In this document: in pieces, positions 1 to 64,000 of the stretch
How positions within the stretch are numbered: position 1 is the first letter of the stretch
How the letters are laid out: each line of letters opens with the position of its first letter
From: a virus
Lineage: Duplodnaviria; Caudoviricetes
Virus record (IMG/VR): IMGVR_UViG_3300032218_003059
Coordinates: 1-64,000 of that record
Strand: one strand, 5' to 3'
Length of the DNA: 64,000 nt
Translations under genes and position numbers: made by a program
The notes under the pieces: generated by a model
Databases searched by the model: none
The model's input: the letters and a program-made list of their open reading frames with translations, nothing else
What the model was told of the DNA's origin: nothing

Positions 1-219
1 AACTCCTTTCTGTTTATCTTTATACTATAATACTAGCAGGGGGGTCTGACATATTGCAACAGATAAAAGGGTCAATTCGGACATATTAAAAAAATAGTTC
101 GTGAGATAGGTCACAATTGCTCTAATATGGTCGCACTATTTAGACAAAACGGACATTGATAATGTGTGAATGATACAAGATAAAAATATATTAACATTTT
201 ATGAAATCTGATATTACAG

Positions 220-246
220 TTGACTAGAATATATAACTGGTATAAT
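220..246 (+). promoter_or_regulatory. Sigma70-like promoter (extended -10) for the oxygenase cluster
   Basis: TGG-TATAAT at 238-246; TTGACT at 220-225 (15-nt spacer, suboptimal); AAGGAG RBS before GTG at 260. Confidence 0.55.
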
Positions 247-259
247 TTACTTAAGGAGC

Positions 260-1360
260 GTGAATATGGATTTTACAGGCTGGGAAAAGATAAACGAGGA
301 CGCATACGTTTATAGAAATTTTTATTCCGATGAACTTTGCGATATGGCATTTAAGCATTCTGAGCAGGCGCAGGAAGAAAATAGATATAAAGAAAACGCA
401 GACAATAAGGGGATCTTGCTATTGAGCGTTCCCATGATTCAAGAAATCATCGATCCAGTAGAAAAAATTTTTGAGGGTACAAAATATTATGTAGATAAAT
501 TTTTACATTGGTACTCGATACCTGGAAAGCCTTTTGGGATACATAGAGATGACGAAGCATATGATCCAAACCCAAATAAGAAAGCTTATGGCGGAGTAAT
601 ATATTTATCAAATATGGATGGTGGCATATTATACTATCCAGAAACAAATACCTGGATGCAACCACGCAAGGGGGATTTAGTAGTTCAGTCTTCTAAGGTT
701 TTGCATGGGGCAGAACATGCAGAGGGTTATAATAAAAGAACTATAACATTTGTTGTTTATGATTCAACAAAAGAAACAGAACATTTAGGCAAGGAATGGC
801 ATGCAAAGTATAGAGATGATACTATTCGAGAATCTACAGAATGGTTAAAGTCTGAAATAGGAAAACGTTGGCAAAATCAATGGGCTCGGTGGGGAGTTTT
901 AGAAAAAAAACAATATTTGTGGGAAAAAGAAATATTTGTATCTCACGCATGCATAAGCCTAGGGCATCTAAAAATTTTTGATAATCAAATTGCTAATGGT
1001 ACAAATAAAGTAGATCTTTCAATAAGAGAAGCTATATTAGAAAAAATAGGAGCTCTATTCGATGCAAAGTATAAGTTTGAAGGATTTTATGAAATTGAAA
1101 AGATATCTGTTAACACTAATGTAGAACTGCATGATGATAGTTTAGTCAACCAAGATAAAGATATAGTAATAAAATTATTCTTAAATGATAATTTTGAAAA
1201 TGGAGATATCTCTTTTCCAAAAATTGGAGTAAGCTGGAAACCAGTTCGTGGATCTATGATATGCTATCCAGCAAATTCAAAATTTGCTAATGAGATAAAA
1301 ACTGTTTTAAAAGATGATCAAAATTATTTATTCTCATTTGGTAAATTAATAGTCGACTAG
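260..1360 (+). CDS. Tandem two-domain 2OG-Fe(II) oxygenase (prolyl-4-hydroxylase-like); second domain degenerate
   Basis: Domain 1 has HRD, YLSNMDGG, VLHG and KRT; domain 2 has HDD and FLNDNFENG but N replaces the distal His and the 2OG-binding Arg; GTG start with RBS. Confidence 0.8.
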   Translation: MNMDFTGWEKINEDAYVYRNFYSDELCDMAFKHSEQAQEENRYKENADNKGILLLSVPMIQEIIDPVEKIFEGTKYYVDKFLHWYSIPGKPFGIHRDDEAYDPNPNKKAYGGVIYLSNMDGGILYYPETNTWMQPRKGDLVVQSSKVLHGAEHAEGYNKRTITFVVYDSTKETEHLGKEWHAKYRDDTIRESTEWLKSEIGKRWQNQWARWGVLEKKQYLWEKEIFVSHACISLGHLKIFDNQIANGTNKVDLSIREAILEKIGALFDAKYKFEGFYEIEKISVNTNVELHDDSLVNQDKDIVIKLFLNDNFENGDISFPKIGVSWKPVRGSMICYPANSKFANEIKTVLKDDQNYLFSFGKLIVD

Positions 1361-1368
1361 AATAACTA

Positions 1369-1398
1369 TTGACTTTCGAAAATAATAAATGTTACACT
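1369..1398 (+). promoter_or_regulatory. Sigma70-like promoter
   Basis: TTGACT-18 nt-TACACT with TG extension. Confidence 0.55.
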
Positions 1399-1590
1399 TG
1401 GGAAGGTTTCGGGGGGTTACACTAAGGAACTCAATATACCAAGTATTCTTGGGATTTGATCCAGACTCTCCCCTACTTTCCAAAAAGTTAAAATTTGGGG
1501 GGTAGGGGGGGTTTGCTAAAAAATCTAATGCCCAAGTATCCACTATAGTATATAATATATATAAGAGATAACTATGTCGAAAGGCGAAAA

Positions 1591-2487
1591 ATGAAACCAC
1601 AAATTTTAACTAAAGATGTTCTGTTATTTAAGAACGCAATTGAAGATCCACAAAAGTGGATGGATATAATTAATGCATCTAAAACAAACAACGATGAAGT
1701 CCTAGGAAACTGGGAGATATGGCCTCCATGGGGACTTGGATGCAAAGTGCAATCACATGAGGCGGGATTCAAAGAAGCTTCTGGAGATGGCAAATGGCTA
1801 ATTGAACAATCGCTAGATAAGTTCTGGGAAGCCTTAGCCTATTACAAAGATAATACTCTTAATGAAGACTACTTTGCTTCTTTTGGAGCATCAAAAGTAA
1901 TTCCAAAAAGCTGTGAGGAAGAATCTAAATATCCATTTAACCCATTTAACTGGCATCATGCTGATATAGCTGTATATGAGTCTATTGATACTCCTGCAGA
2001 CCGTCCTTTGTCCATGGAATGGCATGTTGATCGCAGAAATTGGTTTGGCGGACAAAGACATATGCTTACATTTAACTTGTATCCAAACGATGACTACATT
2101 GGTGGAGAAATCTCATTTATTGATATTGAAGGTGCAGAGAAAAAATTTGACTCAGAAGATAGAGAATATTATTTAGTAGACAAACCTATAAAATATAAAC
2201 CAGAAGCTGGAGATGCTTTACTATTTAGAACAGATGTATTTCATTCTGTTGAACAAGTTATAGGTAATAAGTTTTATGTTCGTCAATTTCTTACAGCTCC
2301 TTTTACTGAAGATTTTCATGAGGAAAGAAGAAAATTTGATAATGAAGAAGATTGGGTAGCTCATTTAGCTGCAATTGATAAAGAAGGTCTTAAGGGCTTC
2401 CCGTTCCAAATGCTGCTATATGATACTCTGGGACAAGTAAGTTGGCAGGATGTTGAAAGAAGAACAGTCTGCGTATTAAAAGATTAA
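1591..2487 (+). CDS. 2OG-Fe(II) oxygenase (P4H-like)
   Basis: HVD, YPNDDYIGGEISF, FHSV, FYVR motifs. Confidence 0.85.
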   Translation: MKPQILTKDVLLFKNAIEDPQKWMDIINASKTNNDEVLGNWEIWPPWGLGCKVQSHEAGFKEASGDGKWLIEQSLDKFWEALAYYKDNTLNEDYFASFGASKVIPKSCEEESKYPFNPFNWHHADIAVYESIDTPADRPLSMEWHVDRRNWFGGQRHMLTFNLYPNDDYIGGEISFIDIEGAEKKFDSEDREYYLVDKPIKYKPEAGDALLFRTDVFHSVEQVIGNKFYVRQFLTAPFTEDFHEERRKFDNEEDWVAHLAAIDKEGLKGFPFQMLLYDTLGQVSWQDVERRTVCVLKD

Positions 2488-2561
2488 AATGTCTTCTCTC
2501 GCCGACGCACTTTTCGCACTTTCACTAGATATAAGTCTAATATAGGCAGTATGACTATATT

Positions 2562-3077
2562 ATGAGTAATTTAATTAAAAAATATTTTAAAGATACAGAT
2601 ATCTTCGTCATAGAAAATTTTTTAAGCAATAAAGAGTTAGATTATTTTGAAAACAAAATTAAAAATGCAAAATGGGATATTGAGCAGCGCTGGTACCCAT
2701 GGAATTATAATGTTGAGCCAATTGATGAAGAAGTAACAAATAAAATTATTAATAGAATACAAAGTCTTTTTACACAAAAATATTATTGGATGGGATCTCA
2801 TATTATTCAAAGAATAAGAGATGGTAATGGGATGGATGAACATCTGGACAAATCCGATCTTCTAGAACAACAAAACTCAATGGGAGTTGCTATATATTTA
2901 AATGATAATTTTGAAGGTGGAGAAATATATTATCCAAATTTAAACATATCATATAAGCCATTACGTGGAGCTCTAATATGTCACCCAGGTACTATTGAAT
3001 ATACTCATGGAGTTAAAACAGTATCTGGCAATGATAGGTATATTCTTTCATCGTATGGACTTAAAGCGGTTGACTAG
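2562..3077 (+). CDS. 2OG-Fe(II) oxygenase (P4H-like)
   Basis: HLD, YLNDNFEGGEIYY, THGV, DRY motifs. Confidence 0.9.
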   Translation: MSNLIKKYFKDTDIFVIENFLSNKELDYFENKIKNAKWDIEQRWYPWNYNVEPIDEEVTNKIINRIQSLFTQKYYWMGSHIIQRIRDGNGMDEHLDKSDLLEQQNSMGVAIYLNDNFEGGEIYYPNLNISYKPLRGALICHPGTIEYTHGVKTVSGNDRYILSSYGLKAVD

Positions 3078-3082
3078 GATTA

Positions 3083-3091
3083 TGGTATACT
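3083..3091 (+). promoter_or_regulatory. Extended -10 promoter upstream of tRNA
   Basis: TGG-TATACT, 42 nt before the tRNA 5' end. Confidence 0.55.
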
Positions 3092-3133
3092 AATATCATG
3101 AATAAAAGCTGGAATCGAATACGCTAATCCCTA

Positions 3134-3208
3134 GGGGATATAGCTTAATCTGGTTAAAGCACTTGTCTTATATACAATAGATTCTGGGTTCAAATCCCAG
3201 TATCCCTA
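3134..3208 (+). tRNA. tRNA-Ile with UAU anticodon (CCA not encoded)
   Basis: Hand-folded cloverleaf: acceptor GGGGATA/TATCCCT, D stem GCTT/AAGC, anticodon loop CT-TAT-AT (TAT at 3169-3171), T arm CTGGG-TTCAAAT-CCCAG, discriminator A. Confidence 0.9.
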
Positions 3209-3221
3209 CTAAGGAGTTAAC

Positions 3222-3821
3222 ATGATAAGAAGAAGCCTAGCAGAAGGCATAATATACGTTGAAAACTTCCTGCCAGAAAATGAAATAAAAATACTTCAAG
3301 ATTTTTGTAAGTCTGATGAAGAGTGGGGATCAATTCCAAGTTGGGATTCAGAATCTTTATGGCAAAACAACACTAGGCATGTGGCATCTAGTAAAGAAGC
3401 TACAATGGCTTTATATAAAGTAAATATTGCTATGGGTGAATTGGTAAATTCTAAAACTTCAGTTCATAGACCAAATTACACTATAAATAGATTTACTCCT
3501 CAATCTAATCCAGCTATAGAGGGATCTACATTTTGGGATTCAGAAGAATGGTCAATGGGACCACATTATGATTCTGATTATGGTCCACCATTAAACGATC
3601 ATTCTGGAATAACTCATGGAGCATTATTTTATATTAACGATGACTATGAGGGTGGTGAGTTAGTATACACAGAAAAAAATATTATATTTAAACCTAAAGC
3701 CAATACATTAATAATTCATGGTGGTGCAAAAGAATTTACTCATGGTGTTAAAAAAGTTACATCTGGAGAAAGATATACCCTCTCTACTTTTGCATTCACT
3801 GCAGGAAGCATGTACGTATGA
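3222..3821 (+). CDS. 2OG-Fe(II) oxygenase (P4H-like)
   Basis: HYD, YINDDYEGGEL, THGV, ERY; AAGGAG RBS. Confidence 0.9.
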   Translation: MIRRSLAEGIIYVENFLPENEIKILQDFCKSDEEWGSIPSWDSESLWQNNTRHVASSKEATMALYKVNIAMGELVNSKTSVHRPNYTINRFTPQSNPAIEGSTFWDSEEWSMGPHYDSDYGPPLNDHSGITHGALFYINDDYEGGELVYTEKNIIFKPKANTLIIHGGAKEFTHGVKKVTSGERYTLSTFAFTAGSMYV

Positions 3822-4339
3822 AACCAAATGTAGTTGAAAAATTTTTAACTCCAGATGGTGCAATATTTTTAACTAATTATTTTAGACAGATGGAACCAGA
3901 AATAAGAAATCAAATTGGGTTTCACTGGGGAACAACAGATGCATCTAGATTAAATCTTAGTCAACCAATAATTCATGCAAGCATGCACAAAGCAATTCAC
4001 GATATTCAAAGTTTAATGGAAAATCATTTTAAATTAGGTCTAAAATTAAAAAGGTGTTTAGTTCAAACCATCTATACAGGAGGAGAAGTTGGAGAACATT
4101 GGGATGACTATTATGCCGAAGAGGAAGAAGGAATAGCTCAAAATGTTTATAGCGCTATTCTTTATTTAAGTAATGATTATGGTGGCGGAGAAATTAAATT
4201 TTCTAATTTAAATATTGAATTAAAACCAGATCCAGGAACATTAGTATTTTTTCCAGGTATTAAAGAATTTGAGCATGGAGTAAATCCAGTCCTATTCGGA
4301 GAAAGAACTAATTTTATATTATTCTTTAATAACATATGA
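3818..4339 (+). CDS. 2OG-Fe(II) oxygenase (P4H-like)
   Basis: HWD, YLSNDYGGGEI, EHGV, ERT. Confidence 0.9.
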   Translation: MKPNVVEKFLTPDGAIFLTNYFRQMEPEIRNQIGFHWGTTDASRLNLSQPIIHASMHKAIHDIQSLMENHFKLGLKLKRCLVQTIYTGGEVGEHWDDYYAEEEEGIAQNVYSAILYLSNDYGGGEIKFSNLNIELKPDPGTLVFFPGIKEFEHGVNPVLFGERTNFILFFNNI

Positions 4340-4608
4340 TAAAGCCAGAAATTGTACATGAGTTAACAAAAGAATTTAAAAATGCCAGATATAGAGAATG
4401 TAATTACTATATGGCTGATTCCCTACTTGCTACCACCGCCATAGAATGGGTCATAGAAAGGCTAGAAGGCCACTTAGCCGATTGTTTAAATGTTTCTGAT
4501 GGGTATTGTAACGTATGGTACTCAGATAGCCATACAGAATGTAAAAAGCTAATGTCCATATTATACGATTTAACAGCAAATAAGAAGTATGTAACTAAAT
4601 TAGGATGA
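4336..4608 (+). CDS. Hypothetical protein
   Basis: 90-aa ORF coupled (ATGA-type overlap) to the upstream gene. Confidence 0.65.
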   Translation: MIKPEIVHELTKEFKNARYRECNYYMADSLLATTAIEWVIERLEGHLADCLNVSDGYCNVWYSDSHTECKKLMSILYDLTANKKYVTKLG

Positions 4609-5433
4609 TTCTTCTTCTAGCTTTTTCTTATTGATTATTTTATGAGTATTATCGCAATAAGGAAAATCTGCTGACTCCCCACATATGCATTTCTTTTTGC
4701 AGAATGTAGTTTCTGGATAAACTGTGTTTACCCAGCTAATTATTTCTTCTCTTTCGTGCATATGTGGATGCTTGTCTGGATTAAATAATTCATATGTTCC
4801 AGGTGCATGCTCTAGTTCCATGCAAAAGTTTGAGTAAGCATATCTAGTTCCGCCAGTAATTTTTCTTACTCCGTGTTCCCAAGGATGAGTTGCTCCATGT
4901 ATAGCAAGATCTCCTGGACGGACATCTATCTCTAAACAATCTTCAAAGTCTCCAGGTCTTTGTTTTACAGACCCATCTTTTTCAATATTAGGATAAAATA
5001 TTTGTCCATTTTCATAATCTCCAAAATAGCTTACTAGGCCATGACTAAGCCTACAACATGTTGACCATCTATCTAATTGAGTTAGGTTATGCTCCATATT
5101 CATTCCTGGACTATCTGCGTGAACAAACATTCCTTCGTCTCCAGGTCTCATTACGTTAACAAAAAGTTGTGGATGAATATAGTGTTCTGGATATAAAGCC
5201 ATAGAAATTCTGTCCCAGATTGGTTTAAGCTCAATAATTAAAGGACTAGTCTTATTTTTATACCAGTCAATTGCTTGATCTTCAAACTTGAAAGCCTCTT
5301 GTTTATTTTCAAAACCAGCTTCATGTTCTTTCATCAAAGAAGTTATTTGTTTATTTTCTTCTTCTGTAACAAAATTACGCCAAATCCAAATTTGATCTGC
5401 AACCTGTTCAAAATTTTTATTATCTGTAAACAT
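4600..5433 (-). CDS. 2OG-Fe(II) oxygenase fused to a C-terminal CDGSH-type iron-sulfur motif
   Basis: HAD, EHGV, TRY; C-terminal CICGESADFPYCDNTH matches C-x-C-x2-S-x3-P-x-C-D-x-T-H. Confidence 0.8.
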   Translation of the reverse strand: MFTDNKNFEQVADQIWIWRNFVTEEENKQITSLMKEHEAGFENKQEAFKFEDQAIDWYKNKTSPLIIELKPIWDRISMALYPEHYIHPQLFVNVMRPGDEGMFVHADSPGMNMEHNLTQLDRWSTCCRLSHGLVSYFGDYENGQIFYPNIEKDGSVKQRPGDFEDCLEIDVRPGDLAIHGATHPWEHGVRKITGGTRYAYSNFCMELEHAPGTYELFNPDKHPHMHEREEIISWVNTVYPETTFCKKKCICGESADFPYCDNTHKIINKKKLEEESS

Positions 5434-5601
5434 TTAATCCCTAACTATTTTTTTAGATCTAATGATTTTTAATTTTTTTAAAATTGATTTAATTTTAGCT
5501 TCGATAGCTTGCTCGCATTGAGCAGCATGCCCTTCTTCCTTATAATGCTTTGTTTGAAAATAAGGGTTGCTCATTTGTTGTTTAAAATGATCTCTTGGCA
5601 T
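5434..5601 (-). CDS. Small hypothetical protein (55 aa, not in ORF track)
   Basis: Hand-translated MPRDHFKQQMSNPYF...KKIVRD; stop abuts next ATG; TGC-TATAAT ends 6 nt upstream of the start. Confidence 0.7.
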   Translation of the reverse strand: MPRDHFKQQMSNPYFQTKHYKEEGHAAQCEQAIEAKIKSILKKLKIIRSKKIVRD

Positions 5602-5615
5602 ATACCTATTATAGC

Positions 5616-5701
5616 AAAGATCCCAACCAGAGGCGGATCTGATTGGGATATGCTGCCATTAAAGGCAAAACATAAGGAGCAATAAATTGCTCGACTTATG
5701 T
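5616..5701 (-). ncRNA. Candidate structured small RNA (three hairpins)
   Basis: Consensus promoter places +1 at about 5701; hairpins at 5670-5701, 5654-5667 and 5620-5649; no ORF. Confidence 0.45.
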
Positions 5702-5708
5702 AATACTT

Positions 5709-5737
5709 AGTATAAACTTAACTTTATTTTAAGTCAA
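5709..5737 (-). promoter_or_regulatory. Near-consensus sigma70 promoter
   Basis: TTGACT (5737-5732)-17 nt-TATACT (5714-5709). Confidence 0.75.
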
Positions 5738-5739
5738 TA

Positions 5740-5937
5740 CTATGCGGTAGGTAAAATTACACCTTTATGAACTAGTGAATCATAAAGTCCAGCACACATT
5801 TGTCTGTACTGAGGTCCAACGTGAATCAAAAGCTTTTCAAGCTCAACTAAATCCTGTTTTGCTGCAACAGCTGCTTGTCGTTGCATTATATTTAATGATT
5901 CAACCATAATTTCTACTGCTTGTTCTTTAGTTGCCAT
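5740..5937 (-). CDS. Hypothetical protein
   Basis: ORF track 5740..5955; start moved to ATG 5937, which has a GGAG RBS. Confidence 0.65.
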   Translation of the reverse strand: MATKEQAVEIMVESLNIMQRQAAVAAKQDLVELEKLLIHVGPQYRQMCAGLYDSLVHKGVILPTA

Positions 5938-6142
5938 TTTGTTCTCCTGTTTCATTTGCTGTATAAGACGGGGTGGGTCCTAATAAATATCCCCTATCAT
6001 GATATTCTACCATTTTACTGATATCATCACTACCAACAATTTTATTTCCAATTAATGTTAATAGGTCATAAATTCTATGAAGCATAATATAATTAACCAT
6101 TGGTAAATTATCTTCTAAGTTATTACTTGTATTTTCATCCAT
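5927..6142 (-). CDS. Hypothetical protein
   Basis: 71-aa ORF overlapping neighbours in a coupled minus-strand operon. Confidence 0.7.
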   Translation of the reverse strand: MDENTSNNLEDNLPMVNYIMLHRIYDLLTLIGNKIVGSDDISKMVEYHDRGYLLGPTPSYTANETGEQNGN

Positions 6143-6347
6143 TTAATTTGTCCACTTCTGAGACTATTTTAGAATAAAGTGATATTCCTAATGTTTTTTC
6201 GTAATTGCATTGAATGCAATATAAATATATGTTATCTTCATTATCCAAATTAGGATAAAGAAGGCCCTGATCTGTTGGGCAAGCCAATTTAGATACAAGG
6301 CCTTCTTGTGATAATGCTATATATTTAGATACATATTGTATCCTCAT
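6135..6347 (-). CDS. Hypothetical protein, possible zinc-binding (CPTD...CIQC)
   Basis: 70-aa ORF with GAGG RBS; Cys pattern. Confidence 0.65.
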   Translation of the reverse strand: MRIQYVSKYIALSQEGLVSKLACPTDQGLLYPNLDNEDNIYLYCIQCNYEKTLGISLYSKIVSEVDKLNG

Positions 6348-6357
6348 TTATCCTCTT

Positions 6358-6909
6358 CTAACTGTTAGGAAATGACTTGAGCCATTTCTGCGCTGGTAGG
6401 TTTAAACCTTTCCAAGCTGACCAATCTTTTCCGCCATTGGTCATATGATACGTTATCTCTGCATTTATAGTTGGGTCAAATAATAGCACATTTGACTTTA
6501 AGTTAAATTTTTCTTTACGATCAGCGCCGAGGTTTCCCAACATGTTGATCTGAAAAATTCCATAGGAACTGTCTCCAGTTTTCCTGTTGCCATTGTATGC
6601 CATAGGTCGTCCGTTGGACTCCCTTTTGGCAATGGCCCAAGCCGTTTTAAGGGCTTTTCCTTCAAAGCCTGCTGCCCACAAAAGAGTTTTTAATTCTTTG
6701 TCTGACAGAGCCGTAGAAGGCTTGTAAACAGTATTGCTGTACTTCTCTAAGGTTTCTTTCTTAAGTTGTACTTCTGTCTTTGGTTTTACTAACAAAGCGT
6801 TTGCTGGTACCATAGTATTGTTTGTAAATAAAAATAATGTTACCATTACTATTACAGTTGTACTATGAACAAAATCGCTAAGCTTTTGTTTTATATTCTC
6901 CATTGGCAT
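6358..6909 (-). CDS. Lysozyme-like / lytic transglycosylase with N-terminal membrane anchor or signal
   Basis: Catalytic RES motif, YGIFQIN motif, terminal WSAW; hydrophobic N-terminal segment. Confidence 0.8.
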   Translation of the reverse strand: MPMENIKQKLSDFVHSTTVIVMVTLFLFTNNTMVPANALLVKPKTEVQLKKETLEKYSNTVYKPSTALSDKELKTLLWAAGFEGKALKTAWAIAKRESNGRPMAYNGNRKTGDSSYGIFQINMLGNLGADRKEKFNLKSNVLLFDPTINAEITYHMTNGGKDWSAWKGLNLPAQKWLKSFPNS

Positions 6910-6936
6910 TTCCTCCTTTAGAGATAACGAACTATA

Positions 6937-6966
6937 AGTTTAGCATTGTAAATAAGTTACTGTCAA
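6937..6966 (-). promoter_or_regulatory. Sigma70-like promoter
   Basis: TTGACA-18 nt-TAAACT with TG extension; AAGGAGG RBS downstream. Confidence 0.65.
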
Positions 6967-6988
6967 GTCAGTCAACCAGAAAGAAGCC

Positions 6989-7978
6989 ATGCAAATATCA
7001 TTTTTTACGCCTACCATTAATATGAAAAACAACAATGGGTATGGTTATGCTGGATTAAACATAGTAAACTCACTTAAAGAGCTGGGTCATGAAGTTCCAT
7101 ACTCTTATCCAAAAGCACCAATTCAATTAAATTTTGCACAGCCAGAACATTTTAAAATGCACAGAAGTCAATATCAAATTGGATATACTCCCTGGGAATC
7201 AACTGTGATTCCAGAAAGATGGAGAGATATGCTGAATCATTGCGATGAGATATGGACAACATCAGATTGGTGCGCCAATGTTTTTGAAGACAATGGGTAT
7301 AAAGATATTAAAGTTTACCCGCATGGAATATCTTCTGCATGGACACCTAAAAAAAGAATTGACGATGGTGTTATTAAATTTTTGCATATTGGAGAACCAG
7401 CTCCAAGAAAAGCTGGCCAAATGGTTCTTGACGCATTTTTATTTTTGTTTGCAAATAACCCTAAGTACTCTTTAACAATAAAAGCATATGGCTCAAATAC
7501 AACTAGAGTATATAACAATTATATAGATAAAAATATAATTGGTCTTCCTGAAAATATGTATCAAAATGTAAAAGTTATAACTGATAATTTAAACGAAGAA
7601 GAGCTCGTTAAGCTTTATCACGATCACGACGTTTTAGTTTACCCTAGCTATGGAGAAGGGTTTGGTTTTATACCACTCCAGGCACTTGCAACTGGAATGC
7701 CAACAATATGCACAGCTACCTGGGCACACTACAAAGAAAACTTAGGACCATTAGCTTTAAAATCTAATCTTATAGACTCACCCTGGCAACATCCTCACGA
7801 AGGAAAAGTTTATGAGCCAAACTATCTACATCTACTTGAGCTTATGAGAGATGTTGTTTATAATTTTAAATCTTATTCTTCTTATTATTTTACTCAATCA
7901 AAAAAAATACATCAAAGTTATAATTGGTTGCAGTTGACTGATAAAGCATTCTCACCAGTAATAAAAAAGTTTATTTAG
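6989..7978 (+). CDS. Glycosyltransferase, GT4 (GT-B fold)
   Basis: HIGEPAPRKAG and YPSYGEGFGFIPLQALATGMP motifs. Confidence 0.85.
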   Translation: MQISFFTPTINMKNNNGYGYAGLNIVNSLKELGHEVPYSYPKAPIQLNFAQPEHFKMHRSQYQIGYTPWESTVIPERWRDMLNHCDEIWTTSDWCANVFEDNGYKDIKVYPHGISSAWTPKKRIDDGVIKFLHIGEPAPRKAGQMVLDAFLFLFANNPKYSLTIKAYGSNTTRVYNNYIDKNIIGLPENMYQNVKVITDNLNEEELVKLYHDHDVLVYPSYGEGFGFIPLQALATGMPTICTATWAHYKENLGPLALKSNLIDSPWQHPHEGKVYEPNYLHLLELMRDVVYNFKSYSSYYFTQSKKIHQSYNWLQLTDKAFSPVIKKFI

Positions 7979-8068
7979 TACTAGACCGCTAACAAAAAGT
8001 TTGATACACTTAGACTTCATTCAAAATTTAATTAACTGCTCAAGGCGGAGAAAAGGTGTCACTAAAAA

Positions 8069-10003
8069 ATGTCAAAAACTATTGAAAACCCATACGAAAA
8101 CTTTATTGCATTGTCAAGATATGCAAAATGGGTTGAATCCGAAGGAAGAAGAGAAACCTGGGGAGAAACAGTAGATAGATATTTTGATTTCATGCTTAAT
8201 CATTTAAAAGAAGATTATAAGTATATACCTGATTCAAAATTAGTTGATGAATTAAAGCTAGCAGTTTTTAATAGAAACGTAATGCCATCAATGAGGTCAG
8301 TTATGACAGCAGGAGCAGCGCTTGAAAGAGACAATGTTGCTGGATACAATTGTTCATTTGTGCCAGTTGATTCCCCAAGATCATTTGATGAAACGATGTA
8401 CATACTTATGTGTGGTACAGGTGTAGGATTTTCTGTTGAATATAAATATATTAATAAGCTTCCTGCCGTCCCAGAATCTTTTGAAAAATCAACTACAGTA
8501 ATTACAGTAGAAGATTCAAAACAAGGTTGGGCAAAAGCATATCGTGAATTACTAGCATTACTTTGGTCAGGACAAATTCCAGCAATTGATGTTTCTAAAG
8601 TTCGTCCCGCAGGCGCAAGACTTAAAACAATGGGTGGACGTTCATCAGGACCACAACCACTCATTAATTTATTTGATTTTACAATTGCAAAGTTTAAAAA
8701 TGCTACAGGAAGAAACCTTAAACCAATTGAATGCCACGATATCATGTGCAAAATTGGTGAAGTAGTTGTTGTAGGCGGAGTTCGTCGATCAGCAATGATT
8801 TCCCTTTCTAACATTAACGATATCGAGATGGCACAGGCTAAGTCAGGCAACTGGTGGGAAGCCAATACACAACGTGCCTTGTCTAATAACTCTGTTGCGT
8901 ACTCACGCAAGCCAGACATGGAGCAATTTATTGCAGAATGGAAATCTCTATATGATTCAAAGTCAGGAGAACGAGGCATATACAATGTGGCCGCAGCTCA
9001 AGCCCAAGCAGCCAAGTATGGAAGAAGAGATCCAGATATACACTATGGAACTAACCCGTGCTCAGAGATTATCCTACGTCCTTATCAGTTTTGTAACCTT
9101 TCAGAAGTCGTACTACGTGAGAATGATACAAAAAAAGATATTGAACGCAAGGTAGAACTTGCAACCATCCTTGGAACGTGGCAGTCAACGCTTACAGACT
9201 TTAAATATCTTCGCAAGATCTGGAAAGACAATACAGAAGAAGAACGTCTACTAGGTGTTTCTCTAACTGGACAGTTCGGACACAAGTTTATGTCAGGTAA
9301 AGAAGACCTTGTTTCACTAGAAGCTTTCTTGATGACTCTTAGAGAATCAGCAAGAGCAAAGAATAAAGATGAGGCTGGGAAAATTGGGATTCCTGAGTCT
9401 GCCGCTATTACATGCGTGAAACCATCAGGAACAGTATCTCAATTGGTCGGGGTATCTTCAGGAATGCATGCTTGGCATTCTCCATATTACATTCGTACAG
9501 TTCGTGGCTCTAAAGGAGATCCAATTTCTACATTTTTAAAAGAAGTTGGTATTCCTGTAGAAGATGATGTAATGAAACCAAATGATACTTACGTATTTTC
9601 ATTTCCAGTAAAAGCACCAGATGGCGCAATTGTTAGAAATGATCTTACAGCAATTGATCATTTAAATATTTGGCTAGTTTATCAACGTGCATGGTGTGAG
9701 CATAAACCATCAATTACAGTTTCTGTAAAAGAAGAAGAATGGATGGAAGTGGGAGCCTGGGTATATAAACATTTTGATGAAGTATCTGGAATTTCTTTTT
9801 TACCTCATTCAGATCACACTTATAAGCAAGCTCCTTATCAAGAAGTTTCAAAAGAAGAATATGATTTGCTAGTTTTAAAAATGCCTAAAAATATTCGTTG
9901 GGAAGATCTTTCATTTTATGAAACAGAAGATGGAACTTCAACAAATGCAACGCTTGCTTGCAGCTCTGATGGTAATTGTGAACTCGTAGATATTTCTGCA
10001 TAA
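8069..10003 (+). CDS. nrdJ: Class II (adenosylcobalamin-dependent) ribonucleotide reductase, monomeric type
   Basis: YNCSF, GGVRRSA, TNPCSEI, CNLSEV, TCVKPSGTVSQL, C-terminal CSSDGNC redox pair. Confidence 0.95.
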   Translation: MSKTIENPYENFIALSRYAKWVESEGRRETWGETVDRYFDFMLNHLKEDYKYIPDSKLVDELKLAVFNRNVMPSMRSVMTAGAALERDNVAGYNCSFVPVDSPRSFDETMYILMCGTGVGFSVEYKYINKLPAVPESFEKSTTVITVEDSKQGWAKAYRELLALLWSGQIPAIDVSKVRPAGARLKTMGGRSSGPQPLINLFDFTIAKFKNATGRNLKPIECHDIMCKIGEVVVVGGVRRSAMISLSNINDIEMAQAKSGNWWEANTQRALSNNSVAYSRKPDMEQFIAEWKSLYDSKSGERGIYNVAAAQAQAAKYGRRDPDIHYGTNPCSEIILRPYQFCNLSEVVLRENDTKKDIERKVELATILGTWQSTLTDFKYLRKIWKDNTEEERLLGVSLTGQFGHKFMSGKEDLVSLEAFLMTLRESARAKNKDEAGKIGIPESAAITCVKPSGTVSQLVGVSSGMHAWHSPYYIRTVRGSKGDPISTFLKEVGIPVEDDVMKPNDTYVFSFPVKAPDGAIVRNDLTAIDHLNIWLVYQRAWCEHKPSITVSVKEEEWMEVGAWVYKHFDEVSGISFLPHSDHTYKQAPYQEVSKEEYDLLVLKMPKNIRWEDLSFYETEDGTSTNATLACSSDGNCELVDISA

Positions 10004-10938
10004 TGAAGATAGCTATTACAGGAGCAAGCGGCCTACTTGGGTCTAATTTAGCAAATTTTTATTCAGATAGAGGACATGATGTATATATACTTGTAAAAGA
10101 TGAATTTTACTCTGTTAACCTTAATGAAAATTTAAATAAAATATATGGAAATGTTTCAGTAAAGTCTGACGTAGACTACTTTGTACAAAAATCTTTGCCA
10201 GATTATTTTATACACTTAGCAGCACAGACACAGGCATACGATTCCCTTAAATATCCTTACAACACCTTTTATATAAATTTTGTTGGCACCCTTAATGTTT
10301 TAGAGTCTTTAAGAGAGTATAAAAAATGTAAATCTATAGTTATTGCTAGCAGCGATAAGGCCTACGGCGAACTTGATGGTATAGAGTACCTTGAGTCACA
10401 TAGACTAGACGGAATCTATCCTTATGATGCTTCTAAATCTGTCACCGATTTAGTTTCAAGGTCCTACAGAAGAACTTATGGAATGCCAATAGTTTCTACA
10501 AGAGCATGTAATATGTACGGAGTAGGAGACAGTAATTTTCAAAGGCTAATTCCTGGCATAGTCAAGGCATCAGTAGAGGATTCTGTTTTTGAAATAAGAA
10601 ATGGCGGAAAAGACGTTCGTGAGTATATTCACGTTCAAGACGTAGTTGAAGCTTATGACTATATTCTTAAATTTAATGAATCCCCACATGATATAGATTC
10701 TTTTAATATTTCTTCTGGAGAAAGGTATTCAACCTTAGATATATTTAATATGGTTGAAGTCTTAGTTGGAAAAAAGATTGATAATATAATTATAGACAGC
10801 GATAGTTTAGAAATAAAAAAACAGTTTATGAATTCCTCCCTTCTTAAAGAAAAAACAGGCTGGTTTTCAAGAAGAACTCTAGACTCTTCATTAAAAGAAG
10901 TAGTCGACTGGTATATTAAGCACTTGTCCATAATTTAA
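10003..10938 (+). CDS. NAD-dependent NDP-sugar epimerase/dehydratase (CDP-glucose 4,6-dehydratase-like)
   Basis: TGASGLLG, HLAAQ, SSDKAY, YDASK catalytic YxxxK. Confidence 0.88.
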   Translation: MKIAITGASGLLGSNLANFYSDRGHDVYILVKDEFYSVNLNENLNKIYGNVSVKSDVDYFVQKSLPDYFIHLAAQTQAYDSLKYPYNTFYINFVGTLNVLESLREYKKCKSIVIASSDKAYGELDGIEYLESHRLDGIYPYDASKSVTDLVSRSYRRTYGMPIVSTRACNMYGVGDSNFQRLIPGIVKASVEDSVFEIRNGGKDVREYIHVQDVVEAYDYILKFNESPHDIDSFNISSGERYSTLDIFNMVEVLVGKKIDNIIIDSDSLEIKKQFMNSSLLKEKTGWFSRRTLDSSLKEVVDWYIKHLSII

Positions 10939-10988
10939 TATAAGAGTATAATATATATAGGGCAAAGCCCCGTACTAAAAGGAGAAAT

Positions 10989-11189
10989 ATGAATACTTAT
11001 ACAGAACAAGCACTAGCAGCACTTGGAACTTATGGAAGAGCATTTTTGGCAGCCGCCACCGCTTTATACATGACTGGAAATACAAATCCAAAAGATTTAA
11101 TTGCAGCAGGAATATCTGCAGTTGCACCAGTAATCCTTAAAGCATTAAGCCCAAGCAATCACGAATACGGCTTTAAGTCACCTAAATAA
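10989..11189 (+). CDS. Putative holin
   Basis: 66 aa, two hydrophobic segments, charged C-terminus; resembles small actinophage holins; AAGGAG RBS. Confidence 0.6.
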   Translation: MNTYTEQALAALGTYGRAFLAAATALYMTGNTNPKDLIAAGISAVAPVILKALSPSNHEYGFKSPK

Positions 11190-11208
11190 ATAGCCTGACC
11201 TAGGACTG

Positions 11209-11238
11209 CTCCTGTGCTAAAATTGGCATAGGAGTTTT
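11209..11238 (+). terminator. Intrinsic terminator-like hairpin
   Basis: CTCCTGTGCTA-AAAT-TGGCATAGGAG followed by TTTT. Confidence 0.5.
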
Positions 11239-11259
11239 CCTATTTAGGAGTACTAGCAA

Positions 11260-11622
11260 ATGGCAGGACAGAACTTAGAATCAAAAAATTTTGAGGTAGA
11301 GCAAGGCACTACCTTTACTTTTCAGATTCAATATACTTTAGATGACGAAGTTACACCAATTGATATAACTGGCTCTTCGGCAAAAATGCAGGTGCGTGAT
11401 GTTACATCCGCATCAAAACTTGCATGTACTCTTACTTCACCCTCGGGTGGAATAGTTATAAATGGCCCACAAGGTCTTTTAACTATTAAGATGACTCCTA
11501 CTCAAACAAGCAAACTGTTTTATCCGAAATCAGCTTACGATGTTATGATTGTAGATTCCAATGGAAACAAGATCAAACTTCTTAAGGGATTTATGACATT
11601 GAGTAGATCGGTCACCGTCTAA
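11260..11622 (+). CDS. Virion-associated Ig-like protein (BppU N-terminal-like)
   Basis: VEQGTTF, DITGSSAKMQVR, YDVMI pattern typical of small phage Ig-like structural proteins. Confidence 0.55.
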   Translation: MAGQNLESKNFEVEQGTTFTFQIQYTLDDEVTPIDITGSSAKMQVRDVTSASKLACTLTSPSGGIVINGPQGLLTIKMTPTQTSKLFYPKSAYDVMIVDSNGNKIKLLKGFMTLSRSVTV

Positions 11623-12074
11623 TGACAGAAAAAGTAATAGTAAAAGAAACTAAAAATAAAGTAATAATATCTAGTCCTGGCCCACAAGGACCAAGAGGAA
11701 GAACTATTTTAAATGGTTCTGGAATCCCCTCTAGCAACCTTGGATTAGCTGGTGATTTTTACTATGATGTTGTTACAACAAGGTTCTACGGACCAAAGCC
11801 AAGTGATTTAACTTGGGCTGGTGCACAGAATTATATTTTAAACAATCCTCCTACAGATTTCTCACTTAGATATTCTTGGGAACTATCACAAGTCACTGGT
11901 CCTGTTGCGAACACATACAGCGTCATAATATTGCACAATTTGGGATTTTATCCAAACGTAACGGTAAAAACAAGCGCAGGGGATATACTAGAAACTGGTA
12001 TAGACTACAACAATATAAATCAAATTACACTGACAATGGCTCAACCATTTTCAGGGACAGCACATCTGTCTTAA
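11622..12074 (+). CDS. Fibre-associated virion protein
   Basis: GPQGPRG, GDFYYD motif, C-terminal HNLG-YPNVTV domain. Confidence 0.6.
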   Translation: MTEKVIVKETKNKVIISSPGPQGPRGRTILNGSGIPSSNLGLAGDFYYDVVTTRFYGPKPSDLTWAGAQNYILNNPPTDFSLRYSWELSQVTGPVANTYSVIILHNLGFYPNVTVKTSAGDILETGIDYNNINQITLTMAQPFSGTAHLS

Positions 12075-12089
12075 AAGGGAGAAGAAGAA

Positions 12090-13373
12090 ATGGCAAGAAA
12101 ATATGCGGTCAGCTTAGACCTTAATAAGAATGAGCTGTTAAATGCAAGAATTCAAAACTTAGGATCAGCACCATCAAATCCAGTCACTGGTCAAATTTAC
12201 TACAACAATGTTTCAAATGTACTATATTTCTATAATGGAATAGAGTGGATCCCAGCATCTGGATCTACAGAAGTAATTCAAGATGTTATAGGCGCATCTG
12301 TATTAGGTGGTACAGCACTTACAGCAACCTATGATGATGCAGCAGGAACCACAACAATAAAATTAAATAACACAGCAGTAACAGCTGGTTCATATGGATC
12401 AACTACTAAAATACCAACATTTACAGTAGATGCCCAGGGTCGCTTAACAGCAGCTGGAGAACAAGATGTAGCAACAAATCTTTCAATAGCTGGAGACACT
12501 GGAACAGATACAGTTAATTTATTAACTGATACATTAACAGTTTCTGGCGGAGAAGGAATTGATGTAGCAGTAACAAATAACACAATTACAGTATCTGCAG
12601 AAGATGCAACATATACAAACAAGGGCGTTGCATCATTTAGCTCAACTGATTTTACTGTTACAGGTGGAGCAGTATCTCTTAATAAAGATCCAGTAATAAC
12701 TCTCTCAGGAGATGTATCTGGTTCTGCAACAATGACCAACCTTGGCGACGTAACAATTACTACTACAATCCAACCAAATTCTGTTGCATTAGGTACAGAT
12801 ACAACTGGAAATTATGTAGCAACAATTGTTGGAACAGCTAATGAAATTGAAGTTACTGGCTCAGGATCAGAAACATCTGCAGTAACAATTGGTCTTCCAA
12901 ATGATGTTGAAATTACTGGAAACTTACAAGTAGGTGGAAACTTAAATGTAGTTGGAACTGTTAATGCTGTAAATACTACACAGATTAATATTCAAGACAA
13001 TAAAGTTAAGCTTAATAGCAATGCAACTGGTATTCCAGTAGCAGATGCTGGAATTTTAGTTGAGCGTGGAGATGAAGCAGATGCAGAAATTCTATGGAAT
13101 GAAACATCTAATGTTTGGCAGATTGGTCAAGTTGGTGGTAATTATCACAATATTGCAAGAAAGTATGCAACAACAATTGGTGATGGATCAGCAACATCAT
13201 ACACAGTAACACACAATTTAGCAACAAAAGATTTAACAGTTCAAATATTTGAAACTAATGCAGATTATAATCAGATAGAGGCAGATGTACAACATACATC
13301 AGACTCAACAGTTACTGTTAAATTTGCATCAGCTCCAACAGCTGGTGAATATAGAGTAGTAATCGTAGGATAA
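12090..13373 (+). CDS. Tail fibre-like protein
   Basis: T/G/V-rich; TAVTAGSY..TFTVDAQGRLT and VNTTQINIQDNKV fibre modules; C-terminal VTHNL domain. Confidence 0.75.
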   Translation: MARKYAVSLDLNKNELLNARIQNLGSAPSNPVTGQIYYNNVSNVLYFYNGIEWIPASGSTEVIQDVIGASVLGGTALTATYDDAAGTTTIKLNNTAVTAGSYGSTTKIPTFTVDAQGRLTAAGEQDVATNLSIAGDTGTDTVNLLTDTLTVSGGEGIDVAVTNNTITVSAEDATYTNKGVASFSSTDFTVTGGAVSLNKDPVITLSGDVSGSATMTNLGDVTITTTIQPNSVALGTDTTGNYVATIVGTANEIEVTGSGSETSAVTIGLPNDVEITGNLQVGGNLNVVGTVNAVNTTQINIQDNKVKLNSNATGIPVADAGILVERGDEADAEILWNETSNVWQIGQVGGNYHNIARKYATTIGDGSATSYTVTHNLATKDLTVQIFETNADYNQIEADVQHTSDSTVTVKFASAPTAGEYRVVIVG

Positions 13374-13374
13374 A

Positions 13375-13734
13375 ATGTCTAGAAAATTTAAGTCTTTACT
13401 TAATTTAACTACACTCCCTACCGACCCTTCTGGGTCGGTGGGCGATGTGTTTTTTAATACAACAGAAAAAGCCTTAAAGATTCACAATGGAATAGTTTGG
13501 GTTAATATTGCCAAAAGCGACGATCCAACTCCATTCTATATGCATACACATACATATGATGGTGATATCCATACTATAGACTTAGATAACCCTGTAAGAT
13601 TTAATGAACTAACTGGAAATGGAGTTCAGCCAACACTACCAATAGTAATTGGAGTAGATGGCGGAGCCCCAAATTCAAACCTTACCAATCCGACATTGCA
13701 TGATATGACACTGTTTGATTCGGGTGAATTATAA
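13375..13734 (+). CDS. Small fibre-associated protein
   Basis: GDVFFN...IHNGIVW module; C-terminal DGGAP...FDSG motif. Confidence 0.6.
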   Translation: MSRKFKSLLNLTTLPTDPSGSVGDVFFNTTEKALKIHNGIVWVNIAKSDDPTPFYMHTHTYDGDIHTIDLDNPVRFNELTGNGVQPTLPIVIGVDGGAPNSNLTNPTLHDMTLFDSGEL

Positions 13735-13785
13735 TATTCATACAGTATAATTAGCAAGTAATAACATTTTTTTGGAGGCCTAAAT

Positions 13786-14316
13786 ATGGCAACAAATTTT
13801 CCAACATCAGTAGATTCATTAATAAATCCAGGATCTACAGATTCTTTATCCGCTCCATCCCATTCAGATCAACACTCTAATGCAAATGATGCAATTGAAG
13901 CATTACAAGCAAAGGTTGGCGTTGATGGTTCAACAGATGTAAATTCAATTGACTATAAACTGTCACTACTTCAGGGAGAAAACGCTTCACAGGTATTAGG
14001 TCTTGAAGGAAACAATGATCTTACTGTTTATGGAATTGAAAATGCAACTAACCTAGACTCATTTGCTAAGGCAACTTGGAGAACAGTTCACTACAATATT
14101 CAAGTAACAAAAGGAACAGATGTTTATGCGTCAGACATCCTTGCCTCACATGATGGAACAAACATAATGATTTCAGAATCAAACATTATGTCAAACACAA
14201 ACACTAGCTTATTTAACTACGCTTTTGAAGAAAATTCAGGTATAATTAGTTTAAGAGTTACCCCTGTTTCTGGTTCAATCTCAGTCAGATTTATAAGAAC
14301 AGCAATTAAAGCATAA
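13786..14316 (+). CDS. Fibre-associated virion protein
   Basis: MATNFPTSVD...HSDQH..NDAIEALQAKVG N-terminus; C-terminal beta-rich domain shared with 14346..16037. Confidence 0.65.
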   Translation: MATNFPTSVDSLINPGSTDSLSAPSHSDQHSNANDAIEALQAKVGVDGSTDVNSIDYKLSLLQGENASQVLGLEGNNDLTVYGIENATNLDSFAKATWRTVHYNIQVTKGTDVYASDILASHDGTNIMISESNIMSNTNTSLFNYAFEENSGIISLRVTPVSGSISVRFIRTAIKA

Positions 14317-14345
14317 CAAAAAAAGCAACAAAAGGAGTCATATAA

Positions 14346-16037
14346 ATGGCAACAGTAAATAAAAATTTTAGAATTAAAAATGGCCTAATCGTTGAAGGTT
14401 CAACAGGTACAATCAATGGTCAAAATATACTTACAGAAACAGGTGGAGATAGTTATATACTTAACCTTGTTGGCGGAGCAACTCTTGTAAAATCTGTAGA
14501 ATCCACACAACTTGAAGTCAGTGGTGCAGGAAAGCTTTCCGTAAAGTCTGGCGTATTTGATCCAGCAGGAGCAGCTTCATCAGCACAATCTGCAGCAGCA
14601 ACAGATGCAACATCTAAGGTAGCGGCCGAAGCAACTGCTCGTGCAACAGCAGTCACAGCGGCAATAGCAACAGCAGCAGCTGACGCAACATCTAAAGCTA
14701 ATGCTGCACAGTCTGCAGCAGAAGCAACTGCAGCAGCTGACGCAACAAGTAAGGCAAACTCTGCAGCATCATCTGCAACAACAGCAGCAGCAACAGATGC
14801 AACTAATAAAGTAGCAGCAGAAGCAGCACTTAGAATTTCAGGAGATGCAGCTTCAGTTTCAACTGCAGCAGCAGATGCCACATCTAAGGCTAACGCAGCA
14901 CAGTCTGCAGCAATCTCTGCAGCAGCAACAGATGCAACAACTAAGGCAGCAACTGCTAAATCAGAAGCAATCTCTGCGGCAGCAGCGGATGCAACCACTA
15001 AGGCAGCAACCGCAAAGTCAGAGGCAATTTCTGCAGCAGCAGCAGATGCTACAACTAAAGCAGCAACTGCAAAGTCAGAAGCTATTACAGCAGCAGGATC
15101 AGCAGCAGCATCAGCAATTTCTTCAGCAATTTCAACTGAAGTTACAAATCGTAATACAGCAATTGCAGCAGCTATTGATGGAGTTGTAGACGGCGCTCCA
15201 GATCTTCTTAATACATTAAATGAATTAGCAGCAGCAATTAATGATGATTCTAATTACACAACAACTATTACAACTGCACTTGCAACAAAGGCTCCACTAG
15301 CTTCACCAGCACTTACTGGTACACCTACAGCCCCAACAGCAGCAGCAGGAACAAATACAACTCAGGTTGCAACAACTGCATACGCAAAAGCAGCAGCAGA
15401 TGCAGCACAGTCTGCAGCAGCAACTGATGCTACCTCAAAAGCCAATGCAGCACAGTCTGCAGCAATATCTGCAGCAGCAACTGATGCAACATCTAAAGCT
15501 AATGCTGCTCAAACCGCAGCAGCAGCCGATGCAACATCTAAGGTAGCAGCAGAAGCAGCCCTCAGAGTATCAGGTGATGCAGCTTCAGTAGCTACAGCAG
15601 CAGCTGATGCAACATCTAAGGCAAATGCAGCTCAAACAGCAGCGGAAGCAACTGCAGAAACGGCACGGAATGCAGTATTAAATGGAACTACAAAGTTTAC
15701 AGCAGTAAACGTAAATGATTTAGTTTCACAAAGAGCAGCTCAGGCAGTTCTTACTGGAATTGCAACAGCATCTTCTGTGATGTCATGGGCAAAAACAGAT
15801 TATCCAACAGCTAAACTATGGGTAAAGTTTGCAACAGCAACTCACTCACAGATTTCAGAAATTCTATTAACAACAGACTCATCAAATAACATAGCAATTA
15901 CAGATTTTGCTGAGACTGGCACTAATGGATCACTAGGAACAATTTCAGCTTCATACCTTTCAGGTAATATTGGAGTAGAAGTAAATACTGTTTATGCAAA
16001 TACAACAGTAACAGTGGTAGCAACATTAATTAAATAA
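14346..16037 (+). CDS. Ala-rich coiled-coil tail fibre protein
   Basis: 18-aa periodic ADATSKANAAQSAAISAA-type repeats; LNTLNELAAA and KAPLASPALTGTPTAPT fibre modules. Confidence 0.75.
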   Translation: MATVNKNFRIKNGLIVEGSTGTINGQNILTETGGDSYILNLVGGATLVKSVESTQLEVSGAGKLSVKSGVFDPAGAASSAQSAAATDATSKVAAEATARATAVTAAIATAAADATSKANAAQSAAEATAAADATSKANSAASSATTAAATDATNKVAAEAALRISGDAASVSTAAADATSKANAAQSAAISAAATDATTKAATAKSEAISAAAADATTKAATAKSEAISAAAADATTKAATAKSEAITAAGSAAASAISSAISTEVTNRNTAIAAAIDGVVDGAPDLLNTLNELAAAINDDSNYTTTITTALATKAPLASPALTGTPTAPTAAAGTNTTQVATTAYAKAAADAAQSAAATDATSKANAAQSAAISAAATDATSKANAAQTAAAADATSKVAAEAALRVSGDAASVATAAADATSKANAAQTAAEATAETARNAVLNGTTKFTAVNVNDLVSQRAAQAVLTGIATASSVMSWAKTDYPTAKLWVKFATATHSQISEILLTTDSSNNIAITDFAETGTNGSLGTISASYLSGNIGVEVNTVYANTTVTVVATLIK

Positions 16038-16104
16038 TTAAATAAAAGGTAAGGGGTCCTTTCAAAACCCCACCAAACAAAAATTAGGGGATATGTGAAC
16101 TTAA

Positions 16105-16455
16105 ATGGCAACAGTAAATAAAAATTTTAGAGTAAAAAATGGATTAAATGTGGCTGGTACAGCTACGTTTGATTCTAATATTGTCTTGGGAACAGCCCCT
16201 ATAACATTTGATTCAGCTACAGGAAGACTTCAAATACAAGTAAACGATGTATGGCTTCCTATTGCTGTAAAAGACGACATTCCAACATTAAGCTTTATGG
16301 ATATTGGACTTTCAATTGACTACAATGGTCAACCAACATATATAGTTCAAGCAAACGGAGTTACTCCTTCTGGAGAAAGCAAGTTTGTTCAAGGCGGAAC
16401 ACCATCAGACACAGAAGAGCCAAGCATGACTTTTGATTCTGGAGCTTTAGTTTAA
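16105..16455 (+). CDS. Small fibre-associated protein
   Basis: N-terminus nearly identical to 14346 gene (MATVNKNFR.KNGL); C-terminal GGTP...FDSG motif. Confidence 0.65.
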   Translation: MATVNKNFRVKNGLNVAGTATFDSNIVLGTAPITFDSATGRLQIQVNDVWLPIAVKDDIPTLSFMDIGLSIDYNGQPTYIVQANGVTPSGESKFVQGGTPSDTEEPSMTFDSGALV

Positions 16456-16466
16456 AAAGTAATAAA

Positions 16467-16475
16467 TGCTATAAT
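16467..16475 (+). promoter_or_regulatory. Extended -10 promoter
   Basis: TGC-TATAAT upstream of the long fibre gene. Confidence 0.5.
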
Positions 16476-16501
16476 AAAATAAATATAAAAGGGGTAATAA
16501 A

Positions 16502-19500
16502 ATGGCAACAGTAAGAATTCAAGTACGAAGAGGAACCGCTTCACAATGGACCTCAGCAAATCCAACTCTAGCAGCTGGTGAAATGGGTGTCGAGTCAGAC
16601 ACAAACTTATTTAAATTTGGTAATGGTTCTACAGCATGGGCTTCCCTTGCTTATGCCAACAACTCAGATGTAGCGATTGCAGAAATCTCACAAGATGCAA
16701 TTAATAGTGCGCTGAGCGTTGGTTCAGGCCTTACAAAAACATATGATGATGGTGCAAATACAATAGTAATTGCAGTTGCAGATTCATACTTTACAGAATT
16801 AGCACAAGATGCAGTAAACAATGCATTTGTGCCAGGCGACGGAATAGCAAAATCATACAATGATGCTTCAAATACAATCACAGTATCTGTGGTAGATTCA
16901 TATATAACTGAGCTTGCACAAGATTCAGTTAACACAGCAATTATTGCTGGAGACGGTATTGCAAAGGTATACAATGATGCAGCTAATACTTTAACATTAG
17001 ATGCAGATATAGTAGCATCTGGCGGATTAAAGATTGATAATACAAAACTCACAGTAGATACAGATGTTGTAGTTACTAAATTAGCTGAGCAGACAATGAG
17101 CAGCAAAACTCTCACAAATCCAAAAATTAATGGTGGAGTTGCAGTAACAGTAAGCGGAGCACAAATAAACTATTTAACTGGATTAACAAAGAATATTAAT
17201 ATCAGCTATGCAGATGTTTTAAATGATGCAAATGACTATACAGATTCAGCAATTGGAACTCTAGGCAATACAGTAACTTCTGGTTACATACCACTTGCAC
17301 AGCTTGGGCAGGTAGATGGAGTTGCTACATTAAACAGCATTGGTAAAGTTCCAATGTCACAAATTAGCCTTATTGATCCAGCTTTAACTGGAAATGCAAC
17401 AGCAGAAAATCTTACAATAAGTGGAGATTTAGTATTTAATGGTACAGCTACAACAATTAACTCTACAAATCTTAATATTACAGACCCACTTGTTTACTTA
17501 GCAAAAGATAATCCAGCAAACAGTAGAGACCTTGGTATAGTTTCATCATTTACATCTGGTGGAACTTATCAGCATACAGGTATTGTTCGTGATCACACAG
17601 CAAATAAATGGGTATTCTTTAAAGGCGTTACAGATGAGCCAACAACAACAGTAAACTTAGCACAGGGATCCCTTGATGCACTTGCAGTTGGAGCTTTAAC
17701 TGCTACATCTCTGGACCTTGGCTCAGTTTCAAATACAGAAATTGGATATTTAGATGGAGTTACTTCACCAATTCAAACTCAGTTTAATGCAAAAGCTCCA
17801 CTAGCTTCTCCTACATTTACAGGAGTTGTAACTCTTCCATCACAAACAGTTACATCAGCAATGATTGCGGACGGAACAATTTCTACAGGAGATCTTGCAG
17901 ATGCAGCTGTTACAGCTAACAAACTTGCTTCAGATGCAGTTTCAACTGTAAAGATTTTAGATTCAAATGTAACAACAGCTAAAATTGCAGATCTTGCAGT
18001 TGTAGCTGGGAAAATTGCAGATGGGGCCGTAGTTGCTGGTAAATATGGCGCTGGCTCAATCGTAACAACAGATTTAGCAGACGGATCAGTTACTTCAGCA
18101 AAAATTGCTAATGGAGCAATTGCAAATATTGACATTGATGCAGCAGCAGCAATTGATTGGACAAAGCTTGCAATATCATCAACAGTTTCTGCAACAGAAT
18201 TAGGATATGTTGATGGAGTAACTTCAGCAATTCAAACACAAATTGATACAAAGCTTGCAAAAGCTGGCGGAGAAATGACAGGAGACTTAACACTTCGTGG
18301 CAATCCAACAACTAACAACATGGCTGCTACAAAAAACTATGTAGACTCATTAGTTTCTGCTGAAACAACAAATAGAGGAACTGCAATTACAGCAGAATCA
18401 ACAGCTCGTGGCACAGCAATTACAACAGCAGTTTCAACACATGCTGCACTTACAGCCTCACATGGAGTAACTGGTGCAATAGTTGGAACAGACAATACAC
18501 AGACACTTACAAATAAAACTTTAACATCACCAGTTATTAATACCCCAACTGGTATTACAAAGTCAGATGTTGGTCTTGCAAATGTTGATAATACAACAGA
18601 TGCAAATAAGCCAGTATCTTCAGCAACAACAACAGCGCTTGCGCTTAAAGCAAACCTTGCTGGACCAACATTTACTGGAACAGTTTCTGGTATTACCAAG
18701 TCAATGGTTGGGCTAGGATCAGTTGATAATACAGCAGATGCAGACAAGCCACTATCTACTGCAGATATAGCAGCACTTGCTCTAAAGGCTCCACTTGCAT
18801 CACCAGCACTTACAGGAGTACCAACTGCGCCAACCGCAGCAGCAGCTAATAATACAACACAGGTTGCTACTACAGCATACGCAGATCGTGCAGCATCAAA
18901 TGCAGCAGCAGCACTAGTTGCATCAGCACCAGCAGCATTAGACACACTTAACGAGTTAGCTACCGCACTTGGAAATGATGCATCATTCTCAACAACAATG
19001 ACAAATGCATTGGCTGCAAAAGCACCGCTTGCTTCACCAACATTTACAGGCACAGTAACTCTTCCATCTGGAACAGTAACTTCAGGAATGATTCTTGATG
19101 GAACTATTTTAGATGCAGACATAAATGCTTCAGCAGCAATTGCTCAGTCTAAGATTTCAGGACTTTCAACAAGCCTTGGATTAAAGGCTAACCTAGCAGA
19201 TCCTACATTTACTGGAACAGTAACAGTGGGCGCAGCAGGTGTAGCATTTACAGATGGTACACAAACAAAGGAAGGTGTTCCATCACGGACAACAATTCTT
19301 TCAAAGACAGCAGACTATACACTTTCAGCACTTACTGAACGTGATAATATGATTGAAATGAACTCAGGTTCAGCTACAGTGTTATATGTTCCAACAGATG
19401 CTTCTGTAAACTATCCAATTGGAACAACAATAGATATACTTAGAGTAGGTTCTGGAGCAGTTTCAGTAGCTGCTGTAACATCAGGAACTACAACAATTAA

Positions 19501-19600
19501 CGCTACACCAGGATTGAAGCTTCGTGCACAATGGTCATCTGCAACTCTCATGAAGAGAGCAGCAAATAACTGGGTGCTTCTCGGCGACTTGATGGCGTAA
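16502..19600 (+). CDS. Long tail fibre protein with Mtd N-terminal-like domain
   Basis: RIQVRRGTASQWTSANPTLAAGEMGVESDT N-terminus; repeated KAPLASPTFTG modules; C-terminal WVLLGDL domain. Confidence 0.8.
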   Translation: MATVRIQVRRGTASQWTSANPTLAAGEMGVESDTNLFKFGNGSTAWASLAYANNSDVAIAEISQDAINSALSVGSGLTKTYDDGANTIVIAVADSYFTELAQDAVNNAFVPGDGIAKSYNDASNTITVSVVDSYITELAQDSVNTAIIAGDGIAKVYNDAANTLTLDADIVASGGLKIDNTKLTVDTDVVVTKLAEQTMSSKTLTNPKINGGVAVTVSGAQINYLTGLTKNINISYADVLNDANDYTDSAIGTLGNTVTSGYIPLAQLGQVDGVATLNSIGKVPMSQISLIDPALTGNATAENLTISGDLVFNGTATTINSTNLNITDPLVYLAKDNPANSRDLGIVSSFTSGGTYQHTGIVRDHTANKWVFFKGVTDEPTTTVNLAQGSLDALAVGALTATSLDLGSVSNTEIGYLDGVTSPIQTQFNAKAPLASPTFTGVVTLPSQTVTSAMIADGTISTGDLADAAVTANKLASDAVSTVKILDSNVTTAKIADLAVVAGKIADGAVVAGKYGAGSIVTTDLADGSVTSAKIANGAIANIDIDAAAAIDWTKLAISSTVSATELGYVDGVTSAIQTQIDTKLAKAGGEMTGDLTLRGNPTTNNMAATKNYVDSLVSAETTNRGTAITAESTARGTAITTAVSTHAALTASHGVTGAIVGTDNTQTLTNKTLTSPVINTPTGITKSDVGLANVDNTTDANKPVSSATTTALALKANLAGPTFTGTVSGITKSMVGLGSVDNTADADKPLSTADIAALALKAPLASPALTGVPTAPTAAAANNTTQVATTAYADRAASNAAAALVASAPAALDTLNELATALGNDASFSTTMTNALAAKAPLASPTFTGTVTLPSGTVTSGMILDGTILDADINASAAIAQSKISGLSTSLGLKANLADPTFTGTVTVGAAGVAFTDGTQTKEGVPSRTTILSKTADYTLSALTERDNMIEMNSGSATVLYVPTDASVNYPIGTTIDILRVGSGAVSVAAVTSGTTTINATPGLKLRAQWSSATLMKRAANNWVLLGDLMA

Positions 19601-19621
19601 TAGGAAAATAGGAGATAAAAA

Positions 19622-21004
19622 ATGGCAAATAAAAAGATAGGTATTAAATCATCAGCCCAGGACAACTTCCTAGAGCCTAAAGCTGTAACAGGTTTTACAG
19701 CAACAGCAGTCAACGGTGGAGCATTTGGAAATGGGTCTGTGTCACTTTCATGGACCCTTCCATCTGATTCACCAGCCGCAACTCTTTATAGCGTTACTTC
19801 AAGTCCCGCTACAACTACACAGACAACATCAGACACAAGCCTTTCTTTTACAGGATTATCTGGAGGAACAGCTTATACATTTACAATAGTTCCTTCAAAT
19901 GCTGTTGGAAATGGTCTATCTACAACATCAGCATCAGCAACTCCAACAACAATTCCCTCAGCTCCAACAAATGTTGCAGTAACATCAACATCTGCTGGTG
20001 TAGATAACTTGACATGGACAGCATCTAATGACGGAGGATCAGGAATAACAGGATACTCTTGGGCTTCATCTGATTCAAAGGCTGGTTCTGTTGGAAACGT
20101 AACTTCCGCAAATATTAATCAAGAACAAGGAACTGCACAGACATACACAGTTTATGCAACAAATGCTAATGGTAACTCATTAACATCAGCAGCATCAAAC
20201 TCTGTTACTACTTTCTTCTCACCACCTTCCTTCTTCTCGCCTCCAGGGTTCTTCTCGCCCCCAGGGTTCTTTGCGCCTCCAGGGTTCTTCGCACCTCCAG
20301 GGTTCTTCTCGCCTCCAGGGTTCTTTGCACCTCCAGGGTTCTTCTCTCCTCCAGGGTTCTTCGCACCTCCAGGGTTCTTCGCACCTCCAGGGTTCTTCTC
20401 GCCTCCAGGGTTCTTCTCGCCTCCAGGGTTCTTCGCACCACCATCATTCTTTACTCCACCATACTTCTGCATTGCTGAAAATACACCAGTATTAACAGAC
20501 GGCGGATATAAGATGGCAAAAGATATACAGGTTGGAGATAACTTAATGACAGTTAAGTTTGACGATATGCCAGTTGGAGATCTTGAATGTATACTGGGAG
20601 AAATTACAGATAACTGTAATACAATATTCAAATCATGGTCATCAGAAACTTTGGACGGGCTAGAATACGTTTCATCTAAAGTAACAGATATATTTGAAAG
20701 CATAGATAAAGATATAGTTATATTTAATAATGATATTACTACAGCCTTATCAACAGTTGAGCTAGCATTAGTTTATACTAATGGTAAGCATTCATTAAAA
20801 GAAGCTTCTGAAATATCTGTAGGAGATTATATTGTAACTTACAATGGTCAAATTAATAATACTCTAGTAACATCTGTTGAATTAGGAGACAAAGCAAATG
20901 CCTACTTATTCTACAGAGAAGGTAATAATATGATTATTACTGGTGGACCAATGGTCGTAAATGGCTGTCCACTATCATCAATGTCCTCATTGATTTCTAA
21001 CTAA
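19622..21004 (+). CDS. FN3-domain virion protein with FFxPPx repeat and C-terminal Hint-like domain
   Basis: Two FN3-like domains (VSLSWT..YTFTIVPSNAVG; DNLTWT..YTVYATNANG), 14 hexapeptide repeats, then CIAENTPVLT...IQVGD Hint block. Confidence 0.8.
   Translation: MANKKIGIKSSAQDNFLEPKAVTGFTATAVNGGAFGNGSVSLSWTLPSDSPAATLYSVTSSPATTTQTTSDTSLSFTGLSGGTAYTFTIVPSNAVGNGLSTTSASATPTTIPSAPTNVAVTSTSAGVDNLTWTASNDGGSGITGYSWASSDSKAGSVGNVTSANINQEQGTAQTYTVYATNANGNSLTSAASNSVTTFFSPPSFFSPPGFFSPPGFFAPPGFFAPPGFFSPPGFFAPPGFFSPPGFFAPPGFFAPPGFFSPPGFFSPPGFFAPPSFFTPPYFCIAENTPVLTDGGYKMAKDIQVGDNLMTVKFDDMPVGDLECILGEITDNCNTIFKSWSSETLDGLEYVSSKVTDIFESIDKDIVIFNNDITTALSTVELALVYTNGKHSLKEASEISVGDYIVTYNGQINNTLVTSVELGDKANAYLFYREGNNMIITGGPMVVNGCPLSSMSSLISN
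20213..20464 (+). repeat. 14 x 18-bp in-frame tandem repeat encoding FF[S/A/T]PP[G/S/Y]
   Basis: Directly counted; unit TTCTTC(T/G)CNCCTCCAGGG. Confidence 0.95.
20468..20962 (+). other. Degenerate Hint (intein/Hedgehog-like) domain
   Basis: Starts with Cys; block A CIAENTPV...IQVGD, ISVGDYI; block B TVEL lacks His; ends GPMVVN instead of VHN. Confidence 0.65.
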
Positions 21005-21024
21005 TTAAATGCTATAGTGGACTT

Positions 21025-21666
21025 ATGTACACAAGCAAGCAAGAGATATTCCCTGGAATGTGGAAATATTCAAATGTTTTTACTGAAGACTTAGATCTAG
21101 TAAATAGAATTGAATATGAAACATCCCAGGGAAATGTCTTTTGGGAAAGAGCTTCAGTTGGACTTGATGCTGTAGAAAATAGCTACAGATTCTGCTCCGT
21201 TTTAAAAATGGATGAATTTGGAGAATCACACCCTTTATATAAAGATATATATCAAGTACAAAAAGAATGTGTAGATGACTATAATTATATGCATAATTTA
21301 GATATAAATTTTTGGGAATGGACTAACATAGTAAAATATGTTCCAAATGAATATTTTAATGAGCATTCGGATCATGGATGGTCTTATGTATCTACAGTAT
21401 CTCTCGTTGGATATCCAAATGATGATTATACTGGTGGCTCTTTATATTTCCCAAAATTAAATTTAAATGTTGTTCCAGAAGCTGGCGACTTATTAATATT
21501 TCCCTCAAGCTACCTATTTTCTCATGTAGCTATGCCAGTTATAACGGGAACAAAGTATTGTTTTGCAACCATGCTTGACTATAATGATGATGCTCATTCT
21601 AGAGAGTATGATGAGTATATAGTAAGAAAATATAATAATGAAAAGAGAGCCTATAATGTTACCTAA
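21025..21666 (+). CDS. 2OG-Fe(II) oxygenase (P4H-like)
   Basis: HSDHG, YPNDDYTGG, FPSSYLFSH, TKY; TGC-TATAGT ends 6 nt upstream (leaderless-type). Confidence 0.9.
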   Translation: MYTSKQEIFPGMWKYSNVFTEDLDLVNRIEYETSQGNVFWERASVGLDAVENSYRFCSVLKMDEFGESHPLYKDIYQVQKECVDDYNYMHNLDINFWEWTNIVKYVPNEYFNEHSDHGWSYVSTVSLVGYPNDDYTGGSLYFPKLNLNVVPEAGDLLIFPSSYLFSHVAMPVITGTKYCFATMLDYNDDAHSREYDEYIVRKYNNEKRAYNVT

Positions 21667-22357
21667 TGCAGAGTTTATATACCCAGGAATTTTAGTATAC
21701 AGAGACGTTTATACAAAGGACATGGACCTTGTTAATAGACTTGAAGAGTCTTTATCAAGCGATCCAAATGCTGAGGGTATAGGGTACTCTGATGCACCAC
21801 ATGCAAAATATAAATGGAAGCAGGCTACAACTGGATATAGCAATAATGATTTAAAATACAGAGATTGCTATGATTTTAAAATTAAAAAGAACATATTTGA
21901 TGACACTGGTAAAAGCAAAGAGCAACTTAAGCTAGAAAAAATATGGGAAGATGCAAAGCAGGCACAGGTAGGTCCAGTTCAAGACTACTCTCAGATGTTT
22001 AACCTTGCCCCACTAACATATTGGGAATCTTTTAACTTTGTTAAATATGGTAAAGATCAGCACTTTCAAGTACATTCCGATCATGGCTATTCTTATATTT
22101 CAGTATTATCTTCAGTAGGATATCCTAATGACGACTATGAAGGCGGAGAATTATTTTTTGATAAGATAGGCGTAACAATAAAACCAAAAGCAGGCGATTT
22201 ATATCTGTTTCCATCTTCTTATATATATTCTCATGCAGCACTTCCAGTAAAAAGCGGAGTAAAATATTCAATAGTAACGATGCTTGATTATCATGAAGCT
22301 CCACATACACCTGACTATCGTGAGATAGAAGAAAGGTATAAGTTAATTCGTGATTAA
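21638..22357 (+). CDS. 2OG-Fe(II) oxygenase (P4H-like)
   Basis: HSDHG, YPNDDYEGGEL, FPSSYIYSH, VKY. Confidence 0.9.
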   Translation: MKREPIMLPNAEFIYPGILVYRDVYTKDMDLVNRLEESLSSDPNAEGIGYSDAPHAKYKWKQATTGYSNNDLKYRDCYDFKIKKNIFDDTGKSKEQLKLEKIWEDAKQAQVGPVQDYSQMFNLAPLTYWESFNFVKYGKDQHFQVHSDHGYSYISVLSSVGYPNDDYEGGELFFDKIGVTIKPKAGDLYLFPSSYIYSHAALPVKSGVKYSIVTMLDYHEAPHTPDYREIEERYKLIRD

Positions 22358-23069
22358 TTTTGAAGTATATAAAGATGACGGACCAGTTGCTAACATAGAG
22401 CCCCTTTCAGCAAAAAGAGATTGGATGGAGGCTACATTTGATAAGCATGCATATAGATGCTTACCCGTAACTTTAACCAATCAGTTAGGCTGGGCCATAT
22501 CTTTTCCAGAAGATATAACATTTATGTGGGACGGACAAATATCTACTTCTGGAGAGCATATTAAAGTTTTAGCTGGAGAAAAGTATATTCAAACAGGAAG
22601 AGGGCAAGCTACCGTAAGCTTTGAAACAGGTCTAGTTTTTAGAACACCAGAAAACTATAGCCTTTTAACATACAATGTTCCAAACATGTTTATGGAAGGA
22701 GTTTCTCCATATACTACAATAATAAGCTCATCCTTTTTTGAAGGACCACTTCCAGTTGCTTGGAAAATCACAAAAGCATTTGTACCAATAACAATAAAAG
22801 CTAATCAGCCAGTAGCTGCTGTATTTCCAATATCTCTTGCTAATATTCAAGGATCTACGTTAATAATAAAAAATATAAAAGATTTGATTAGGGTTAAAAG
22901 AGATATTCCTTTAGATTTAGATGAAGCAGTAAAGTCAGCTGCAGATGCCGCCGCTAATGGCGGGTGGACAGATTATTACAGAAATGCAATAGACTATATG
23001 GGAAACAAACTTGGAAGACATGAAGCTAAGTCTTTAAAATTATTAGTTAAAGATGAGTCAAATGAATAA
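22350..23069 (+). CDS. DUF6065-like protein
   Basis: RDWM...AYRCLPVTLTNQLGW..P...WDG signature recalled for DUF6065; GTG start. Confidence 0.65.
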   Translation: MINFEVYKDDGPVANIEPLSAKRDWMEATFDKHAYRCLPVTLTNQLGWAISFPEDITFMWDGQISTSGEHIKVLAGEKYIQTGRGQATVSFETGLVFRTPENYSLLTYNVPNMFMEGVSPYTTIISSSFFEGPLPVAWKITKAFVPITIKANQPVAAVFPISLANIQGSTLIIKNIKDLIRVKRDIPLDLDEAVKSAADAAANGGWTDYYRNAIDYMGNKLGRHEAKSLKLLVKDESNE

Positions 23070-23775
23070 GATTAGTTTTTGGTCAAATAGGCCAGCGAAT
23101 AACGATACCACAATCCCCGTAACTGCTAAAAAAGTTATGCCTCAGTGGTTTTTAGATGCTAAAAAATATTGGAAAAATGAAGAAGGAAAAGAATACATAA
23201 TTGCAGAAGGAGAAAAAGGTCTTGGGTTCAAGGCTTGTCCAGCTCTTTTAGATTTATTTAATTGTGGATACATGTTAGTTACTCCATGTGATGTTGTAGT
23301 TTATATGCAAGAAGGAAAAAAATTAATTGTTTCTTCACCAGAATTTCCAGATTTTTGTGAGGCTAGACCTTATATGAATGAATTTAGTTATCCTTATGGA
23401 TACGCAACAGATTCATTTCATTGGTTTCCAAGCTGGGGATTTGATTTGCCAAAAGGGTATAGCGCACTTGTTGTTCACCCTTTAAATAGATACGATTTAC
23501 CATTTTTAACAACAAACGGTATAATTGATAGTGATAAGTATGGTTCACCAGGATTGATGCCATTTTTTATTAGAGAAGATTTTACAGGGGTGATCCCAAA
23601 AGGAACACCGTTTGCACAAATAATTCCTTTTAAAAGAGAAGACTGGAAAGCCGAATATGATTTTATTGAATTAAACGATATGATTAAAAAGCACGAAGAG
23701 ACTGTAAATAAATATAGAGTCCCCTTTGGTGGGATTTATAAAAGATATACTTGGGTTCAAAAGAAGTACGAATAG
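23053..23775 (+). CDS. Conserved phage hypothetical protein, DUF6065-related
   Basis: KACPA...GYML.TPCD, PKGYS..HPLNR.DLPF, GTPFAQIIPFKREDW. Confidence 0.6.
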   Translation: MSQMNKISFWSNRPANNDTTIPVTAKKVMPQWFLDAKKYWKNEEGKEYIIAEGEKGLGFKACPALLDLFNCGYMLVTPCDVVVYMQEGKKLIVSSPEFPDFCEARPYMNEFSYPYGYATDSFHWFPSWGFDLPKGYSALVVHPLNRYDLPFLTTNGIIDSDKYGSPGLMPFFIREDFTGVIPKGTPFAQIIPFKREDWKAEYDFIELNDMIKKHEETVNKYRVPFGGIYKRYTWVQKKYE

Positions 23776-23784
23776 GGGATAAAA

Positions 23785-24477
23785 ATGGATAGAGAATTAA
23801 CTTACAAAGAAGACATTAGAACATCTAGAGAATCAATAACTCCTTCAGGTTATTTTGGCGGATGCAAAGAAAATATTGTAGAAATAGAAAACTTTTTAAC
23901 CGAAGAAGAGTGTGACTTCCTTATACTTTTTGCCAAGGGGAACACAGTTTGGGATGTAACTAAATCGGCAGTTAATGAAAATGGCAATGTTATTTATGAT
24001 GCAGATGTGTGGAAAGATCGTGTTGCAACAAGAAAGTCTTTAGACGAGTCAAATCCTTTAGTTTCTCCAATGCTAGAAAAAATAATTGAAAGATTAAAGC
24101 CAGTAATAGAAAAACATTTTAATGTTGAAGTAAATCCAACTGGTCCATGTATAGTTCGATGGCCAGAAGGAAGTATGCAATGGCCACATGCAGATAAAGA
24201 GCTTCATGAGGGACCAGATGCTGGAACTCCAAATAACTTTCCGTGGTATGACCTAGGAACGGTATTTTATTTAAACGATGATTACGAAGGCGGAAGATTG
24301 CATTTTCCAAGACAAGAAATTGCTTTTAAACCAAAAAAGAGAGCCGTATATTTTTTCCCAGGAGATTTAAATTACATCCATGGAGTAGACGTCATAACAA
24401 GTGGCGTCAGATACACCTCACCTTGGTTCTGGACAATAACAAAGCTAAATGAAAAGGAAGTTACTGTAAATGAATAA
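23785..24477 (+). CDS. 2OG-Fe(II) oxygenase (P4H-like)
   Basis: HAD, YLNDDYEGG, IHGV, VRY. Confidence 0.9.
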   Translation: MDRELTYKEDIRTSRESITPSGYFGGCKENIVEIENFLTEEECDFLILFAKGNTVWDVTKSAVNENGNVIYDADVWKDRVATRKSLDESNPLVSPMLEKIIERLKPVIEKHFNVEVNPTGPCIVRWPEGSMQWPHADKELHEGPDAGTPNNFPWYDLGTVFYLNDDYEGGRLHFPRQEIAFKPKKRAVYFFPGDLNYIHGVDVITSGVRYTSPWFWTITKLNEKEVTVNE

Positions 24478-25258
24478 AATAGAATTACACCCTAAAGTAA
24501 TGGTCTATAGAGACTTAATAAAAAATGTGCCAAAAGTTTTTAAAGCTATAACTGATTCACATGATAATTCAGGAGAAAATTATTTTAATCCATGGACAGA
24601 CTGGAGTAAGTTTGGCATTTATGCAAGTGTCAAGGGGGACCACGAGATAGTTGGTAGACTAGGATCAGATCCAGTATTTGATAATGAATATGAAATTGTT
24701 CAAGAAGTAGAAAATGCTTACAAAGTAGCAATTGATGATTATGTAAAAACTTATGACATTCAATTACCAGAAAATAGCAGATTAAATTCTTCTTCATTTT
24801 GCAGATACCACGAGGGCGTAGATGTGCTTGAGAATGATTTAACTATGCAATATCATACTGACTACAAGCAGTCAGAAAAAGAAATGCCAGGCAATCACTT
24901 CTTTATTACATGCACTACTTACATAAACGATAATTACACTGGCGGAGAAATAGAGTTTTATATTGATGGAAAGTTTATAACACATAAGCCAGTTGCTGGA
25001 GATATTATGGTATTCCCATCAGTAGAGCCTTACTACCATGGAGTAAAAACAATTACTTCTGGATATAAGTATTTAATTAGAAATTTTATAACATATAGAT
25101 ATCCAGGATCTAAAGAGTGGCTAGAAAACCAAATAGAATTTGGGGCTGTTCGCTGGGCAAAGATGGAAGCAGAAAGAATTGAAAAAGCTAGATTTAATGG
25201 AAACATTATTATAAAAAATGGTCAGGTTGTATCTGGGCCAGGTATGGAGTCAATGTAA
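24470..25258 (+). CDS. 2OG-Fe(II) oxygenase (P4H-like)
   Basis: HTD, YINDNYTGGEI, YHGV, KYLIR. Confidence 0.9.
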   Translation: MNKIELHPKVMVYRDLIKNVPKVFKAITDSHDNSGENYFNPWTDWSKFGIYASVKGDHEIVGRLGSDPVFDNEYEIVQEVENAYKVAIDDYVKTYDIQLPENSRLNSSSFCRYHEGVDVLENDLTMQYHTDYKQSEKEMPGNHFFITCTTYINDNYTGGEIEFYIDGKFITHKPVAGDIMVFPSVEPYYHGVKTITSGYKYLIRNFITYRYPGSKEWLENQIEFGAVRWAKMEAERIEKARFNGNIIIKNGQVVSGPGMESM

Positions 25259-25260
25259 TT

Positions 25261-25971
25261 ATGGACATAGTTAAACTAAAAGAAGATGCATTTATTGTAA
25301 ATAACTTTTTAACTTCAGAAGAGTGCGAGTCTGTTATAAAGTACTTTGATGCCATAACTGCAGCTGGTGTTTTAGATTGGAATCAGATATCTTTCTTTGG
25401 TTCTTTTGCAATGGGATATTGGCCAACAGATGAAAACCTTCTTCAGTTTAATTTACCAGCAAATTATTTTAATTTAGTTAAGAAAAAAATTCAAGATGCT
25501 GGAGAGATGTTGTTTGAAAGAGAGTTTAACGAGGTTAGCTTTCACGCACAGAAATGGGTAGACGGAGCATTTGCAGCTTTTCACTCAGATAATTCTGACG
25601 AACACGGAAATCCAAATGCTTTTCATAAAAGTAAATATGCTGCGTTTATATATTTAAACGACAACTTTGATGGAGGTCTTCTTAACTTCAAGCATGATGA
25701 TGTTACTGTAAAGCCCGCTATTGGCATGCTAGCCTTTTTTAAAGGTGGATATATGAACGAGCATGAAGTAACCACAGTAAAGGGCGGAGATAGATATACA
25801 ATAGGATCTTTTTGGGATAATGCAGATGAAGTATATGATGAAGAAACTATTAAAAAATGGGAAGATGAATTAAAGCAAACAAGAGCTCTTCAAGAAGAGC
25901 AATATAAAGAATGGGACGAGAACGTAAAACAAGGTCAAATTCCTCAATATAAGGGGAAGTATGATTATTAA
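25261..25971 (+). CDS. 2OG-Fe(II) oxygenase (P4H-like)
   Basis: HSD, YLNDNFDGG, EHEV, DRY. Confidence 0.9.
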   Translation: MDIVKLKEDAFIVNNFLTSEECESVIKYFDAITAAGVLDWNQISFFGSFAMGYWPTDENLLQFNLPANYFNLVKKKIQDAGEMLFEREFNEVSFHAQKWVDGAFAAFHSDNSDEHGNPNAFHKSKYAAFIYLNDNFDGGLLNFKHDDVTVKPAIGMLAFFKGGYMNEHEVTTVKGGDRYTIGSFWDNADEVYDEETIKKWEDELKQTRALQEEQYKEWDENVKQGQIPQYKGKYDY

Positions 25972-26548
25972 TAAGTTACATGATAATATCTATTACTATG
26001 AAAGAGCAATCAATAATCCTAAAGAGCTTTTAAAGCATCTAGATAAAAATGTTTGGGAGAGGTGGATGTCTTCCGATGGTGGAGAATTTTATGGCCACTC
26101 CCAAGGAGCTATGTTTGGAAGCGAAGAAATAGGATCCACAATAAATGAAAAAAATGGAATGATATTAAAGGAGATTTTTAACTCCGCTATTTTTGCTGCA
26201 AACAATTATTCAGATGCAACAGGAATTGATATTGGTTATCTTCCACCATTCTTTGCATTTAAAAAATATAATACTGGTATTGGAATGGGCCCACATGTTG
26301 ATAAATATAGTGGAAAAGATAAAAAGTCTACGCTATCAATGGTCATATATTTAAATGACGATTCCGAAGGCGGAGAGATAGAGTTTGCTAATCAAGGAAT
26401 ATTATTAAAGCCAAAGGCTGGCAGCATAATTGTATTCCCTCCTGGGAAACCCTACATGCATGAGTCTAAAAAAGTAACAGAGGGAAATAAATATATGATC
26501 CCGCTATTCTTTTTTAAAGATAAAAAGCCAAGAGCCAGCAAAAAATGA
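25961..26548 (+). CDS. 2OG-Fe(II) oxygenase (P4H-like)
   Basis: HVD, YLNDDSEGGEI, MHES, NKY. Confidence 0.88.
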   Translation: MIINKLHDNIYYYERAINNPKELLKHLDKNVWERWMSSDGGEFYGHSQGAMFGSEEIGSTINEKNGMILKEIFNSAIFAANNYSDATGIDIGYLPPFFAFKKYNTGIGMGPHVDKYSGKDKKSTLSMVIYLNDDSEGGEIEFANQGILLKPKAGSIIVFPPGKPYMHESKKVTEGNKYMIPLFFFKDKKPRASKK

Positions 26549-28188
26549 GCTATCTATTAAAAGCAATTAAAGATCATCCAATAGCCTTCTGGCCTTTAGA
26601 TGAGTCTTCTGGCCTAATTGCTTACGATATCTCTCCGTGTGGGAATAACGCTACATATACTGGCTCTTTATCAACATCTAGAATGCCTTTAGTTTCTGGA
26701 GGGCAATATGGAACTAAAATTGATTCAACGCATTATATATCTTATTCAGTTAACAATGATTATCAAGGAACTTCAATAGGCGGTAGTTTTGCAAAGCAGG
26801 ATTATTCTGATAATGATTTTACCCTAGAATGTTGGTACTACCCACTCAAGCTCGACTCAACATATCAGGTAATATTTGGAGACTCAAATCAATGCTCCAT
26901 TCAGGCAAACAATTCAAATATTCAGTTTCATGTACACGATGAAATTATTCAGTATACAATTCCTAATCAAAAAAAGAATACACATATTGTTGCTACCTAT
27001 CATCCAGGAAGAATGTCTTTATATGTTGATGGCAAACTAGCTGTTTCTAAATCCATGTCAGACTTTAAGTTTTTAAATGAATCTCTTACAATTCAATCTA
27101 AAGCAACTGGATCATCTTCTTTTTTAATTGACGCTCCAGCAATATATAGATACGAGTTAACTGATACAACAATACTAGATCACTATAATAGCAATATCTC
27201 AATTGAGCCAATTCACATAGTTACACCAGATGGCGGAAGCCTAATAGAATTCTATGATAATAATATTGCAACAAAATTTAAATACCTTTATCCCTCAAGC
27301 AAACCCTGGCAGGAATTAGTTGCCGACGGACTAGTATACAATTCAGACCAGGATTCTTTGCAAATGAGATATGTTTCTGAGGGAGGGACAAAAGAAGTAG
27401 AAGTAGTAGAATTTATAAGTATTCCAATAGATATATATAATATAGCCTCAATAAATAAAATTCAATGGATATCAAGTTTAGGAATTTCAGTATATATTAG
27501 TTATGATGGAGAGACCTATACAGAATGTATAAATGGTAAAGCAAACCAAATAACCTCAAACGATTTTTATCTAAAGATTAAATTTACATCCTCAAATGCA
27601 TCTGAATTTATTCCATCGATATCCTCACTTGCAATAAAGCTTATGTCTTCAGACCTGACAATGTATTCAAAAAATACAGGAACATATGTCGACAATTTTA
27701 TTAGCTCATCAATTTTGGACAAATATCCAGTTATGCAAAGAAATTCCCAGAGCGGTGTATTTTGCAGCAGTTCTGGAACTTTTGACATTCATCAAAATTT
27801 TCCTGTAAATTCAATTGAGTTTTTGTATACCCCATACTTAGTATCTGGAACAAGATCTGCCTCTTTCCCAGCTGGCAATATATACGTAAACGGTATATTA
27901 AAAACAGGATCTAATATGTCAGATTTATTTAATGTTGGAGAAATGCACCATGTTGTCATAAATACTTCTGCTATATCAAGCCTTTTAAATTTTAATGCCA
28001 GCGGTAATTCAGCGCTATTTCAGCATATAGCTTTGTACGCTAACCAGCTTAACGCTGGAAAGATATTAAATCATTATAACCTATACATCGGGAGACCCTC
28101 AATATCTGTGTCAGAATCGTCTTTCTCTGTGACAGAAAACCTTTTTAAAGCATATAATAATAACTGGATGGTTATTCAAAACTCATAA
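26545..28188 (+). CDS. LamG/concanavalin A-like domain virion protein
   Basis: AFWPLDESSG, FTLECW, HIVATY, LYVDG, IDAPAIY motifs. Confidence 0.75.
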   Translation: MSYLLKAIKDHPIAFWPLDESSGLIAYDISPCGNNATYTGSLSTSRMPLVSGGQYGTKIDSTHYISYSVNNDYQGTSIGGSFAKQDYSDNDFTLECWYYPLKLDSTYQVIFGDSNQCSIQANNSNIQFHVHDEIIQYTIPNQKKNTHIVATYHPGRMSLYVDGKLAVSKSMSDFKFLNESLTIQSKATGSSSFLIDAPAIYRYELTDTTILDHYNSNISIEPIHIVTPDGGSLIEFYDNNIATKFKYLYPSSKPWQELVADGLVYNSDQDSLQMRYVSEGGTKEVEVVEFISIPIDIYNIASINKIQWISSLGISVYISYDGETYTECINGKANQITSNDFYLKIKFTSSNASEFIPSISSLAIKLMSSDLTMYSKNTGTYVDNFISSSILDKYPVMQRNSQSGVFCSSSGTFDIHQNFPVNSIEFLYTPYLVSGTRSASFPAGNIYVNGILKTGSNMSDLFNVGEMHHVVINTSAISSLLNFNASGNSALFQHIALYANQLNAGKILNHYNLYIGRPSISVSESSFSVTENLFKAYNNNWMVIQNS

Positions 28189-28243
28189 TTTGTCACATAG
28201 ATGGACAATCTATGGACTTATACAGCAAAGAATGGTAAAATAA

Positions 28244-28585
28244 ATGTCTATGGATATTAAAAGAATTGATCAGTCGGTTGTTGAAGAAACACGCTTAGGT
28301 ATATATGTGTGGGAAATGCCAGACGGCAGATGGATTGGAGATGATGATGGTAACTTCTTATCAGTCACATCAACCAAAGGAAACAAGTCAAAGATCGATG
28401 CTTTGGTTAGAGAAGTTAGCTCGTATGGTATATACGAGGGCGCACCCAAGTTTCTTTCAGGAAGACGCAAAATCGATGACGAAGAGTTTGAATATCAAAA
28501 GCAAAGATTAAACTGGGGATTAACTCCAGACCCGCTAGACATTGGCGTATATAAAGATAATATTAAAAACGGGGGAAAGCCATAA
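28244..28585 (+). CDS. Conserved hypothetical protein upstream of portal
   Basis: 113-aa ORF coupled to portal; TGG-TAAAAT at 28233-28241. Confidence 0.75.
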   Translation: MSMDIKRIDQSVVEETRLGIYVWEMPDGRWIGDDDGNFLSVTSTKGNKSKIDALVREVSSYGIYEGAPKFLSGRRKIDDEEFEYQKQRLNWGLTPDPLDIGVYKDNIKNGGKP

Positions 28586-30174
28586 TGGAACACATGGATG
28601 ATAATGAACAAATTTTAGATATAGAAGTTAAGAATTCTTCTGACACATGGACAGATTTTGTTAAGTCCTCAACTCCAACAGTTTCCTCAGATCCATTTGA
28701 TATTGAAGTTAATGAAATTAAAAAACTTAATGGCCTAGGCTCATCATTTAAAAGAAAAGTTTCAAGAGAATTTAGTAAGTCATTTACAGGAAAAGACGGA
28801 GCTCAAACACAACAGAACTTAATGGCTCAGGCTATTACTGGTTACGCCATGTTTGATTTAGTAATGCCACCATTTAACCTAGACTACCTTTCAAAAATTT
28901 ATGAACTATCAACATATAACTATTCTGCAATTAATGCAAAGGTTGCTAATATTGTTGGACTAGGATATAGTTTTACAGAAACAAGAAAAACTAACGAAGC
29001 TCTTGATGGAATAACAAGCCCAGAGCAATTAGATCGTGCACGTAAAAAGATTAATAGACTCAAGCAAGATGTACAGCTATGGCTTGACTCTACAAATGAT
29101 GAAGATACATTTACAGAAACTTTAGTTAAAGTATATACAGATTTAGAAACAACTGGAAATGGATATATTGAAATTGGTAGAACTGTAGCAGGGGACATTG
29201 GCTATATTGGGCATATCCCAGCAAAAACAATGCGTGTTCGTAGAATGCGTGATGGATTCATGCAGCTTCTATATGGCAAGGTTGTATTCTTTAGAAACTT
29301 TGGAGATCAAGAAACTCCTAATCCAATCACAGACGGAACAGATAGACCAAATGAAGTTATTCATTTAAAGAAATATACACCAATGAATAATTACTACGGA
29401 ATTGCAGATATTGCTGCAGCTCAAAATGCTTTAGCTGGTAACGAATTTGCTGGCAAGTATAACCTTGATTATTTTGAAAACAAAGCGGTACCAAGATATA
29501 TAATTACGGTAAAGGGAGCAAAGCTTTCTCCAGAAGCAGAAAGAAAACTTCTTGAATTTTTTCAGGTTGGCCTTAAGGGAAAGAATCACAGATCCTTATA
29601 TATTCCCCTTCCAGCCGATACACCAGATTCAAAGGTTGATTTTAAAATGGAGCCAATTGAGGCTGGCACACAAGAAGGTTCATTTAATATTTATCGTCAG
29701 GCAAATAGAGATGAAATACTTTTGGCCCATAGAGTCCCTATTTCAAAAATTGGAATTCCAGCAGGCATAAACCTTGCAGCAGCTAGAGATGCAGATAAAA
29801 CATTTAGAGAGCAGGTCTGTAAGCCAGCCCAGGATATTTTGGCTAAAAAAATTAATAGAATTATTGAAGAAAAAACAGATGCTTTAATAATTAAATTTAA
29901 TGAACTTACACTTACAGATGAAGATACCCAATCTAAAATTGATGAAAGATATCTTAGAATGCAGGTAATTACTCCTAATGAAGTTCGAGTAAGAAAAGGC
30001 ATGGTTCCAATTGACGGAGGAGACGAAGTTGTAGAATTAAAGCCACAAGCAGCAGCAGAGCAATCTGCTCAGGCTGGAAATACTAGAGCAAGAACTCAGG
30101 CAAGAGATGCAAATTCCCCAGATAAATCTGGAGAGGCTCGCCAACCAAAAGGTGAAGGTAGAGTAACGGCCTAA
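28585..30174 (+). CDS. Portal protein
   Basis: DLETTGNGYIEI, HIPAKTMRVR, YYGI, HRVP, ITPNEVR portal motifs; position. Confidence 0.9.
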   Translation: MEHMDDNEQILDIEVKNSSDTWTDFVKSSTPTVSSDPFDIEVNEIKKLNGLGSSFKRKVSREFSKSFTGKDGAQTQQNLMAQAITGYAMFDLVMPPFNLDYLSKIYELSTYNYSAINAKVANIVGLGYSFTETRKTNEALDGITSPEQLDRARKKINRLKQDVQLWLDSTNDEDTFTETLVKVYTDLETTGNGYIEIGRTVAGDIGYIGHIPAKTMRVRRMRDGFMQLLYGKVVFFRNFGDQETPNPITDGTDRPNEVIHLKKYTPMNNYYGIADIAAAQNALAGNEFAGKYNLDYFENKAVPRYIITVKGAKLSPEAERKLLEFFQVGLKGKNHRSLYIPLPADTPDSKVDFKMEPIEAGTQEGSFNIYRQANRDEILLAHRVPISKIGIPAGINLAAARDADKTFREQVCKPAQDILAKKINRIIEEKTDALIIKFNELTLTDEDTQSKIDERYLRMQVITPNEVRVRKGMVPIDGGDEVVELKPQAAAEQSAQAGNTRARTQARDANSPDKSGEARQPKGEGRVTA

Positions 30175-30192
30175 TTATTAGGCAACCACTAT

Positions 30193-30221
30193 TTGCCTTT
30201 TTAGATATAAAGCCCTAAAAT
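30193..30221 (+). promoter_or_regulatory. Sigma70-like promoter for protease/capsid genes
   Basis: TTGCCT-17 nt-TAAAAT; same boxes and spacing at 35797-35825; ATG 7 nt downstream. Confidence 0.7.
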
Positions 30222-30228
30222 TAAGCAT

Positions 30229-31518
30229 ATGAATATCGAAAAGTCTATCTGGTTTTCAGAGGGCGATAACATCGCTCTTTCAGTTCCGTTTACTAAAGTA
30301 AACAGAGAAAAAAGAACTGTGTCTGGATTCGCAACATTAGACAATCTAGATCAAACTGGCGATGTAGTAACAGCAGAAGCAAGCACAAAAGCATTTGAAG
30401 GTTTCCGTGGAAACATAAGAGAAATGCACGGATCGCTTGCTGTTGGTAAAATGATTTCTTTTAAGCCAGAAACATACTATGATCCAATTTCAAAAAATTT
30501 TTATAATGGCGTTTATGTAGATGTATATGTTTCAAAGGGTGCACAGGATACTTGGGAAAAAGTTCTTGATGGTACTCTTTCTGGTTTTTCAATCGGCGGT
30601 AAGATATTAGAAACAGATAATGAAGTAAATAAGTCAACAGGCGAATCAGTACGTTTTATTAAAAATTATGAGCTTATAGAATTGTCAATAGTTGATTCAC
30701 CAGCTAACGAGCTGTGCAATGTTTTGTCAGTACAAAAGGTTAATGGCAAAATGGTATTTAAAGGAATTGCAGCAAACGTAAAGACAGAAAATATTTTTTA
30801 TTGTGAAGAAAGTGATTCAGTTTTTATCTCAGAAAACAAAACATTTGATTCACCAATTACAGGAAAGCCAGCAGAATTAATTGGATGGGTCGAAAGCTCA
30901 GATGTTAATAAAGCTAAAGAAATAGATAAAATTCTTGATTTTTTTAAGAAATCAAGATTACCGTTAACTGAAAATCAAATGATTGTAAAGCATGTTAACG
31001 CAGAAGGAGGTAATGAAATGTCAGATATCCAAAATGACGTAGCAGTTGAAGAGACTGTTGTAGAAAATACAGTTGCTGCTGAAGAGGCACCAGCTGAGGC
31101 TCCTGCTGTTGATACAGTAGAAGCTTCTGATGAAACATTGGAGAAGGCAGCCGACGTATCTGAAGTTGAGGTTAATGAACCCGATTTTGCAAAGATGCTT
31201 GGCGATCTTAAAGGATTTTTATCAGAAACTCTAGACAAGTCTGCAGCAATTAGCGCAGAAAAAGTTGAAGAGATTAAGACATCTGTAGATGCATTTAGCA
31301 AGTCAATTGATGCACGTATTACAGATATAGAGAACCAGCACAAGGCTTTAGCGGAGTCATTCGCAGCTACTGTTGATACAGTAGAAAAGCGTGTTGACGC
31401 AGTTGAGTCAGAAACTGCAATTAAGAAGTCCTTTGATCTTGGCGGATCACAGGAAGTTATAAAAAAATCAAAATGGTCAGGAGCTTTCCTCGGTTCCGTA
31501 TCAGAATTAATTAACTAA
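30229..31518 (+). CDS. Prohead (HK97-type) protease with C-terminal scaffold-like region
   Basis: VSGFAT, DQTGD, REMH, LSGFSIGG, ELSIVDSPAN; acidic coiled-coil tail. Confidence 0.9.
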   Translation: MNIEKSIWFSEGDNIALSVPFTKVNREKRTVSGFATLDNLDQTGDVVTAEASTKAFEGFRGNIREMHGSLAVGKMISFKPETYYDPISKNFYNGVYVDVYVSKGAQDTWEKVLDGTLSGFSIGGKILETDNEVNKSTGESVRFIKNYELIELSIVDSPANELCNVLSVQKVNGKMVFKGIAANVKTENIFYCEESDSVFISENKTFDSPITGKPAELIGWVESSDVNKAKEIDKILDFFKKSRLPLTENQMIVKHVNAEGGNEMSDIQNDVAVEETVVENTVAAEEAPAEAPAVDTVEASDETLEKAADVSEVEVNEPDFAKMLGDLKGFLSETLDKSAAISAEKVEEIKTSVDAFSKSIDARITDIENQHKALAESFAATVDTVEKRVDAVESETAIKKSFDLGGSQEVIKKSKWSGAFLGSVSELIN

Positions 31519-31535
31519 GGTAGGTGAAATAAACA

Positions 31536-32588
31536 ATGAGTAATGAACTATTAGAAAAGAGCATCGCAGCTGGTACAACAGCTACAGGTACTTTCAGTTC
31601 TACATCTGGTGGATCAGGTATCCACACCGCATCAGAAAATGGTAACGGTGGTTTACTAAACCCAGAGCAATCTGCTCGATTCTTAGATTATATGTTCGAC
31701 GCAACCGTAATAGGCAAGGTCGCACGTACAGTCCGTATGAAGGCAGACACAACAGAGATTGATCGTATGTCAATTGGTGAGAAGCTTGTAAAGCTTGCAT
31801 CAGAAGGCGACAACACAAACAGCGGAAATGCTGCAGTGACATTCTCAAAGATTTCTTTGACAACAAAGAAGCTTCGTCTTGATTGGGAACTCTCAACAGA
31901 GTCTCTAGAAGACAACATCGAAGGTGCAGATCTTGAAGATCATATTGCACGTATGATGGCAACACAGGCAGGTAATGATATTGAAGATCTAGTCCTTAAC
32001 GGAGATACTTCACTATCTGGAGACCTGCTTTACAAGGCATTTGATGGTGCAGTTAAAAAGGCAAAGGCTGGCGGTCACGTAGTTGATGCAGCTGGTGCGA
32101 ATATCACTCGTGCAGTATTTAACTCAGCTCTTAAGGCACTTCCACGTAAGTACAAGCAGCGTCGTACAGACCTTCGCTTCCTATCAGGTTCAAACTTGAT
32201 TCAGGATTACTTATACGCAACATCACAGAACATCCAGAATGTTAACCCACAGGACATTGCTTCAGGCATCATCCGTGGAGACGTTCCTGTTCTAGGTGGT
32301 CCAGCAGGTTATGTAGCTCCATACGCATTTGGTATTCCAATCGTTGAAGTTCCATTGCTTCCAGAAACACAGGCTGGTGACTATTCAGGTCACGCAGGCT
32401 CACACGGTGATATACACTTGACATTCCCAAATAACGTAGTTATTGGTATCAAGCGTGATGTAACTGTTTATCGTTTTTTCTGGCCAAAGAAGGACTCAAT
32501 TGAGTACACAATGTATACTCGTGTTGGCGTCCAGATTGAACAAGCAGATGCTTGGGTCGTTGTAAAGAACGTCAAGGTTGCTTCATAA
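31536..32588 (+). CDS. Major capsid protein (HK97 fold)
   Basis: GGLLNPEQ, ELSTESLEDNIEG, DIEDLVLNGD; follows protease; followed by terminator. Confidence 0.92.
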   Translation: MSNELLEKSIAAGTTATGTFSSTSGGSGIHTASENGNGGLLNPEQSARFLDYMFDATVIGKVARTVRMKADTTEIDRMSIGEKLVKLASEGDNTNSGNAAVTFSKISLTTKKLRLDWELSTESLEDNIEGADLEDHIARMMATQAGNDIEDLVLNGDTSLSGDLLYKAFDGAVKKAKAGGHVVDAAGANITRAVFNSALKALPRKYKQRRTDLRFLSGSNLIQDYLYATSQNIQNVNPQDIASGIIRGDVPVLGGPAGYVAPYAFGIPIVEVPLLPETQAGDYSGHAGSHGDIHLTFPNNVVIGIKRDVTVYRFFWPKKDSIEYTMYTRVGVQIEQADAWVVVKNVKVAS

Positions 32589-32603
32589 TTTAGAAATAAC
32601 CTT

Positions 32604-32638
32604 AAAGGCCCCCATATTTTATATGGGGGCTTTTCATT
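32604..32638 (+). terminator. Intrinsic terminator
   Basis: GCCCCCATAT-TTT-ATATGGGGGC then TTTTCATT. Confidence 0.85.
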
Positions 32639-32685
32639 TTAATTTACTAATGCTATAATTAATAGACTAGAAAAAGGAGATCTTT

Positions 32686-33084
32686 ATGTCATTTGAGACA
32701 CTAAAAGTATCAGAATTAAAAAAAGTCGCTGAAGATTTTGGCGTAGATTTAGAAGAGTCTAAAAGCAAAAAAGATATAATTGCAGCGTTAGCTGAAGAAG
32801 GTGTAAGCTGGGGAGTCTATGAAAAGACTATTCAAATCCTAGAAGAAGCAGAAGATGAAACAATGGAAATTCTTCCAAAATTTGATCCAAAGAAAGAGCA
32901 GCCCAAAGATTCAGTTTTGGTTAGAATGACTAGAGCTAATTTTAGATATGATATTATGGGTCATACTTTCACAAAAGACCATCCGTTTGCCGTAATGAGC
33001 GAATCAGATGCTCAAGCAATATTTGACAAGGAGGACGGTTTTAGAGTAGCAACACCTAAAGAAGCACAGGAGTTCTACCACTAA
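32686..33084 (+). CDS. Protein with N-terminal Rho-N/HeH-like domain
   Basis: LKVSELKKVAEDFGV...KKDII helix-extension-helix pattern. Confidence 0.6.
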   Translation: MSFETLKVSELKKVAEDFGVDLEESKSKKDIIAALAEEGVSWGVYEKTIQILEEAEDETMEILPKFDPKKEQPKDSVLVRMTRANFRYDIMGHTFTKDHPFAVMSESDAQAIFDKEDGFRVATPKEAQEFYH

Positions 33085-33096
33085 AGCTATTAATAA

Positions 33097-34089
33097 ATGG
33101 CAGAAATATATATTGATTATGCATCACCAATTAAAACAAAAATTTTTTGGGGTGGTGAAATAACAAATGTTAATGACCTATATCCTGTCGAAGTAACAGT
33201 TTGGGATATAACAGAAGACCCAACAGTTGACCCATTAGTAGACCCATCTATTCCTATTTATGAGGGAGAGGCTCAAAAAGTTGAAACGGATGATGGTACT
33301 TATCAAATTACTCTTCCGTTAGATTTATGTAATAGGGCAAAAGAATTAAGAATACGCTGGGATTATAAAATTGATGATAATCAAGCTGGTCACTATACAA
33401 ATATGAGTATAGTAAAGCCTTATGTAGGATTAGCAGAAGTCTATGAGGACCTTGGATTTGGAACAGATTATGGAGATCCAAATCACAAAACTTACCATGA
33501 GTTACAAATGGCTGAAAAATATGCACGTAAAATGATTGAAAATTTTTGCAATCAAGTTTTTTATCCATATAATGATTTTCAAATTGTTTATGGTGCTGGT
33601 ACTAATTTAGTTCCATTGCCATTTAAACTTTTAGAACTACATGAACTTTATGAAAATGATATTAAGGTTATAGATAGAGTTAATAATATAAATAACTGGG
33701 TATATAATCCAATGCCAGTTGAATCAGGGTTTGGATTAAGAGTAGATCAATCTACAGCATATGACGATGTTGTTTATGTTGCTAACGGCGTAGTTCCTCC
33801 AACAGTAAATGATTGGGGTTTTGGCGGAGCATTTAAAAGAGGTTATAGATATCGCATTCAAGGTAAATATGGCTGGAAAGATGTACCAGACAATGTTGAA
33901 GAAGCATGTATTATATTGATGAAAGATTTTTTTTCAAAAGATATTGCTTGGAGAAATAAATATCTTAAAAATATTCAAACATTTGATTGGCAGTTTGAAT
34001 TTACTGGTGATGCATATAGAGGAACTGGAAACTATTATGTAGACCAGCTGCTTGCACCATATGTGATCAATGGTATGGTTGTAATCTAA
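33097..34089 (+). CDS. Head-tail adaptor/connector protein
   Basis: ARKMIENFCNQ.F, YGWKDVPDNVEEACIILM; position after capsid. Confidence 0.7.
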   Translation: MAEIYIDYASPIKTKIFWGGEITNVNDLYPVEVTVWDITEDPTVDPLVDPSIPIYEGEAQKVETDDGTYQITLPLDLCNRAKELRIRWDYKIDDNQAGHYTNMSIVKPYVGLAEVYEDLGFGTDYGDPNHKTYHELQMAEKYARKMIENFCNQVFYPYNDFQIVYGAGTNLVPLPFKLLELHELYENDIKVIDRVNNINNWVYNPMPVESGFGLRVDQSTAYDDVVYVANGVVPPTVNDWGFGGAFKRGYRYRIQGKYGWKDVPDNVEEACIILMKDFFSKDIAWRNKYLKNIQTFDWQFEFTGDAYRGTGNYYVDQLLAPYVINGMVVI

Positions 34090-34514
34090 TGTCATTAATA
34101 GTTGGAGCCATATTGGCAATGACTGCAGACGTATATAGACAGTCAAATATACAAGATCCAGAAACTGGCCACCTTCAAAAAACATGGACATATTATAAAA
34201 CAATTGATTGCCTTGCAAAAGGAGTAATTTCTAACTCAACAACAAGAAAAGGAAATGCTCAAATTTTTGATAATACTTATGCAGATGTTCAAATGCTTGA
34301 AATTAGAACAAAAGAAAAATTAACCATTAAAGAAAAAATAACAAATATTAAAGATTCACAAGGAAATAACATATGGACAGAGCTTGATATTCCATATGAT
34401 ACACCTACAGTATTTGAAGTAATAGGCACAACCCCCTTAACAGACCCTTTTGGCACTACGCTTGCTTTTAACTCAACAGTTAAAAGATCGGAGAACCAGG
34501 TAATTGGCGAATAA
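34089..34514 (+). CDS. Head-closure/stopper protein
   Basis: Size, position and beta-rich sequence. Confidence 0.55.
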   Translation: MSLIVGAILAMTADVYRQSNIQDPETGHLQKTWTYYKTIDCLAKGVISNSTTRKGNAQIFDNTYADVQMLEIRTKEKLTIKEKITNIKDSQGNNIWTELDIPYDTPTVFEVIGTTPLTDPFGTTLAFNSTVKRSENQVIGE

Positions 34515-35292
34515 CGTAGCTTTAGTTAATGCCACTTCAACACTAGAAAGATTTATGGTTGATGGTAAAAAAACTGGCATGCTTAAAGAAAGCCTTACCG
34601 CACAAATATCTGCAGCAATATTTTATCAGTCTACAGTAATATCTAAGCTAGAAACAAATAAAGCATTTCATAATACATTTAGTAAAATAATATTTGATCA
34701 AATAGAAAAAGACTTTGGTTCATATGTAGATGCACAAGCAAGAACAAAGCCTAAATCTTTACACCATGTTTATGAATGGCAAAAAACTGGAAATATGGAT
34801 GCAAGATTATTTAAGTTAAATAAACTTCCAACTCAAGGACTTGGCGTAAGCTTAGTTTTTGAATTTCTTCCATCTAAATCAGCAGTGCCTTCAACTAGAG
34901 CTAAAAGAAGATATGTGTTTACAAACAAAGCTAAGATTATGGAAGAAGGAATTCCAGTTGTAGTCTCTCCAAAATTTGCTGAGAGGATCGTATTTGATAC
35001 TGGGTTAGGATATACTGTATTTATGCCCAAAGGAGCTTCTGTGACTATCAGGAGGCCTGGTGGGGTTGCTGCAAAGCAGTCCTTTGAAATGGCGTATAAG
35101 AGATTTTTTACAACAGCTCTAGTAAGCGAATCAATAAAAAGATCTGGATTTCAGCAAATATTTAATATGAAGGTTGGTAAGGCACTTAGCCTTCCAGCAC
35201 AAATTAAAAAGGTTAAGTATTCATTTTCCCCAGGCGGGTTAGTACTAGAGTCAGAGCTTGCTTTAAACAAAGCATTTGGAGGATTATTATGA
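34504..35292 (+). CDS. Neck/tail completion protein (putative)
   Basis: Position between stopper and terminator genes; LHHVYEW motif; TTG start. Confidence 0.5.
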   Translation: MANNVALVNATSTLERFMVDGKKTGMLKESLTAQISAAIFYQSTVISKLETNKAFHNTFSKIIFDQIEKDFGSYVDAQARTKPKSLHHVYEWQKTGNMDARLFKLNKLPTQGLGVSLVFEFLPSKSAVPSTRAKRRYVFTNKAKIMEEGIPVVVSPKFAERIVFDTGLGYTVFMPKGASVTIRRPGGVAAKQSFEMAYKRFFTTALVSESIKRSGFQQIFNMKVGKALSLPAQIKKVKYSFSPGGLVLESELALNKAFGGLL

Positions 35293-35795
35293 CAGTAAAC
35301 TATAAACTAGATGCAATGCTAGAGATAAGAAAATTTTTATGGCAAGAACTTGTGTCAGCTGGGATATTTGATCCAGAGCAGTATGCCTTAGACGGTGGTG
35401 GAACAACAAATCCTATATTGCCAGTCCAACAACCAGCAGATATGAATCAATTATTCAATGGCAAAAAACATATTATCTATGACAAGATAAACATGTCCTA
35501 TGAAGACAACTGGATGATATGCAATGATCAAATTCTATTTACTATATATTCTACACAGATATCAGAAATCAATGAAATCACAAACTTTATGATAGATTTA
35601 TTTAGAAGAATGGATGATTCAGCCAAAGACGTTAATGGAAGCCTAGGAATATCCACGGCCTTTAAATTCTTTAGCACATATATAGTAGACATATCACCCA
35701 CTACGCCATCAAAAGAAATGTCTGGATTCTACTCCTCAGACATAATACTTCAGGCCAAATACTCCAGATTTGTGGAAAATGGTAGGTATATCTAG
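35289..35795 (+). CDS. Tail terminator protein (putative)
   Basis: Size and position immediately before major tail protein. Confidence 0.55.
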   Translation: MTVNYKLDAMLEIRKFLWQELVSAGIFDPEQYALDGGGTTNPILPVQQPADMNQLFNGKKHIIYDKINMSYEDNWMICNDQILFTIYSTQISEINEITNFMIDLFRRMDDSAKDVNGSLGISTAFKFFSTYIVDISPTTPSKEMSGFYSSDIILQAKYSRFVENGRYI

Positions 35796-35796
35796 T

Positions 35797-35825
35797 TTGC
35801 CTTATGGGGCATTATACACTAAAAT
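35797..35825 (+). promoter_or_regulatory. Sigma70-like promoter for major tail gene
   Basis: TTGCCT-17 nt-TAAAAT. Confidence 0.7.
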
Positions 35826-35902
35826 TAGACTTAGAGGAAAGGCCTAGCCAGCCAAATTATTTTACAATTAAATATCAAGATTTAATATAGGAGGTTTAAA
35901 CT

Positions 35903-36598
35903 ATGGCAATACAAGCCACAGGAAATGCAAAGAATATTCTAGTTGGTGCTTCACCACTGTTTCTTTCAACAAAAGATTCAACATCAGCAACATACAAAGA
36001 AAATGCTGAGCCTGGTAGCGCAGACGGAGTTGCGTTTGTTTCAGGTACATCATATACAACAACACTTAACGCAGTTGATCTATCAACAGCTAAATACCGT
36101 AACGTAGGTTACACAAATAACGGTCTTCAGATTACTTATAACCCAACATACGGTTCAGTAACAGTAGATCAGCTTCTAGATACAGCAAAGCTGTTCAAGG
36201 AGTCAATGGAAGTTATGATTGCAACAGAAATGGCAGAAGGTACTCTTGAGAACGTTCTTGCAGTATTTGGTCAGGGAACATCAACTCTTTCAGCAGCATT
36301 AACAAACTCTGCAACATCAACACAGACATTAGGTTTAGAAGCTGGTGCCCTTGGTGTAGCTCCAACAGAGCGTCAGCTAATTGCTGTCGGACAAGCACCA
36401 ACAACAGTTGGCGCTTCAACAGAGCGTGTTTATTATGCTCGTCGTGTACTTTCAGTACAGCAGTCACAATTCTCACTTGCACGTAATAATGCAACCACAT
36501 TCCCAGTCACATTCCGCTTGCTTCCATCAGGAGACACAGCGTATGCAGGACAGGAATACGGTAAGATTATTGACCGTGTTTTGACAGTTACAGCATAA
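35903..36598 (+). CDS. Major tail (tube) protein
   Basis: VGYTNNGLQITY, VDQLLD, TFPVTFRLLP; AGGAGG RBS; terminator follows. Confidence 0.85.
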   Translation: MAIQATGNAKNILVGASPLFLSTKDSTSATYKENAEPGSADGVAFVSGTSYTTTLNAVDLSTAKYRNVGYTNNGLQITYNPTYGSVTVDQLLDTAKLFKESMEVMIATEMAEGTLENVLAVFGQGTSTLSAALTNSATSTQTLGLEAGALGVAPTERQLIAVGQAPTTVGASTERVYYARRVLSVQQSQFSLARNNATTFPVTFRLLPSGDTAYAGQEYGKIIDRVLTVTA

Positions 36599-36612
36599 TT
36601 TAATTAAATTAA

Positions 36613-36647
36613 GAAACCCCCCCCAGAAATGGGGGGGTTTTCTGTTT
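36613..36647 (+). terminator. Intrinsic terminator
   Basis: CCCCCCCA-GAAA-TGGGGGGG then TTTTCTGTTT. Confidence 0.85.
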
Positions 36648-36674
36648 GTAAGAGTAAAACCATTATGTTATAAT
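36646..36674 (+). promoter_or_regulatory. Sigma70-like promoter for chaperone/TMP genes
   Basis: TTGTAA-17 nt-TATAAT with TG extension. Confidence 0.6.
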
Positions 36675-36703
36675 AATTAAGACTAGATCCTAGGAGGATT
36701 AAA

Positions 36704-37036
36704 TTGGCAACAACAGTATATGATGTAGAAAAAATTAAACTACAAAACGGTGTAGAGGTAGAGCTTAAACCTCTTACAATTAAAGAGCTAAGAAAGTTTA
36801 TGATAGTTATTCAAAAGACAGCAGAAGTTTCCACAGAAGATGAAACCCTCACATTACTTATTGATGCATGTGCAGTTGCTTTAGAAAAGCAATTACCAGA
36901 ATTGGTAAAAGATCGTGATGCATTTGAAGATGTTTTGGACGTTCCAACCATTAACCGCATTTTAGAAATTTGTGGAGGAATTAAGATGGACGACCCAAAC
37001 CAACTAGCAGCGACGGTTCTGGCTGGTCAGAACTAG
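36704..37036 (+). CDS. Tail assembly chaperone (gpG analogue)
   Basis: Between MTP and TMP; TTG start with AGGAGG RBS. Confidence 0.85.
   Translation: MATTVYDVEKIKLQNGVEVELKPLTIKELRKFMIVIQKTAEVSTEDETLTLLIDACAVALEKQLPELVKDRDAFEDVLDVPTINRILEICGGIKMDDPNQLAATVLAGQN
36994..37000 (+). promoter_or_regulatory. -1 programmed frameshift slippery site C CCA AAC
   Basis: In-frame X XXY YYZ heptamer; -1 frame open from here to 37362. Confidence 0.85.
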
Positions 37037-37362
37037 ATCTTGCTGCATTAGAGGGAGATGTATTTCTCCTTGGACATTGGAAGAATTACCAGGAACTAGA
37101 AGAAAATCTTTCAATGCCAGAGTTAGTACAAACATTAAAGTCTATGCAACAAAAAGAAATGAATCAAAGAAAGTTTACAGCGGGACTTAAAGGCATAAAC
37201 TTAGATGAAGAAGCAAAAGAAAGTAGCAGTACTTTTGAAGATGTACAAAGAAGAGCTTTAGGTATAGAAACATCAGGAGATGATGTTGTTTCATTACAAG
37301 GGGCGTTTGCCTCACAGGCAGGCTTTGGAATTGGAGAAGGTCTAGGCTATTCAAAGGAGTAA
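37000..37362 (+). CDS. Tail assembly chaperone frameshift extension (gpT analogue; fused product about 219 aa)
   Basis: -1 frame reads PTSSDGSGWSELDLAALEG...MPELVQ and is in frame with ORF 37114..37362. Confidence 0.8.
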   Translation, partial: PTSSDGSGWSELDLAALEGDVFLLGHWKNYQELEENLSMPELVQTLKSMQQKEMNQRKFTAGLKGINLDEEAKESSSTFEDVQRRALGIETSGDDVVSLQGAFASQAGFGIGEGLGYSKE

Positions 37363-37372
37363 CATATAAGTA

Positions 37373-40300
37373 ATGTCTAATGAAAATGTAGTAATGAATT
37401 TAACCGCTAATGCGGATTTTTCTAATCTAGTAACAAGCGTTAATAGAGTTACTGCCTCACTTGCAAAAATGCAAGAGCAAATTGGTGCAAGCAATAGAAT
37501 TTTAACTGGACAAATTGCAGCAACTAATAAAGCATTTTCTGATACATTACGACAAACAGGACAATTTGGTACACACTTTGTAACCTTAAATGATGATGTT
37601 GCAAAATTTGGCAATCAATTAGATAAAGGTCAATTAAAGCTTAGAGATTATTACGGTGCATGGCAACAGCATGCAAAAACGTCTGGCGGATTAGTTAGAG
37701 ACCTAGCAGCACAGCAAGTACAATTACAGAATGCTATATTGCAACCCTTGGGCAAAAATGCTCAAGGGCTAATGCAATTTAATGTACAGGTTCCAAAAGG
37801 CTTAGATGTTGTAAAAAATAAAACAGCTCTAGCATCTCAAGAGCTAAAGATCATGAATAAGGTTATGCAAGAAGGCGCTAATCAGATGATTAACTGGGGT
37901 AAAAATACTCAGTGGGCAGGTCGTCAATTAACAGTAGGATTAACAATACCATTAGCAGCATTTGGCGCAGCAGCAGCAAAAGCATTTAGAGAAGCAGATG
38001 CAGAACTAGTTCGTTTAACAAAAGTTTATGGTGGAGTAGCTGCAACATCTCAAGCAGACCTTAGTAAAATTAGAAAAGAAGTGTCTGCAACTGCAACTAG
38101 TTTAGCAAAACAATATGGTGCTTCATATAAAGATACTATTTCATTAGCTGCAGATTTAGCTGCTACTGGAAAAGAAGGAAATGATTTATTAAAAGCTACG
38201 GCACAAGCAACAAGACTTATGGTTCTTGGTGAAGTAGATAGACAACAAGCAATGAAAACAACATTAACATTGCAAAATACTTTCAAAGAAAATACCAGCC
38301 AATTAGCAGAATCTATAAATTTTCTTAACGCAGTTGAAAACCAAACTTCCCTTACACTTCAAGATTTAACTGAAGCAATTCCAAAAGCTGGTCCAGTAAT
38401 AAAAGCACTTGGTGGAAGTGTAAAAGATTTAGCCCTTTATTTAACAGCAATGAAAGAAGGAGGAATTGGCGCAGCAGAAGGAGCAAATGCAATTAAATCA
38501 GCTTTTGCTTCTCTTATTAATCCAACAGCTAAAGCTACAAATTTATTTAAGAGCTTTGGAATAGATTTACAAGGAATGGTTAAAAAGAATACAGGCAATA
38601 CAACTGCCATGATTCTTGATTTACAATCTGCATTAAATAAATTAGATCCTTTATCAAAATCTAAAGCAATTGAACAACTTTTTGGTAAATTTCAATTTGC
38701 TAGAATGACAGCGCTTATTGATAATTTAGGAAAACAGGGATCACAATCATTAAGGGTATTAGATTTATTAAAACAATCAACAGGAGACATTGCAGCGATT
38801 GCAGACCGAGAATTAAAACAGGTTACCGAATCAGCCTCTGGTAAATATAAAAGGGCTGTAGAAGGCCTTAAAGCCGATCTAGCAGGCATTGGAGATCAGT
38901 TCTTAAAGATACAAACTTTCTTTATTAATGTAACAGATAAAATTATTAGATTTGTAAATATATTGCCTGGACCAGTAAAAACAATTCTTACTTTGTTAAC
39001 TGGATTAACTGCAATTGCAGGTCCTCTTATTATGCTTGTTGGTGTAATGGCAAACTTTATTGGATATATAATAAAAGGAGCATTTCATTTTAAAGCATTA
39101 TTTAAATCAGGGGAAGGCTGGAGAATGCTTACTCCAGAGATCCTTGCAGCTCAAAAAGCTGGATCTTTAATTGAAAAAACATTTTATAGCGATGCAAAAG
39201 CAGCACTATCTTTAGCTGAAGCTTTATCAGTATTAGAAGGTGGATATTCATCATTACAATCAAAGATGAACGCAGGTGCAATAACAGTACAGCCTGCAAT
39301 ATCTACAATTGCAGGCTCACCGATTTTAGCAGGAACTGGAGCGGGATCAAGAGTAGTTGATCCTAGAAATCCATTAGTAGGACAACAGGGAACTAGAGCA
39401 TCTGCACATATTAACCCATTACGTGGAAGAACACAAGAACAAATTGCAGCATCTACAATATTTGGATTTGTTCCAGGCCCAATTCCAGTAAATAATGCAC
39501 TTAAAGATACTCCACAAATGTATGCCAATGGAGATCTTCCTAATATACCAGGGCTTACAACTTCACCAAGTAAGCATGGTCCAGTTTCTTCTGGAATAGT
39601 TGCATCAGAAGCAACAAAATTTCAAACTTTAATGGGCACAATGTCAATGATGAGCAAAACAGAAGTTGCAGCAATGAAAAAAGAAATTCAAACTACTGGA
39701 ACAGTAAGTACAGAATTTATGACAGCATATTCTTCATTATTGCCAGAAATTACGTCTATATCTCAGAAAGCAGTAACTTCTTCAGCAGCAATTGTTTCTC
39801 AAGTTCAATCTGGAGAAATGCAATTATCTGCAGCTAAAGAAAAATTAATTCAGCTTAATTATGAAATTGAAGCAGCGATGGGTGCTGCAACTCAAGGTGT
39901 TGCAGCCTCACTTGGAAGAACTGCTAATTTAACAACAGTTCCAGGAATTGATCAGCCAGTAATTGATCCAAAAGGTAAGTCTAATATGAGACAGCTATTT
40001 GGAAAAGGAAATGCTTCATGGATGGACAAACTTGCAGGGGTATTTGGAATTAAAACTTGGGGAGCAAGTTATTCAACACATACAACAATACCAAAAAGAT
40101 TAAATTCAGGTGGAGCAGTTTATAATCCAAATAAAGATGGAAATATTGTTCCTGGAGACACATCAATAAATTATGATACAGTTCCAGCAATGCTACAGTC
40201 TGGCGGTTTTATATTAAATCAAACAGCATCAAAAAACAATCCAGATCTAGTACAATTAGCTAAAAACAAATATGCATCTGGCGGATCAGTTGTACCAGCA

Positions 40301-43300
40301 TTATTAACTGCAGGAGAAACTTATTTTCCTCCTGAATTAGCATCTCAAATGATGCCAACACTTAATATTGCAAATAGTGGAACAAAAGTTCAATTAAGAG
40401 CATTAGGTGGTTTAATATCACCAAAAAAAGGAAACTACGGTTTAATTCCTTCAGCTTCAATTGTAGAAAAAATGATAGCTTCATTGGCTAAAAATGAATA
40501 TGCAGCAAGATGGTTAAAAGATTATAATTCTAAACCATATGCATCAAATGGAGTTATAAGAGGTTCTGCAGAAAGCATTTATAAACTACTTGGTATTACA
40601 CCTAAAGATAATGAATCATTTAATCAATTTGGTCATATGATCAGAACTTCAAAAACAAAAACTTCAGTCATTCCTGGTTTTGTTGCTAAACCCCCTACTG
40701 CTGTTTATGGAAAAAAAGCTGATTTTATTGGCTTTAATAAATCTCTTAGTGGAAATGGAATATCAGATAAAAATATTCGTAAGTTTATAGAAAGTTTATT
40801 AGCTGGAGGCAGTGGATCAATAACTGGATCATCTTCTCAGTTTGTTGAAGCACTTACAAAGAATAATATTTTAGATAATGTTATAGCTAAAGAAATTAAT
40901 CAAAAAATACAATCTGAATATGTAAGAGAATTATTTAGAATGAAAAGAAGAGGGGTTACAGTAACAGATGAAAATAACCCATACTTTAATGTTTCTAATT
41001 CTATAATAAAACAATATTCTGAAAAAGTTCCACATTTAGATAATTTATGGAACCAGTTTAATTTAAAAAATTCGGCAGTAAATCCACATTATTTATCTGA
41101 AATGAATAGCCCTGCAAAACGTGGCCCTGGAAGTATTGGTGTAAATGATATAACTTTAAGCAATCCAGCTAATGGAATGGGAATTAATGTTGGCAAATTA
41201 ATTGGTTCTGAAGGTACAGCAGTGTATCATTCAAATAATCCAGTATGGCAAGAGTCATTGCTTCCAAAATCAAGAATGGGAATAATAACAAAAAATTGGC
41301 CTAAAAAACAACAATTTTATCCAATGGGAAGACAATATACATTAGGTAATCAAGACCCTTTACATGGCCCACTTCAAATTGGTAAGTCCATGCAGATGCA
41401 GCATAGTGCTGGATATGATCCATATGCAGCTAAGAGCGTATATTACTCAGACAACTTTGGTAGATTAAATATAATGGATGCATTTCTTACAGGAACACAA
41501 AAAGAACGTGGAATGTATGCAACAGCACAATACATGGGCGGGAACCTTGGAGTAATGTCACAAATGGAGCGTTTAGGCAACCACCCACTTGGACCAATAG
41601 CTGCAATGAAATCATTACAAAAGAAATTTACTGGAAAACTTTATCGTGGAATCATGTTGGGAAAAACTCAAAATGCCGTCCCAGCAGATATAGAAAAAGC
41701 AATCATAGAAGCAAGAACTACTGGAAACCTTGAAGGTTTATTGGGTAGAGAATTTATAATGAGAAGATCTTCCTGGAGTCAAAAAGAAAATATTGCACAA
41801 TATTTTTCTCCTGGTCATGGTGTAAATCCAGAATCTATTTTATTTGAAGCAAATGTTAAAAATAGAAATGTTTTGCCTTCATCACAACTTTTTCCAAACA
41901 AAGCATTTCAAGCCCCTTATGGACAATCATGGAACAAAACAAAATTTGGTAGCGGAGCGCAATCAGAACAAGAATCAATATTTGGCGGAAAATTTAAAAT
42001 AGTTGGAATGCAAGGCGGTAAGGTACAGCTTGAAACAGTTGTTGATGCAGCTCGTGAAATGGGTGGGCCAGTAAATTCTGGAAGACCTTACCTTGTTGGA
42101 GAAAAAGGTCCAGAGCTATTTGTTCCAAAACATGATGGTGGGATAATTTCTCATTACGCACTAGGAGGAATGGTTTCTTCTGGAAAAAATACATATGGTT
42201 TAAGTCCAGCAAAAGCAATGGTGGGCAAAAATATTGCGGGACTTGCGGCTTGGATACTAGGTCCAATGTTATTGCAAAAAATGGGCGTAAGTTCAGGAAT
42301 TACAAATGGTTTGATGACAGCTGGCTTTGCAGGTCAAGCAGCCTATTCAATGCATTCACAATATAAAGCTTTTAAAGGAGCTGGTCAAGGAGCTGAAATA
42401 GTTGGCGATGTTGCAAAAGCAGAGGGAGCAGTAAGCAAACTTGCACCAAGATTTGCACAGCTTGCTGGAGCCGCTTCAAAAGCAGCAGGCCCAATAGGAT
42501 TGGTATTTACAGCAATACAAGCCTACAGTTTCTTAGAAGAAAAAAAACGACATTCTCAAGAAGTATTTGCAACCTCATTTGGACTTTCTGCAAAAGCAGC
42601 TAAAGAAGCTGGAATACAGATACAAAATCTTGACGCTCAATTAAAAGCTTCATCAGATGCAGCGGGAGCAACTAAAACAAAAGCAGCATTATTATTTTCA
42701 CAAGATAGCGCTGGAATCAAAGGCTTATCGTTAACAGTAGGACAGCTTAAATCACTTGAAACATCAGTAAAGAAAACAATGCCTACATATATGGAAGCAT
42801 TTAAAAAAATGACTGGAAAAGAAATTCTTACAGGTGCAGCTAATATCAAAGCGCAATGGGTGGCAATGGGAATGAGCATACAAGATGCAAATTCTAAAAT
42901 ATACACACTTGTTAAATTAACTCATGGCTCACAAGCTGCATTAAATGCAATAACATCTAGCGCATTTACAAAAATTACAGATAAAGCATCTGCTTCAGAA
43001 TATGCAATAAAACTTGTTGGGCAAGCAATTAAAAATATTAATAATGTTGGTGCAGCTGGAGCTGCAAATGCATTAGATACTTTCTTTCAAATTCAAACAG
43101 CAAAACTACAAGCACTTCAACAAAAAGCAGCAAAAGATGGTAAAGGTACACCTTACAGCAGTTCATACTCAGATACAATGTCTAGCTATACAAAAAGTGG
43201 TTATGGCGATATTAAAATAACAAGAGATATAATAACAGAGCTTTCAAAAACTCAACCCATACTTGCAAGCATACTTAATGCTACAGATACAATTGGCTCA

Positions 43301-44941
43301 TCTTTAAGTAAATGGATAATTGCATCAAGCGGCTCAATAACTAATCTTAGCAAAATTTCTACACTTACAGCAGGTCAAGCAAATACAGTTGCTCAAGCAA
43401 TAGTTGCAGTTCAAGATGGAGCAAACAAAGCATTATCTAACGACAAGCTTGCAGGAGCTGCAGAAAAAAGAATAATAACTACTCAAGCCGCTTTAAATAA
43501 AGCAAGTGTGGCATCTGCAGGAATGACAGTTGTAGACCAAATATCTTCTAAAAAAAGAATTAAATATTTAGAAGATGAAATTAAAAAAATTAATGAAGCA
43601 GCTTCAGCTCGCAAAAAAGCCATGGAGCAACAACAGTTAGATGCAGATACTTTAACTCAAATACAAAAGAAACAATTGGAGTACCAGCAAGCCCTTGCTT
43701 CTGGAGATCAGTCTGCTGCAGCTCAAGCTCAACTAGATATACAACAGCTTTCACAAAATAGGCAAACAGACACTGCAAAAAATTCAATAGACATTGCTGC
43801 AGCAAATAAAACTGGTCCTTTACAACAAGAGATAGATGCCATTAACGCTTCTCTCACCGCATCGGCAGATGCACAAACATTAGCTGCAGATTCAATGACT
43901 AATCTTTCAAAAAGTTTAGATGATCTAATATCTAAAGATTTATCACTTAAATCCTCTTTGCAAAAAGCTATTGAAGATAAAAGAATTTTTGGTACAGATT
44001 CTAAAACATTTAAAGAAGATATTAAAGTTATGCTAGATGACTATGCAGCATTAACTGGACTAAAAAAATCAACTTCTGGAGTTTATACGGATGCAAAAGG
44101 AAATGTCATAACAGCAGAAGGATTATATGCTTCATTAGAAAAAGCAACGCTAGATAATATCAATGTTGCTGGGAAAACAGTAATTGTAACAGCTGCTGGA
44201 GAAATATTAACTGGTAAAAATTTAACGGGTGGAGATCCTTTAATAGGACTTCCAGCAAAACAAAAAGCTGCAATTACAGCAAACGAAAAAAAACCTTTGG
44301 ATCAACAAGATCCAAATATTCCACATCCAACAGCAGTTGGTAAAAATGGTCCTATAACTGGAATGCCAAAACCAGGACTTAAAAATAAAAACCTTGGTCC
44401 AGCTACAGGCGCAGAACCAAAAGCACAAACAATAGGGGACTATATATATGCTGGAAATGGAATGGTTGTACTTAAATCAGATCCATCACAAGTTGTAGGT
44501 CAGTGGTATACATATACTGCAGCAGGCAGAGTTGCATATGCTCAAGGAGGATTAGTAAATCATTATGGAAATGGTGGATCAATCAGAGGTCTTGGAACCA
44601 GCATATCAGATTCAATTCCTGCATATCTTTCAAATGGAGAGTATGTAGTAAAAGCAGCTGCTGTTAAAAAATATGGCGTACCTACCTTTGACGCATTAAA
44701 TTCACAAAAGTTTAATATTCCTTCTGTTGTAAGTAGTTCAAATTCCATGTATAATAACAATTCAGCTGGCTCTGTTATCTATTTAACTCAAAATATTACA
44801 GCAGCAGATGGAATGGATACAGAATTATTGTCAATGAGAATTGTTGACATGGCAAAGAAAGCCATAAGCGCAGATGTAAAAGTTTCTTCATCAAAAATGG
44901 GTGGGACTAAAGAGTTTGGAAGCAGGGTGATGAACACATGA
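37373..44941 (+). CDS. Tape measure protein (2522 aa) with internal cargo domains
   Basis: TP901-type core (WAGRQLTVGLTIP, NAVENQTSL), follows chaperones; repeated xxGGxV motifs; internal ART-like domain. Confidence 0.93.
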   Translation: MSNENVVMNLTANADFSNLVTSVNRVTASLAKMQEQIGASNRILTGQIAATNKAFSDTLRQTGQFGTHFVTLNDDVAKFGNQLDKGQLKLRDYYGAWQQHAKTSGGLVRDLAAQQVQLQNAILQPLGKNAQGLMQFNVQVPKGLDVVKNKTALASQELKIMNKVMQEGANQMINWGKNTQWAGRQLTVGLTIPLAAFGAAAAKAFREADAELVRLTKVYGGVAATSQADLSKIRKEVSATATSLAKQYGASYKDTISLAADLAATGKEGNDLLKATAQATRLMVLGEVDRQQAMKTTLTLQNTFKENTSQLAESINFLNAVENQTSLTLQDLTEAIPKAGPVIKALGGSVKDLALYLTAMKEGGIGAAEGANAIKSAFASLINPTAKATNLFKSFGIDLQGMVKKNTGNTTAMILDLQSALNKLDPLSKSKAIEQLFGKFQFARMTALIDNLGKQGSQSLRVLDLLKQSTGDIAAIADRELKQVTESASGKYKRAVEGLKADLAGIGDQFLKIQTFFINVTDKIIRFVNILPGPVKTILTLLTGLTAIAGPLIMLVGVMANFIGYIIKGAFHFKALFKSGEGWRMLTPEILAAQKAGSLIEKTFYSDAKAALSLAEALSVLEGGYSSLQSKMNAGAITVQPAISTIAGSPILAGTGAGSRVVDPRNPLVGQQGTRASAHINPLRGRTQEQIAASTIFGFVPGPIPVNNALKDTPQMYANGDLPNIPGLTTSPSKHGPVSSGIVASEATKFQTLMGTMSMMSKTEVAAMKKEIQTTGTVSTEFMTAYSSLLPEITSISQKAVTSSAAIVSQVQSGEMQLSAAKEKLIQLNYEIEAAMGAATQGVAASLGRTANLTTVPGIDQPVIDPKGKSNMRQLFGKGNASWMDKLAGVFGIKTWGASYSTHTTIPKRLNSGGAVYNPNKDGNIVPGDTSINYDTVPAMLQSGGFILNQTASKNNPDLVQLAKNKYASGGSVVPALLTAGETYFPPELASQMMPTLNIANSGTKVQLRALGGLISPKKGNYGLIPSASIVEKMIASLAKNEYAARWLKDYNSKPYASNGVIRGSAESIYKLLGITPKDNESFNQFGHMIRTSKTKTSVIPGFVAKPPTAVYGKKADFIGFNKSLSGNGISDKNIRKFIESLLAGGSGSITGSSSQFVEALTKNNILDNVIAKEINQKIQSEYVRELFRMKRRGVTVTDENNPYFNVSNSIIKQYSEKVPHLDNLWNQFNLKNSAVNPHYLSEMNSPAKRGPGSIGVNDITLSNPANGMGINVGKLIGSEGTAVYHSNNPVWQESLLPKSRMGIITKNWPKKQQFYPMGRQYTLGNQDPLHGPLQIGKSMQMQHSAGYDPYAAKSVYYSDNFGRLNIMDAFLTGTQKERGMYATAQYMGGNLGVMSQMERLGNHPLGPIAAMKSLQKKFTGKLYRGIMLGKTQNAVPADIEKAIIEARTTGNLEGLLGREFIMRRSSWSQKENIAQYFSPGHGVNPESILFEANVKNRNVLPSSQLFPNKAFQAPYGQSWNKTKFGSGAQSEQESIFGGKFKIVGMQGGKVQLETVVDAAREMGGPVNSGRPYLVGEKGPELFVPKHDGGIISHYALGGMVSSGKNTYGLSPAKAMVGKNIAGLAAWILGPMLLQKMGVSSGITNGLMTAGFAGQAAYSMHSQYKAFKGAGQGAEIVGDVAKAEGAVSKLAPRFAQLAGAASKAAGPIGLVFTAIQAYSFLEEKKRHSQEVFATSFGLSAKAAKEAGIQIQNLDAQLKASSDAAGATKTKAALLFSQDSAGIKGLSLTVGQLKSLETSVKKTMPTYMEAFKKMTGKEILTGAANIKAQWVAMGMSIQDANSKIYTLVKLTHGSQAALNAITSSAFTKITDKASASEYAIKLVGQAIKNINNVGAAGAANALDTFFQIQTAKLQALQQKAAKDGKGTPYSSSYSDTMSSYTKSGYGDIKITRDIITELSKTQPILASILNATDTIGSSLSKWIIASSGSITNLSKISTLTAGQANTVAQAIVAVQDGANKALSNDKLAGAAEKRIITTQAALNKASVASAGMTVVDQISSKKRIKYLEDEIKKINEAASARKKAMEQQQLDADTLTQIQKKQLEYQQALASGDQSAAAQAQLDIQQLSQNRQTDTAKNSIDIAAANKTGPLQQEIDAINASLTASADAQTLAADSMTNLSKSLDDLISKDLSLKSSLQKAIEDKRIFGTDSKTFKEDIKVMLDDYAALTGLKKSTSGVYTDAKGNVITAEGLYASLEKATLDNINVAGKTVIVTAAGEILTGKNLTGGDPLIGLPAKQKAAITANEKKPLDQQDPNIPHPTAVGKNGPITGMPKPGLKNKNLGPATGAEPKAQTIGDYIYAGNGMVVLKSDPSQVVGQWYTYTAAGRVAYAQGGLVNHYGNGGSIRGLGTSISDSIPAYLSNGEYVVKAAAVKKYGVPTFDALNSQKFNIPSVVSSSNSMYNNNSAGSVIYLTQNITAADGMDTELLSMRIVDMAKKAISADVKVSSSKMGGTKEFGSRVMNT
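41500..42045 (+). other. ADP-ribosyltransferase-like domain (R-S-E clade) within TMP
   Basis: KLYRG (R1425), SSWS (S1467), SEQES (E1532-x-E1534) in canonical order; boundaries approximate. Confidence 0.7.
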
Positions 44942-45396
44942 ACATGACACTACCAATTGGAGCCCTGTTATATTTATATGACGGAACAGCCTGGAGTCAA
45001 ATGTCTGAGCATAATAGGCAGCCAGTCGCCATAGGGTTTAATAGAATTGAAAAAACTCAAAGAATGAGCAACGGATCTTTGCGTAAATATTTTATTGCAG
45101 ACAAGAAAACATTTAGCTTTTCTTGGTCACAACTTCCATCATATTCTTCTATGACAGTAGACGGAGGATACGGCGCCCTAGACCTTAAATCATTTTATGA
45201 GGGTGCAAATGGCAGGGGAACATTTAAAATAAAAATAAAATATCATGGAGACTCTCATATAGAGGGCGCTGGAGAAATAGAAGTTTGTTTTACTTCAGCA
45301 AGCTTTGAAATGCAAAAAAGAAATTTAAAAAATACAGGGCGGGAAACAGTAAGTCAACAACTTTGGAATGTAACAATCGGCCTGGAAGAGGTGTAA
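44938..45396 (+). CDS. Distal tail (Dit)-like protein
   Basis: Immediately after TMP; RMSNGSLRKYFIADK..FSFSWSQLP. Confidence 0.65.
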   Translation: MNMTLPIGALLYLYDGTAWSQMSEHNRQPVAIGFNRIEKTQRMSNGSLRKYFIADKKTFSFSWSQLPSYSSMTVDGGYGALDLKSFYEGANGRGTFKIKIKYHGDSHIEGAGEIEVCFTSASFEMQKRNLKNTGRETVSQQLWNVTIGLEEV

Positions 45397-45397
45397 A

Positions 45398-47641
45398 TTG
45401 ATAACTGCACCATCAGGTCTACAAAATATATTTTATAATAATACATCCGTGCAAACTGCAGCAGGCTGCTACATTGAATACAACATGAACAGCCTAATCC
45501 CAAACATAAGCGTATCTTCTTCTAAGCCTGATACAAAATACTTTCATGTATTTACATTAGATTCAATAATCAAGCCATTTAGACCAAGCAAGTCTGGAAT
45601 TAAATATACTACATTGGCCCCTCTAGATGAGCCAAAAGTTTCAACTACTACAGACTTTACAAGATACCCATCAAATAAATCTGTTATATATCCATCAACA
45701 GCGCCAAGAAGATATATGCCAGGAATGGATAGTGTTTATAAATATTATCTTACGGAAATTGGTGGAGATCTAAATGCTAAAGTAAAGTACGTACAGTTTT
45801 CAAATACAATTAAAAGTGCTTATGCTACTGGAGAATATATACAATATGAAACATCCGCACCACACGGATTTACTATTGGTCTCACCGTCTCTGTTTCTGG
45901 ATTTACAAATACATTATTGAACTGCTCCTCTTTGGAAATACTAGATGTTCCATCTGAAACTACATTTAAAGTCACAAAGGCGACGGAGGTTGTAAAAAAA
46001 GTTACAGCAACAGCAACGGCTACGCTTTCAAAGTCTACAAAATACGCCATTGGAAATAAAATAATTGCAACATTTAATAAGGATCACTACCTTCCATCCA
46101 CATGCAATATAACAATAAAGATAAAAAATGCAGTCTCTGGTCAGGCAGACACCACAACATCAAAGACCAGCCTTTCTATACCTGCATCTGGATGCCTGGC
46201 ACTTTACTTTGACGGGTCTTCATGGAGCGCCACAGCTCCATCTGAGCCACTTTCATTTGGCACTGGTCAATATATCTCAGAAATATCTATAGACGCTACA
46301 GGAGCCTCTGGTAAATTTATAGGGCTAATCGAGTTTGCCCTAATATACACAAAAGATATAAGTCCAGATGTAGTCTCATTTAGTGAGACAAAGGATTCTT
46401 CATCTGACAATATGAGCATCCTGCCAGTTGGAACGGTAACCTCTAATAACCTATCAATTGATTTAGTTAATTATTCTGCGAATGCTTCGGCCTACGTCCC
46501 CTATGATTTAACAATGGACTTAGATATATCAAAGATTTATTTATATAAAAATGTTAAATTAACTCCTTATATAAAATTTTATGATGCCTCTGGGCCAATC
46601 ATAAAAGCGGGGGAGCCAAATAATTATTATAAAATATCTCCTGGCTCTTATTATATATCAGACTATAAGATAGGCACATATGGAGAAGTATCAATTAATG
46701 CACTGGATGCTGGTAAATATTTAACAGAAAAAATTGCACCAGACATGCTATTGGAAAATTATCCAGCAACAGGAGTAATCAGATCACTCCTAGATTCAGT
46801 AGGATTTGTTGATTACAATATAAATGTTTTAACTACAGATTCAAAAGTTACAGATACATCTATCCCATTTTTATCTTCGTGGTGGACAGATGGATCAAAG
46901 ACCGTATGGCAATGCATTCAAGAGATATGCCAAGACATGCAAATCAACGCTATATTTGATTCAAATAATATACTGCAATTTTATACTAGAGAATATATGT
47001 ACAGCACATCTAAAAGCATTGACTGGAATTTTTACTATGAAAAAAATGGATCAGCCCTGCCGAATATAGTTTCCTTTGATCAGCAACAAATACCTTCCGC
47101 AAACCAAGTTAAAGTTAAATGGTCTACCCCATTATCTTCTAGATACACTGGATCTTCCAGCGCACTTTGGACATCTCCAATTACATTCTTATCTGCTGGA
47201 GGACTTCTAGCATCAATTGCAGCAGACTCTTCACCAGAAAATACAACACTGATGATAACGTTGGATACAATAGATAAATATTCAACCAATCAATCATTAT
47301 ATTCTTTTTCTGGATACGTATTAATTGACTCTGAAATTATAGAATATGATGCGATACAATATAAGTGTGATTTAGAAACTCCATATGATGGTCAGTCTAC
47401 AATTTATCCATGGATGCAATCTCAAGCGGATATAGCAAAGTACAGATCACTTTCTAAATCTGGATATTCTGATTCTAAAAAACCAGATGAAACTGCATAC
47501 TTTAAACCAACTGGCAAGTATCGTGTTAAAAAAAGAGGTGCGCTTGGAACAACGCCAGCCGCACATAATGCAAATGGTAACCTTACAGACCTTAAAGCAA
47601 AAGGCTGGACATCAGTTGGAATTACCTGGAAGGAGAAATAA
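45398..47641 (+). CDS. Minor tail / hub protein
   Basis: Tail-tip position; VWQCIQEICQD..AIFDSNNILQF hub-like motif; TTG start. Confidence 0.6.
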   Translation: MITAPSGLQNIFYNNTSVQTAAGCYIEYNMNSLIPNISVSSSKPDTKYFHVFTLDSIIKPFRPSKSGIKYTTLAPLDEPKVSTTTDFTRYPSNKSVIYPSTAPRRYMPGMDSVYKYYLTEIGGDLNAKVKYVQFSNTIKSAYATGEYIQYETSAPHGFTIGLTVSVSGFTNTLLNCSSLEILDVPSETTFKVTKATEVVKKVTATATATLSKSTKYAIGNKIIATFNKDHYLPSTCNITIKIKNAVSGQADTTTSKTSLSIPASGCLALYFDGSSWSATAPSEPLSFGTGQYISEISIDATGASGKFIGLIEFALIYTKDISPDVVSFSETKDSSSDNMSILPVGTVTSNNLSIDLVNYSANASAYVPYDLTMDLDISKIYLYKNVKLTPYIKFYDASGPIIKAGEPNNYYKISPGSYYISDYKIGTYGEVSINALDAGKYLTEKIAPDMLLENYPATGVIRSLLDSVGFVDYNINVLTTDSKVTDTSIPFLSSWWTDGSKTVWQCIQEICQDMQINAIFDSNNILQFYTREYMYSTSKSIDWNFYYEKNGSALPNIVSFDQQQIPSANQVKVKWSTPLSSRYTGSSSALWTSPITFLSAGGLLASIAADSSPENTTLMITLDTIDKYSTNQSLYSFSGYVLIDSEIIEYDAIQYKCDLETPYDGQSTIYPWMQSQADIAKYRSLSKSGYSDSKKPDETAYFKPTGKYRVKKRGALGTTPAAHNANGNLTDLKAKGWTSVGITWKEK

Positions 47642-49401
47642 TGCCAATAGCACCAGAAATAATGATGATTGATGGCACAAGAGATCCAGGTTCAGTAATA
47701 GATATGATGTATGCTCCTTCAGGAGCTCAATCAAATGATCTTACATCTGTTACAATTGATTTTACAGTCGCCACATATGACCTTAGAATAACTTCTTATA
47801 AAGTTACAACTACTCAATATCAAAGCAACTTTATAACTGAGATAACTTCAAAGGTTAATACTTATACCTCTAAGCCAATGACAGTAACTGGCCTTACCCC
47901 AGGAGGATATTATACATTTAAGATAGAGGCATATAACAATTCAACAAAAAGTGATATATCTTCTACTTTTGCAATGCACTTAGCTGATTCAACTTCAGCC
48001 TCAGTTGGAGTTACTGGAAATACAGATGCATCTGCAGCTGGCAATCCATCGGCTGGCTCATCAAATCCTTCTGCAGCTTCTGAAGCCCCAGGCACCTCTT
48101 TTCTTGCCCTAGCTGGAGTTACAAGCAATACTAAGGCAAGCTTATTTTACAAATCTTTTTCTGCCATAAACTCTACTTTAGGAACTAGTACATACTATCC
48201 AGGACTACCAAGTTATATCACGGATGCAATAACTTCTTACACATCAAAATACTACGGCATTGGTACAAGCATAATGCTGGACAATTCTTTTGATAATACA
48301 AGCCAGTCTGCAGGCCTAGGAATATTTGTAGATAATGCTGGTGGAGACGGATACTACTTTGTTTTAGAAAGCACTGCATCTGCCGCAACATTAGATAAAA
48401 GAGCTTTTAGAGTATTAAAGGTTAAAGGTTCTCAGGTTATGGAGCTCCCATCTTCACAAGCTGACGGTAGCCTTATTGACGGAGTTATTGGAGGACTAGA
48501 GTATAGGATTGATGTAAAGGCTAAAGTTAATTCTACATCAATTGATATGGTAATAAATATTAATGGATTCCAAGTACTTTGCTCTGACAACATAGATATT
48601 CAAACAGCAGCTGGTAAAAAAGGAATAACTCAGATACTGCCTCCAACTAGTAACATAGGGGTTATATGCTTTAAAGGCAATGCGGCATTTGATTATGTTT
48701 ATGGGGCCAATATAACTGAGCAGCAATTTAATGATTACACATACAATGCAAACTTTTATCAGGGGCAATTCTCAAACGATTTCTTGGTACAGATGTTTGG
48801 AGACCTTCAATATAATGCACAGACAAACCTAGATAATGTTAAGTCTGATTCCTACGAAGAGTTTGGAACTACAGTAAGAGAGATATTAAAGACTGATATC
48901 AAATTTGACTCTCGCCCTTCATTTCCAATAAGCCCATCTACTGGATTAAATAAACTTGCCAAGATAGTTGCCAGCAAAGTTACAAACTTCGGAGCAACAA
49001 TATATACTCTAAACAATTCCTCTTCTACAATACCTCTTTCAGATGGAAGTACAAATACATTTTGGGTGTACGGTAACACACTTGGCCAATCTGGAGATTT
49101 AGAATATCTTACAGATGATGATGACTTTACGGCAAAAGAGCAGGTATCAATTAATACCATGTGGATTCAAAATATTAATGACGTTAAGTCTCTAGCTAAA
49201 TGGATAAAGTCAAGGGTTATTAACAGAGGCAGATCAATAAACTTAACATGTTTTGGAAATCCTCTTATAGTTCCAGGAGATGTTATTGGAATAAAATATG
49301 GTCTAAAAGGCCTACTAGGAACAGAAAAATTTATAGTTACATCAGTAACACAGACATATAACGACGGCCTAGAAACGGAGATATCCTGCAGGACCTTTTA
49401 G
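47641..49401 (+). CDS. Minor tail protein with FN3-like domain
   Basis: VTGLTPGGYYTFKIEAYN; C-terminal GNPLIVPGDVI hub motif. Confidence 0.65.
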   Translation: MPIAPEIMMIDGTRDPGSVIDMMYAPSGAQSNDLTSVTIDFTVATYDLRITSYKVTTTQYQSNFITEITSKVNTYTSKPMTVTGLTPGGYYTFKIEAYNNSTKSDISSTFAMHLADSTSASVGVTGNTDASAAGNPSAGSSNPSAASEAPGTSFLALAGVTSNTKASLFYKSFSAINSTLGTSTYYPGLPSYITDAITSYTSKYYGIGTSIMLDNSFDNTSQSAGLGIFVDNAGGDGYYFVLESTASAATLDKRAFRVLKVKGSQVMELPSSQADGSLIDGVIGGLEYRIDVKAKVNSTSIDMVININGFQVLCSDNIDIQTAAGKKGITQILPPTSNIGVICFKGNAAFDYVYGANITEQQFNDYTYNANFYQGQFSNDFLVQMFGDLQYNAQTNLDNVKSDSYEEFGTTVREILKTDIKFDSRPSFPISPSTGLNKLAKIVASKVTNFGATIYTLNNSSSTIPLSDGSTNTFWVYGNTLGQSGDLEYLTDDDDFTAKEQVSINTMWIQNINDVKSLAKWIKSRVINRGRSINLTCFGNPLIVPGDVIGIKYGLKGLLGTEKFIVTSVTQTYNDGLETEISCRTF

Positions 49402-49424
49402 GGACTAAATGATATAATGTAAAT

Positions 49425-49799
49425 ATGACAAATAATAGAGTACCCGCAGCCAATATTACTAGAGGAACAACTCCAGTAATTGCGTCTGACGACGAAGCTT
49501 TATTATATGTAAATCCAAATGAAGTTTTAATTAAAGACCCAACAGATCCAAGTAAATACCTTAGAAGATCACCGTATGGAAACGGAGCAGGCTCAGGTAA
49601 TAACTGGACTAATTTTCAAGGCGGGTCTGGAGATTGCCCAACGCTCTCAGATATTATTAGTGTAAACATAGTAAAGTATTATGATTCAGTTACTAAAATG
49701 CCAAAAGCAAAGGCAATAATAAAGGTAAGAAATTCAAGCGAGTATGCTACAGAAGTTATGGGGGTTGATGCTAGGATTTACGATCCTACTAACGAATAA
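49425..49799 (+). CDS. Hypothetical (minor tail) protein
   Basis: Coupled to next gene; TGA-TATAAT ends 6 nt upstream (leaderless-type). Confidence 0.6.
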   Translation: MTNNRVPAANITRGTTPVIASDDEALLYVNPNEVLIKDPTDPSKYLRRSPYGNGAGSGNNWTNFQGGSGDCPTLSDIISVNIVKYYDSVTKMPKAKAIIKVRNSSEYATEVMGVDARIYDPTNE

Positions 49800-50713
49800 T
49801 GATTAAAGGTACATATATTTTATATCAAGACGGAAAAGAAATAATGCGTCAAGATAACGTCATAACTAAATTTGGTAAGAGATTTATTACAGAGTTTATT
49901 GCTGGAAACATCCCTAATGCTAAAAAAGATATAGCTATTGGAATAACTTCTGCAGCTGCAACATATGACGATACTAGGCTTGGATTTGAATTTTATAGAT
50001 TCCCAGTAAGTTTTGGAAGCACAAATATTCAAACAGTTAGCGGAACTACAACTTATGGCGTTATATATAAGGGAACAATTCCACAGGACGTAGCTGGAAC
50101 AGTAACAGAGCTTGGTCTGTATCCATCAACAAGATCTTCTTCTAATAATTATGATAGCAAGTTTATTTCAGACTTCGCATCACCATTGCTTTGGCTTGAT
50201 GCAGACGGATACAACCCTCCAGTTGATTACAGTAATGCAAAAATTGGAGACAATGTTTTAAAAATTCAATCGGGTAAAGAATATTTTTATTCCCCTGGAA
50301 ATTTTGACATGTCTGGGTATAGTTCTAATGATAGCTTAAAGATTGCTTATCATAAGTACGGAACTAATTTAAGCGGAGTAAAGGTAAATTTCTATACTTC
50401 AAACTCAGACTATTACTCATATACATTTTCATCTGGATCAGTAGGATATAATATAAGCTCAGATGTGCTCCTATCTTCATTGTATGCAGCACCAGTTGGA
50501 TCACCAAATAAAGCTCAAATAAATAAAATTGGAGTAACTGCAATATCTAATAATGCATCATTAGCATACGCAGGCCTTGATGGACTAAGAATAAATGATG
50601 AAGATACGTTTGATCCAACAATGGGATTAATAAGTCGTGCAGTTATAACAGAATTTACTAAACAAGTTGGTCAACCAATAGACATTGAATATAGATTAAA
50701 TTTAGGTTTCTAA
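49799..50713 (+). CDS. Minor tail protein
   Basis: NVITKFGKRFI, LGFEFYRFPV, ELGLYP, IEYRL motifs. Confidence 0.6.
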   Translation: MIKGTYILYQDGKEIMRQDNVITKFGKRFITEFIAGNIPNAKKDIAIGITSAAATYDDTRLGFEFYRFPVSFGSTNIQTVSGTTTYGVIYKGTIPQDVAGTVTELGLYPSTRSSSNNYDSKFISDFASPLLWLDADGYNPPVDYSNAKIGDNVLKIQSGKEYFYSPGNFDMSGYSSNDSLKIAYHKYGTNLSGVKVNFYTSNSDYYSYTFSSGSVGYNISSDVLLSSLYAAPVGSPNKAQINKIGVTAISNNASLAYAGLDGLRINDEDTFDPTMGLISRAVITEFTKQVGQPIDIEYRLNLGF

Positions 50714-50714
50714 T

Positions 50715-52835
50715 ATGGCTTATCAAGATCTACTAAAAGATACGACTGCTCCAGATCCTTCAGATAAGGATGCGTTTCTTGTAACCGTAGTAGATTTAAA
50801 TCCAGACAAAGTTTATCCATTACAATTCAGGTGGAAGTATAAAGATGGTTCGTATGGACAAGACTGGTCCCCCGCATATGATATCTACACTGGAGACGAG
50901 CAAATTGTTTTAAAGCCATACTTCCCCATAACAAATGTTGACGGAGGATCAGGGTACATATCAGTAACTTGGGACGGCAGAGATTCAAACCTAGTTGATA
51001 TGGAATGGTTTGATAGAGTAGACATTTTAATTAAAGATCATTCATCAAATGCAAAAGCAGTATTTGGAGATGGAACAAATGCAGTAGCATTTTTCAAATC
51101 AAAAGGAACCAAAACAATAACAGCCCCAGCTGGGAAATATATAGTAAAGCTTAGAACTGTTGGAAAATCAGGTAAGTTTTCTGATTCAGTTCCAGTAGGT
51201 GTAAATGATTATTTAGTTACAGTTACATCTGGACTAACTATTGAAGATCCAACTCTTCCAGTAGGACTTAGCGTATCAACTGTACCATTTGGAGTAGCAG
51301 TAAATTGGAGTGGTGCATATAACGCATCTTCATTCTTTGGATTTCAATCTATTAATATCTATGCATCGGCTACAGATTTTGGGGCAACAACAACTTCAAC
51401 AAATATAACAAACTCAAAATTAGTTGGAACAATGTCAGTAAATGACAGCGCAAACAAAATAACAGTAGGACTTGATGCATTAAGAACAGCTCTTGGATTG
51501 ACAGCAAATAAAGACTGCTATACAACAAACACTTATTTTTATTATATAGCAACAAATTTAAATGGACTTAAATATAAAGTTAGTGGAGCAGAAGTTTATA
51601 CTAGAATTAGTGCTACTCCAATCAAAGCAACTCAAGCAAACTTTATTGATTTAGAAAATGGAACAATTTCAATTGAGAACCTAGTTGCTGGAAATGGATC
51701 ATTTACTTCATGGCTTAGAACAGGAGTTGCTGGTGCAGCAAGAATTGAATTATCTTCTACAACAGTTCCAGCAAATGATGCGGGAGGATATTTAGTTGTT
51801 CCTGGTTTAACTGTATATAACAGCGCAGGAAATCCAGAGTTTCAAGCAGATTTAAATGGTAATGTTAGCTTAGGTGGTTATACAAAAACAACACTAGATG
51901 CAATAAAAACAAAAGGCGATACAACCGCAGCAACTTTAATTTTAGTTTCAAATGCCGCACAAACTGCATCCGACCTTGCGGGTACAAAAAATAAAGTGTT
52001 TGTACAAGCCTCTGTACCATCCGCAGTAGCAGCAGGAGATGTTTGGCTTAATACATATGCTGGAACAGTAGGTGGATATTTAGGAAACTATACTACTTAT
52101 GTAGCAACCGCCGTAGGGACTGGCTCCTGGGTGCCAGCATCCGTAGCTGATGCAAAAGCCGCACTTGGAAAAATTATAGGTTTTAATTCAAATGGAGATT
52201 TATTTAGTAAGGATCTTCAATTAGAATCTGGCAAAGGATCTATATATTCAAATAAATCTGCATATTCAAATGATGCAGACAGCGGATGGTATCTAGGATA
52301 TATTCCAAATACTACATATGCAGCACTAGCCCTTGGCTCAAGTTCAACTGGTTTAATTAAATGGGATCCAAATGCTGGGCTAAGGTTAACTGGTGACATT
52401 GCTTCTACTGCAAATATTTCTGGAGGTACAGTTAAAGCAACTGGCAACTACGGAGCAATACGGCTATCAAGTTCAACAGAATCAACAATAGATTTTTTAA
52501 ATACAAGCTCAACGGTAACTGGACAATTGAGATCATATGATAATGGAAATTCTCTTGTTTTGCAATACGGAACTGGAAGGTATAACGGATTTGGATCTAA
52601 ACCAGCTAGCACTGGAGTTATAGATTTATCTGCTTCAACAACAAGCGTTGGGCACGTTAATTCTTCAGGTGTTTTTAGCTCTGGATTTATATCATCACAA
52701 AATGGTCAAACTGTTTTGGCTGGATACTGGACAGCTCCAGATACATCGTTATCAACAACTTCTTTAAAAAATATTATTGCACAATCAACTCAACCGTCGG
52801 TGATGTTAACTGGAACAGTATGGCTACAGGTGTAA
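50715..52835 (+). CDS. Tail-tip / central fibre protein with FN3-like domains
   Basis: YPLQFRW, beta-rich G/S/T composition, GDVWLNT module. Confidence 0.65.
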   Translation: MAYQDLLKDTTAPDPSDKDAFLVTVVDLNPDKVYPLQFRWKYKDGSYGQDWSPAYDIYTGDEQIVLKPYFPITNVDGGSGYISVTWDGRDSNLVDMEWFDRVDILIKDHSSNAKAVFGDGTNAVAFFKSKGTKTITAPAGKYIVKLRTVGKSGKFSDSVPVGVNDYLVTVTSGLTIEDPTLPVGLSVSTVPFGVAVNWSGAYNASSFFGFQSINIYASATDFGATTTSTNITNSKLVGTMSVNDSANKITVGLDALRTALGLTANKDCYTTNTYFYYIATNLNGLKYKVSGAEVYTRISATPIKATQANFIDLENGTISIENLVAGNGSFTSWLRTGVAGAARIELSSTTVPANDAGGYLVVPGLTVYNSAGNPEFQADLNGNVSLGGYTKTTLDAIKTKGDTTAATLILVSNAAQTASDLAGTKNKVFVQASVPSAVAAGDVWLNTYAGTVGGYLGNYTTYVATAVGTGSWVPASVADAKAALGKIIGFNSNGDLFSKDLQLESGKGSIYSNKSAYSNDADSGWYLGYIPNTTYAALALGSSSTGLIKWDPNAGLRLTGDIASTANISGGTVKATGNYGAIRLSSSTESTIDFLNTSSTVTGQLRSYDNGNSLVLQYGTGRYNGFGSKPASTGVIDLSASTTSVGHVNSSGVFSSGFISSQNGQTVLAGYWTAPDTSLSTTSLKNIIAQSTQPSVMLTGTVWLQV

Positions 52836-52838
52836 TAA

Positions 52839-55800
52839 ATGGCCAACAATTCAAGCATATACAATGGATCATCCTGGGTTAAATTAAAAGCAATAAAAAT
52901 TTATAATGGCGGATGGCAGACAGTTAAAAAAGGTTTTATTTATACTGGAACAGCATGGGCTAGATTTTGGCCATCAGCTGGACCATATACAACAACATCT
53001 CCAAGTATACGAATAGACTCATATACTGGAAAATCTGTTGGCTCTGTAATTCAAATGGGCCCAAGACTAAGCAGCATAGAAGACAATACTCCGCCACTTA
53101 CAATTCCAGATGGATTATCTGGTGCTACATATTTGTGGGGGCAAGATGGTGTTTGGGCAAATAATACTAATGCTGTAATTAATAGATATTTTTATTACAA
53201 TTCATCAAATGATTTTACTAATGCATCTGCAATAAATGGTGTAACTGATAAGCTATCAAATACTAGCGGAACAATAGATTCATATGACGCAAAATATTTA
53301 TGGTATTACGTTACACAAACTACAGATGCAATGGGAGAGGACCAAAGCGAGTCATTGTATTTAATTAAACAAAGGCCAGCACCACCAATATCTTTTTTAA
53401 TAGATACCTCTACAGATCCAACAGTTGGCAAACCAGTAACAGTTAACTATTCTTTAAACACGGATTGGTATAGAAATGCAAAACTTAGTTTAAGCTATAT
53501 AGAATGGTTTGCAGAAACTACATTAAATCCAACATACTCATCTCCAGCCCAAACAGATTATTTGTCTGCAAATAGCGGTTCAAAAACATTTACTCCAACA
53601 GAAGCAGAAAAAGATAAGTATATATTTGCAAGAATAACAATAGCAAATTCATACTCAGATTATTATGGAAGTTCTTATGTAAGAACAGCGGAAGACTATA
53701 ATATTAAAAAGGTTGGCGCAGCGCAGCTCGCACCTAACTCAGGAACTGTATCAGTATCTCCATCAACTGGAACCGCTGGAACTACAACATATATTCCTAT
53801 ACCAGCAGGATGGAAGGGTCCTCCTGATATATTTACCTACACCTATTCATGGAGAATATTAAAGCCAAACTTACAATATCAAGAAGTAGGAACAGGATCG
53901 ACATTTGCTCCAGCGTTAAACTTCAATACTGCGTATCCAAACTTTGAAACTCGCTTATTTTGGACAGTATCAAATGGAATAGCTCCAGATGCAACTGGTA
54001 GTACAGGATTTACTGTAAATAATGCATTAATTACAAGAACACTTTCGTTTAGCGCTAATGGAGGCACAGGTGCTCCTGCAGCACAAACTGGTACAGACAA
54101 TGGATCTGGAGCAACCATTACAATAACAAACTCAATTCCAACACGAGACGGGTACAGATTTTTATATTGGAATACTTCTCCATCAGACATGGGAGGAACA
54201 ACATATGCACCTGGAAATAGTATTACTCTTAATACAGATGTAACTCTTTACGCAATGTGGAGTCTAATTTTAGTTGCTCCATACGGCGGAAGCACATCAG
54301 TTGATCCAACTTCTGGAGTATCTGGAACTCTATTTAGAGCAAGTACAAGCGGCTGGTCTGGCACTCCAAATTCATTTACCTATTCTTTTTCCTGGCAAGG
54401 CCTGTCAACATCAAACTACAATTATGTAGAACTAGGAACAGGATCTACATTTTATTCTTTTGGAATAAATCTAAACACCTACCTTGCATTTAGAGTTGTT
54501 GCAACTGCAACAAATGCCGCTGGATCTAGCTCAGCTCCTGCAGATTTTTCAATAACAATTCCATCATATACTAGAACACTTTCCTTTAGCGCAAACGGTG
54601 GAGTAAGCGCACCAGCAGCACAAACTGGCACAGACAATGGATCTGGAGCAACCATTACAATTACTACATCCACTCCAACTCGGTCTGGGTACAGATTTTT
54701 ATATTGGAATACTTCTCCATCAGACATGGGAGGAACAACATATAGTCCTGGAAATAATATTACTATAAGTTCAGATGTGACTCTATATGCAATATGGAGC
54801 CTGGTCCTTGTTCCGCCAAGTGGTGGGAGCACATCAGTTTCTCCAACTTCTGGAACCGTTGGTACAACATATACAGTAAGCACCTCTGGTTGGAGTGGAA
54901 CGCCAAATTCATTTACTTATGCATATTCCTGGCAAGGTTTATCGACTACGGGATACAATTATGTACAACTAGGAACAGGATCTACATTTAATTCTTCTGG
55001 AATAAACGTGGCAAACTACCTTGATTTCAGGGTTGTAGCAACAATTACAAATGCTGCTGGTTCTGTTCAAGATACAGCATACTTCTCAGTAACAGCTGCT
55101 ATAAATACAATTGCAACAATTGCTACACAGAATACAATTGCAACAATTGCTACACAGAATACAATTGCAACTCAGAATACAATTGCTACACAGAATACAA
55201 TTGCAACTCAAAATACAATTGCTACACAGAATACAATTGCTACACAGAATACAATTGCTACAATTGCTACACAGAATACAATTGCTACAATTGCTACACA
55301 GAACACAATTGCTACAATTGCTACACAGAACACAATTGCTACAATTGCTACAATTGCTACACAGAATACAATTGCAACTCAAAATACAATTGCTACACAG
55401 AATACAATTGCTACAATTGCTACACAGAATACAATTGCTACAATTGCAACTCAGAATACAATTGCTACAGGTGGAGGAGGTTGCTTTGTTTACGGCACTG
55501 AAATTCAAATGGCAGACGGAAGCTGGAAGAATATGGAAGACCTATATATTGGAGATCAAGTTATGGGTATAGATATTCCTACAGTCCCTTATGAGGATAG
55601 TATGGGATTTGACTATATTCCAACATGGACATCTACAGATGTTTCTGGTACAATAAAATCTGTAGCTACTGTTATAAATGTAGATAACAGATCATTTGAT
55701 AGCTATTATTTAATTAATAATCAAGTAAAGGTTACATATGAGCATAACGTATTGGTTCAACAAGATGGAATATGGAAATTTATCATGGTTGAAGATATTA

Positions 55801-55970
55801 ATGTTGGAGACAATATAATGAACGAAAACCTTGAAATAGTTCCAGTTTTATCAAAAGAATTAATAAATGAAACAGTAAATACTACATCAATAAATATTGA
55901 CGATATTGATGTTTATACCGTAAGGGGCATGGTTGCCCACAATATAACAAGTAAGGCGGGGGCCAATTGA
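52839..55970 (+). CDS. Fibre/adhesin-like virion protein: Ig-like and InlB B-repeat-like domains, (X-X-Thr)41 repeat, C-terminal Hint domain
   Basis: Two RTLSFSANGG...PTR.GYRFLYWNT...TLYA.W (Listeria-Bacteroides repeat-like) modules; IAT/QNT repeat; GGGG-CFVYGT...TYEH...VAHN. Confidence 0.85.
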   Translation: MANNSSIYNGSSWVKLKAIKIYNGGWQTVKKGFIYTGTAWARFWPSAGPYTTTSPSIRIDSYTGKSVGSVIQMGPRLSSIEDNTPPLTIPDGLSGATYLWGQDGVWANNTNAVINRYFYYNSSNDFTNASAINGVTDKLSNTSGTIDSYDAKYLWYYVTQTTDAMGEDQSESLYLIKQRPAPPISFLIDTSTDPTVGKPVTVNYSLNTDWYRNAKLSLSYIEWFAETTLNPTYSSPAQTDYLSANSGSKTFTPTEAEKDKYIFARITIANSYSDYYGSSYVRTAEDYNIKKVGAAQLAPNSGTVSVSPSTGTAGTTTYIPIPAGWKGPPDIFTYTYSWRILKPNLQYQEVGTGSTFAPALNFNTAYPNFETRLFWTVSNGIAPDATGSTGFTVNNALITRTLSFSANGGTGAPAAQTGTDNGSGATITITNSIPTRDGYRFLYWNTSPSDMGGTTYAPGNSITLNTDVTLYAMWSLILVAPYGGSTSVDPTSGVSGTLFRASTSGWSGTPNSFTYSFSWQGLSTSNYNYVELGTGSTFYSFGINLNTYLAFRVVATATNAAGSSSAPADFSITIPSYTRTLSFSANGGVSAPAAQTGTDNGSGATITITTSTPTRSGYRFLYWNTSPSDMGGTTYSPGNNITISSDVTLYAIWSLVLVPPSGGSTSVSPTSGTVGTTYTVSTSGWSGTPNSFTYAYSWQGLSTTGYNYVQLGTGSTFNSSGINVANYLDFRVVATITNAAGSVQDTAYFSVTAAINTIATIATQNTIATIATQNTIATQNTIATQNTIATQNTIATQNTIATQNTIATIATQNTIATIATQNTIATIATQNTIATIATIATQNTIATQNTIATQNTIATIATQNTIATIATQNTIATGGGGCFVYGTEIQMADGSWKNMEDLYIGDQVMGIDIPTVPYEDSMGFDYIPTWTSTDVSGTIKSVATVINVDNRSFDSYYLINNQVKVTYEHNVLVQQDGIWKFIMVEDINVGDNIMNENLEIVPVLSKELINETVNTTSINIDDIDVYTVRGMVAHNITSKAGAN
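54036..55100 (+). repeat. Tandem duplication, period 537 bp (179 aa)
   Basis: AGAACACTTTC..TTTAGCGC.AA at 54036 and 54573, with long near-identical stretches. Confidence 0.85.
55101..55469 (+). repeat. 41 in-frame 9-bp units encoding X-X-Thr (25 IAT, 15 QNT, 1 INT)
   Basis: Directly counted; 369 bp. Confidence 0.95.
55482..55943 (+). other. Hint (intein/Hedgehog-like) domain, 154 aa
   Basis: Cys1 CFVYGTEIQMADG, block B TYEH, INVGD, terminal VAHN; +1 residue is Ile followed by a short tail. Confidence 0.88.
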
Positions 55971-56566
55971 ATTCGCCCAGTAATATGATAAAACAAGTAC
56001 TTAGCGATAAATTAGTAATATATCAAAATGCTATACCAAACCCAAAAGAACTTATAAAAGAGTTTGAAAACACTTTAACAGAATTTAATCAGTCATGGAA
56101 AAAATCAGTTATAAATGATTTTGAGTATAATAGCGATCTAAGATCGTGCACAATATTCTCACTTTTTGTTAATGACTCTGATGATGCAGAATGGGCTAAA
56201 GCAAAAGTAAGCTTAAATCAAAAAATTAATAAATTTGTTTCCGAAGCATTTTTAGACTATTGCAAAACTTATGAGTACAAGGTAAAAAATAAAGAGCCTT
56301 GGGAAATATGTAGATATGAAGAAACTCAAAAACTAGTTTGGCATACAGACGATGGGCCAACACACCCATGCGATGTATCTTTTGTAATTTATTTTAATGA
56401 TGATTACGAGGGCGGAGAAATTCAATTTAAAGAGCATTTAGATGGTTATCCTTATAAGCCACCAGCTGGCAGCATAATAATATTTCCATCAAAATCAACA
56501 CACATTCATAGGGTGATACCAATTACAAAAGGAATAAAGTATGCTGCAATTAGCTTCGCCAAATAA
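55967..56566 (+). CDS. 2OG-Fe(II) oxygenase (P4H-like)
   Basis: HTDDG, YFNDDYEGGEI, IHRV, IKY; true start may be ATG 55985. Confidence 0.9.
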   Translation: MNSPSNMIKQVLSDKLVIYQNAIPNPKELIKEFENTLTEFNQSWKKSVINDFEYNSDLRSCTIFSLFVNDSDDAEWAKAKVSLNQKINKFVSEAFLDYCKTYEYKVKNKEPWEICRYEETQKLVWHTDDGPTHPCDVSFVIYFNDDYEGGEIQFKEHLDGYPYKPPAGSIIIFPSKSTHIHRVIPITKGIKYAAISFAK

Positions 56567-57143
56567 AATATACGAAGGAATTTTGGTTTACAATAATTCT
56601 AACGGAGCTGATATTCTTTTACAAAGCATTGAAGATCTTTTAACAAACTCTACTGATGCAAGATGGAGTCCTTCTAGAATTATAAAGTCTAAAGAAGAAG
56701 GTTATGTCGTAGATAAATCTATAAGAGATAATTTATATTTTTGGCTAAACTACAGTTTAGATTATGAAAAAGAAACAAAGTCAAAAATGATGAAGATTAG
56801 CTCTATGATAGACACTGCAATTATTCCATCATTAAATGACTATCAAAATAAATACAGTGTTCAAATTAAAACCAGAGATCCATATGAGCTTTTAAAGTAC
56901 TATGAAAACAATCATCTATCCTCTCATACAGATGATGGCGGAGCCAACCACTCTAGAGTATCTTTGTTATTTTATATAAACGATGATTACGAGGGCGGAG
57001 ACATAGTGTTTGATTATTTAAATATATCATATTCTCCTAATATAGGAGACATAATAATATTCCCTTCTTCGTACATATATAGACATCACGTAAATAAGGT
57101 TACGAAAGGTATCCGTTACTGCATTGCGGATTTTATGGCATAA
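56541..57143 (+). CDS. 2OG-Fe(II) oxygenase (P4H-like)
   Basis: HTDDG, YINDDYEGGDI, FPSSYIYRH, IRY. Confidence 0.9.
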   Translation: MLQLASPNKIYEGILVYNNSNGADILLQSIEDLLTNSTDARWSPSRIIKSKEEGYVVDKSIRDNLYFWLNYSLDYEKETKSKMMKISSMIDTAIIPSLNDYQNKYSVQIKTRDPYELLKYYENNHLSSHTDDGGANHSRVSLLFYINDDYEGGDIVFDYLNISYSPNIGDIIIFPSSYIYRHHVNKVTKGIRYCIADFMA

Positions 57144-57682
57144 TGAAAAGTAGAAAGATTTTCCCAGGCGTATTTGCCTATTCTGATTTTTTTGATGATC
57201 CTATGGAAATTTTTAGCAATGTGGAAGACATGGGTGGGTGGCACCCAGCAGAAGCTGGTGCATATGGCGAAGGCCCTTCTATAGTCGAGGAGAGAAGACG
57301 TGGGCTAATGTATAATCTACAAAGAGATCCCAATGTAAAAAAAATAACTGCAATGTCATTAGAGGCAATTAAACATTATAAATCTTTTTATGGATTAAAT
57401 TTAAAAAATCTAGAGGGCTGGTGCCTACTAAAGTATAGAGAAGGTGATTTTTTTTCTGCACATACAGATGACTCTCACGACTTCCCTAGACAAATATCTA
57501 TGGTTTACTACGCAAATGATGACTACGAAGGAGGTGAACTAGAGTTTATATTTTTTAATAATTTAAAGATTAAGCCAAACGCTGGCGAGCTAGTTATATT
57601 TCCATCTAACTACTTATTTGTTCATAAGGTAAATCCAATAACCAAGGGTGAAAAATATGCTGCAACATCGTTTGCCTATTGA
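57143..57682 (+). CDS. 2OG-Fe(II) oxygenase (P4H-like)
   Basis: HTDDS, YANDDYEGGEL, FPSNYLFVH, EKY. Confidence 0.9.
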   Translation: MKSRKIFPGVFAYSDFFDDPMEIFSNVEDMGGWHPAEAGAYGEGPSIVEERRRGLMYNLQRDPNVKKITAMSLEAIKHYKSFYGLNLKNLEGWCLLKYREGDFFSAHTDDSHDFPRQISMVYYANDDYEGGELEFIFFNNLKIKPNAGELVIFPSNYLFVHKVNPITKGEKYAATSFAY

Positions 57683-58640
57683 TAAAAAAATATTTATCTC
57701 AATACCTTCATATGAAGATGAGCTATTGTTAGAAACAATTAATGACGCATTATTAAAGGCAAAGAATGCTTCAAGGCTTACATTTGGCGTTGCCCTGCAA
57801 TATAAAAAAATTGATAAACCAGACCTATCTTTTTTAGGAAATCAATTAAAATTAATAGAATATGATGTTGACAGCAGGCCAGGGATAATCGAGATAAGAA
57901 AAAATATAGCGGATTTAATTGAAGACGAGGAGTACTTTCTTGGCATAGATGCTCACACCCTTTTTGCCCAAAACTGGGATCAACAATATATAGATGATCA
58001 CCAGATGCTAATTGAAAAAAATGGTAATAGTAAAGTTTGCATTGCATCTAGAATTAATGGATCTGAGTCTGATTTTAAAAAAGATTTATATTCAGAATAT
58101 TTAGATACTAGATGGATTTTAGATATAAACAAAAATAACGTATATGAAACTTGGTGGGACTGGCCAGTAGATGTCAAAAATAGGCTTTATGATACTCCAG
58201 AGTATGTAAAAAGATACTTTGTTTCTGCAAACAACTGGTTTACAACTTCAGAGTTTTTTATAAACAACCTGTTTTGGTGTTTCAATAAAACGGTATATGA
58301 AGAACCACAGATATCCCTATCATTATTTTTAAATAACTACGATGTATACCTGCCAACAAGCAAGGTGCTTGTCATAGCTAATCCAAAATCACAGACAACA
58401 AATAGGGAAAATAAAATTCATTGGCAAAACCCTAGTCATAAAAATTGGAATCACGACAGCATAGAGGTAGTCAGAGAAGTATTTAAGTTATTCTATACTG
58501 GCAAAAGCAATATATTTAGTCTGAATAGGCCAGATGATATATATAAATGGTGGAATGCAATCGGCTTATACGAAAAAGCCAAAGAGGTATCCGATAGGCT
58601 TAAAACTCTGCATTTAGATAGGACATACTACTTAGACTAG
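57648..58640 (+). CDS. GT-A glycosyltransferase resembling Skp1-hydroxyproline / polypeptide GlcNAc transferases (GT60-like)
   Basis: IFISIPSYED...LTFGVALQ and YFLGIDAHTLFAQNWD (DxH) match recalled Gnt1-family motifs; start may be TTG 57672. Confidence 0.72.
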   Translation: MKNMLQHRLPIDKKIFISIPSYEDELLLETINDALLKAKNASRLTFGVALQYKKIDKPDLSFLGNQLKLIEYDVDSRPGIIEIRKNIADLIEDEEYFLGIDAHTLFAQNWDQQYIDDHQMLIEKNGNSKVCIASRINGSESDFKKDLYSEYLDTRWILDINKNNVYETWWDWPVDVKNRLYDTPEYVKRYFVSANNWFTTSEFFINNLFWCFNKTVYEEPQISLSLFLNNYDVYLPTSKVLVIANPKSQTTNRENKIHWQNPSHKNWNHDSIEVVREVFKLFYTGKSNIFSLNRPDDIYKWWNAIGLYEKAKEVSDRLKTLHLDRTYYLD

Positions 58641-58700
58641 ATTTGAGGTATTTTAATCAAATGCTGATTATGGTATAATATAAAAGGAGGAAATACAATA

Positions 58701-58910
58701 ATGCTAACAAATGAAGAAAAGATGAATATGATAGACCAGCATAAGAAGAACATTGAGTTCGCCCTGTATGGTCTTAAGTTAGACCTGCTAGAAATAAAGG
58801 CTACTACTCCAACAGATGCTGAAGCAATTAATTCAGTGCAATCTAGAATTGATATGCTAGATGCAAAGACTGCAGCTCTAACCGAAGAAGCAGCAACCCT
58901 AACAGAATAG
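58701..58910 (+). CDS. Small coiled-coil hypothetical protein
   Basis: AAGGAGG RBS; TGG-TATAAT at 58671-58679. Confidence 0.75.
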   Translation: MLTNEEKMNMIDQHKKNIEFALYGLKLDLLEIKATTPTDAEAINSVQSRIDMLDAKTAALTEEAATLTE

Positions 58911-58917
58911 AGTTAAA

Positions 58918-59097
58918 ATGGATAAAGCAGAACTAGTAGTTGCTGCTCTACAACAAAGAATTGGCGAGCTCGTAACAAACTACGAGACGCAAATTGCTAT
59001 GCTTCGTGCAGAGATCACGATATTAGTCGAAGAAAGGCAAAGCAAAGATGAAGCTATTCAAGCATACTCCGAGCACCTTGATAACATTACCAACTAA
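58918..59097 (+). CDS. Small coiled-coil hypothetical protein (59 aa, not in ORF track)
   Basis: Hand-translated MDKAELVVAALQQRIGELVTNYETQIAMLRAEIT...DNITN. Confidence 0.65.
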   Translation: MDKAELVVAALQQRIGELVTNYETQIAMLRAEITILVEERQSKDEAIQAYSEHLDNITN

Positions 59098-59443
59098 TTT
59101 CCCATCAGGAATTGCTGTTAAAACAGATAAGGCAGTATATTGGATTAAAGATGGTAAGCGATTTAAGCTTATTTCAGATAGGGCTGCAAAATCCTGGGCA
59201 TTCACAACCGTAAACGCAACTGAAGCATCTATGCCAAACACTAAAGTTGCTGGCAGCCTTGGATTTAGAGACGGTACATTGATAAAGAACATAGCAGATG
59301 GTAAAATGTATTTGATATCTCAAAATAAAAAAAGGCATATTGTCAGCCCAGACGTATTTGATAAGTTTGGTTTAGATAGAAGCAAAATGATAGAGGTAAG
59401 TGCAGCAGAAATTGCAGCACATGAACTAGGAGAAGATTTATAA
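59048..59443 (+). CDS. Hypothetical protein with internal two-fold repeat
   Basis: G...K.....Y.I...K(R/K).. module occurs twice. Confidence 0.7.
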   Translation: MKLFKHTPSTLITLPTNFPSGIAVKTDKAVYWIKDGKRFKLISDRAAKSWAFTTVNATEASMPNTKVAGSLGFRDGTLIKNIADGKMYLISQNKKRHIVSPDVFDKFGLDRSKMIEVSAAEIAAHELGEDL

Positions 59444-59871
59444 TGGCAGACTTTACACCAGTAGTATTTAATGATGGGCAGCCATTAGATTTAGATCAGC
59501 TTAGAAAAATGGCAACAAACCTTCAGGCAATGTATACTCAAATAAACAATGTCTATGCAGCATTAACAAATGGTCAAAGTGGCAACACTGCAACTCTTCC
59601 AATAGTAGATGCAAACTACGTAACATTTTCAGATGGATTAAAAAAAGGAACAAACGGTCCCAAAAGCTTTGCTTTTTCTGTTAAATTCCCAGGCAACAAT
59701 CCATATGTAATTGCCACGATCTCAACTAATCTAGGATCAACTTTGGCCTCAGCATACGTAACAACAGATGCAAATAATAAATATAATGTGTATATTAACT
59801 CAAGCGCAGTAGTAACATCTCCAGTAACAGTAAACTGGATGGCGTTTGCTCCAAAAATTATTACTGTATAG
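59443..59871 (+). CDS. Hypothetical virion protein (fibre C-terminal-like)
   Basis: FNDGQPLD N-terminus; FSVKFP..P.VIAT...VNWMA beta domain. Confidence 0.6.
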   Translation: MADFTPVVFNDGQPLDLDQLRKMATNLQAMYTQINNVYAALTNGQSGNTATLPIVDANYVTFSDGLKKGTNGPKSFAFSVKFPGNNPYVIATISTNLGSTLASAYVTTDANNKYNVYINSSAVVTSPVTVNWMAFAPKIITV

Positions 59872-59910
59872 TTGACAACATAAATCAATATGTTACAATT
59901 ATATTGTAAC
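59872..59910 (+). promoter_or_regulatory. Promoter with overlapping palindromic operator
   Basis: TTGACA-16 nt-TACAAT (TG extension); perfect inverted repeat GTTACAAT-TAT-ATTGTAAC at 59892-59910. Confidence 0.65.
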
Positions 59911-59913
59911 CAC

Positions 59914-59938
59914 AAAGTCACGTACCCGTGACTTTTTT
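59914..59938 (+). terminator. Intrinsic terminator
   Basis: AAAGTCACG-TACC-CGTGACTTT followed by TTT. Confidence 0.75.
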
Positions 59939-59955
59939 CGTATTAAGGTATATTA

Positions 59956-60756
59956 ATGAGTAACGATTTAAAGTGGATGCTTTCATCCGACCAGCAGTTT
60001 CCGTATCAAGATGATAAGATGATTGCTTTGTGGTTTAAGGTAATGAAATGGTTTAAGCCAGATGTAGTTGATTATCTTGGAGATACCGACGATCAAGCTT
60101 GCTATAGCAAGTATACGGAGGGAAGATCAGCAGAATTTTTAAATTACCACAAGACAGAAAGTGGAGACTTAATTGTTCCAATGATGCGACATGAAGCAAA
60201 GGGCGCCAGAGATTTTTATGCCAAGACAAGAGAGATGCTCCCAGACGCACAATTGTTTTCAGCTTTAGGTAATCATGACATAAGAGTATTTAATTATGTT
60301 GATGCAAAACTTCCAGACTATATTAGCGAAGTAACCCCAGAATCTTTATGGAGTTTAGATTCATTAGGCTATGAATATATTTATTATGATAGTTTGCCAA
60401 AGCGTCGTTTTGGCGATGTGCATGTTCATCATGGAATATCAATTGCCGCAACTGGCTCTGTAAGAAAAGATATGGAAGACCTACAGGTTTCTTTGATTAG
60501 AGGTCACTCACACAGAATTGCTTCGCACATGGTAACATATGAACTTAGAAATAATGGCGAAGGAGAAACCCTTCGTGGATATGAAATTGGTCACATGTGT
60601 GATGAAAAGGGGCCAGGGATGAAGTATAGCCAACACCACGATTGGCAAAAAGGATTTGCTGTTGCACATATTGTAAATGACTATCCTCACATTCAAATGA
60701 TTCACGTTTCCCCAGAGTACTCTTGCGTGGTAGACGGAAAGGTATTTACCTTATAA
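59956..60756 (+). CDS. Calcineurin-like metallophosphoesterase
   Basis: SSDQQ, LGDTDD, GNHD, VHHG, GHSH motifs. Confidence 0.88.
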   Translation: MSNDLKWMLSSDQQFPYQDDKMIALWFKVMKWFKPDVVDYLGDTDDQACYSKYTEGRSAEFLNYHKTESGDLIVPMMRHEAKGARDFYAKTREMLPDAQLFSALGNHDIRVFNYVDAKLPDYISEVTPESLWSLDSLGYEYIYYDSLPKRRFGDVHVHHGISIAATGSVRKDMEDLQVSLIRGHSHRIASHMVTYELRNNGEGETLRGYEIGHMCDEKGPGMKYSQHHDWQKGFAVAHIVNDYPHIQMIHVSPEYSCVVDGKVFTL

Positions 60757-60941
60757 TGACTTGTACTAAATGTAATGGTAGAGTTTTTATAGATAGAGTA
60801 TTCTCTCAAAAACTTCACATGGAATTGTTTTGCGTTATGTGCGGAAGACGATGGATGATTAATAAAGAAACGAATAGGTTGGCTAAATGGCTAGAATTAA
60901 AAGAAATGCAGCACGAAAAAAGTTTCTTTATTTCTTCTTAA
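60756..60941 (+). CDS. Zinc-ribbon protein
   Basis: CTKC...CVMC; start moved from 60723 to ATG 60756 (TAATG coupling). Confidence 0.7.
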   Translation: MTCTKCNGRVFIDRVFSQKLHMELFCVMCGRRWMINKETNRLAKWLELKEMQHEKSFFISS

Positions 60942-61369
60942 ACAAGAAGCTACATAAGGTTCTTAGATCATCTCACGCAAAAGATGAGCTTGTTGCATGG
61001 TGCTATTCTGATAAAAAAAGAGTTTTATATTCTTATTCTCAAGTTAATAAGTATATGGAAAATGCATACTCAATGGTTCAAGTTGGCAAAATATTAAATA
61101 GGCACAAAATAACTATAGAGGATTACATACTTGACGGCAAAATAAAAGAGCCAGAAAGGTTGTATCCAATTGGTAATCCTTCTAGCAAGTGGTCTAAGTA
61201 TATGTTTAGCGAATCTGATATATATGACCTTCATGAATTTATATTAGATTCAGGATACTCTATTGCCACGCCATCAAAAGCTGAATTAGTTGCTATTCTC
61301 AAAACCAACTTAATATTGTATACTAAGACAGAAGACGGCAAGTTTGTTCCAGTATGGAAGGCTGAATAA
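60887..61369 (+). CDS. Putative DNA-binding protein (HTH-like)
   Basis: YSMVQVGKILNRHKITIEDYI helix-turn-helix-like segment. Confidence 0.55.
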   Translation: MARIKRNAARKKFLYFFLNKKLHKVLRSSHAKDELVAWCYSDKKRVLYSYSQVNKYMENAYSMVQVGKILNRHKITIEDYILDGKIKEPERLYPIGNPSSKWSKYMFSESDIYDLHEFILDSGYSIATPSKAELVAILKTNLILYTKTEDGKFVPVWKAE

Positions 61370-61482
61370 TGGAAAAAGGCAAAGTTGTTGTATGTGATAT
61401 TTGCAAGAAGCAGATTGAGGTTCGTTGGGGGTACTTTGCCAACGAGACATTAACTAGACATAAGAAGGCGGAACATAAATGA
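61369..61482 (+). CDS. 37-aa C2H2-type zinc-finger microprotein (not in ORF track)
   Basis: MEKGKVVVCDICKKQIEVRWGYFANETLTRHKKAEHK; coupled to both neighbours (TAATG, ATGA). Confidence 0.7.
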   Translation: MEKGKVVVCDICKKQIEVRWGYFANETLTRHKKAEHK

Positions 61483-61685
61483 CAGGCACTAGAGTCAACG
61501 TAGATCTTTCATTTACTAGAAATCTTGGTAATTATGAAAGTATTAAAATTAATATTGGAGTTCAGGACGATGTTCGACCAGGAGAAAATGTTGACTCCGC
61601 CACAGAGAGAGTCTATGCTTTTGTAGAGGGCAAGCTTATTGCAAAAACACGTGAGGTAGAAGAAGAGCTAAAGCGTGGCAAGTGA
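61479..61685 (+). CDS. Conserved phage hypothetical protein
   Basis: RVNVDLSFTRNLGNYESIKINIG motif. Confidence 0.7.
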   Translation: MTGTRVNVDLSFTRNLGNYESIKINIGVQDDVRPGENVDSATERVYAFVEGKLIAKTREVEEELKRGK

Positions 61686-61998
61686 GAAGCAACCTTATAT
61701 ACTAATTAGCTTGTATCAGTCTTTATACAAAGATAAGTACGGACGTGTTCCAACAATAAATAAGTTTCGTGAAAAGTGGGCGATGCAAGACGTCATAGAT
61801 AGCGTAGGATTTGATAGGGCTAAAGAGCTGCTTGAGTATTATTTTGCCTTAAATAAAAATGGCCATCCCCTTCAGTTCTTCTTTTACAACTTTGACAAAA
61901 TGGATTCTATTAAGGTAGAATCTGATAAAGATAAAGAAAAAAGAAAGTTGCTATTAGAGCAGACTAAAAAATTGGTAGAGCAAGGCGGAATAGAGTGA
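61675..61998 (+). CDS. Hypothetical protein upstream of helicase (possible loader)
   Basis: Coupled to dnaB-like gene; GTG start. Confidence 0.6.
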   Translation: MASEKQPYILISLYQSLYKDKYGRVPTINKFREKWAMQDVIDSVGFDRAKELLEYYFALNKNGHPLQFFFYNFDKMDSIKVESDKDKEKRKLLLEQTKKLVEQGGIE

Positions 61999-63242
61999 AT
62001 ACAGAAGCAACATTAATATCTGCTGTATGTAAGAATAAAGACATTAGCACACTGCTAGCAGATAACGTAGACGATCTATTTACCTCACATAAAGATATTT
62101 GGGAAGGGCTAAAGTCTTATTACTATAAGTTTAAGGCTGTCCCAGAAGTTGGAATTCTTCAAGAAAGATTCTCCGACTTTGAGCCAGATGCAAATGCAAA
62201 TGCTCAAACTGGATACTACTTAGATAAACTTAAAAACGAATTTCTATCTAATAAGCTTAAGAATATAATCCTTAAAAGCGGTTCTGCTTTAAAGGAAGAT
62301 GCAGCCTCTAGAGTTTTAGAGCAGATGCAAAGTCAGCTAGCATCTTTAAGTAGATTTACAAATAATGTTCGTGACTTAGATATTACTGATGCAGAATCTG
62401 CAATTAGGCACATGGAGCTTCTTAGAGTTCGTTCGGCTGAAATGGGTGGATCCCCAGGAATTAAAACTGGGTTTGAGGCAATTGATTTAGCTTATCCAAC
62501 TGGAATGGCGCCAGGACATTTAATTGTTGCTATTGGTTGGCCAGGCCGTGGTAAGACATGGTTCACATCCTACCTTGCATGCAAGGCATGGGAGCAAGGC
62601 TTTAAGCCAATGATTGTATCACTTGAAATGTCTCCAGAAAATATGCGTGACCGTATCTATACGATGCTCGGCTCTGGTTTGTTTAAAGCCTCTGATTTTT
62701 CTAAAGGAGACATTAACATTGATGACTTTAGATCATGGTCCACAAAAAAGTTTGCAGATAAGAATAGTTTTATTCTTATTTCAAATGAGGGTAACACCGA
62801 AGTTACACCAGCAACTATTCAGGGGAAAATTGATCAGCACAAGCCAGACCTAGTTATCTTAGATTACCATCAACTATTTAATGATAACAAAAGAAGCAAC
62901 TCGGAAGTTGAAAGAAATAGAAATGTGTCACGTGAGTTTAAGATGCTTGCCGTCTCAAATAACATTCCTATTATTGATATTACTGCAGCAACTGCAGACG
63001 ATGTATCCGATCAGGATAATCCACCTATGATGAGCCAGGTTGCTTGGTCTAAAGCTATTGAGTATGATGCTGATATGGCTATGGCTGTACACAGATACCC
63101 AGGAACAAATATGATTGAAATTGTATCAAGAAAGAATAGACACGGACATGAGTTTGGATTGTATCTAGACTGGGATATCAATCGAGGTATCGTTAAAGAA
63201 ATTTATGAGAATCCTTTCCAGAATGACTCACAAAAGAATTAA
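61995..63242 (+). CDS. dnaB: DnaB-like replicative helicase
   Basis: Walker A GWPGRGKT, SLEM, Walker B ILDYHQL, IEYDAD, KNRHG. Confidence 0.92.
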   Translation: MNTEATLISAVCKNKDISTLLADNVDDLFTSHKDIWEGLKSYYYKFKAVPEVGILQERFSDFEPDANANAQTGYYLDKLKNEFLSNKLKNIILKSGSALKEDAASRVLEQMQSQLASLSRFTNNVRDLDITDAESAIRHMELLRVRSAEMGGSPGIKTGFEAIDLAYPTGMAPGHLIVAIGWPGRGKTWFTSYLACKAWEQGFKPMIVSLEMSPENMRDRIYTMLGSGLFKASDFSKGDINIDDFRSWSTKKFADKNSFILISNEGNTEVTPATIQGKIDQHKPDLVILDYHQLFNDNKRSNSEVERNRNVSREFKMLAVSNNIPIIDITAATADDVSDQDNPPMMSQVAWSKAIEYDADMAMAVHRYPGTNMIEIVSRKNRHGHEFGLYLDWDINRGIVKEIYENPFQNDSQKN

Positions 63243-63522
63243 ACGATTTCAAATTGATGTACAGTTTCATGACAATGCACAGCTAATTAGCTTAAGGCCA
63301 CAGTATGAAAACTTATTGACTCATGACATGAGATCTAAAGGATACATCAGGGTACTTGACATGGACCCTGCATTTTCGGTAGAATTCAATGGTGAAACAT
63401 GGAAGTTCTTAATGACACTTCACGGTATATATGTAGGAAAGAAGAAGGCATGGCAATTAGAGGGTACAACACAAAGCAGATTGATACCACGCAGTATGCC
63501 CCAGCACATATCAAGTCTATAG
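63205..63522 (+). CDS. Hypothetical protein
   Basis: 105-aa ORF between helicase and primase; start may be 63223. Confidence 0.65.
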   Translation: MRILSRMTHKRIKRFQIDVQFHDNAQLISLRPQYENLLTHDMRSKGYIRVLDMDPAFSVEFNGETWKFLMTLHGIYVGKKKAWQLEGTTQSRLIPRSMPQHISSL

Positions 63523-64000
63523 TAAAATCTATAGGACTTGAAATTGTTGGTGAGACTAATAATGATTTTCTATGTTACTGCCCATTTCATTCCAATAGAC
63601 ACACATCAAGCTTTAGCGTAAGCCGTGAAAAGGGAGCATTCATATGCTTTAATCCTTCATGCGGAGAATCTGGAACATTAATAGATTTAATTAAAAGAGT
63701 AATGAATAAAAATGATTTTCAAGCCATGAGATTTATATCTACTAAAGAATCAGAAGCTCTTGATAACTTTGATGAATTGCTTTCAGAAGCAATGGAAGTT
63801 AAGCCAGACTTTGAAGAGTTTGATACTGAGATATTGGGAAAGCTTCACTCTGGAATTAAAGAGTCTGAAAAAGCAAAAGCGTATTTAAAATCCAGAGGAA
63901 TTAACGATGAGTCTATTAATCATTTTGAATTAGGTTATTCAGAATCTTTAGATATGGTTGTTACCCCAGTACATAGTCCAGACGGAACACCAATTGGAAT
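63450..64000 (+). CDS. dnaG: DNA primase (DnaG-like), N-terminal part, truncated by window end
   Basis: Hand-translated CHC2 zinc finger CPFHSNRHTSSF...CFNPSCG and YLKSRGI...FELGY. Confidence 0.88.
   Translation, partial: MAIRGYNTKQIDTTQYAPAHIKSIVKSIGLEIVGETNNDFLCYCPFHSNRHTSSFSVSREKGAFICFNPSCGESGTLIDLIKRVMNKNDFQAMRFISTKESEALDNFDELLSEAMEVKPDFEEFDTEILGKLHSGIKESEKAKAYLKSRGINDESINHFELGYSESLDMVVTPVHSPDGTPIG

What the first reader, a model, noticed from the sequence alone, without database searches (positions are those of the whole stretch)
19622..58640. Candidate new system, present twice: repeat + Hint fibre protein followed by a dedicated hydroxylase (and glycosyltransferase) cassette
Seen: two otherwise dissimilar virion genes (19622..21004 and 52839..55970) share one layout, namely Ig/FN3-type domains, then a low-complexity tandem peptide, then a Cys-initiated Hint domain at the C-terminus. 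Each is followed directly by a coupled run of 2OG-Fe(II) oxygenases. The oxygenases directly downstream in both loci look like one subfamily (H-[ST]-D-x-[GS]; four of five have FPS-x-Y-x-[FY]-x-H), unlike most in the 260-5433 cluster. Known: Hint domains form an N-terminal thioester and self-cleave, and in Hedgehog they attach a small molecule; P4H-type enzymes hydroxylate repeat peptides. Inference: Hint processing exposes the repeat at the fibre tip and the cassette hydroxylates or glycosylates it. The result would be a swappable post-translationally modified virion appendage or a RiPP-like repeat-core peptide.
Basis: partly seen in the sequence, partly recalled or inferred. Interest (0 to 1): 0.92.

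Follow-up and report, generated by a model that had tools for sequence, protein, structure and literature searches.

The report
Phage fibres with repeat, Hint cap, hydroxylases
An uncultured tailed phage encodes two virion appendage proteins that each end in a short peptide repeat and a self-cleaving Hint domain and are each followed by collagen-type protein hydroxylases (one also by a protein sugar-transferase), so the phage probably tailors its own fibres chemically, which would give the many 'orphan' phage oxygenases a testable substrate; no chemistry has been shown.

Summary
Gene A (19622-21004) has FN3 domains, 14 FFxPPG hexapeptides (11 Pro-Pro-Gly) and a Cys-initiated C-terminal domain. 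Gene B (52839-55970) has Flg_new domains, (X-X-Thr)41, GGGG and a Cys-initiated domain with TYEH and a terminal HN. Both end domains are Hint: the gene A model (pLDDT 90) matches inteins, Hedgehog and BIL domains, and a gene A family profile finds gene B's domain. The downstream genes are P4H-type 2OG oxygenases; locus B adds a GT60/PF11397 transferase.

The layout recurs in 27 of 27 related contigs. The 1.84-billion-representative search gave 34 matches; the 18 real ones inspected have repeat + Hint.

Two corrections:
- **The Hint is optional.** One related lineage has gene A ending at the repeat, no Hint found on its contigs, and the cassette intact. This supports Hint as a removable cap.
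- **Enzymes track the repeat, not the Hint.** A second fibre has its own oxygenases only where its repeat differs from gene A's.

Best reading (confidence 0.55): self-processing virion appendages whose repeats are hydroxylated or glycosylated by the adjacent enzymes. No modification has been shown. Locus B's repeat has no proline, so its chemistry is open.

This scan has noted the same family in at least seven other genomes (unchecked AI notes).

The parts
19622..21004 (+). Gene A: FN3 domains + (FFxPPG)14 repeat + C-terminal Hint domain (460 aa)
   Evidence: Homologues are in the same place in 27 viral contigs. It follows an Mtd_N/tail-fibre-like gene at 16502-19600.
20213..20467 (+). Gene A repeat, aa 198-282: 14 hexapeptides, 11 of them ending in Pro-Pro-Gly
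   Evidence: Of the 12 PPG motifs in the window's proteins, 11 lie here.
20468..21001 (+). Gene A Hint domain: Cys1, block B S-x-x-E, end V-N plus a 13-aa tail
   Evidence: AF2 model pLDDT 90; Foldseek matches inteins, Hedgehog and BIL; residue table.
21025..21666 (+). Oxygenase A1 (P4H-type; HSDHG, FPSSYLFSH)
   Evidence: PF13640; alignment; tree.
21638..22357 (+). Oxygenase A2 (P4H-type), the best-conserved enzyme of the cassette (about 76-78% identity in relatives)
22350..23069 (+). DUF6065 protein, function unknown, family mostly viral
   Evidence: PF19541, E 1.8e-33; atlas clusters mostly viral.
23053..23775 (+). DUF6065-like protein (phrog_7084)
   Evidence: hhalign to the DUF6065 family: probability 84%, E 7e-6; phrog_7084.
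23785..24477 (+). Oxygenase A5; its PF13640 score is below Pfam's cut-off
24470..25258 (+). Oxygenase A6
   Evidence: PF13640.
25261..25971 (+). Oxygenase A7
   Evidence: PF13640.
25961..26548 (+). Oxygenase A8
   Evidence: PF13640.
52839..55970 (+). Gene B: tail-module fibre-like protein with Flg_new x2 + (X-X-Thr)41 + GGGG + Hint (1043 aa)
   Evidence: It lies in the slot between the tail protein 49799-50713 and 59956-60756 that holds other fibres in relatives.
55101..55481 (+). Gene B repeat, aa 755-877 (25 IAT, 15 QNT, 1 INT), plus GGGG
55482..55967 (+). Gene B Hint domain: Cys1, TYEH, terminal H-N, +1 Ile, 8-aa tail
   Evidence: About 30% identical to the C-terminus of virion proteins of Erwinia/Dickeya jumbo phages.
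55967..56566 (+). Oxygenase B1 (P4H-type); its orthologue follows the gene B relative in L044
56541..57143 (+). Oxygenase B2 (P4H-type)
57143..57682 (+). Oxygenase B3 (P4H-type)
   Evidence: PF13640, E 3.3e-16. AF2 model pLDDT 88. Foldseek matches the algal P4H with its (Ser-Pro)5 peptide, PBCV-1 vCPH, PHD2, PPHD and the Dictyostelium PHD.
57648..58640 (+). GT60-type glycosyltransferase (PF11397 GlcNAc), D-A-H motif

Best explanation
These are two self-processing virion appendage proteins, each with enzymes next to it that post-translationally tailor its repeat.

Shown: each precursor has folded N-terminal domains, a low-complexity tandem peptide and a C-terminal Hint/BIL-type domain.

Inferred steps:
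1. The adjacent Fe(II)/2-oxoglutarate protein hydroxylases of the collagen-P4H/PHD class hydroxylate the repeat. For gene A the target is the 11 Pro-Pro-Gly sites. For gene B the target residue is unknown, because that repeat has no Pro.
2. The GT60 enzyme adds a HexNAc to the periodic Thr of gene B, or to a hydroxylated residue.
3. Cys1 of the Hint domain forms a thioester at the repeat/Hint junction and the Hint domain is discarded. The modified repeat is left as the free C-terminal end of the mature appendage.
4. That end serves adhesion to the host envelope or stability.

The Hint is a removable cap and not the core of the system. Related phages encode the same protein ending directly at the repeat and keep the enzymes.
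For: - **Hint fold and conserved nucleophile.** Model and fold search. Cys1 is invariant in 37 of 37 diverse family members at about 26% mean column identity, block B Ser/Thr is invariant, and the terminal HN is present in 23 of 37. Gene B has the full set: C1, TYEH, HN.
- **The end state exists in nature.** Hint-less homologues of gene A (L076, L077) and of the slot-B fibre (L065-L072) stop at the end of the repeat. No Hint was found on those contigs.
- **Enzyme class.** A profile of the Hint-adjacent oxygenases hits Bacillus anthracis P4H (2.5e-11), P3H1, PBCV-1 vCPH, the lysyl hydroxylase LH3 and PHD2. The B3 model matches peptide-bound P4H and PHD structures. The H-x-D...H triad is invariant, and the consensus shows G-x-K-Y where these enzymes carry a 2OG-binding Lys.
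- **Substrate fit.** Of the 12 PPG motifs in the window, 11 are in gene A's repeat, and the window has no collagen-like GXY run.
- **Association.** The cassette follows gene A in 27 of 27 related contigs and in the Hint-less lineage. L044, L040, L043 and the P0022 contig also have oxygenases after a repeat+Hint gene.
- **Block presence and absence in one syntenic slot.** S74-type fibre with no enzymes; fibre ending in a PFFPP repeat with no enzymes; (IxT)n+Hint with 1 oxygenase; the window with 3 oxygenases + GT60.
- **Covariation.** A second fibre that shares gene A's repeat type has no oxygenases of its own (L006-L008, L002, G006). The one with a different repeat does (window, L044).
- **Other protein- or glycan-tailoring enzymes in relatives' cassettes.** GT60 (7e-41), Sulfotransfer_2, Asp/Asn beta-hydroxylase, APS kinase.
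Against: - No chemical evidence of any modification or cleavage.
- All loci come from one related group of uncultured phages, so conserved synteny is partly shared ancestry. The locus B pattern rests on two related instances.
- The window's own gene A Hint lacks the block B His (S-x-x-E) and the penultimate His (V-N), so its cleavage competence is uncertain. The block B His is present in only 5 of 37 family members.
- Gene B's repeat has no Pro or Lys, the usual targets of this enzyme class.
- Three to four PASTA-type repeat+Hint genes lack an adjacent oxygenase.
- The genome also has oxygenases away from any Hint gene: 260-5433 in the window, one hit at G000 72514-72762 beyond the window, and four solitary hits in the complete relative G002.
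- Neither gene A nor gene B has a PHROG family or proteomic evidence of being in the virion.
Confidence: 0.55

Rival explanations
1. The adjacency comes from a genomic hot spot and is not functional. The oxygenases and transferases are accessory genes that act on something else: host proteins such as translation factors, other virion proteins such as the collagen-like proteins of relatives, or host envelope polymers. They merely accumulate next to hypervariable fibre genes.
For: - Oxygenases also occur away from Hint or repeat genes.
- PHROGs files them with 'moron/auxiliary metabolic gene' families shared with other phages.
- Relatives encode collagen-like proteins elsewhere.
- PASTA-type Hint genes often lack adjacent oxygenases.
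- Pseudomonas PPHD, one of the structural matches, acts on EF-Tu.
Against: - In every gene A homologue inspected the cassette begins within four genes downstream (directly at +1 in most), over identities down to about 36-40% and irrespective of the Hint.
- The second fibre gains enzymes only when its repeat type differs.
- Translationally coupled packing.
- The only PPG-rich sequence in the window is the adjacent repeat.
Confidence: 0.22
2. The Hint domain does more than fall off. Its thioester transfers the repeat-bearing N-terminal part onto another molecule: an amine or hydroxyl of another virion protein, or a small molecule. This would be as in Hedgehog cholesterol transfer or the BIL2/BUBL isopeptide conjugation. 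Alternatively, it acts as a self-removing docking element for the tailoring enzymes, like a RiPP leader.
For: - Hint chemistry allows it. BIL2 conjugates its upstream domain to Lys residues (PMC8616854). Hog domains carrying Thr-rich N-termini exist in eukaryotes (PMC2362128).
- Cys1 is invariant although the block B His is usually replaced by Gln or Glu. This could mean altered thioester chemistry.
- The repeat always abuts the Hint.
Against: - Hint-less variants that end at the repeat keep the cassette. So neither transfer nor docking by the Hint can be essential.
- There is no sterol/adduct-recognition region after the Hint; only 0-18 residues follow.
Confidence: 0.13
3. RiPP-like precursor. 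The repeats are core peptides that are tailored and released as small diffusible peptides. The FN3 and Hint parts serve only as carrier and processing device.
For: Multi-copy core peptides with batteries of oxidative enzymes are known from fungal RiPPs (my own knowledge, not checked here). Repeat number varies between relatives.
Against: - No protease gene or cleavage motif between repeats was seen in the sequences inspected; this was not searched for systematically.
- The N-terminal parts are typical virion-appendage domains located in fibre and tail modules.
- In relatives the same repeat types terminate large fibre proteins.
Confidence: 0.04

Closest known systems
Bacterial intein-like (BIL) domains and Hedgehog/Hog autoprocessing domains (e.g. 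C. thermocellum BIL, PDB 2lwy; Drosophila Hh-C, 1at0; choanoflagellate Hoglet with its Thr-rich region)
   Same: - Hint fold.
- Cys1 nucleophile.
- Gene B also has TxxH and a terminal HN without a +1 nucleophile, as in A-type BILs (the BIL typing is from my own knowledge).
- Position at the end of a variable extracellular-type protein.
- Hoglet and XC Thog likewise combine a long Thr-rich tract with a Hog domain (PMC2362128).
   Different: - Found here in phage appendage proteins, always directly after a short tandem repeat.
- No adduct-recognition region.
- The block B His is mostly replaced by Gln or Glu in the gene A family.
- Pfam's Hint models do not detect gene A's domain.
- I found no paper in the library describing a C-terminal Hint on phage fibre proteins. 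The papers found concern terminase inteins.
Chlorovirus PBCV-1 prolyl 4-hydroxylase (vCPH, PDB 5c5t), which acts on viral Pro-rich repeats, and Bacillus anthracis P4H (3itq/5iax)
   Same: Virus- or bacterium-encoded small collagen-type P4H. They are among the best sequence-profile and fold matches. A Pro-rich tandem repeat encoded by the same genome is the presumed substrate; for PBCV-1 this is from my own knowledge.
   Different: - Here there are 3-8 paralogues in a cassette physically coupled to the repeat gene, within a bacteriophage structural module.
- One of the two repeats has no proline.
- No activity has been measured.
Skp1 hydroxyproline glycosylation (PhyA prolyl hydroxylase then Gnt1, GT60/PF11397) of Dictyostelium and Toxoplasma; GT60 mucin O-GlcNAc transferases of trypanosomes
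   Same: P4H/PHD-type oxygenases are directly followed by a PF11397 transferase. The Dictyostelium PHD (6t8m) is among the fold matches. Thr-rich repeats are GT60 targets in trypanosome mucins (my own knowledge).
   Different: - A bacteriophage, with no Skp1.
- The likely acceptor is a 41-fold X-X-Thr repeat on a fibre.
- Only part of the PF11397 profile is matched (positions 94-268 of 352).
- The sugar and the acceptor are unknown.
Self-cleaving C-terminal intramolecular chaperone domains (peptidase S74 type) of phage tail fibres and spikes
   Same: A C-terminal module that is presumably removed after assembly. In relatives, the fibre in gene B's slot ends in a sequence resembling such a domain. 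I judged this by eye; it was not tested with a profile.
   Different: Unrelated fold and chemistry: a Ser-Lys dyad there, a Cys thioester here.
Phage- and giant-virus-encoded virion tailoring: mycobacteriophage capsid/tail glycosylation; mimivirus collagen lysyl hydroxylase/glycosyltransferase L230 (6ax6)
   Same: Virus-encoded enzymes modify the virus's own structural proteins. L230 is among the profile hits.
   Different: Different enzymes and substrates. The combination of repeat, Hint and a hydroxylase battery is not part of those systems. The mycobacteriophage case is from my own knowledge and was not read here.

Membership tests
Hint superfamily (inteins / BIL / Hedgehog autoprocessing domains) | Hint fold | tested here: met
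   Gene A domain: AF2 pLDDT 90; Foldseek probability 1.00 to inteins, Hh-C and BIL. Gene B domain: matched by the gene A family HMM at 50 bits. Gene B's domain was not modelled separately.
Hint superfamily (inteins / BIL / Hedgehog autoprocessing domains) | N-terminal Cys/Ser nucleophile at position 1 | tested here: met
   Cys in both window genes and in 37 of 37 aligned family members.
Hint superfamily (inteins / BIL / Hedgehog autoprocessing domains) | Block B T-x-x-H | tested here: inconclusive
   Gene B has TYEH (met). Gene A has S-x-x-E (His not met). Across the family, Ser/Thr is invariant but His is present in only 5 of 37 members and is otherwise Gln or Glu.
Hint superfamily (inteins / BIL / Hedgehog autoprocessing domains) | Pfam gathering score for a Hint model | tested here: not met
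   Gene A: no hit. Gene B: Hom_end_hint 25.8 bits against a cut-off of 32.1, and Hint 19.5 against 29.7.
Splicing intein | C-terminal H-N followed by a Cys/Ser/Thr +1 nucleophile and a C-extein to ligate | tested here: not met
   Gene B: HN then Ile, with only 8 residues following. Gene A: VN then Gly. In most relatives the +1 residue is K, L, A, Y, R, I or V. These are cleaving domains, not splicing ones.
Hedgehog-type Hog domain | Sterol/adduct recognition region after the Hint module | tested here: not met
   The proteins end 0-18 residues after the Hint module.
Collagen-type prolyl 4-hydroxylase / PHD class of 2OG oxygenases (PF13640) | Pfam gathering score, the H-x-D...H iron triad and a basic 2OG-binding residue | tested here: met
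   PF13640 is above the cut-off for A1, A2, A6-A8 and B1-B3. A5 is below it at 23.7 against 27. The invariant H, D and H, and G-x-K-Y in the consensus, appear in alignments A2 and A3.
Collagen-type prolyl 4-hydroxylase / PHD class of 2OG oxygenases (PF13640) | Closest solved relatives are peptidyl-Pro/Lys hydroxylases | tested here: met
   Profile against the PDB: BaP4H 2.5e-11, P3H1, vCPH, LH3, PHD2. Foldseek of the B3 model: Cr-P4H with its peptide, vCPH, PHD2, PPHD with EF-Tu, and the Dictyostelium PHD.
Collagen-type prolyl 4-hydroxylase / PHD class of 2OG oxygenases (PF13640) | Hydroxylation of peptidyl proline | not testable with these tools
GT60 / PF11397 'GlcNAc' (Skp1 Hyp GlcNAc-transferase family) | Pfam gathering score; GT-A metal-binding motif of the D-x-H type | tested here: met
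   50.3 bits against a cut-off of 21, covering profile positions 94-268 of 352. 'GIDAH' is present; that D-x-H is the family's metal-binding motif is from my own knowledge. The relative's enzyme, L008:4426-5610, scores 141 bits.
GT60 / PF11397 'GlcNAc' (Skp1 Hyp GlcNAc-transferase family) | Transfer of GlcNAc to Hyp or Thr of a protein | not testable with these tools
   No solved relative was found by sequence. Needs biochemistry.
Collagen-like triple helix | Uninterrupted Gly-X-Y | tested here: not met
   No run of 5 or more GXY in any window protein. The gene A unit reads G-F-F-[SAG]-P-P, so a small residue falls at every third position, but Gly only at every sixth. Relatives' repeats (YFPFFPP, FGFSPFxV) have no such periodicity.

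The most novel reading that the evidence does not exclude
The Hint domain is an active part of a protein-tailoring logic new to viruses. In one version it is a self-removing C-terminal 'follower' that presents the adjacent repeat to the hydroxylase/transferase battery, using RiPP-leader logic on a virion protein. In the other its thioester hands the finished, modified repeat-bearing appendage to a nucleophile on the virion or on another molecule, a BUBL- or Hedgehog-like covalent attachment. In that case the replacement of the block B His by Gln or Glu would reflect tuned thioester chemistry rather than decay.
Probability: 0.13. Interest if true: 0.9.

Novelty: new variant of a known kind. Interest (0 to 1): 0.72.

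Why it matters
Aquatic phages carry large numbers of 2OG-Fe(II) oxygenase genes. Their role has been discussed only in terms of nitrogen/2OG metabolism or DNA repair (PMC3037559), with no substrate known. This locus offers a concrete and cheap test: a defined repeat peptide next to defined enzymes.

If confirmed, it would show several things:
- Bacteriophages build hydroxylated, and here probably O-glycosylated, appendages with enzymes of the kind eukaryotes use for collagen, extensins, mucins and Skp1.
- Hint domains serve as disposable caps on phage fibres. A related domain also ends a collagen-like virion protein of cultured Erwinia/Dickeya jumbo phages, where it could be tested directly.
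- Repeat and enzymes are exchanged together as a module.

The proline-free X-X-Thr repeat with its own three oxygenases would point to a substrate specificity not known for this enzyme class.

Tried and rejected
- **DNA and protein searches of the cultured-phage collection.** No DNA match for either locus. No protein match for gene A. Gene B matched only through its Hint domain and Flg_new part.
- **Word-based homologue search for gene A's Hint.** Nothing. The exhaustive search then gave only 34 representatives. One of them, P0026, is a low-complexity artefact, and P0028 is a multi-intein-like protein.
- **The search for related loci with gene B.** Nothing.
- **Sequence search of the PDB.** Uninformative for gene A's Hint, the GT60, DUF6065 and the DUF6065-like protein.
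- **hhalign of the DUF6065 families against the oxygenases.** No relation, so these two genes are not counted as oxygenases.
- **Third Hint gene upstream of the 260-5433 oxygenase cluster.** Relatives place a PASTA-repeat-Hint gene near SLT_3. The contig starts at window position 1, bases 1-259 encode nothing recognisable, and the whole record has only two Hint domains. This stays open.
- **Collagen triple-helix reading of the repeat.** Rejected (repeat types).
- **Literature searches** for C-terminal Hint on phage fibres and for hydroxyproline in phage virions found nothing relevant in the held library.
- **Host.** Not determined. The portal is about 57% identical to large Streptomyces siphophages and relatives carry PASTA domains. 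Together with about 35% G+C, this suggests a low-GC aquatic actinobacterial host, but it is only an inference.

Full report
**What the window is.** The window is the first 64 kb of an 86-kb IMG/VR viral contig, estimated 80% complete, with about 35% G+C. It is a siphophage-like genome. It has a portal, protease and major head protein at 28.6-32.6 kb, a 2522-aa tape measure, and tail genes up to about 52.8 kb. The portal is about 57% identical to those of large Streptomyces phages. No cultured phage matches at the DNA level.

**The observation.**
- Gene A (19622-21004, 460 aa) has FN3. It then has 14 hexapeptides FFxPP[GS], 11 of them ending in Pro-Pro-Gly, encoded by an 18-bp tandem repeat. 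Cys283 starts a 178-aa domain.
- Gene B (52839-55970, 1043 aa) has two Flg_new domains. It then has 41 triplets that all end in Thr (25 IAT, 15 QNT, 1 INT), followed by GGGG. Cys882 starts a 162-aa domain with TYEH and a terminal H-N followed by Ile and seven more residues.
- Both are followed by overlapping or nearly abutting genes. Locus A has six PF13640-type oxygenases, one of them below Pfam's cut-off, a DUF6065 gene and a DUF6065-like gene. Locus B has three PF13640 oxygenases and a PF11397 'GlcNAc' (GT60) transferase.

**Are the end domains Hint domains?** Yes.
- Pfam does not see gene A's domain and sees gene B's only below threshold.
- The exhaustive search of 1.84 billion cluster representatives (each standing for a 50%-identity cluster of about 15 billion proteins) gave 34 relatives of gene A's domain.
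- With these and the related loci, AlphaFold gave a confident model (pLDDT 90). Its best structural matches are inteins, the Hedgehog autoprocessing domain and BIL domains.
- An HMM of the gene A family, without gene B, picks out gene B's domain as the only other hit in the window (50 bits). The whole record has just these two.
- In 37 diverse members, Cys1 and the block B Ser/Thr never vary. The block B His is kept in only 5 (otherwise Gln or Glu), and the terminal H-N in 23.
- Gene B has the canonical set. The window's gene A has Cys1, S-x-x-E and V-N.
- No member has a convincing +1 nucleophile plus C-extein, so these are cleaving domains and not splicing ones.

**A family of repeat + Hint proteins.** The 18 real matches that I inspected have a variable N-terminus, then a short tandem repeat, then the Hint.
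- The N-terminus carries FN3, PASTA, Gly-rich or Cys-rich modules.
- The repeat is usually aromatic and Pro-rich: GFFxPP, [YF]FP[YF]FPP, FGFSPFxV, YSFTPFAFTP, PPIISIIAA or poly-Pro.
- I collected 44 distinct such genes in the fetched loci.
- A related Hint also ends a collagen-like 'virion structural protein' of cultured Erwinia/Dickeya jumbo phages. No oxygenases are annotated in the stretch fetched there.

**The neighbourhood.**
- All 27 viral contigs with a gene A homologue keep the order Mtd_N fibre, gene A, cassette, Laminin_G protein.
- The one relative of gene B (P0037/L044, repeat IDT/INT/IAT + GGGG + Hint) is followed by an orthologue of oxygenase B1.
- L040, L043 and the P0022 contig also show oxygenases, with or without DUF6065, after a repeat+Hint gene.
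- Three to four PASTA-type members do not. Two of them have only a DUF6065-like gene nearby.
- A Hint gene is followed by a tailoring enzyme at 24 of 45 distinct junctions, against 25 of 545 for other genes. These loci are related and therefore not independent.

**Natural variants that decide between readings.**

(a) *The Hint is optional.* In the G006/G007/G009 lineage the gene A homologue is FN3 x2 plus a long PFFPPFFPP tract and stops at the end of the tract (…FRGY). No Hint domain was found on these contigs (52-83% complete). The oxygenase/DUF6065 cassette still follows directly. The mature form that Hint removal would produce is thus encoded directly elsewhere. This is the best available support for 'Hint is cut off and the repeat becomes the C-terminal end'. 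It also shows that the enzymes go with the repeat protein and not with the Hint.

(b) *The syntenic slot of gene B.* The slot lies between homologues of 49799-50713 and 59956-60756 and exists in four states:

| State | Fibre in the slot | Adjacent enzymes | Where |
|---|---|---|---|
| 1 | Fibre with a C-terminal chaperone-like end | none | G001-G005 |
| 2 | Cys-rich fibre ending in a PFFPP repeat, no Hint | none | L065-L072 |
| 3 | (IxT)n + GGGG + Hint | one oxygenase | L044 |
| 4 | (X-X-Thr)41 + GGGG + Hint | three oxygenases + GT60 | the window |

(c) *Repeat type covaries with cassette content.* Where a second fibre carries the same repeat type as gene A of that phage, it has no oxygenases of its own. 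This holds for L006-L008 and L002 (GFFxPP with the same …IPWFGPP|C junction) and for G006 (PFFPP with the same …RGY end). At most it has a GT60 next to its Pro-Thr linkers. Only the fibres with a different, proline-free repeat have their own oxygenases. It rests on few independent events.

**What the enzymes are.**
- A profile of the Hint-adjacent oxygenases finds Bacillus anthracis P4H (2.5e-11), prolyl 3-hydroxylase 1, PBCV-1 vCPH, the lysyl hydroxylases LH3 and L230, and PHD2.
- The B3 model (pLDDT 88) matches the algal P4H with its (Ser-Pro)5 peptide, vCPH, PHD2, PPHD with EF-Tu and the Dictyostelium PHD.
- The H-x-D...H triad is invariant, and the consensus shows G-x-K-Y.
- In a tree, A1/A2-type enzymes form one clade. 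B1-B3, together with L040_d1, L043_d2 and L044_d1, form another. Both lie, with several smaller clades, in one unresolved part of the tree. A starred clade (97) apart from them holds the 260-4339 cluster oxygenases except C2, plus A5 and A7. By BLAST, the best non-self partners of A1 and A2 are B3, B2 and B1.
- Relatives' cassettes add Sulfotransfer_2, an Asp/Asn beta-hydroxylase and an APS kinase. This fits a protein- or glycan-tailoring toolbox better than nitrogen metabolism or DNA repair, the roles proposed for cyanophage oxygenases (PMC3037559).
- Of the 12 PPG motifs in the window's proteins, 11 lie in gene A's repeat, and there is no collagen-like protein in the window.

**Mechanism proposed.**
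- Shown: the architecture, the fold, the enzyme class, the association and the natural Hint-less end state.
- Inferred: hydroxylation of the PPG sites of gene A; hydroxylation of an unknown residue and O-HexNAc addition on the X-X-Thr tract of gene B; N-terminal cleavage by the Hint; and a role of the modified tract at the distal end of the appendage.
- Weak points: there is no chemistry. The window's gene A Hint lacks two helper histidines. Gene B's repeat has no Pro or Lys. All evidence comes from one related group of uncultured phages. Neither protein has proteomic proof of being in the virion.

**Comparison with what is known.**
- The end domains work like BIL/Hog domains and belong to the Hint superfamily by fold. 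They are not splicing inteins and not Hog domains.
- Thr-rich tract plus Hog occurs in the choanoflagellate Hoglet and in a nematode protein (PMC2362128).
- BIL2 of Tetrahymena shows that such a domain can also conjugate its upstream part to a lysine (PMC8616854). I keep this as the novel case, although the Hint-less variants argue against an essential transfer role.
- The enzyme side resembles PBCV-1 P4H with viral Pro-rich repeats and the PhyA-Gnt1 pathway.
- The combination of repeat, optional Hint and an adjacent hydroxylase/GT battery inside a bacteriophage structural module was not found in the papers searched.

**Relation to earlier notes of this scan.** The same family has been noted in at least seven other genomes, with similar conclusions. 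These are unchecked AI notes and I did not use them as evidence. One of them states that the enzymes appear only where the repeat is proline-rich. Locus B here and L044 contradict that as a general rule.

**Verdict.** I rate it a new variant of known kinds of system, with interest 0.72.

Noticed in passing
window 260-5433: A third oxygenase cluster. It has five PF13640 genes on the + strand and a weak oxygenase-like gene on the - strand (4600-5433) that also has a sub-threshold CDGSH iron-binding zinc-finger hit. The contig begins just upstream. In relatives a PASTA-repeat-Hint gene lies near the SLT_3 lysozyme gene, so a third substrate gene may be cut off.
   Followed up: partly
window 6358-7978: An SLT_3 lysozyme-like gene on the - strand lies next to a GT4-family glycosyltransferase (6989-7978).
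   Followed up: no
G000 82798-83538 (outside the window): A second PF11397/GT60-type transferase gene (69 bits) in the same phage. There is also a further PF13640 hit at 72514-72762.
   Followed up: no
L008:1786-5610 (also L006, L007): Relatives carry a second Hint protein of 873-919 aa with an N-terminus like gene B's, long Pro-Thr linkers, duplicated Cys-containing modules and the same GFFxPP repeat and junction as their gene A. It is followed directly by a strong GT60 (PF11397, 7e-41) fused to a weak DUF6171 region.
   Followed up: partly
L009:11330-12037, L062:8978-9556, and the contig of P0022: Relatives' cassettes contain a Sulfotransfer_2-family gene directly after gene A, an Asp/Asn beta-hydroxylase (PF05118) and, on the P0022 contig, an APS kinase. 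This hints at sulfation as a further modification.
   Followed up: partly
L045:5017-6459 (Erwinia phage pEa_SNUABM_35 gp105; 53 cultured jumbo-phage records): An annotated 'virion structural protein' has collagen-like G-X-Y repeats and a C-terminal Hint domain (THEH, VHN followed by Thr and nine more residues). This looks like an undescribed self-processing fibre in cultured phages.
   Followed up: partly
L033:13706-16489, L035:4364-7216, L036:14182-16830: In relatives the slot of gene B holds an 880-950-aa fibre. Its C-terminus resembles the self-cleaving intramolecular chaperone of phage fibres (…SSR.FKENI…GLIAEDL…). I judged this by eye and did not test it with a profile.
   Followed up: no
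L076:8199-9245 and L065:7001-10717: Within one phage (G006), two different appendage proteins end in the same PFFPPFFPP repeat type and the same terminal …F(R)GY. This suggests a shared function or a shared modifying enzyme set.
   Followed up: partly
window 37373-44941: The tape measure protein is very long (2522 aa). Other first-reader notes of this scan propose an ADP-ribosyltransferase-like segment at about 41471-42045. I did not check this.
   Followed up: no
window 8069-10938: A ribonucleotide reductase gene (phrog_367, 1e-185) sits between the oxygenase/lysozyme region and the fibre genes. The corresponding gene in L046 carries the B12-dependent RNR insertion domain.
   Followed up: no

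Follow-up and report, generated by a model that had tools for sequence, protein, structure and literature searches.

A phage Phe/Pro-repeat protein with a predicted C-terminal Hint domain as a candidate substrate of the oxygenase cassette encoded next to it

Does the Phe/Pro repeat protein encoded in this DNA of an uncultured phage (REP) serve as a substrate for the oxygenases whose genes follow its own? The window analyzed is a stretch of 64,000 nucleotides, and the features relevant to this question are listed in Table 1.

Table 1. Positions and supporting matches of the repeat-Hint genes and their neighbors in the window
Feature	Position	Strand	Evidence
Tail-fiber-like protein (1032 aa), directly upstream of REP	16502..19600	+	Several PHROG tail-fiber families, phrog_454 E = 1e-25
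REP, repeat protein (460 aa): N-terminal peptide, two fn3, Phe/Pro repeat, C-terminal Hint	19622..21004	+	Pfam, translation, AF2, Foldseek
REP N-terminal part, aa 1-197, two fibronectin type III domains	19622..20212	+	Pfam fn3
FFxPP[G/S/Y] array, 14 hexapeptide repeats, aa 198-281; candidate hydroxylation substrate	20213..20464	+	Translation, Tandem Repeats Finder
Predicted Hint (Hedgehog/intein-like, BIL-type), Cys283 first residue, 13-aa tail after Asn447	20468..21004	+	Profile search, AF2, Foldseek
OXY1, PF13640 2OG-Fe(II) oxygenase, clade A (Hint-adjacent clade)	21025..21666	+	Pfam E = 7.3e-8; phrog_61 E = 2.7e-24; HxD...H + Lys
OXY2, PF13640 oxygenase, clade A	21638..22357	+	Pfam E = 7.2e-12; phrog_61
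DUF6065 paralog a	22350..23069	+	Pfam PF19541 E = 1.8e-33, 116.5 bits vs cut-off 26.6
DUF6065 paralog b, divergent	23053..23775	+	phrog_7084 E = 2.7e-31; own HMM E = 3e-62; Atlas clusters carrying DUF6065
OXY3 oxygenase	23785..24477	+	Pfam 23.7 bits, below gathering score 27; phrog_61 E = 3.6e-18; triad intact
OXY4 oxygenase	24470..25258	+	Pfam E = 5.2e-8; phrog_61 E = 1.5e-16; triad intact
OXY5 oxygenase	25261..25971	+	Pfam E = 9.2e-10; phrog_61 E = 2.7e-21; triad intact
OXY6 oxygenase	25961..26548	+	Pfam E = 3.5e-13; phrog_61 E = 8.8e-22; triad intact
Second repeat + Hint protein (1043 aa): Flg_new domains, 41 tripeptides (IAT/QNT), GGGG, Hint	52839..55970	+	
Three PF13640 oxygenases of clade A, immediately behind the second Hint gene	55967..57682	+	
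PF11397 'GlcNAc' (GT60-like) glycosyltransferase, closes the second module	57648..58640	+	Pfam E = 3.2e-13

The preliminary description had counted 14 hexapeptides, 11 of them ending in Pro-Pro-Gly, and translation of nucleotides 19622-21004 bears this out. FF[S/A]PPG accounts for 11 of the 14 units, the others being unit 1 (FFSPPS), unit 13 (FFAPPS) and unit 14 (FFTPPY). The repeat spans 84 residues and was detected by Tandem Repeats Finder with a period of 18 (score 317; 11.3 copies with 90% matches) and also with a period of 54 (score 356). The reading frame is real, because it is continuous with two upstream fn3 domains (Pfam, E = 2.4e-9; a further Pfam match, E = 3.9e-11, covers two stretches) and a confidently folded downstream domain. 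ORFs in other frames over the repeat (20152-20703 and 20208-20447 on the minus strand, 20271-20495 on the plus strand) are repeat artifacts. Orthologous IMG/VR loci of REP number 27, with another 61 reached via an oxygenase search; the N-terminal part is the best conserved region among orthologs (58-74% identity). The synonymous variation reported earlier between units is present and is more telling among orthologs, where some serine codons have switched from TCN to AGC; despite such change, the protein sequence of the repeat is maintained.

A collagen-like triple helix was rejected for the REP repeat, since the unit F-F-[S/A]-P-P-G has glycine at every sixth residue only, and the Pfam search gave no match to PF01391 (collagen). 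These observations also bear on another reading, in which the repeat would form a trimerization stalk of the collagen or polyproline-II type and the Hint domain would act only as an assembly chaperone, removed by cleavage like the C-terminal chaperone of phage tailspikes; hydroxylation would then be unneeded. The FFxPPG unit does place a small residue at every third position (S/A/G, then G), some REP orthologs have perfect FFGPPG units, and collagen-like proteins occur in the fiber modules of related small phages. However, in addition to the glycine spacing and the lack of a PF01391 match, the commonest repeat in the clade is FFPP/FFP, which has no such periodicity, and a stalk would leave the linkage to the cassette unexplained. 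We consider a trimerization stalk very improbable. The preliminary description had also relied on the Pro-Pro-Gly endings as X-Pro-Gly sites of the kind targeted by collagen P4H, 11 of which are indeed found in REP. The REP repeat is not collagen. Most family members lack PPG, their repeats being FFPP/FFP; therefore, this argument is weak, and P4Hs of the algal and viral type provide a better analogy.

Profile searches confirm that eight packed or overlapping genes follow the repeat gene, namely six PF13640/phrog_61 oxygenases and two DUF6065 paralogs. Gene spacing from REP through the cassette varies from +20 nt to a 29-nt overlap. The PF13640 gathering score (27 bits) is passed by five of the six oxygenases, and all six keep the HxD...H motif with a Lys/Arg about 10 residues past the second His. 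The predicted catalytic residues of OXY2 are H146, D148, H199 and K209; the first three are invariant in 21 aligned sequences, and the Lys/Arg precedes Y210. OXY2 is the most conserved paralog (~77% identity in near relatives) and has the HxD...H + Lys motif in common with collagen P4H and with its best solved-structure matches, Bacillus anthracis P4H (E = 3.5e-5) and lysyl hydroxylase LH3 (E = 1.8e-3). DUF6065 paralog a is unrelated to the oxygenases (hhalign), and in the gene at 23053 DUF6065 was not found by Pfam. The DUF6065 profile bears a weak likeness to motifs III-IV of viral dUTPase (E = 0.09). The tail-fiber-like gene adjoins REP, placing the locus in the late structural block, and a homolog of this gene also lies upstream of the repeat gene in related loci.

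The adjacency of the repeat gene and the cassette is non-random and widely conserved. The whole 86-kb genome contains only two Hint ORFs, which are also its only two genuine peptide-repeat proteins, and an oxygenase cluster lies directly 3' of each. Shuffling of the gene order gave P = 0.025 for the Hint-oxygenase adjacency, and P of about 0.005 when the clusters were kept as blocks. The members of clade A (support 94/86) are OXY1, OXY2, the three oxygenases of cluster 3 and, from each of two loci of a different phage lineage with PASTA-type or other N-termini (L038 and L047), the oxygenase that comes first after the Hint gene, and no others. Every oxygenase that is the first gene after a Hint gene falls in clade A, and no cluster-1 or solitary oxygenase does.

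Among related loci, the order repeat gene-OXY-OXY-DUF-DUF-four OXY is kept in all 26 orthologous loci having downstream DNA. A reverse search with the clade-A oxygenases found an fn3 + Phe/Pro-repeat gene upstream of the cassette in 61 of the 64 informative IMG/VR loci. Across those 61 loci, the cassette varies from 5 to 11 genes, extra ORFs are inserted, and the Hint domain is present in 16 only; the Hint domain is thus dispensable for the role of the cassette. Oxygenases and DUF6065 also come next after distant repeat-Hint genes whose repeats are polyPro or APP (L038, P0020 contig), and no oxygenase was found near repeat-Hint genes with FGFSP or FTP repeats (L036, L039-L043). Cassette presence co-varies with repeat type, PP-type repeats occurring with it and most S/T-P types without it. 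This comparative support comes mostly from one large phage clade, so the conserved gene order may reflect shared descent and not selection; only a few contrasts are truly independent, namely the second module, L038, L047 and the P0020 contig. Since the cassette accompanies such repeat proteins across this clade, the repeat is a testable candidate substrate. Our literature search found no paper on this repeat-Hint-oxygenase arrangement.

The earlier proposal that the repeat is the substrate can be retained in part. That repeat protein and cassette are functionally linked is supported by both modules, clade A, the 61 of 64 loci and a P4H-like family with intact motifs; on the other side, 8 of the genome's 17 oxygenase-like ORFs lie beside no repeat gene. 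Those eight are also compatible with a target that is not a phage protein (host proteins, a metabolite or nucleotides), the cassette being an auxiliary block co-inherited at a variable spot after the tail-fiber genes. Homologs in 304 cultured phages, mostly T4-like cyanophages, occur in non-structural contexts without such repeat proteins, the cyanophage ones among replication genes, and the weak dUTPase likeness of DUF6065 hints at a nucleotide ligand. Conversely, clade-A oxygenases directly follow both repeat/Hint genes of the genome, the same adjacency recurs in the lineage of L038 and L047, and it persists where the Hint domain is lost, ORFs are inserted or the cassette differs in size. 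In addition, the characterized relatives of the oxygenase family are protein hydroxylases, and the cassette genes are translationally coupled within a structural block. A target outside the phage proteins is possible in our view, but doubtful.

The repeat of the second module (IAT/QNT) contains Thr and altogether lacks proline; therefore, the clade-A enzymes cannot all be prolyl hydroxylases and may recognize another shared feature. Alternatively, the substrates may be other virion proteins, such as the tail fibers (14346-19600) or the LamG protein (26545-28188), or the fn3 domains of REP, with the repeat as an unmodified linker or stalk. Tail-fiber and LamG genes do flank the cassette, both in the window and in relatives. 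However, the two Hint proteins share only the repeat + Hint layout, their N-termini being different (fn3 versus Flg_new), and oxygenases come next in L038 despite its PASTA-like N-terminus. The repeat is, moreover, the feature that co-varies with the cassette. Modification of other virion proteins seems unlikely to us.

With the repeat as the candidate substrate, the closest precedents include the P4Hs of PBCV-1, algae and plants. Here, as in PBCV-1, a virus-encoded P4H-family enzyme is found together with Pro-rich repeats that the virus also encodes, and these P4Hs do not need Gly in the target, which fits the FFPP repeats. The similarity is at the superfamily level only (OXY6 versus 5c5t, E = 0.6), and the present system differs in having 5-11 paralogs per cassette and DUF6065, genetically linked to one repeat protein. 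The preliminary description had invoked PBCV-1 as a precedent for the modification of Pro-rich repeats. Its P4H is active on peptides in vitro, but attempts to detect Hyp in virion proteins were unsuccessful (PMC7019647), so the precedent is weaker than stated. The oxygenases of T4-like cyanophages share the PHROG (phrog_61) and the Pfam family of those in the cassette; as many as 24 copies per genome are reported, their function not having been investigated (PMC9602691). These oxygenases differ from those described here in identity (≤35%), in their non-structural context and in having no adjoining repeat protein. The repeat offers a candidate substrate for phage 2OG oxygenases that have so far had no assigned function.

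The preliminary description did not mention the C-terminal domain of REP, which is predicted to have a Hint fold. The top Foldseek match for its AF2 model (pLDDT 91.6) is the Hedgehog autoprocessing domain HhC (6tyy/1at0; E ~5e-6, TM 0.76), and all 47 listed PDB matches with E ≤ 1e-3 are Hint domains. The Hint family profile, compared with the PDB, matches the bacterial intein-like domain 2lwy (E = 7e-9) and many inteins besides. As in Hedgehog (Hog) and BIL proteins, the domain is C-terminal and starts with Cys, here Cys283 just behind the last repeat unit; this column of the alignment is Cys in all members reaching it, except P0017 and P0028, whose N-termini or starts are uncertain. In contrast to those proteins, the REP domain is phage-encoded and follows a Phe/Pro repeat, and its block B reads S-T-V-E instead of Thr-x-x-His. 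It also lacks the sterol-recognition region of Hedgehog, and its activity is putative. The block B consensus of the family is [S/T]xx[H/Q/E], and the few canonical members include the second Hint of the window (Cys1, TYEH, C-terminal HN). The REP domain ends in V-N447 followed by Gly, without the penultimate His; the relatives end in HN followed by K, L, A, Y or I, with 0-13 residues after.

An intein identity was rejected, as there is no C-terminal His-Asn with a Cys/Ser/Thr +1 residue of a C-extein. Without a nucleophile after the terminal Asn, cleavage would be expected rather than splicing. Because the block-B His and the penultimate His are both missing, self-cleavage of the REP Hint domain is plausible but not assured. 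Judged from the sequence, the noncanonical block B would weaken the case for Hint activity, not for the Hint fold. The literature searched yielded no description of phage fiber proteins that carry a C-terminal Hint domain; the phage examples found were terminase inteins.

We regard it as an even prospect that the locus is a late-gene module maturing a virion-fiber accessory protein. REP would probably be made together with the tail-fiber genes, and the neighboring PF13640 oxygenases, with the clade-A pair OXY1/OXY2 as prime candidates, would hydroxylate residues of the repeat. The likeliest target would be proline, as for the algal and viral P4Hs that act on Gly-less Pro-rich stretches. The other four paralogs and the two DUF6065 proteins may be additional modifiers or partners. 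The Hint domain may undergo an N-to-S acyl shift at the Phe282-Cys283 junction and then excise itself, leaving fn3-fn3-repeat as the mature product. Water would resolve the thioester, or transfer to an acceptor might do so. Phe hydroxylation, modification at several positions and adhesive or amyloid properties of the repeat are speculation.

A very slim prospect indeed is a single maturation machine, in which the oxygenases, joined in some modules by the GT60-like transferase, decorate the repeat and a hydroxyl or amine acceptor, not water, resolves the Hint thioester. The acceptor might be a hydroxyl that the enzymes install on a neighboring repeat, or else a protein of the virion or a component of the cell wall. 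If this were true, the fiber appendage would be covalently tethered or cross-linked, and a phage would be using Hedgehog-like ligation.

Hydroxylation followed by glycosylation is known from the Skp1 pathway of Dictyostelium and Toxoplasma, in which the P4H PhyA is followed by the GT60 GlcNAc-transferase Gnt1; the collagen hydroxylase/glycosyltransferase of Mimivirus is a further system for comparison. The OXY1-OXY6 cassette differs from the Skp1 pathway in having no transferase, and the second module differs in its proline-free, Thr-containing repeat. Conversely, P4H-family oxygenases are encoded beside a PF11397 transferase, of the family that includes the Skp1 hydroxyproline GlcNAc-transferase, in the second module and in L015. 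In relatives, the PF11397 transferase (E = 7e-41) comes directly after a second protein of the FFxPPG-Hint type.

The Phe/Pro repeat belongs to REP, a 460-residue protein in which it follows an N-terminal peptide and two fn3 domains and precedes a C-terminal Hint domain. Translation of the gene gives 14 consecutive hexapeptides at residues 198–281 (Tandem Repeats Finder score 317–356), 11 of which read FF[S/A]PPG; units 1, 13, and 14 end in S, S, and Y. The frame is the real one, with the two fn3 domains 5′ of the repeat and a well-folded domain 3′ of it. The ORFs at 20152–20703 (−), 20208–20447 (−), and 20271–20495 (+) are tandem-repeat byproducts in other frames and not genes. The F-F-small-P-P-G pattern is retained while the codons differ across units and orthologues, including TCN to AGC serine switches. 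The preliminary description was right about the 14-unit array with its 11 PPG sites and about synonymous variation over a maintained protein sequence. A collagen reading of the repeat was rejected, since Gly occurs only at every sixth residue of the FFxPPG unit. The fn3-type members share an N-terminal peptide, approximately K-[K/R]-x-G-x-x-S-x(3–4)-N-D-F-L-x-P (window 19622–19720, P0008, P0011, P0012, P0022, and L046), which may be a virion docking motif.

Eight genes lie 3′ of REP, the widest gap being +20 nt and the deepest overlap 29 nt. Six match the oxygenase families PF13640/phrog_61, and the other two, at 22350–23775, are DUF6065 paralogues, in agreement with the closely packed gene set described earlier. 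The His-x-Asp...His motif and a Lys/Arg about ten residues past the second His are kept in all six oxygenases. The second of them, OXY2, comes closest to the Bacillus anthracis P4H (E = 3.5e-5) and to the lysyl hydroxylase LH3; therefore, the earlier label "P4H-like" is fair at the family level. The two DUF6065 paralogues are unrelated to the oxygenases, and the possibility that they are degenerate oxygenases was dismissed (hhalign probability 0.3%). Over motifs III–IV (G-x-I-D-x-D ... G-T-P-x-A-Q), the DUF6065 profile has a weak match to the viral dUTPase WSSV wsv112 (E = 0.09), a tenuous lead toward a dUTPase-fold protein. Atlas clusters added nothing further on DUF6065, and our literature search found no paper mentioning the family. 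In many related loci oxygenase and DUF6065 genes alternate, which suggests that they work as pairs.

The pairing between repeat protein and cassette was tested from the other side by a reverse search of IMG/VR with an alignment of the Hint-adjacent oxygenases (clade A). At least 542 stretches matched; the analysis retained the best 80 loci, every one of which carries oxygenase genes. An oxygenase/DUF6065 cassette of 5–11 genes is present in 79, the exception being L134, with two oxygenase ORFs and no DUF6065. Among the 64 loci with sufficient upstream DNA, 61 have an fn3 and Phe/Tyr/Pro-repeat gene upstream of the cassette, homologous to the REP N-terminus (33–55% identity). A C-terminal Hint domain is encoded by only 16 of these 61 genes. 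FFPP/FFP is the most frequent repeat, with FFxPPG one variant among the loci. These counts indicate that the stable pair is the repeat protein and the cassette. The C-terminal Hint module is optional, and the repeat can do without PPG, so the earlier argument from the collagen X-Pro-Gly consensus does not hold. Algal and viral P4Hs accept Pro-rich stretches without Gly, and the dispensability of PPG in the clade favors them as the better analogy.

The Hint-less repeat proteins (L065:1997-2935, L105:1949-2923, L056:2051-2953, and others) make up most of the clade members. They stop straight after the repeat or carry a short Cys-rich tail of ~25–40 residues, possibly a small domain that is knotted or binds metal. 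A conserved family of ~142-residue ORFs (L065:2972-3400, L084:2952-3389, L105:3000-3437, and others), marked by the motifs W-N-G-T-S-F-S-G-G and W-D-G-T, sits between the gene of such a repeat protein and the cassette. These ORFs are not Hint-like and are absent from the genome of the window.

That genome is an 86,241-bp IMG/VR viral contig, ~80% complete, of which the window covers bases 1–64000. It is a tailed phage. The window contains portal, protease, tail-fiber-like, and ribonucleotide reductase genes, and the portal is ~57% identical to those of large Streptomyces phages. WhiB, sought as a clue to the host, is absent. Nucleotide and protein searches of cultured phages with the repeat gene gave no match to the locus, and scans for promoters and terminators gave results no different from those on shuffled sequence.

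Coordinates of the main features in the phage genome
Feature	Position	Remarks
Oxygenase-like ORFs, six	260-5433	
Tail-fiber-like genes	14346-19600	
REP	19622-21004 (+)	
Hexapeptide repeat of REP	20213-20464	
Oxygenase-like ORFs, six	21025-26548	
Portal gene	28585-30174	
Second Hint protein	52839-55970	1043 aa; Flg_new domains, 41 IAT/QNT tripeptides, GGGG, Hint
Oxygenase-like ORFs, three (cluster 3)	55967-57682	
Oxygenase-like ORFs, two singles		

An HMM scan of all ORFs in the genome found exactly two Hint ORFs, which are also the only genuine peptide-repeat proteins, and 17 oxygenase-like ORFs. An oxygenase lies directly 3′ of both Hint genes, an arrangement reached in 2.5% of gene-order shuffling trials (0.5% with clusters kept as blocks); eight oxygenase-like ORFs have no repeat neighbor. 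The second Hint protein has a canonical domain (Cys1, TYEH, HN) and is followed by three clade-A oxygenases and a PF11397 GlcNAc-type transferase, forming a second module, built on the same logic, at 52839–58640. Because its IAT/QNT repeat contains no proline, prolyl hydroxylation cannot be the activity of every clade-A enzyme. The module did not turn up when five related full records were searched with the Hint profile, and a related-locus search with its C-terminus gave no relatives.

The Hint domain of REP, absent from the preliminary description, comprises the C-terminal 178 residues and starts at Cys283, immediately past the repeat. Pfam gave only subthreshold Hint and intein matches, a word-based search found no homologues, and a complete HMMER search across 1.8 billion proteins returned just 37 relatives. 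Many inteins match the family profile, as does the bacterial intein-like domain 2lwy (E = 7e-9). With the family alignment, the AF2 model reaches a pLDDT of 91.6, compared with 35 from the single sequence, and the top Foldseek match is the Hedgehog autoprocessing domain, with inteins and BIL domains next. The first residue is Cys in all aligned members reaching that column, except in P0017 and P0028, where the N-terminus is uncertain. In block B the family has [S/T]xx[H/Q/E] and REP has S-T-V-E. The terminal Asn is kept (V-N447) and is followed by Gly, and relatives have HN, then K, L, A, Y, or I. An intein was rejected for want of a +1 nucleophile; the domain would be of the cleaving Hedgehog/BIL type rather than a splicing element, and the predicted cleavage activity is plausible.

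Linkage was also followed across lineages. In 27 orthologous IMG/VR loci the common order is tail fiber, repeat gene, two oxygenases, two DUF6065 genes, four oxygenases, LamG, and portal. More distant Hint relatives, whose N-termini are PASTA-like or fn3, come from another phage type, which is smaller and has collagen-like fiber genes. In L038 and the P0020 contig, repeat-Hint genes of polyPro/PPFVPP or APP type are followed by oxygenases and DUF6065; a related-locus search with P0020 gave no relatives. Repeat-Hint genes of FGFSP or FTP type have no oxygenase nearby, and L039, L040, and L045 keep a DUF6065 gene though oxygenases are lacking nearby. A rule that oxygenases occur only with PP-type repeats is not strict, as the FGFTP repeat of L047 adjoins a single oxygenase. 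In the maximum-likelihood tree, clade A (support 94/86) contains exactly OXY1 and OXY2 (the first two cassette enzymes), the three cluster-3 enzymes, and the first-after-Hint enzymes of L038 and L047, with none from other contexts.

In the smaller phage type (L036, L039–L043; P0009, P0014, P0023, P0030), genes encoding a PASTA-like/fn3 N-terminus, an FGFSP/FTP repeat, and Hint adjoin SLT_3 lysin and collagen-like fiber genes; L039 and L040 have two such genes each. Elsewhere, relatives of the window (L015:1786-5610; also L009, L013, and L014) encode a second protein, of 873–919 residues, that combines six FFxPPG units and Hint with (TP)n linkers and Cys-rich modules; a PF11397 GlcNAc-transferase (E = 7e-41) lies directly 3′.

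The preliminary description took the repeat as the substrate of the neighboring oxygenases, a reading that is partly supported. The collagen consensus behind this proposal falls away; a functional tie between repeat protein and cassette is nonetheless likely, given the locus counts, clade A, and the gene-order shuffling. Hydroxylation of the repeat by the cassette would be the best single explanation, at about even odds. Inherited synteny is a possible alternative because most of the linkage support comes from one broad clade. Phe hydroxylation, multisite chemistry, and adhesive or amyloid properties, also proposed earlier, are unsupported.

Aquatic phages carry 2OG-Fe(II) oxygenase genes as one of their most frequent auxiliary gene types; a cyanophage genome can hold up to 24, and no substrate is known (PMC9602691). 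The cyanophage homologues are at most 35% identical and lie among replication genes, whereas the cassette adjoins a repeat gene. The PBCV-1 P4H, cited earlier as precedent, does hydroxylate peptides in vitro, but the search for Hyp in virion proteins was without success (PMC7019647). The locus resembles the known pairing of a viral P4H-family enzyme with Pro-rich repeats encoded by the virus, joined here by putative Hint autoprocessing; no description of the repeat, Hint, and oxygenase arrangement was found in the literature searched. Here and in at least several hundred related IMG/VR loci, a defined oxygenase cassette is paired with one phage-encoded repeat protein. The main value is that the substrate question for phage 2OG oxygenases thereby becomes testable by simple coexpression and mass spectrometry. 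If the idea proves right, the locus would encode the first post-translational system devoted to hydroxylating a phage structural protein, would give DUF6065 a function, and, in a subset of loci, would represent a new use of Hint autoprocessing domains in virion assembly.

The oxygenase cluster without an adjoining repeat gene is headed by a 366-residue ORF (260–1360) with two tandem oxygenase domains (HMM stretches 18–162 and 186–354).

What the first reader, a model, noticed from the sequence alone, without database searches (positions are those of the whole stretch)
55101..58640. (X-X-Thr)41 tripeptide repeat resembles antifreeze glycoprotein and sits beside a GT60-like O-GlcNAc transferase
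Seen: Thr at every third residue for 123 aa (25 IAT, 15 QNT, 1 INT), with three oxygenases and a GT-A transferase downstream in the same operon. Known: fish antifreeze glycoproteins are (Ala-Ala-Thr)n O-glycosylated on Thr, and GT60 enzymes are related to polypeptide GalNAc-Ts and add GlcNAc to Thr or Hyp. Inference: the phage may build an AFGP- or mucin-like glycopolymer on its tail tip, for ice binding, freeze protection or glycan shielding. The Asn of QNT is a possible beta-hydroxylation target.
Basis: partly seen in the sequence, partly recalled or inferred. Interest (0 to 1): 0.8.

Follow-up and report, generated by a model that had tools for sequence, protein, structure and literature searches.

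The report
Enzyme-tailored repeat thread on phage fibre
An uncultured phage's tail-fibre-like protein ends in 41 three-residue repeats, four glycines and a probably self-cutting intein-like domain, and the next four genes encode three hydroxylases and a mucin-type sugar transferase that probably decorate that thread; an antifreeze role has no support.

Summary
Residues 755-877 of a 1043-aa tail-module protein are 41 X-X-Thr units (25 IAT, 15 QNT, 1 INT). Three PF13640 2OG-Fe(II) oxygenases and a PF11397 (GT60-type) transferase follow, tightly packed.

The array runs into GGGG|Cys and a C-terminal bacterial-intein-like (BIL/Hint) domain. This module is widespread: IMG/VR holds at least 411 related Hint loci. 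In 22 of the best 80, an X-X-Thr array (INT, VNT, IDT, QNT) lies just before the Gly linker, and an oxygenase gene follows the Hint gene in all 22.

One oxygenase clade, which includes the window's first oxygenase, goes with this repeat type. Pro-rich repeats have other clades. The reverse search agrees in 17 of 17 informative loci.

Divergent GT60 genes join the cassette in several phages, once fused to an oxygenase. The window holds a second such system, (FFxPPG)14 plus a Hint-like domain plus an oxygenase array.

Best reading: a hydroxylated, O-HexNAc-glycosylated, mucin-like thread whose Hint cap removes itself. All chemistry is inferred.

This scan met the same module in two other genomes.

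The parts
52839..55970 (+). Fibre-like tail-module protein, 1043 aa. It has an N-terminal triple G-x-W strand motif, two modules each ending in a Flg_new domain, then the repeat, Gly4 and Hint.
   Evidence: It is a single ORF with two PF09479 stretches. It lies after the tape measure gene and genes matching minor tail and tail protein families in PHROGs (phrog_10359, phrog_9983). The fibre itself matches no PHROG family.
54042..54266 (+). First Flg_new (Listeria-Bacteroides repeat) domain, about aa 402-476
   Evidence: Pfam reports two PF09479 stretches.
54579..54803 (+). Second Flg_new domain, about aa 581-655
   Evidence: The best PF09479 stretch covers aa 580-651 (positions checked).
55101..55469 (+). 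(X-X-Thr)41 array: 25 IAT, 15 QNT, 1 INT. It contains no Pro and no Lys.
   Evidence: The AlphaFold2 monomer model gives pLDDT about 40 and no secondary structure here.
55470..55481 (+). Gly4 linker (aa 878-881); the predicted scissile bond is Gly881|Cys882.
   Evidence: A Gly-rich junction directly before Cys1 is kept in most relatives.
55482..55943 (+). BIL-type Hint domain (aa 882-1035): Cys882, block B T-Y-E-H (Thr966, His969), terminal His1034-Asn1035.
   Evidence: phmmer finds 1631 relatives, 353 of them at E<=1e-10. These residues are invariant in the alignments. The model has pLDDT above 90, and its top folds are PDB 2LWY and 6Y75/6TMM.
55944..55967 (+). Eight-residue C-terminal tail (ITSKAGAN) with Lys at +4 and no Cys, Ser or Thr at +1.
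   Evidence: A Lys occurs in the tail of 55 of 55 distinct viral Hint ORFs, against 14.5 expected.
55967..56566 (+). Oxygenase 1 (199 aa), PF13640, a member of the clade that accompanies X-X-Thr arrays. Metal and 2OG ligands: His126, Asp128, His181, Lys191.
   Evidence: Pfam E 2.4e-12. Clade support is SH-aLRT 99. The ligand residues are conserved, and the reverse scan is.
56541..57143 (+). Oxygenase 2 (200 aa), PF13640, on a long branch near oxygenases of other Hint cassettes, including the GT-fused one of L028.
57143..57682 (+). Oxygenase 3 (179 aa), PF13640. It groups with the second oxygenase of the INT-type cassettes L052, L059 and L073.
   Evidence: Pfam E 3.3e-16; tree. The closest solved relatives are PKHD-type hydroxylases and Bacillus anthracis prolyl 4-hydroxylase.
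57648..58640 (+). GT60-type polypeptide HexNAc transferase (330 aa from the GTG start, or 327 aa from the ATG at 57657), GT-A fold, invariant D101-x-H103 and H258.
   Evidence: PF11397. The invariant residues come from 13 homologues. The model has pLDDT 84, and its top folds are human ppGalNAc-T2, mouse GalNAc-T1 and Drosophila PGANT9.
19622..21004 (+). Second system in the same phage: a 460-aa protein with FN3-like regions, (FFxPPG)14 at 20213-20464 and a divergent Hint-like domain starting F|CIAENT at 20468.
   Evidence: The Hint core HMM scores E 5.7e-13.
21025..26548 (+). Array of eight genes directly after the second Hint-like gene: six score above the PF13640 cut-off, one scores just below it (23785-24477, 23.7 against 27 bits), one is DUF6065 and one has no family. 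The first two oxygenases cluster with the partner of the PPxFF repeat in L035.
   Evidence: The tree places them with SH-aLRT 100.

Best explanation
The gene at 52839-55970 encodes a tail-tip side fibre whose distal end is a three-part module.

The parts are: a 123-residue low-complexity thread with Thr at every third position, a Gly4 hinge, and a bacterial-intein-like Hint domain.

Inferred step 1, autoprocessing. The Hint domain shifts the Gly881-Cys882 peptide bond to a thioester and removes itself. It cannot splice in the classical way because the +1 residue is Ile. The thioester is resolved by water or by an amine; the conserved Lys of the 8-residue tail is the nearest candidate.

Inferred step 2, tailoring. 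While the fibre is made in the host cytoplasm, the co-transcribed enzymes modify the thread.
- The first oxygenase belongs to a clade found only behind this repeat type. It would hydroxylate a side chain of the repeat. Asn or Asp at position 2 is the best guess, and Thr or the first-position residue are alternatives.
- The other two oxygenases would add further hydroxyl groups.
- The GT60-type enzyme would transfer HexNAc (GlcNAc, by family) to Thr or to a new hydroxyl group.

The product would be an extended, hydroxylated and glycosylated thread of mucin, extensin or bottle-brush type. Its length drifts by gain and loss of 9-bp units. It probably serves reach, first contact with host surface glycans, or protection from proteases.

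Shown here: the sequence features, the folds, the catalytic residues and the co-inheritance. Inferred: every chemical step and the biological role.
For: 1. The module is real and common.
- The Hint domain has 1631 relatives, nearly always at the very C-terminus behind a Gly-rich junction and very often behind a low-complexity repeat.
- IMG/VR holds 411 related loci.
- The closest fibre relative, P0164, carries (I-[DNAS]-T) about 23 times, then GGGG|C and Hint.

2. The oxygenase is linked to the repeat.
- 22 of the best 80 loci have X-X-Thr arrays of 9-32 units ending 2-38 residues (mostly 4-10) before Cys1. All 22 have a PF13640 gene starting within about 0-45 bp of the Hint stop, and in most it is the only oxygenase in the 16-kb locus.
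- The oxygenases next to X-X-Thr arrays form one clade with the window's first oxygenase (SH-aLRT 99).
- Pro-rich repeats (NPPVY, PPxFF, YVPPP) have other clades, although the Hints of the NPPVY and PPxFF loci are closer to the window's (46-56% identity) than those of several X-X-Thr loci (33-42%).
- Starting from the oxygenase, all 17 loci with at least 40% identity and upstream DNA have a Hint gene directly upstream, and 15 of those have X-X-Thr arrays. Among 59 more distant oxygenase loci, 8 have any Hint and none has X-X-Thr.

3. The same logic occurs twice in this genome: (FFxPPG)14 plus a Hint-like domain plus its own oxygenase clade.

4. The transferase is linked too.
- PF11397 genes sit within about 4 kb downstream of the Hint gene (0-2 kb in four of five) in the window, L028, L048, L051 and L052, and beside clade-A oxygenases at the cut contig ends of L109 and L111.
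- The five that were compared are only 20-32% identical to each other, so the association recurs rather than being recently inherited.
- In L028 the transferase is fused to an oxygenase (498 aa).

5. The enzymes look active: HxD...H plus Lys in all three oxygenases, and DxH plus a distal His in the transferase.

6. The folds fit. The transferase model matches ppGalNAc-T2. The Hint model matches the Clostridium thermocellum BIL domain (TM 0.83) and Tetrahymena BIL2.

7. The thread is predicted unstructured (pLDDT about 40).

8. Copy number varies between phages that are 98.3% identical: 24 units against 32.

9. A cultured phage, Dickeya phage AD1, annotates its collagen-plus-Hint protein as a virion structural protein among tail genes.
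Against: - No biochemical result exists for any member.
- PF13640 enzymes with known substrates hydroxylate Pro or Lys (established knowledge of the family), and the array has neither. A new residue specificity must therefore be assumed.
- The genome has 16 PF13640 genes in 86 kb, so adjacency in this one genome alone would mean little.
- PF11397 and oxygenase islands also occur with no Hint gene within 10 kb (L006-L024).
- Many of the loci are related phages, so the counts are not independent events.
- The oxygenase tree is the quick version, with several long branches.
- A monomer model cannot exclude a folded trimer.
- The fibre's place in the virion is inferred from gene order only.
Confidence: 0.55

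Rival explanations
1. Antifreeze reading: the array, once glycosylated on Thr, acts like fish antifreeze glycoprotein and binds ice or protects the virion from freezing.
For: Thr sits at every third residue for 41 units, 25 of them Ile-Ala-Thr. The adjacent transferase folds like the polypeptide GalNAc-transferases that start the antifreeze glycoprotein glycan. The thread is predicted to be flexible.
Against: Relatives with the same module use INT, VNT, IDT and QNT, so Ala-Ala is not conserved. Most relatives have an oxygenase and no transferase. Other family members have Pro-rich, collagen-like or aromatic repeats in the same position. No second transferase for a disaccharide lies in the block. 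No ice-related feature was found, and sample metadata could not be read.
Confidence: 0.03
2. Host-directed enzymes: the oxygenases and the transferase are auxiliary or host-takeover genes that modify host proteins (as prolyl hydroxylases do on Skp1, EF-Tu or ribosomal proteins). They sit behind fibre genes only because that is a tolerated insertion site.
For: There are 16 PF13640 genes, a second PF11397 gene, AhpC, AhpD-like and ferritin-like genes spread over the genome. PHROGs files these families under 'moron, auxiliary metabolic gene'. PF11397 and oxygenase islands occur without a Hint gene in L006-L024.
Against: A specific oxygenase clade follows a specific repeat type in both search directions, and it does so independently of Hint similarity. 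Genes overlap or start within tens of bp of the Hint stop. Two matched pairs occur in one genome. The module moves together between proteins with unrelated N-terminal parts.
Confidence: 0.2
3. Folded rod: the X-X-Thr array is not a loose thread but a regular oligomeric structure, a collagen analogue or beta-solenoid with Thr and Asn ladders. Hydroxylation stabilises it as hydroxyproline stabilises collagen, and the Hint domain acts as a removable folding nucleus.
For: The period of three is strict, and a collagen-hydroxylase-type enzyme is always present. True collagen G-X-Y repeats occupy the same position before the Hint in other members (P0043, P0068, P0105, P0142, L064, Dickeya phage AD1 gp108). 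Removable C-terminal chaperone domains are established for phage fibres.
Against: Thr cannot take the axial Gly position of a collagen helix (established structural knowledge). The AlphaFold2 model gives no structure for the array (pLDDT about 40), although only a monomer was modelled. Copy number varies freely, and very different repeat chemistries are tolerated in the same position.
Confidence: 0.12
4. Reactive hook: the Hint domain is not simply discarded. Its Gly thioester ligates the end of the thread to an amine on another virion protein or on the host surface, as Tetrahymena BIL2 joins a ubiquitin-like domain to lysine.
For: The closest folds are BIL domains, including BIL2. BIL2 forms a Lys isopeptide bond without ATP (PMC8616854). 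The G|CF junction matches the Hedgehog site. All catalytic residues are kept. Lys is present in 55 of 55 tails. The long flexible tether would place the domain at the far end of the fibre.
Against: There is no evidence for any acceptor. The tail Lys would give only a small self-cap. A thioester exposed on a free virion would hydrolyse over time. This reading overlaps with the best explanation rather than excluding it.
Confidence: 0.1

Closest known systems
A-type bacterial intein-like (BIL) domains, e.g. Clostridium thermocellum BIL (PDB 2LWY), and BIL2 of the Tetrahymena BUBL1 locus (PDB 6Y75, 6TMM)
   Same: The fold matches (TM 0.75-0.83). The domain has Cys1, block B TxxH and a terminal His-Asn. 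It is not inserted in a conserved host protein and has no obligatory +1 nucleophile. BIL2 uses a lysine of the C-terminal flank (PMC8616854), and here a Lys is invariant in the short tail.
   Different: Here the domain ends a phage fibre. It follows a tandem repeat and a Gly4 linker, has only a 1-15-residue C-terminal flank, and travels with a hydroxylase gene.
Skp1 modification pathway of Dictyostelium and Toxoplasma (prolyl 4-hydroxylase PhyA plus GT60 GlcNAc-transferase Gnt1)
   Same: It pairs a prolyl-hydroxylase-superfamily oxygenase with a PF11397/GT60 enzyme, both acting in the cytoplasm (family knowledge).
   Different: The phage has no Skp1, and the array has no proline. Three oxygenases are present. 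The target is a 41-unit repeat rather than a single residue.
Collagen lysyl hydroxylase/glycosyltransferase LH3 and mimivirus L230; PBCV-1 viral prolyl 4-hydroxylase
   Same: These are virus-encoded or bifunctional hydroxylase-plus-glycosyltransferase enzymes acting on a tripeptide-repeat structural protein. LH3 appears among the sequence hits. L028 carries a GT-oxygenase fusion in the same domain order.
   Different: The repeat has Thr rather than Gly at every third position, and no Lys or Pro. The transferase family is GT60, not the LH3 type.
Mucin-type O-glycosylation (polypeptide GalNAc-transferases, GT27) and Trypanosoma cruzi mucin O-GlcNAc (GT60)
   Same: The substrate is a Thr-rich, unstructured tandem repeat, and the transferase model is closest to ppGalNAc-T2 and T1.
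   Different: It is bacterial and cytoplasmic, lacks a lectin domain, and has no Pro in the repeat. A hydroxylase is the constant partner.
Fish antifreeze glycoproteins, (Ala-Ala-Thr)n
   Same: A tripeptide period with Thr in the third place, and a HexNAc transferase is on hand.
   Different: Positions 1 and 2 are Ile-Ala or Gln-Asn here, and Ile/Val-Asn/Asp in relatives. There is no homology and no evidence for a disaccharide or for ice binding.
Phage-encoded glycosylation of virion proteins in actinobacteriophages (own knowledge: Freeman et al. 2023, mycobacteriophages Che8, Corndog and Myrna)
   Same: Phage glycosyltransferases decorate Ser/Thr-rich ends of structural proteins. This phage's terminase is 62% identical to those of Streptomyces phages.
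   Different: Those transferases belong to other families, the targets are capsid and tail-tube subunits, and no hydroxylase or Hint domain is involved.

Membership tests
Antifreeze glycoprotein (AFGP) | Tandem Ala-Ala/Pro-Thr tripeptides | tested here: not met
   Thr is in the third place in 41 of 41 units, but positions 1-2 are Ile-Ala (25 units), Gln-Asn (15) or Ile-Asn (1). Relatives use INT, VNT, IDT and QNT.
Antifreeze glycoprotein (AFGP) | Gal-GalNAc disaccharide on each Thr, and ice-binding activity | not testable with these tools
   This needs glyco-mass spectrometry and ice-recrystallisation or thermal-hysteresis assays.
GT60 / PF11397 polypeptide GlcNAc transferase | Match to the family model above the curated cut-off | tested here: met
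   50.3 bits against a cut-off of 21, E 3.2e-13. All 13 homologues carry PF11397.
GT60 / PF11397 polypeptide GlcNAc transferase | GT-A fold related to polypeptide GalNAc-transferases, with a DxH metal motif | tested here: met
   The model has pLDDT 84, and its top 20 PDB matches are ppGalNAc-T2, PGANT9 and similar enzymes (E down to 8.6e-10). D101, H103 and H258 are invariant.
GT60 / PF11397 polypeptide GlcNAc transferase | Transfers GlcNAc from UDP-GlcNAc to Thr or hydroxyproline of a polypeptide | not testable with these tools
   An enzyme assay is needed.
Prolyl 4-hydroxylase-like 2OG-Fe(II) oxygenase (PF13640) | Family model match and the HxD...H triad plus a basic 2OG-binding residue | tested here: met
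   All three score 45-60 bits against a cut-off of 27. His126, Asp128 and His181 are invariant, and Lys or Arg at 191 is kept in all 15 aligned sequences. PDB profile hits are PKHD-type hydroxylases, B. anthracis P4H and LH3.
Prolyl 4-hydroxylase-like 2OG-Fe(II) oxygenase (PF13640) | Substrate residue is Pro (or Lys) | tested here: inconclusive
   The array has no Pro and no Lys. The rest of the fibre has 46 Pro. The substrate is unknown.
A-type BIL / Hint autoprocessing domain | Cys1, block B TxxH, C-terminal His-Asn, Hint fold | tested here: met
   Cys882, Thr966, His969, His1034 and Asn1035 are present. The best fold match is 2LWY with TM 0.83 and rmsd 2.2. The Pfam Hint models alone score below their cut-offs.
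Classical intein | Cys, Ser or Thr at +1 and insertion in a conserved host protein, allowing splicing | tested here: not met
   The +1 residue is Ile and varies in relatives. Only 8 residues follow the domain.
Collagen-like triple helix | Gly at every third residue | tested here: not met
   Thr, not Gly, recurs. True G-X-Y repeats do occur at this position in other family members.
Skp1 hydroxylation-glycosylation pathway | A Skp1 target with the modified proline | tested here: not met
   Only the enzyme pairing is shared. The array has no proline, and no Skp1 family appeared among the Pfam results for the window genes that were scanned.

The most novel reading that the evidence does not exclude
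Phages have a portable fibre-tip tailoring cassette that has not been described. It consists of a tandem repeat, a Gly4 hinge and a BIL-type Hint domain. Its dedicated prolyl-hydroxylase-family oxygenase hydroxylates a residue other than Pro or Lys (Asn, Asp or Thr) in an X-N/D-T tripeptide polymer. A GT60 enzyme then glycosylates the polymer. The Hint thioester is resolved by the invariant tail lysine or by an outside amine. This would be a bacterial-virus counterpart of collagen, extensin or mucin maturation, with a new hydroxylase specificity and possibly a covalent ligation step.
Probability: 0.3. Interest if true: 0.85.

Novelty: new variant of a known kind. Interest (0 to 1): 0.68.

Why it matters
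The parts are known kinds: a BIL/Hint domain, a prolyl-hydroxylase-like oxygenase and a GT60 transferase. Their union as a mobile cassette at the end of phage fibres was not found in eight full-text searches.

If the enzymes act on the thread, several things follow:
- Phages would carry out collagen- or mucin-style maturation of their own adhesion organs inside bacteria.
- A prolyl-hydroxylase-family clade would have a new residue specificity.
- The many unexplained 2OG-Fe(II) oxygenase genes of aquatic phages, 16 in this genome alone, would gain a concrete and testable substrate class.
- The Gly4-Cys-Hint junction with its invariant tail lysine would offer a natural self-cleaving or self-capping tag.

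The antifreeze idea, which made the finding attractive, is the weakest part.

Tried and rejected
- **Cultured phages.** Searches with the transferase protein and with the 3.7-kb DNA gave no match.
- **Close relatives of the transferase in IMG/VR.** Single-protein scans with the window protein, P0010 and P0003 found none. The gene context of the 41-70% identical transferases P0002-P0013 therefore stays unknown.
The contig of P0164, the closest fibre relative, could not be read.
- **Transferase profile against PDB sequences.** No hit; only fold comparison placed it.
- **The first broad Hint alignment** was too divergent for a locus scan, so a narrower one was used.
- **Promoter and terminator scan.** Nothing above the shuffled background.
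- **Careful maximum-likelihood tree.** It did not finish in the time allowed, so the quick tree is cited.
- **Literature.** Searches for a Hint-terminated phage fibre, a phage prolyl hydroxylase acting on fibres, or GT60 in phages returned only unrelated uses: terminase inteins, polymorphic toxins and a giant algal virus.
- **Rejected ideas.**
  - A collagen-type helix, because Thr cannot replace the axial Gly.
  - An N-glycosylation sequon, because N-T-I is not N-x-S/T.
  - Hydroxylation of the Gly4 linker, because the linker is kept in members that have no oxygenase.
  - Phase variation by frameshift, because the units are multiples of three.

Full report
**1. The observation**

The window is the first 64 kb of an 86,241-bp IMG/VR phage record. 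Gene 52839-55970 (+) encodes 1043 residues. Residues 755-877 (DNA 55101-55469) are 41 uninterrupted X-X-Thr tripeptides: 25 IAT, 15 QNT and 1 INT. Tandem Repeats Finder reports the same array.

Seven 9-bp DNA unit types encode only three peptide units, and every difference within a peptide type is synonymous. Selection therefore acts on the peptide.

The reading frame is anchored on both sides, by two Flg_new domains (PF09479, E 3e-23) upstream and a Hint domain downstream. ORFs in other frames across the repeat are artefacts.

The next four genes are three PF13640 2OG-Fe(II) oxygenases and a PF11397 'Glycosyltransferase (GlcNAc)' protein. All five genes overlap or abut. A 60-bp gap with a strong ribosome-binding site comes only after the transferase.

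The block lies in the tail module. It comes after the 2522-aa tape measure gene and genes matching minor tail and tail protein families in PHROGs, and before a small protein with a weak, below-cut-off match to a gp53-like fibre domain.

**2.

The array runs into GGGG and then Cys882, the first residue of a roughly 155-residue Hint domain. The domain ends in His1034-Asn1035 and is followed by only eight residues, ITSKAGAN.

Pfam's Hint models score below their cut-offs. A full phmmer scan of 1.8 billion representatives nevertheless finds 1631 relatives, 353 of them at E<=1e-10.

In those relatives:
- the domain is almost always at the very C-terminus;
- a Gly-rich stretch precedes Cys1;
- the segment before that is very often a low-complexity repeat, such as PT-rich, collagen G-X-Y, FxPxF, VSPVG, YYAP or IIATP.

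Cys1, the block B Thr and His (T-Y-E-H here) and the terminal His-Asn are invariant. The residue after Asn is variable and usually not a nucleophile, so classical splicing is excluded.

The AlphaFold2 model gives pLDDT above 90 for the Hint part. Its best PDB matches are:
- the bacterial intein-like domain of Clostridium thermocellum (2LWY, TM 0.83, rmsd 2.2);
- BIL2 of the Tetrahymena BUBL1 locus (6Y75, 6TMM);
- behind these, mini-inteins and the Hedgehog autoprocessing domain.

BIL2 is reported to join the C-terminus of its N-terminal flank to a lysine by an isopeptide bond without ATP (PMC8616854).

In 55 of 55 distinct viral Hint ORFs that end in His-Asn plus at most 15 residues, the short tail contains a lysine. 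Composition predicts 14.5, and none of 20,000 simulations reached 55. The window's tail has Lys at +4.

**3. The module is a family, and the oxygenase belongs to it**

*The closest relative.* The closest full-length relative, P0164 (1032 aa), has unrelated Cys-rich and FN3 N-terminal parts. It ends in (I-[D/N/A/S]-T) about 23 times, then GGGG|C and a Hint domain 58% identical to the window's.

*Scan from the Hint side.* A scan of IMG/VR with a Hint alignment found 411 loci, of which the best 80 were kept.
- In 22 of them the Hint ORF carries an X-X-Thr array of 9-32 units (INT, VNT, IDT, IAT, QNT, QAT). The array ends 2-38 residues (mostly 4-10) before the Gly linker and Cys1.
- All 22 have a PF13640-type gene starting within about 0-45 bp of the Hint stop. 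In most it is the only oxygenase in the 16-kb locus (Pfam checks).
- Other repeats that have a downstream oxygenase are NPPVY(S/D), PPxFF, YVPPP, QNTQVASPPAPV and GGSTNS.
- PT-rich and FSVF repeats have none.

*Oxygenase tree.* A tree of 60 oxygenases puts the window's first oxygenase (55967-56566) in one clade (SH-aLRT 99). That clade contains every oxygenase that sits next to an X-X-Thr or QNT array, plus the partners of the two N-T/N-S-containing repeats.
- Partners of Pro-rich repeats fall in other clades.
- This is not just shared descent of the Hint. The NPPVY and PPxFF Hints are 46-56% identical to the window's, closer than the Hints of several X-X-Thr loci (33-42%).

*Reverse scan from the oxygenase side.*
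- All 17 loci with an oxygenase at least 40% identical to the window's and with upstream DNA have a Hint ORF directly upstream. Fifteen of these carry X-X-Thr arrays.
- Of 59 loci with oxygenases at 35% identity or less, eight have any Hint gene and none has an X-X-Thr array.
- Many loci come from related phages, so these are not independent events. However, the N-terminal parts of the carrier proteins differ completely: PASTA-like, Cys-rich, FN3 or Flg_new.

The window's third oxygenase groups with the second oxygenase of INT-type cassettes (L052, L059, L073). The second lies near oxygenases of L055, L063 and L028.

**4. A second system in the same genome**

Gene 19622-21004 encodes FN3-like regions, (FFxPPG)14 and a divergent Hint-like domain starting F|CIAENT.

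It is followed at once by eight genes, seven of them PF13640-like (one just below the Pfam cut-off). The first two cluster with the oxygenase that follows a PPxFF-Hint gene in L035 (SH-aLRT 100).

So the genome has two repeat types, each with its own oxygenase clade. In all, the 86-kb genome has 16 PF13640-like genes, of which 15 score above the Pfam cut-off.

**5. The transferase**

The PF11397 match is well above the cut-off. Only 13 homologues exist among 5.8 billion clustered proteins, and all carry PF11397. D101-x-H103 and H258 are invariant.

The model (pLDDT 84) is closest to human ppGalNAc-T2, mouse GalNAc-T1 and Drosophila PGANT9. This agrees with the known kinship of GT60 and GT27.

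PF11397 genes lie within about 4 kb downstream of the Hint gene (0-2 kb in four of five) in the window, L028, L048, L051 and L052, and beside clade-A oxygenases in L109 and L111. The five that were compared are only 20-32% identical to one another, so the association recurs.

In L028 the transferase is fused to a PF13640 domain (498 aa). That is the domain order of collagen LH3 and mimivirus L230.

L051 has a transferase and no oxygenase behind an FSVF/FTP repeat, which argues that Ser or Thr can be the acceptor directly.

Against a strict link, PF11397 genes also occur in islands with oxygenases, a carbamoyltransferase and a GT61 gene, with no Hint gene within 10 kb (L006-L024). The genome's second PF11397 gene lies among AhpC, AhpD-like and ferritin-like genes.

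**6. State of the thread**

The monomer model gives pLDDT about 40 and no secondary structure for the array.

Two phages 98.3% identical over the whole protein differ by a single 24-residue gap in the array, 24 units against 32. Length therefore drifts by unit gain and loss.

**7. Mechanism proposed**

Shown here:
- the architecture;
- intact catalytic residues in all five catalytic domains (the Hint domain, three oxygenases and the transferase);
- the folds;
- co-inheritance.

Inferred:
- The Hint domain converts Gly881-Cys882 to a thioester and leaves, with water or the tail lysine resolving the thioester.
- The clade-A oxygenase hydroxylates a residue of the array. N-T or N-S is the dipeptide shared by most of its partner repeats, although arrays also hold D-T and A-T units and the window's own is mostly IAT.
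- The transferase adds HexNAc to Thr or to the new hydroxyl group.
- The result is an extended, decorated thread at the far end of a side fibre.

I put 0.55 on the core claim, that the enzymes tailor the thread and the Hint domain processes itself.

**8. Comparison and verdict**

The system works like mucin, extensin or collagen maturation and like BIL autoprocessing. By the features tested:
- it is a member of the BIL, PF13640 and PF11397 families;
- it is not a classical intein, because the +1 residue is not a nucleophile;
- it is not a collagen, because it lacks Gly at every third residue;
- it is not an antifreeze glycoprotein, because the composition is not conserved, there is no homology and activity is untested.

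The antifreeze reading gets 0.03.

Cultured relatives are distant. The terminase is 62% identical to those of Streptomyces phages. The nearest cultured Hint carriers are jumbo Erwinia and Dickeya phages, where a collagen-plus-Hint protein is annotated as a virion structural protein among tail genes.

Full-text searches found no description of the cassette.

The same module was reported by this scan in two other genomes (e1-5998330, e1-5945743). Their claims about the self-cutting Hint, the travelling hydroxylase and the tail lysine were reached independently here.

What this window adds:
- the fullest version of the cassette, with three oxygenases and a GT60 transferase;
- the longest array seen (41 units);
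- a second matched repeat-oxygenase system in the same genome.

Noticed in passing
window 19622-26548: A second repeat-Hint system: a 460-aa protein with (FFxPPG)14 and a divergent Hint-like domain that lacks the Gly4 linker and the terminal His-Asn. Eight genes follow it directly, seven of them PF13640-like.
   Followed up: partly
whole genome G000 (window 260-4339, 21025-26548, 55967-57682; genome 72025-72996 and 76977-77558): The 86-kb phage genome has 16 PF13640-like 2OG-Fe(II) oxygenase genes, roughly one gene in six among plus-strand ORFs of 80 aa or more.
   Followed up: partly
L005 14828-18717 (genome 81069-84958): A cluster of AhpC peroxiredoxin, AhpD-like (CMD), an HNH endonuclease, a second PF11397 transferase (371 aa), a ferritin/Dps-like protein and a short-chain dehydrogenase. 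It may supply iron and peroxide handling for the many oxygenases.
   Followed up: no
L028 10103-11599: A single 498-aa ORF fuses a PF11397 transferase (aa 84-277) to a PF13640 oxygenase (aa 413-498). It lies about 1.6 kb downstream of a repeat-Hint gene, between two other oxygenase genes.
   Followed up: partly
tails of Hint ORFs in L028-L107; window 55944-55967: Every one of 55 distinct C-terminal tails after the Hint His-Asn contains a lysine, often as the last or next-to-last residue (14.5 expected).
   Followed up: partly
L032 4413-8489 versus L033 4341-8489: Two fibre proteins 98.3% identical differ only by eight tripeptide units (24 against 32), so the repeat number is polymorphic.
   Followed up: yes
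P0014, P0018, P0019, P0036, P0042: Several of the closest database Hint proteins are 150-residue ORFs that begin at a Met a few residues after Cys1. They are probably truncated gene calls at contig ends, where the repeat DNA broke the assembly.
   Followed up: no
L108 (Dickeya phage vB_DsoM_AD1, record 66720-81200): gp108 has collagen G-X-Y repeats and a C-terminal Hint domain and is annotated as a virion structural protein. The next two small genes also encode collagen repeats, and there is no oxygenase nearby.
   Followed up: partly
L006-L024, e.g. L010 7001-16462: A different phage group has a PF11397 transferase next to a carbamoyltransferase, two oxygenases, a GT61 gene and a GmrSD-like nuclease, with no Hint gene within 10 kb.
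   Followed up: partly
window 52839-52980 and the N-termini of P0016, P0062, P0164: Hint-terminated proteins from unrelated phages share an N-terminal triple G-x-W(K) strand motif, which may be the part that docks to the virion.
   Followed up: no
L059, L073, L042, L054 (Hint ORFs): Some relatives carry two X-X-Thr arrays separated by a small Cys-rich domain (motif ...CLxDxIPSGTxYRxECCG...).
   Followed up: no
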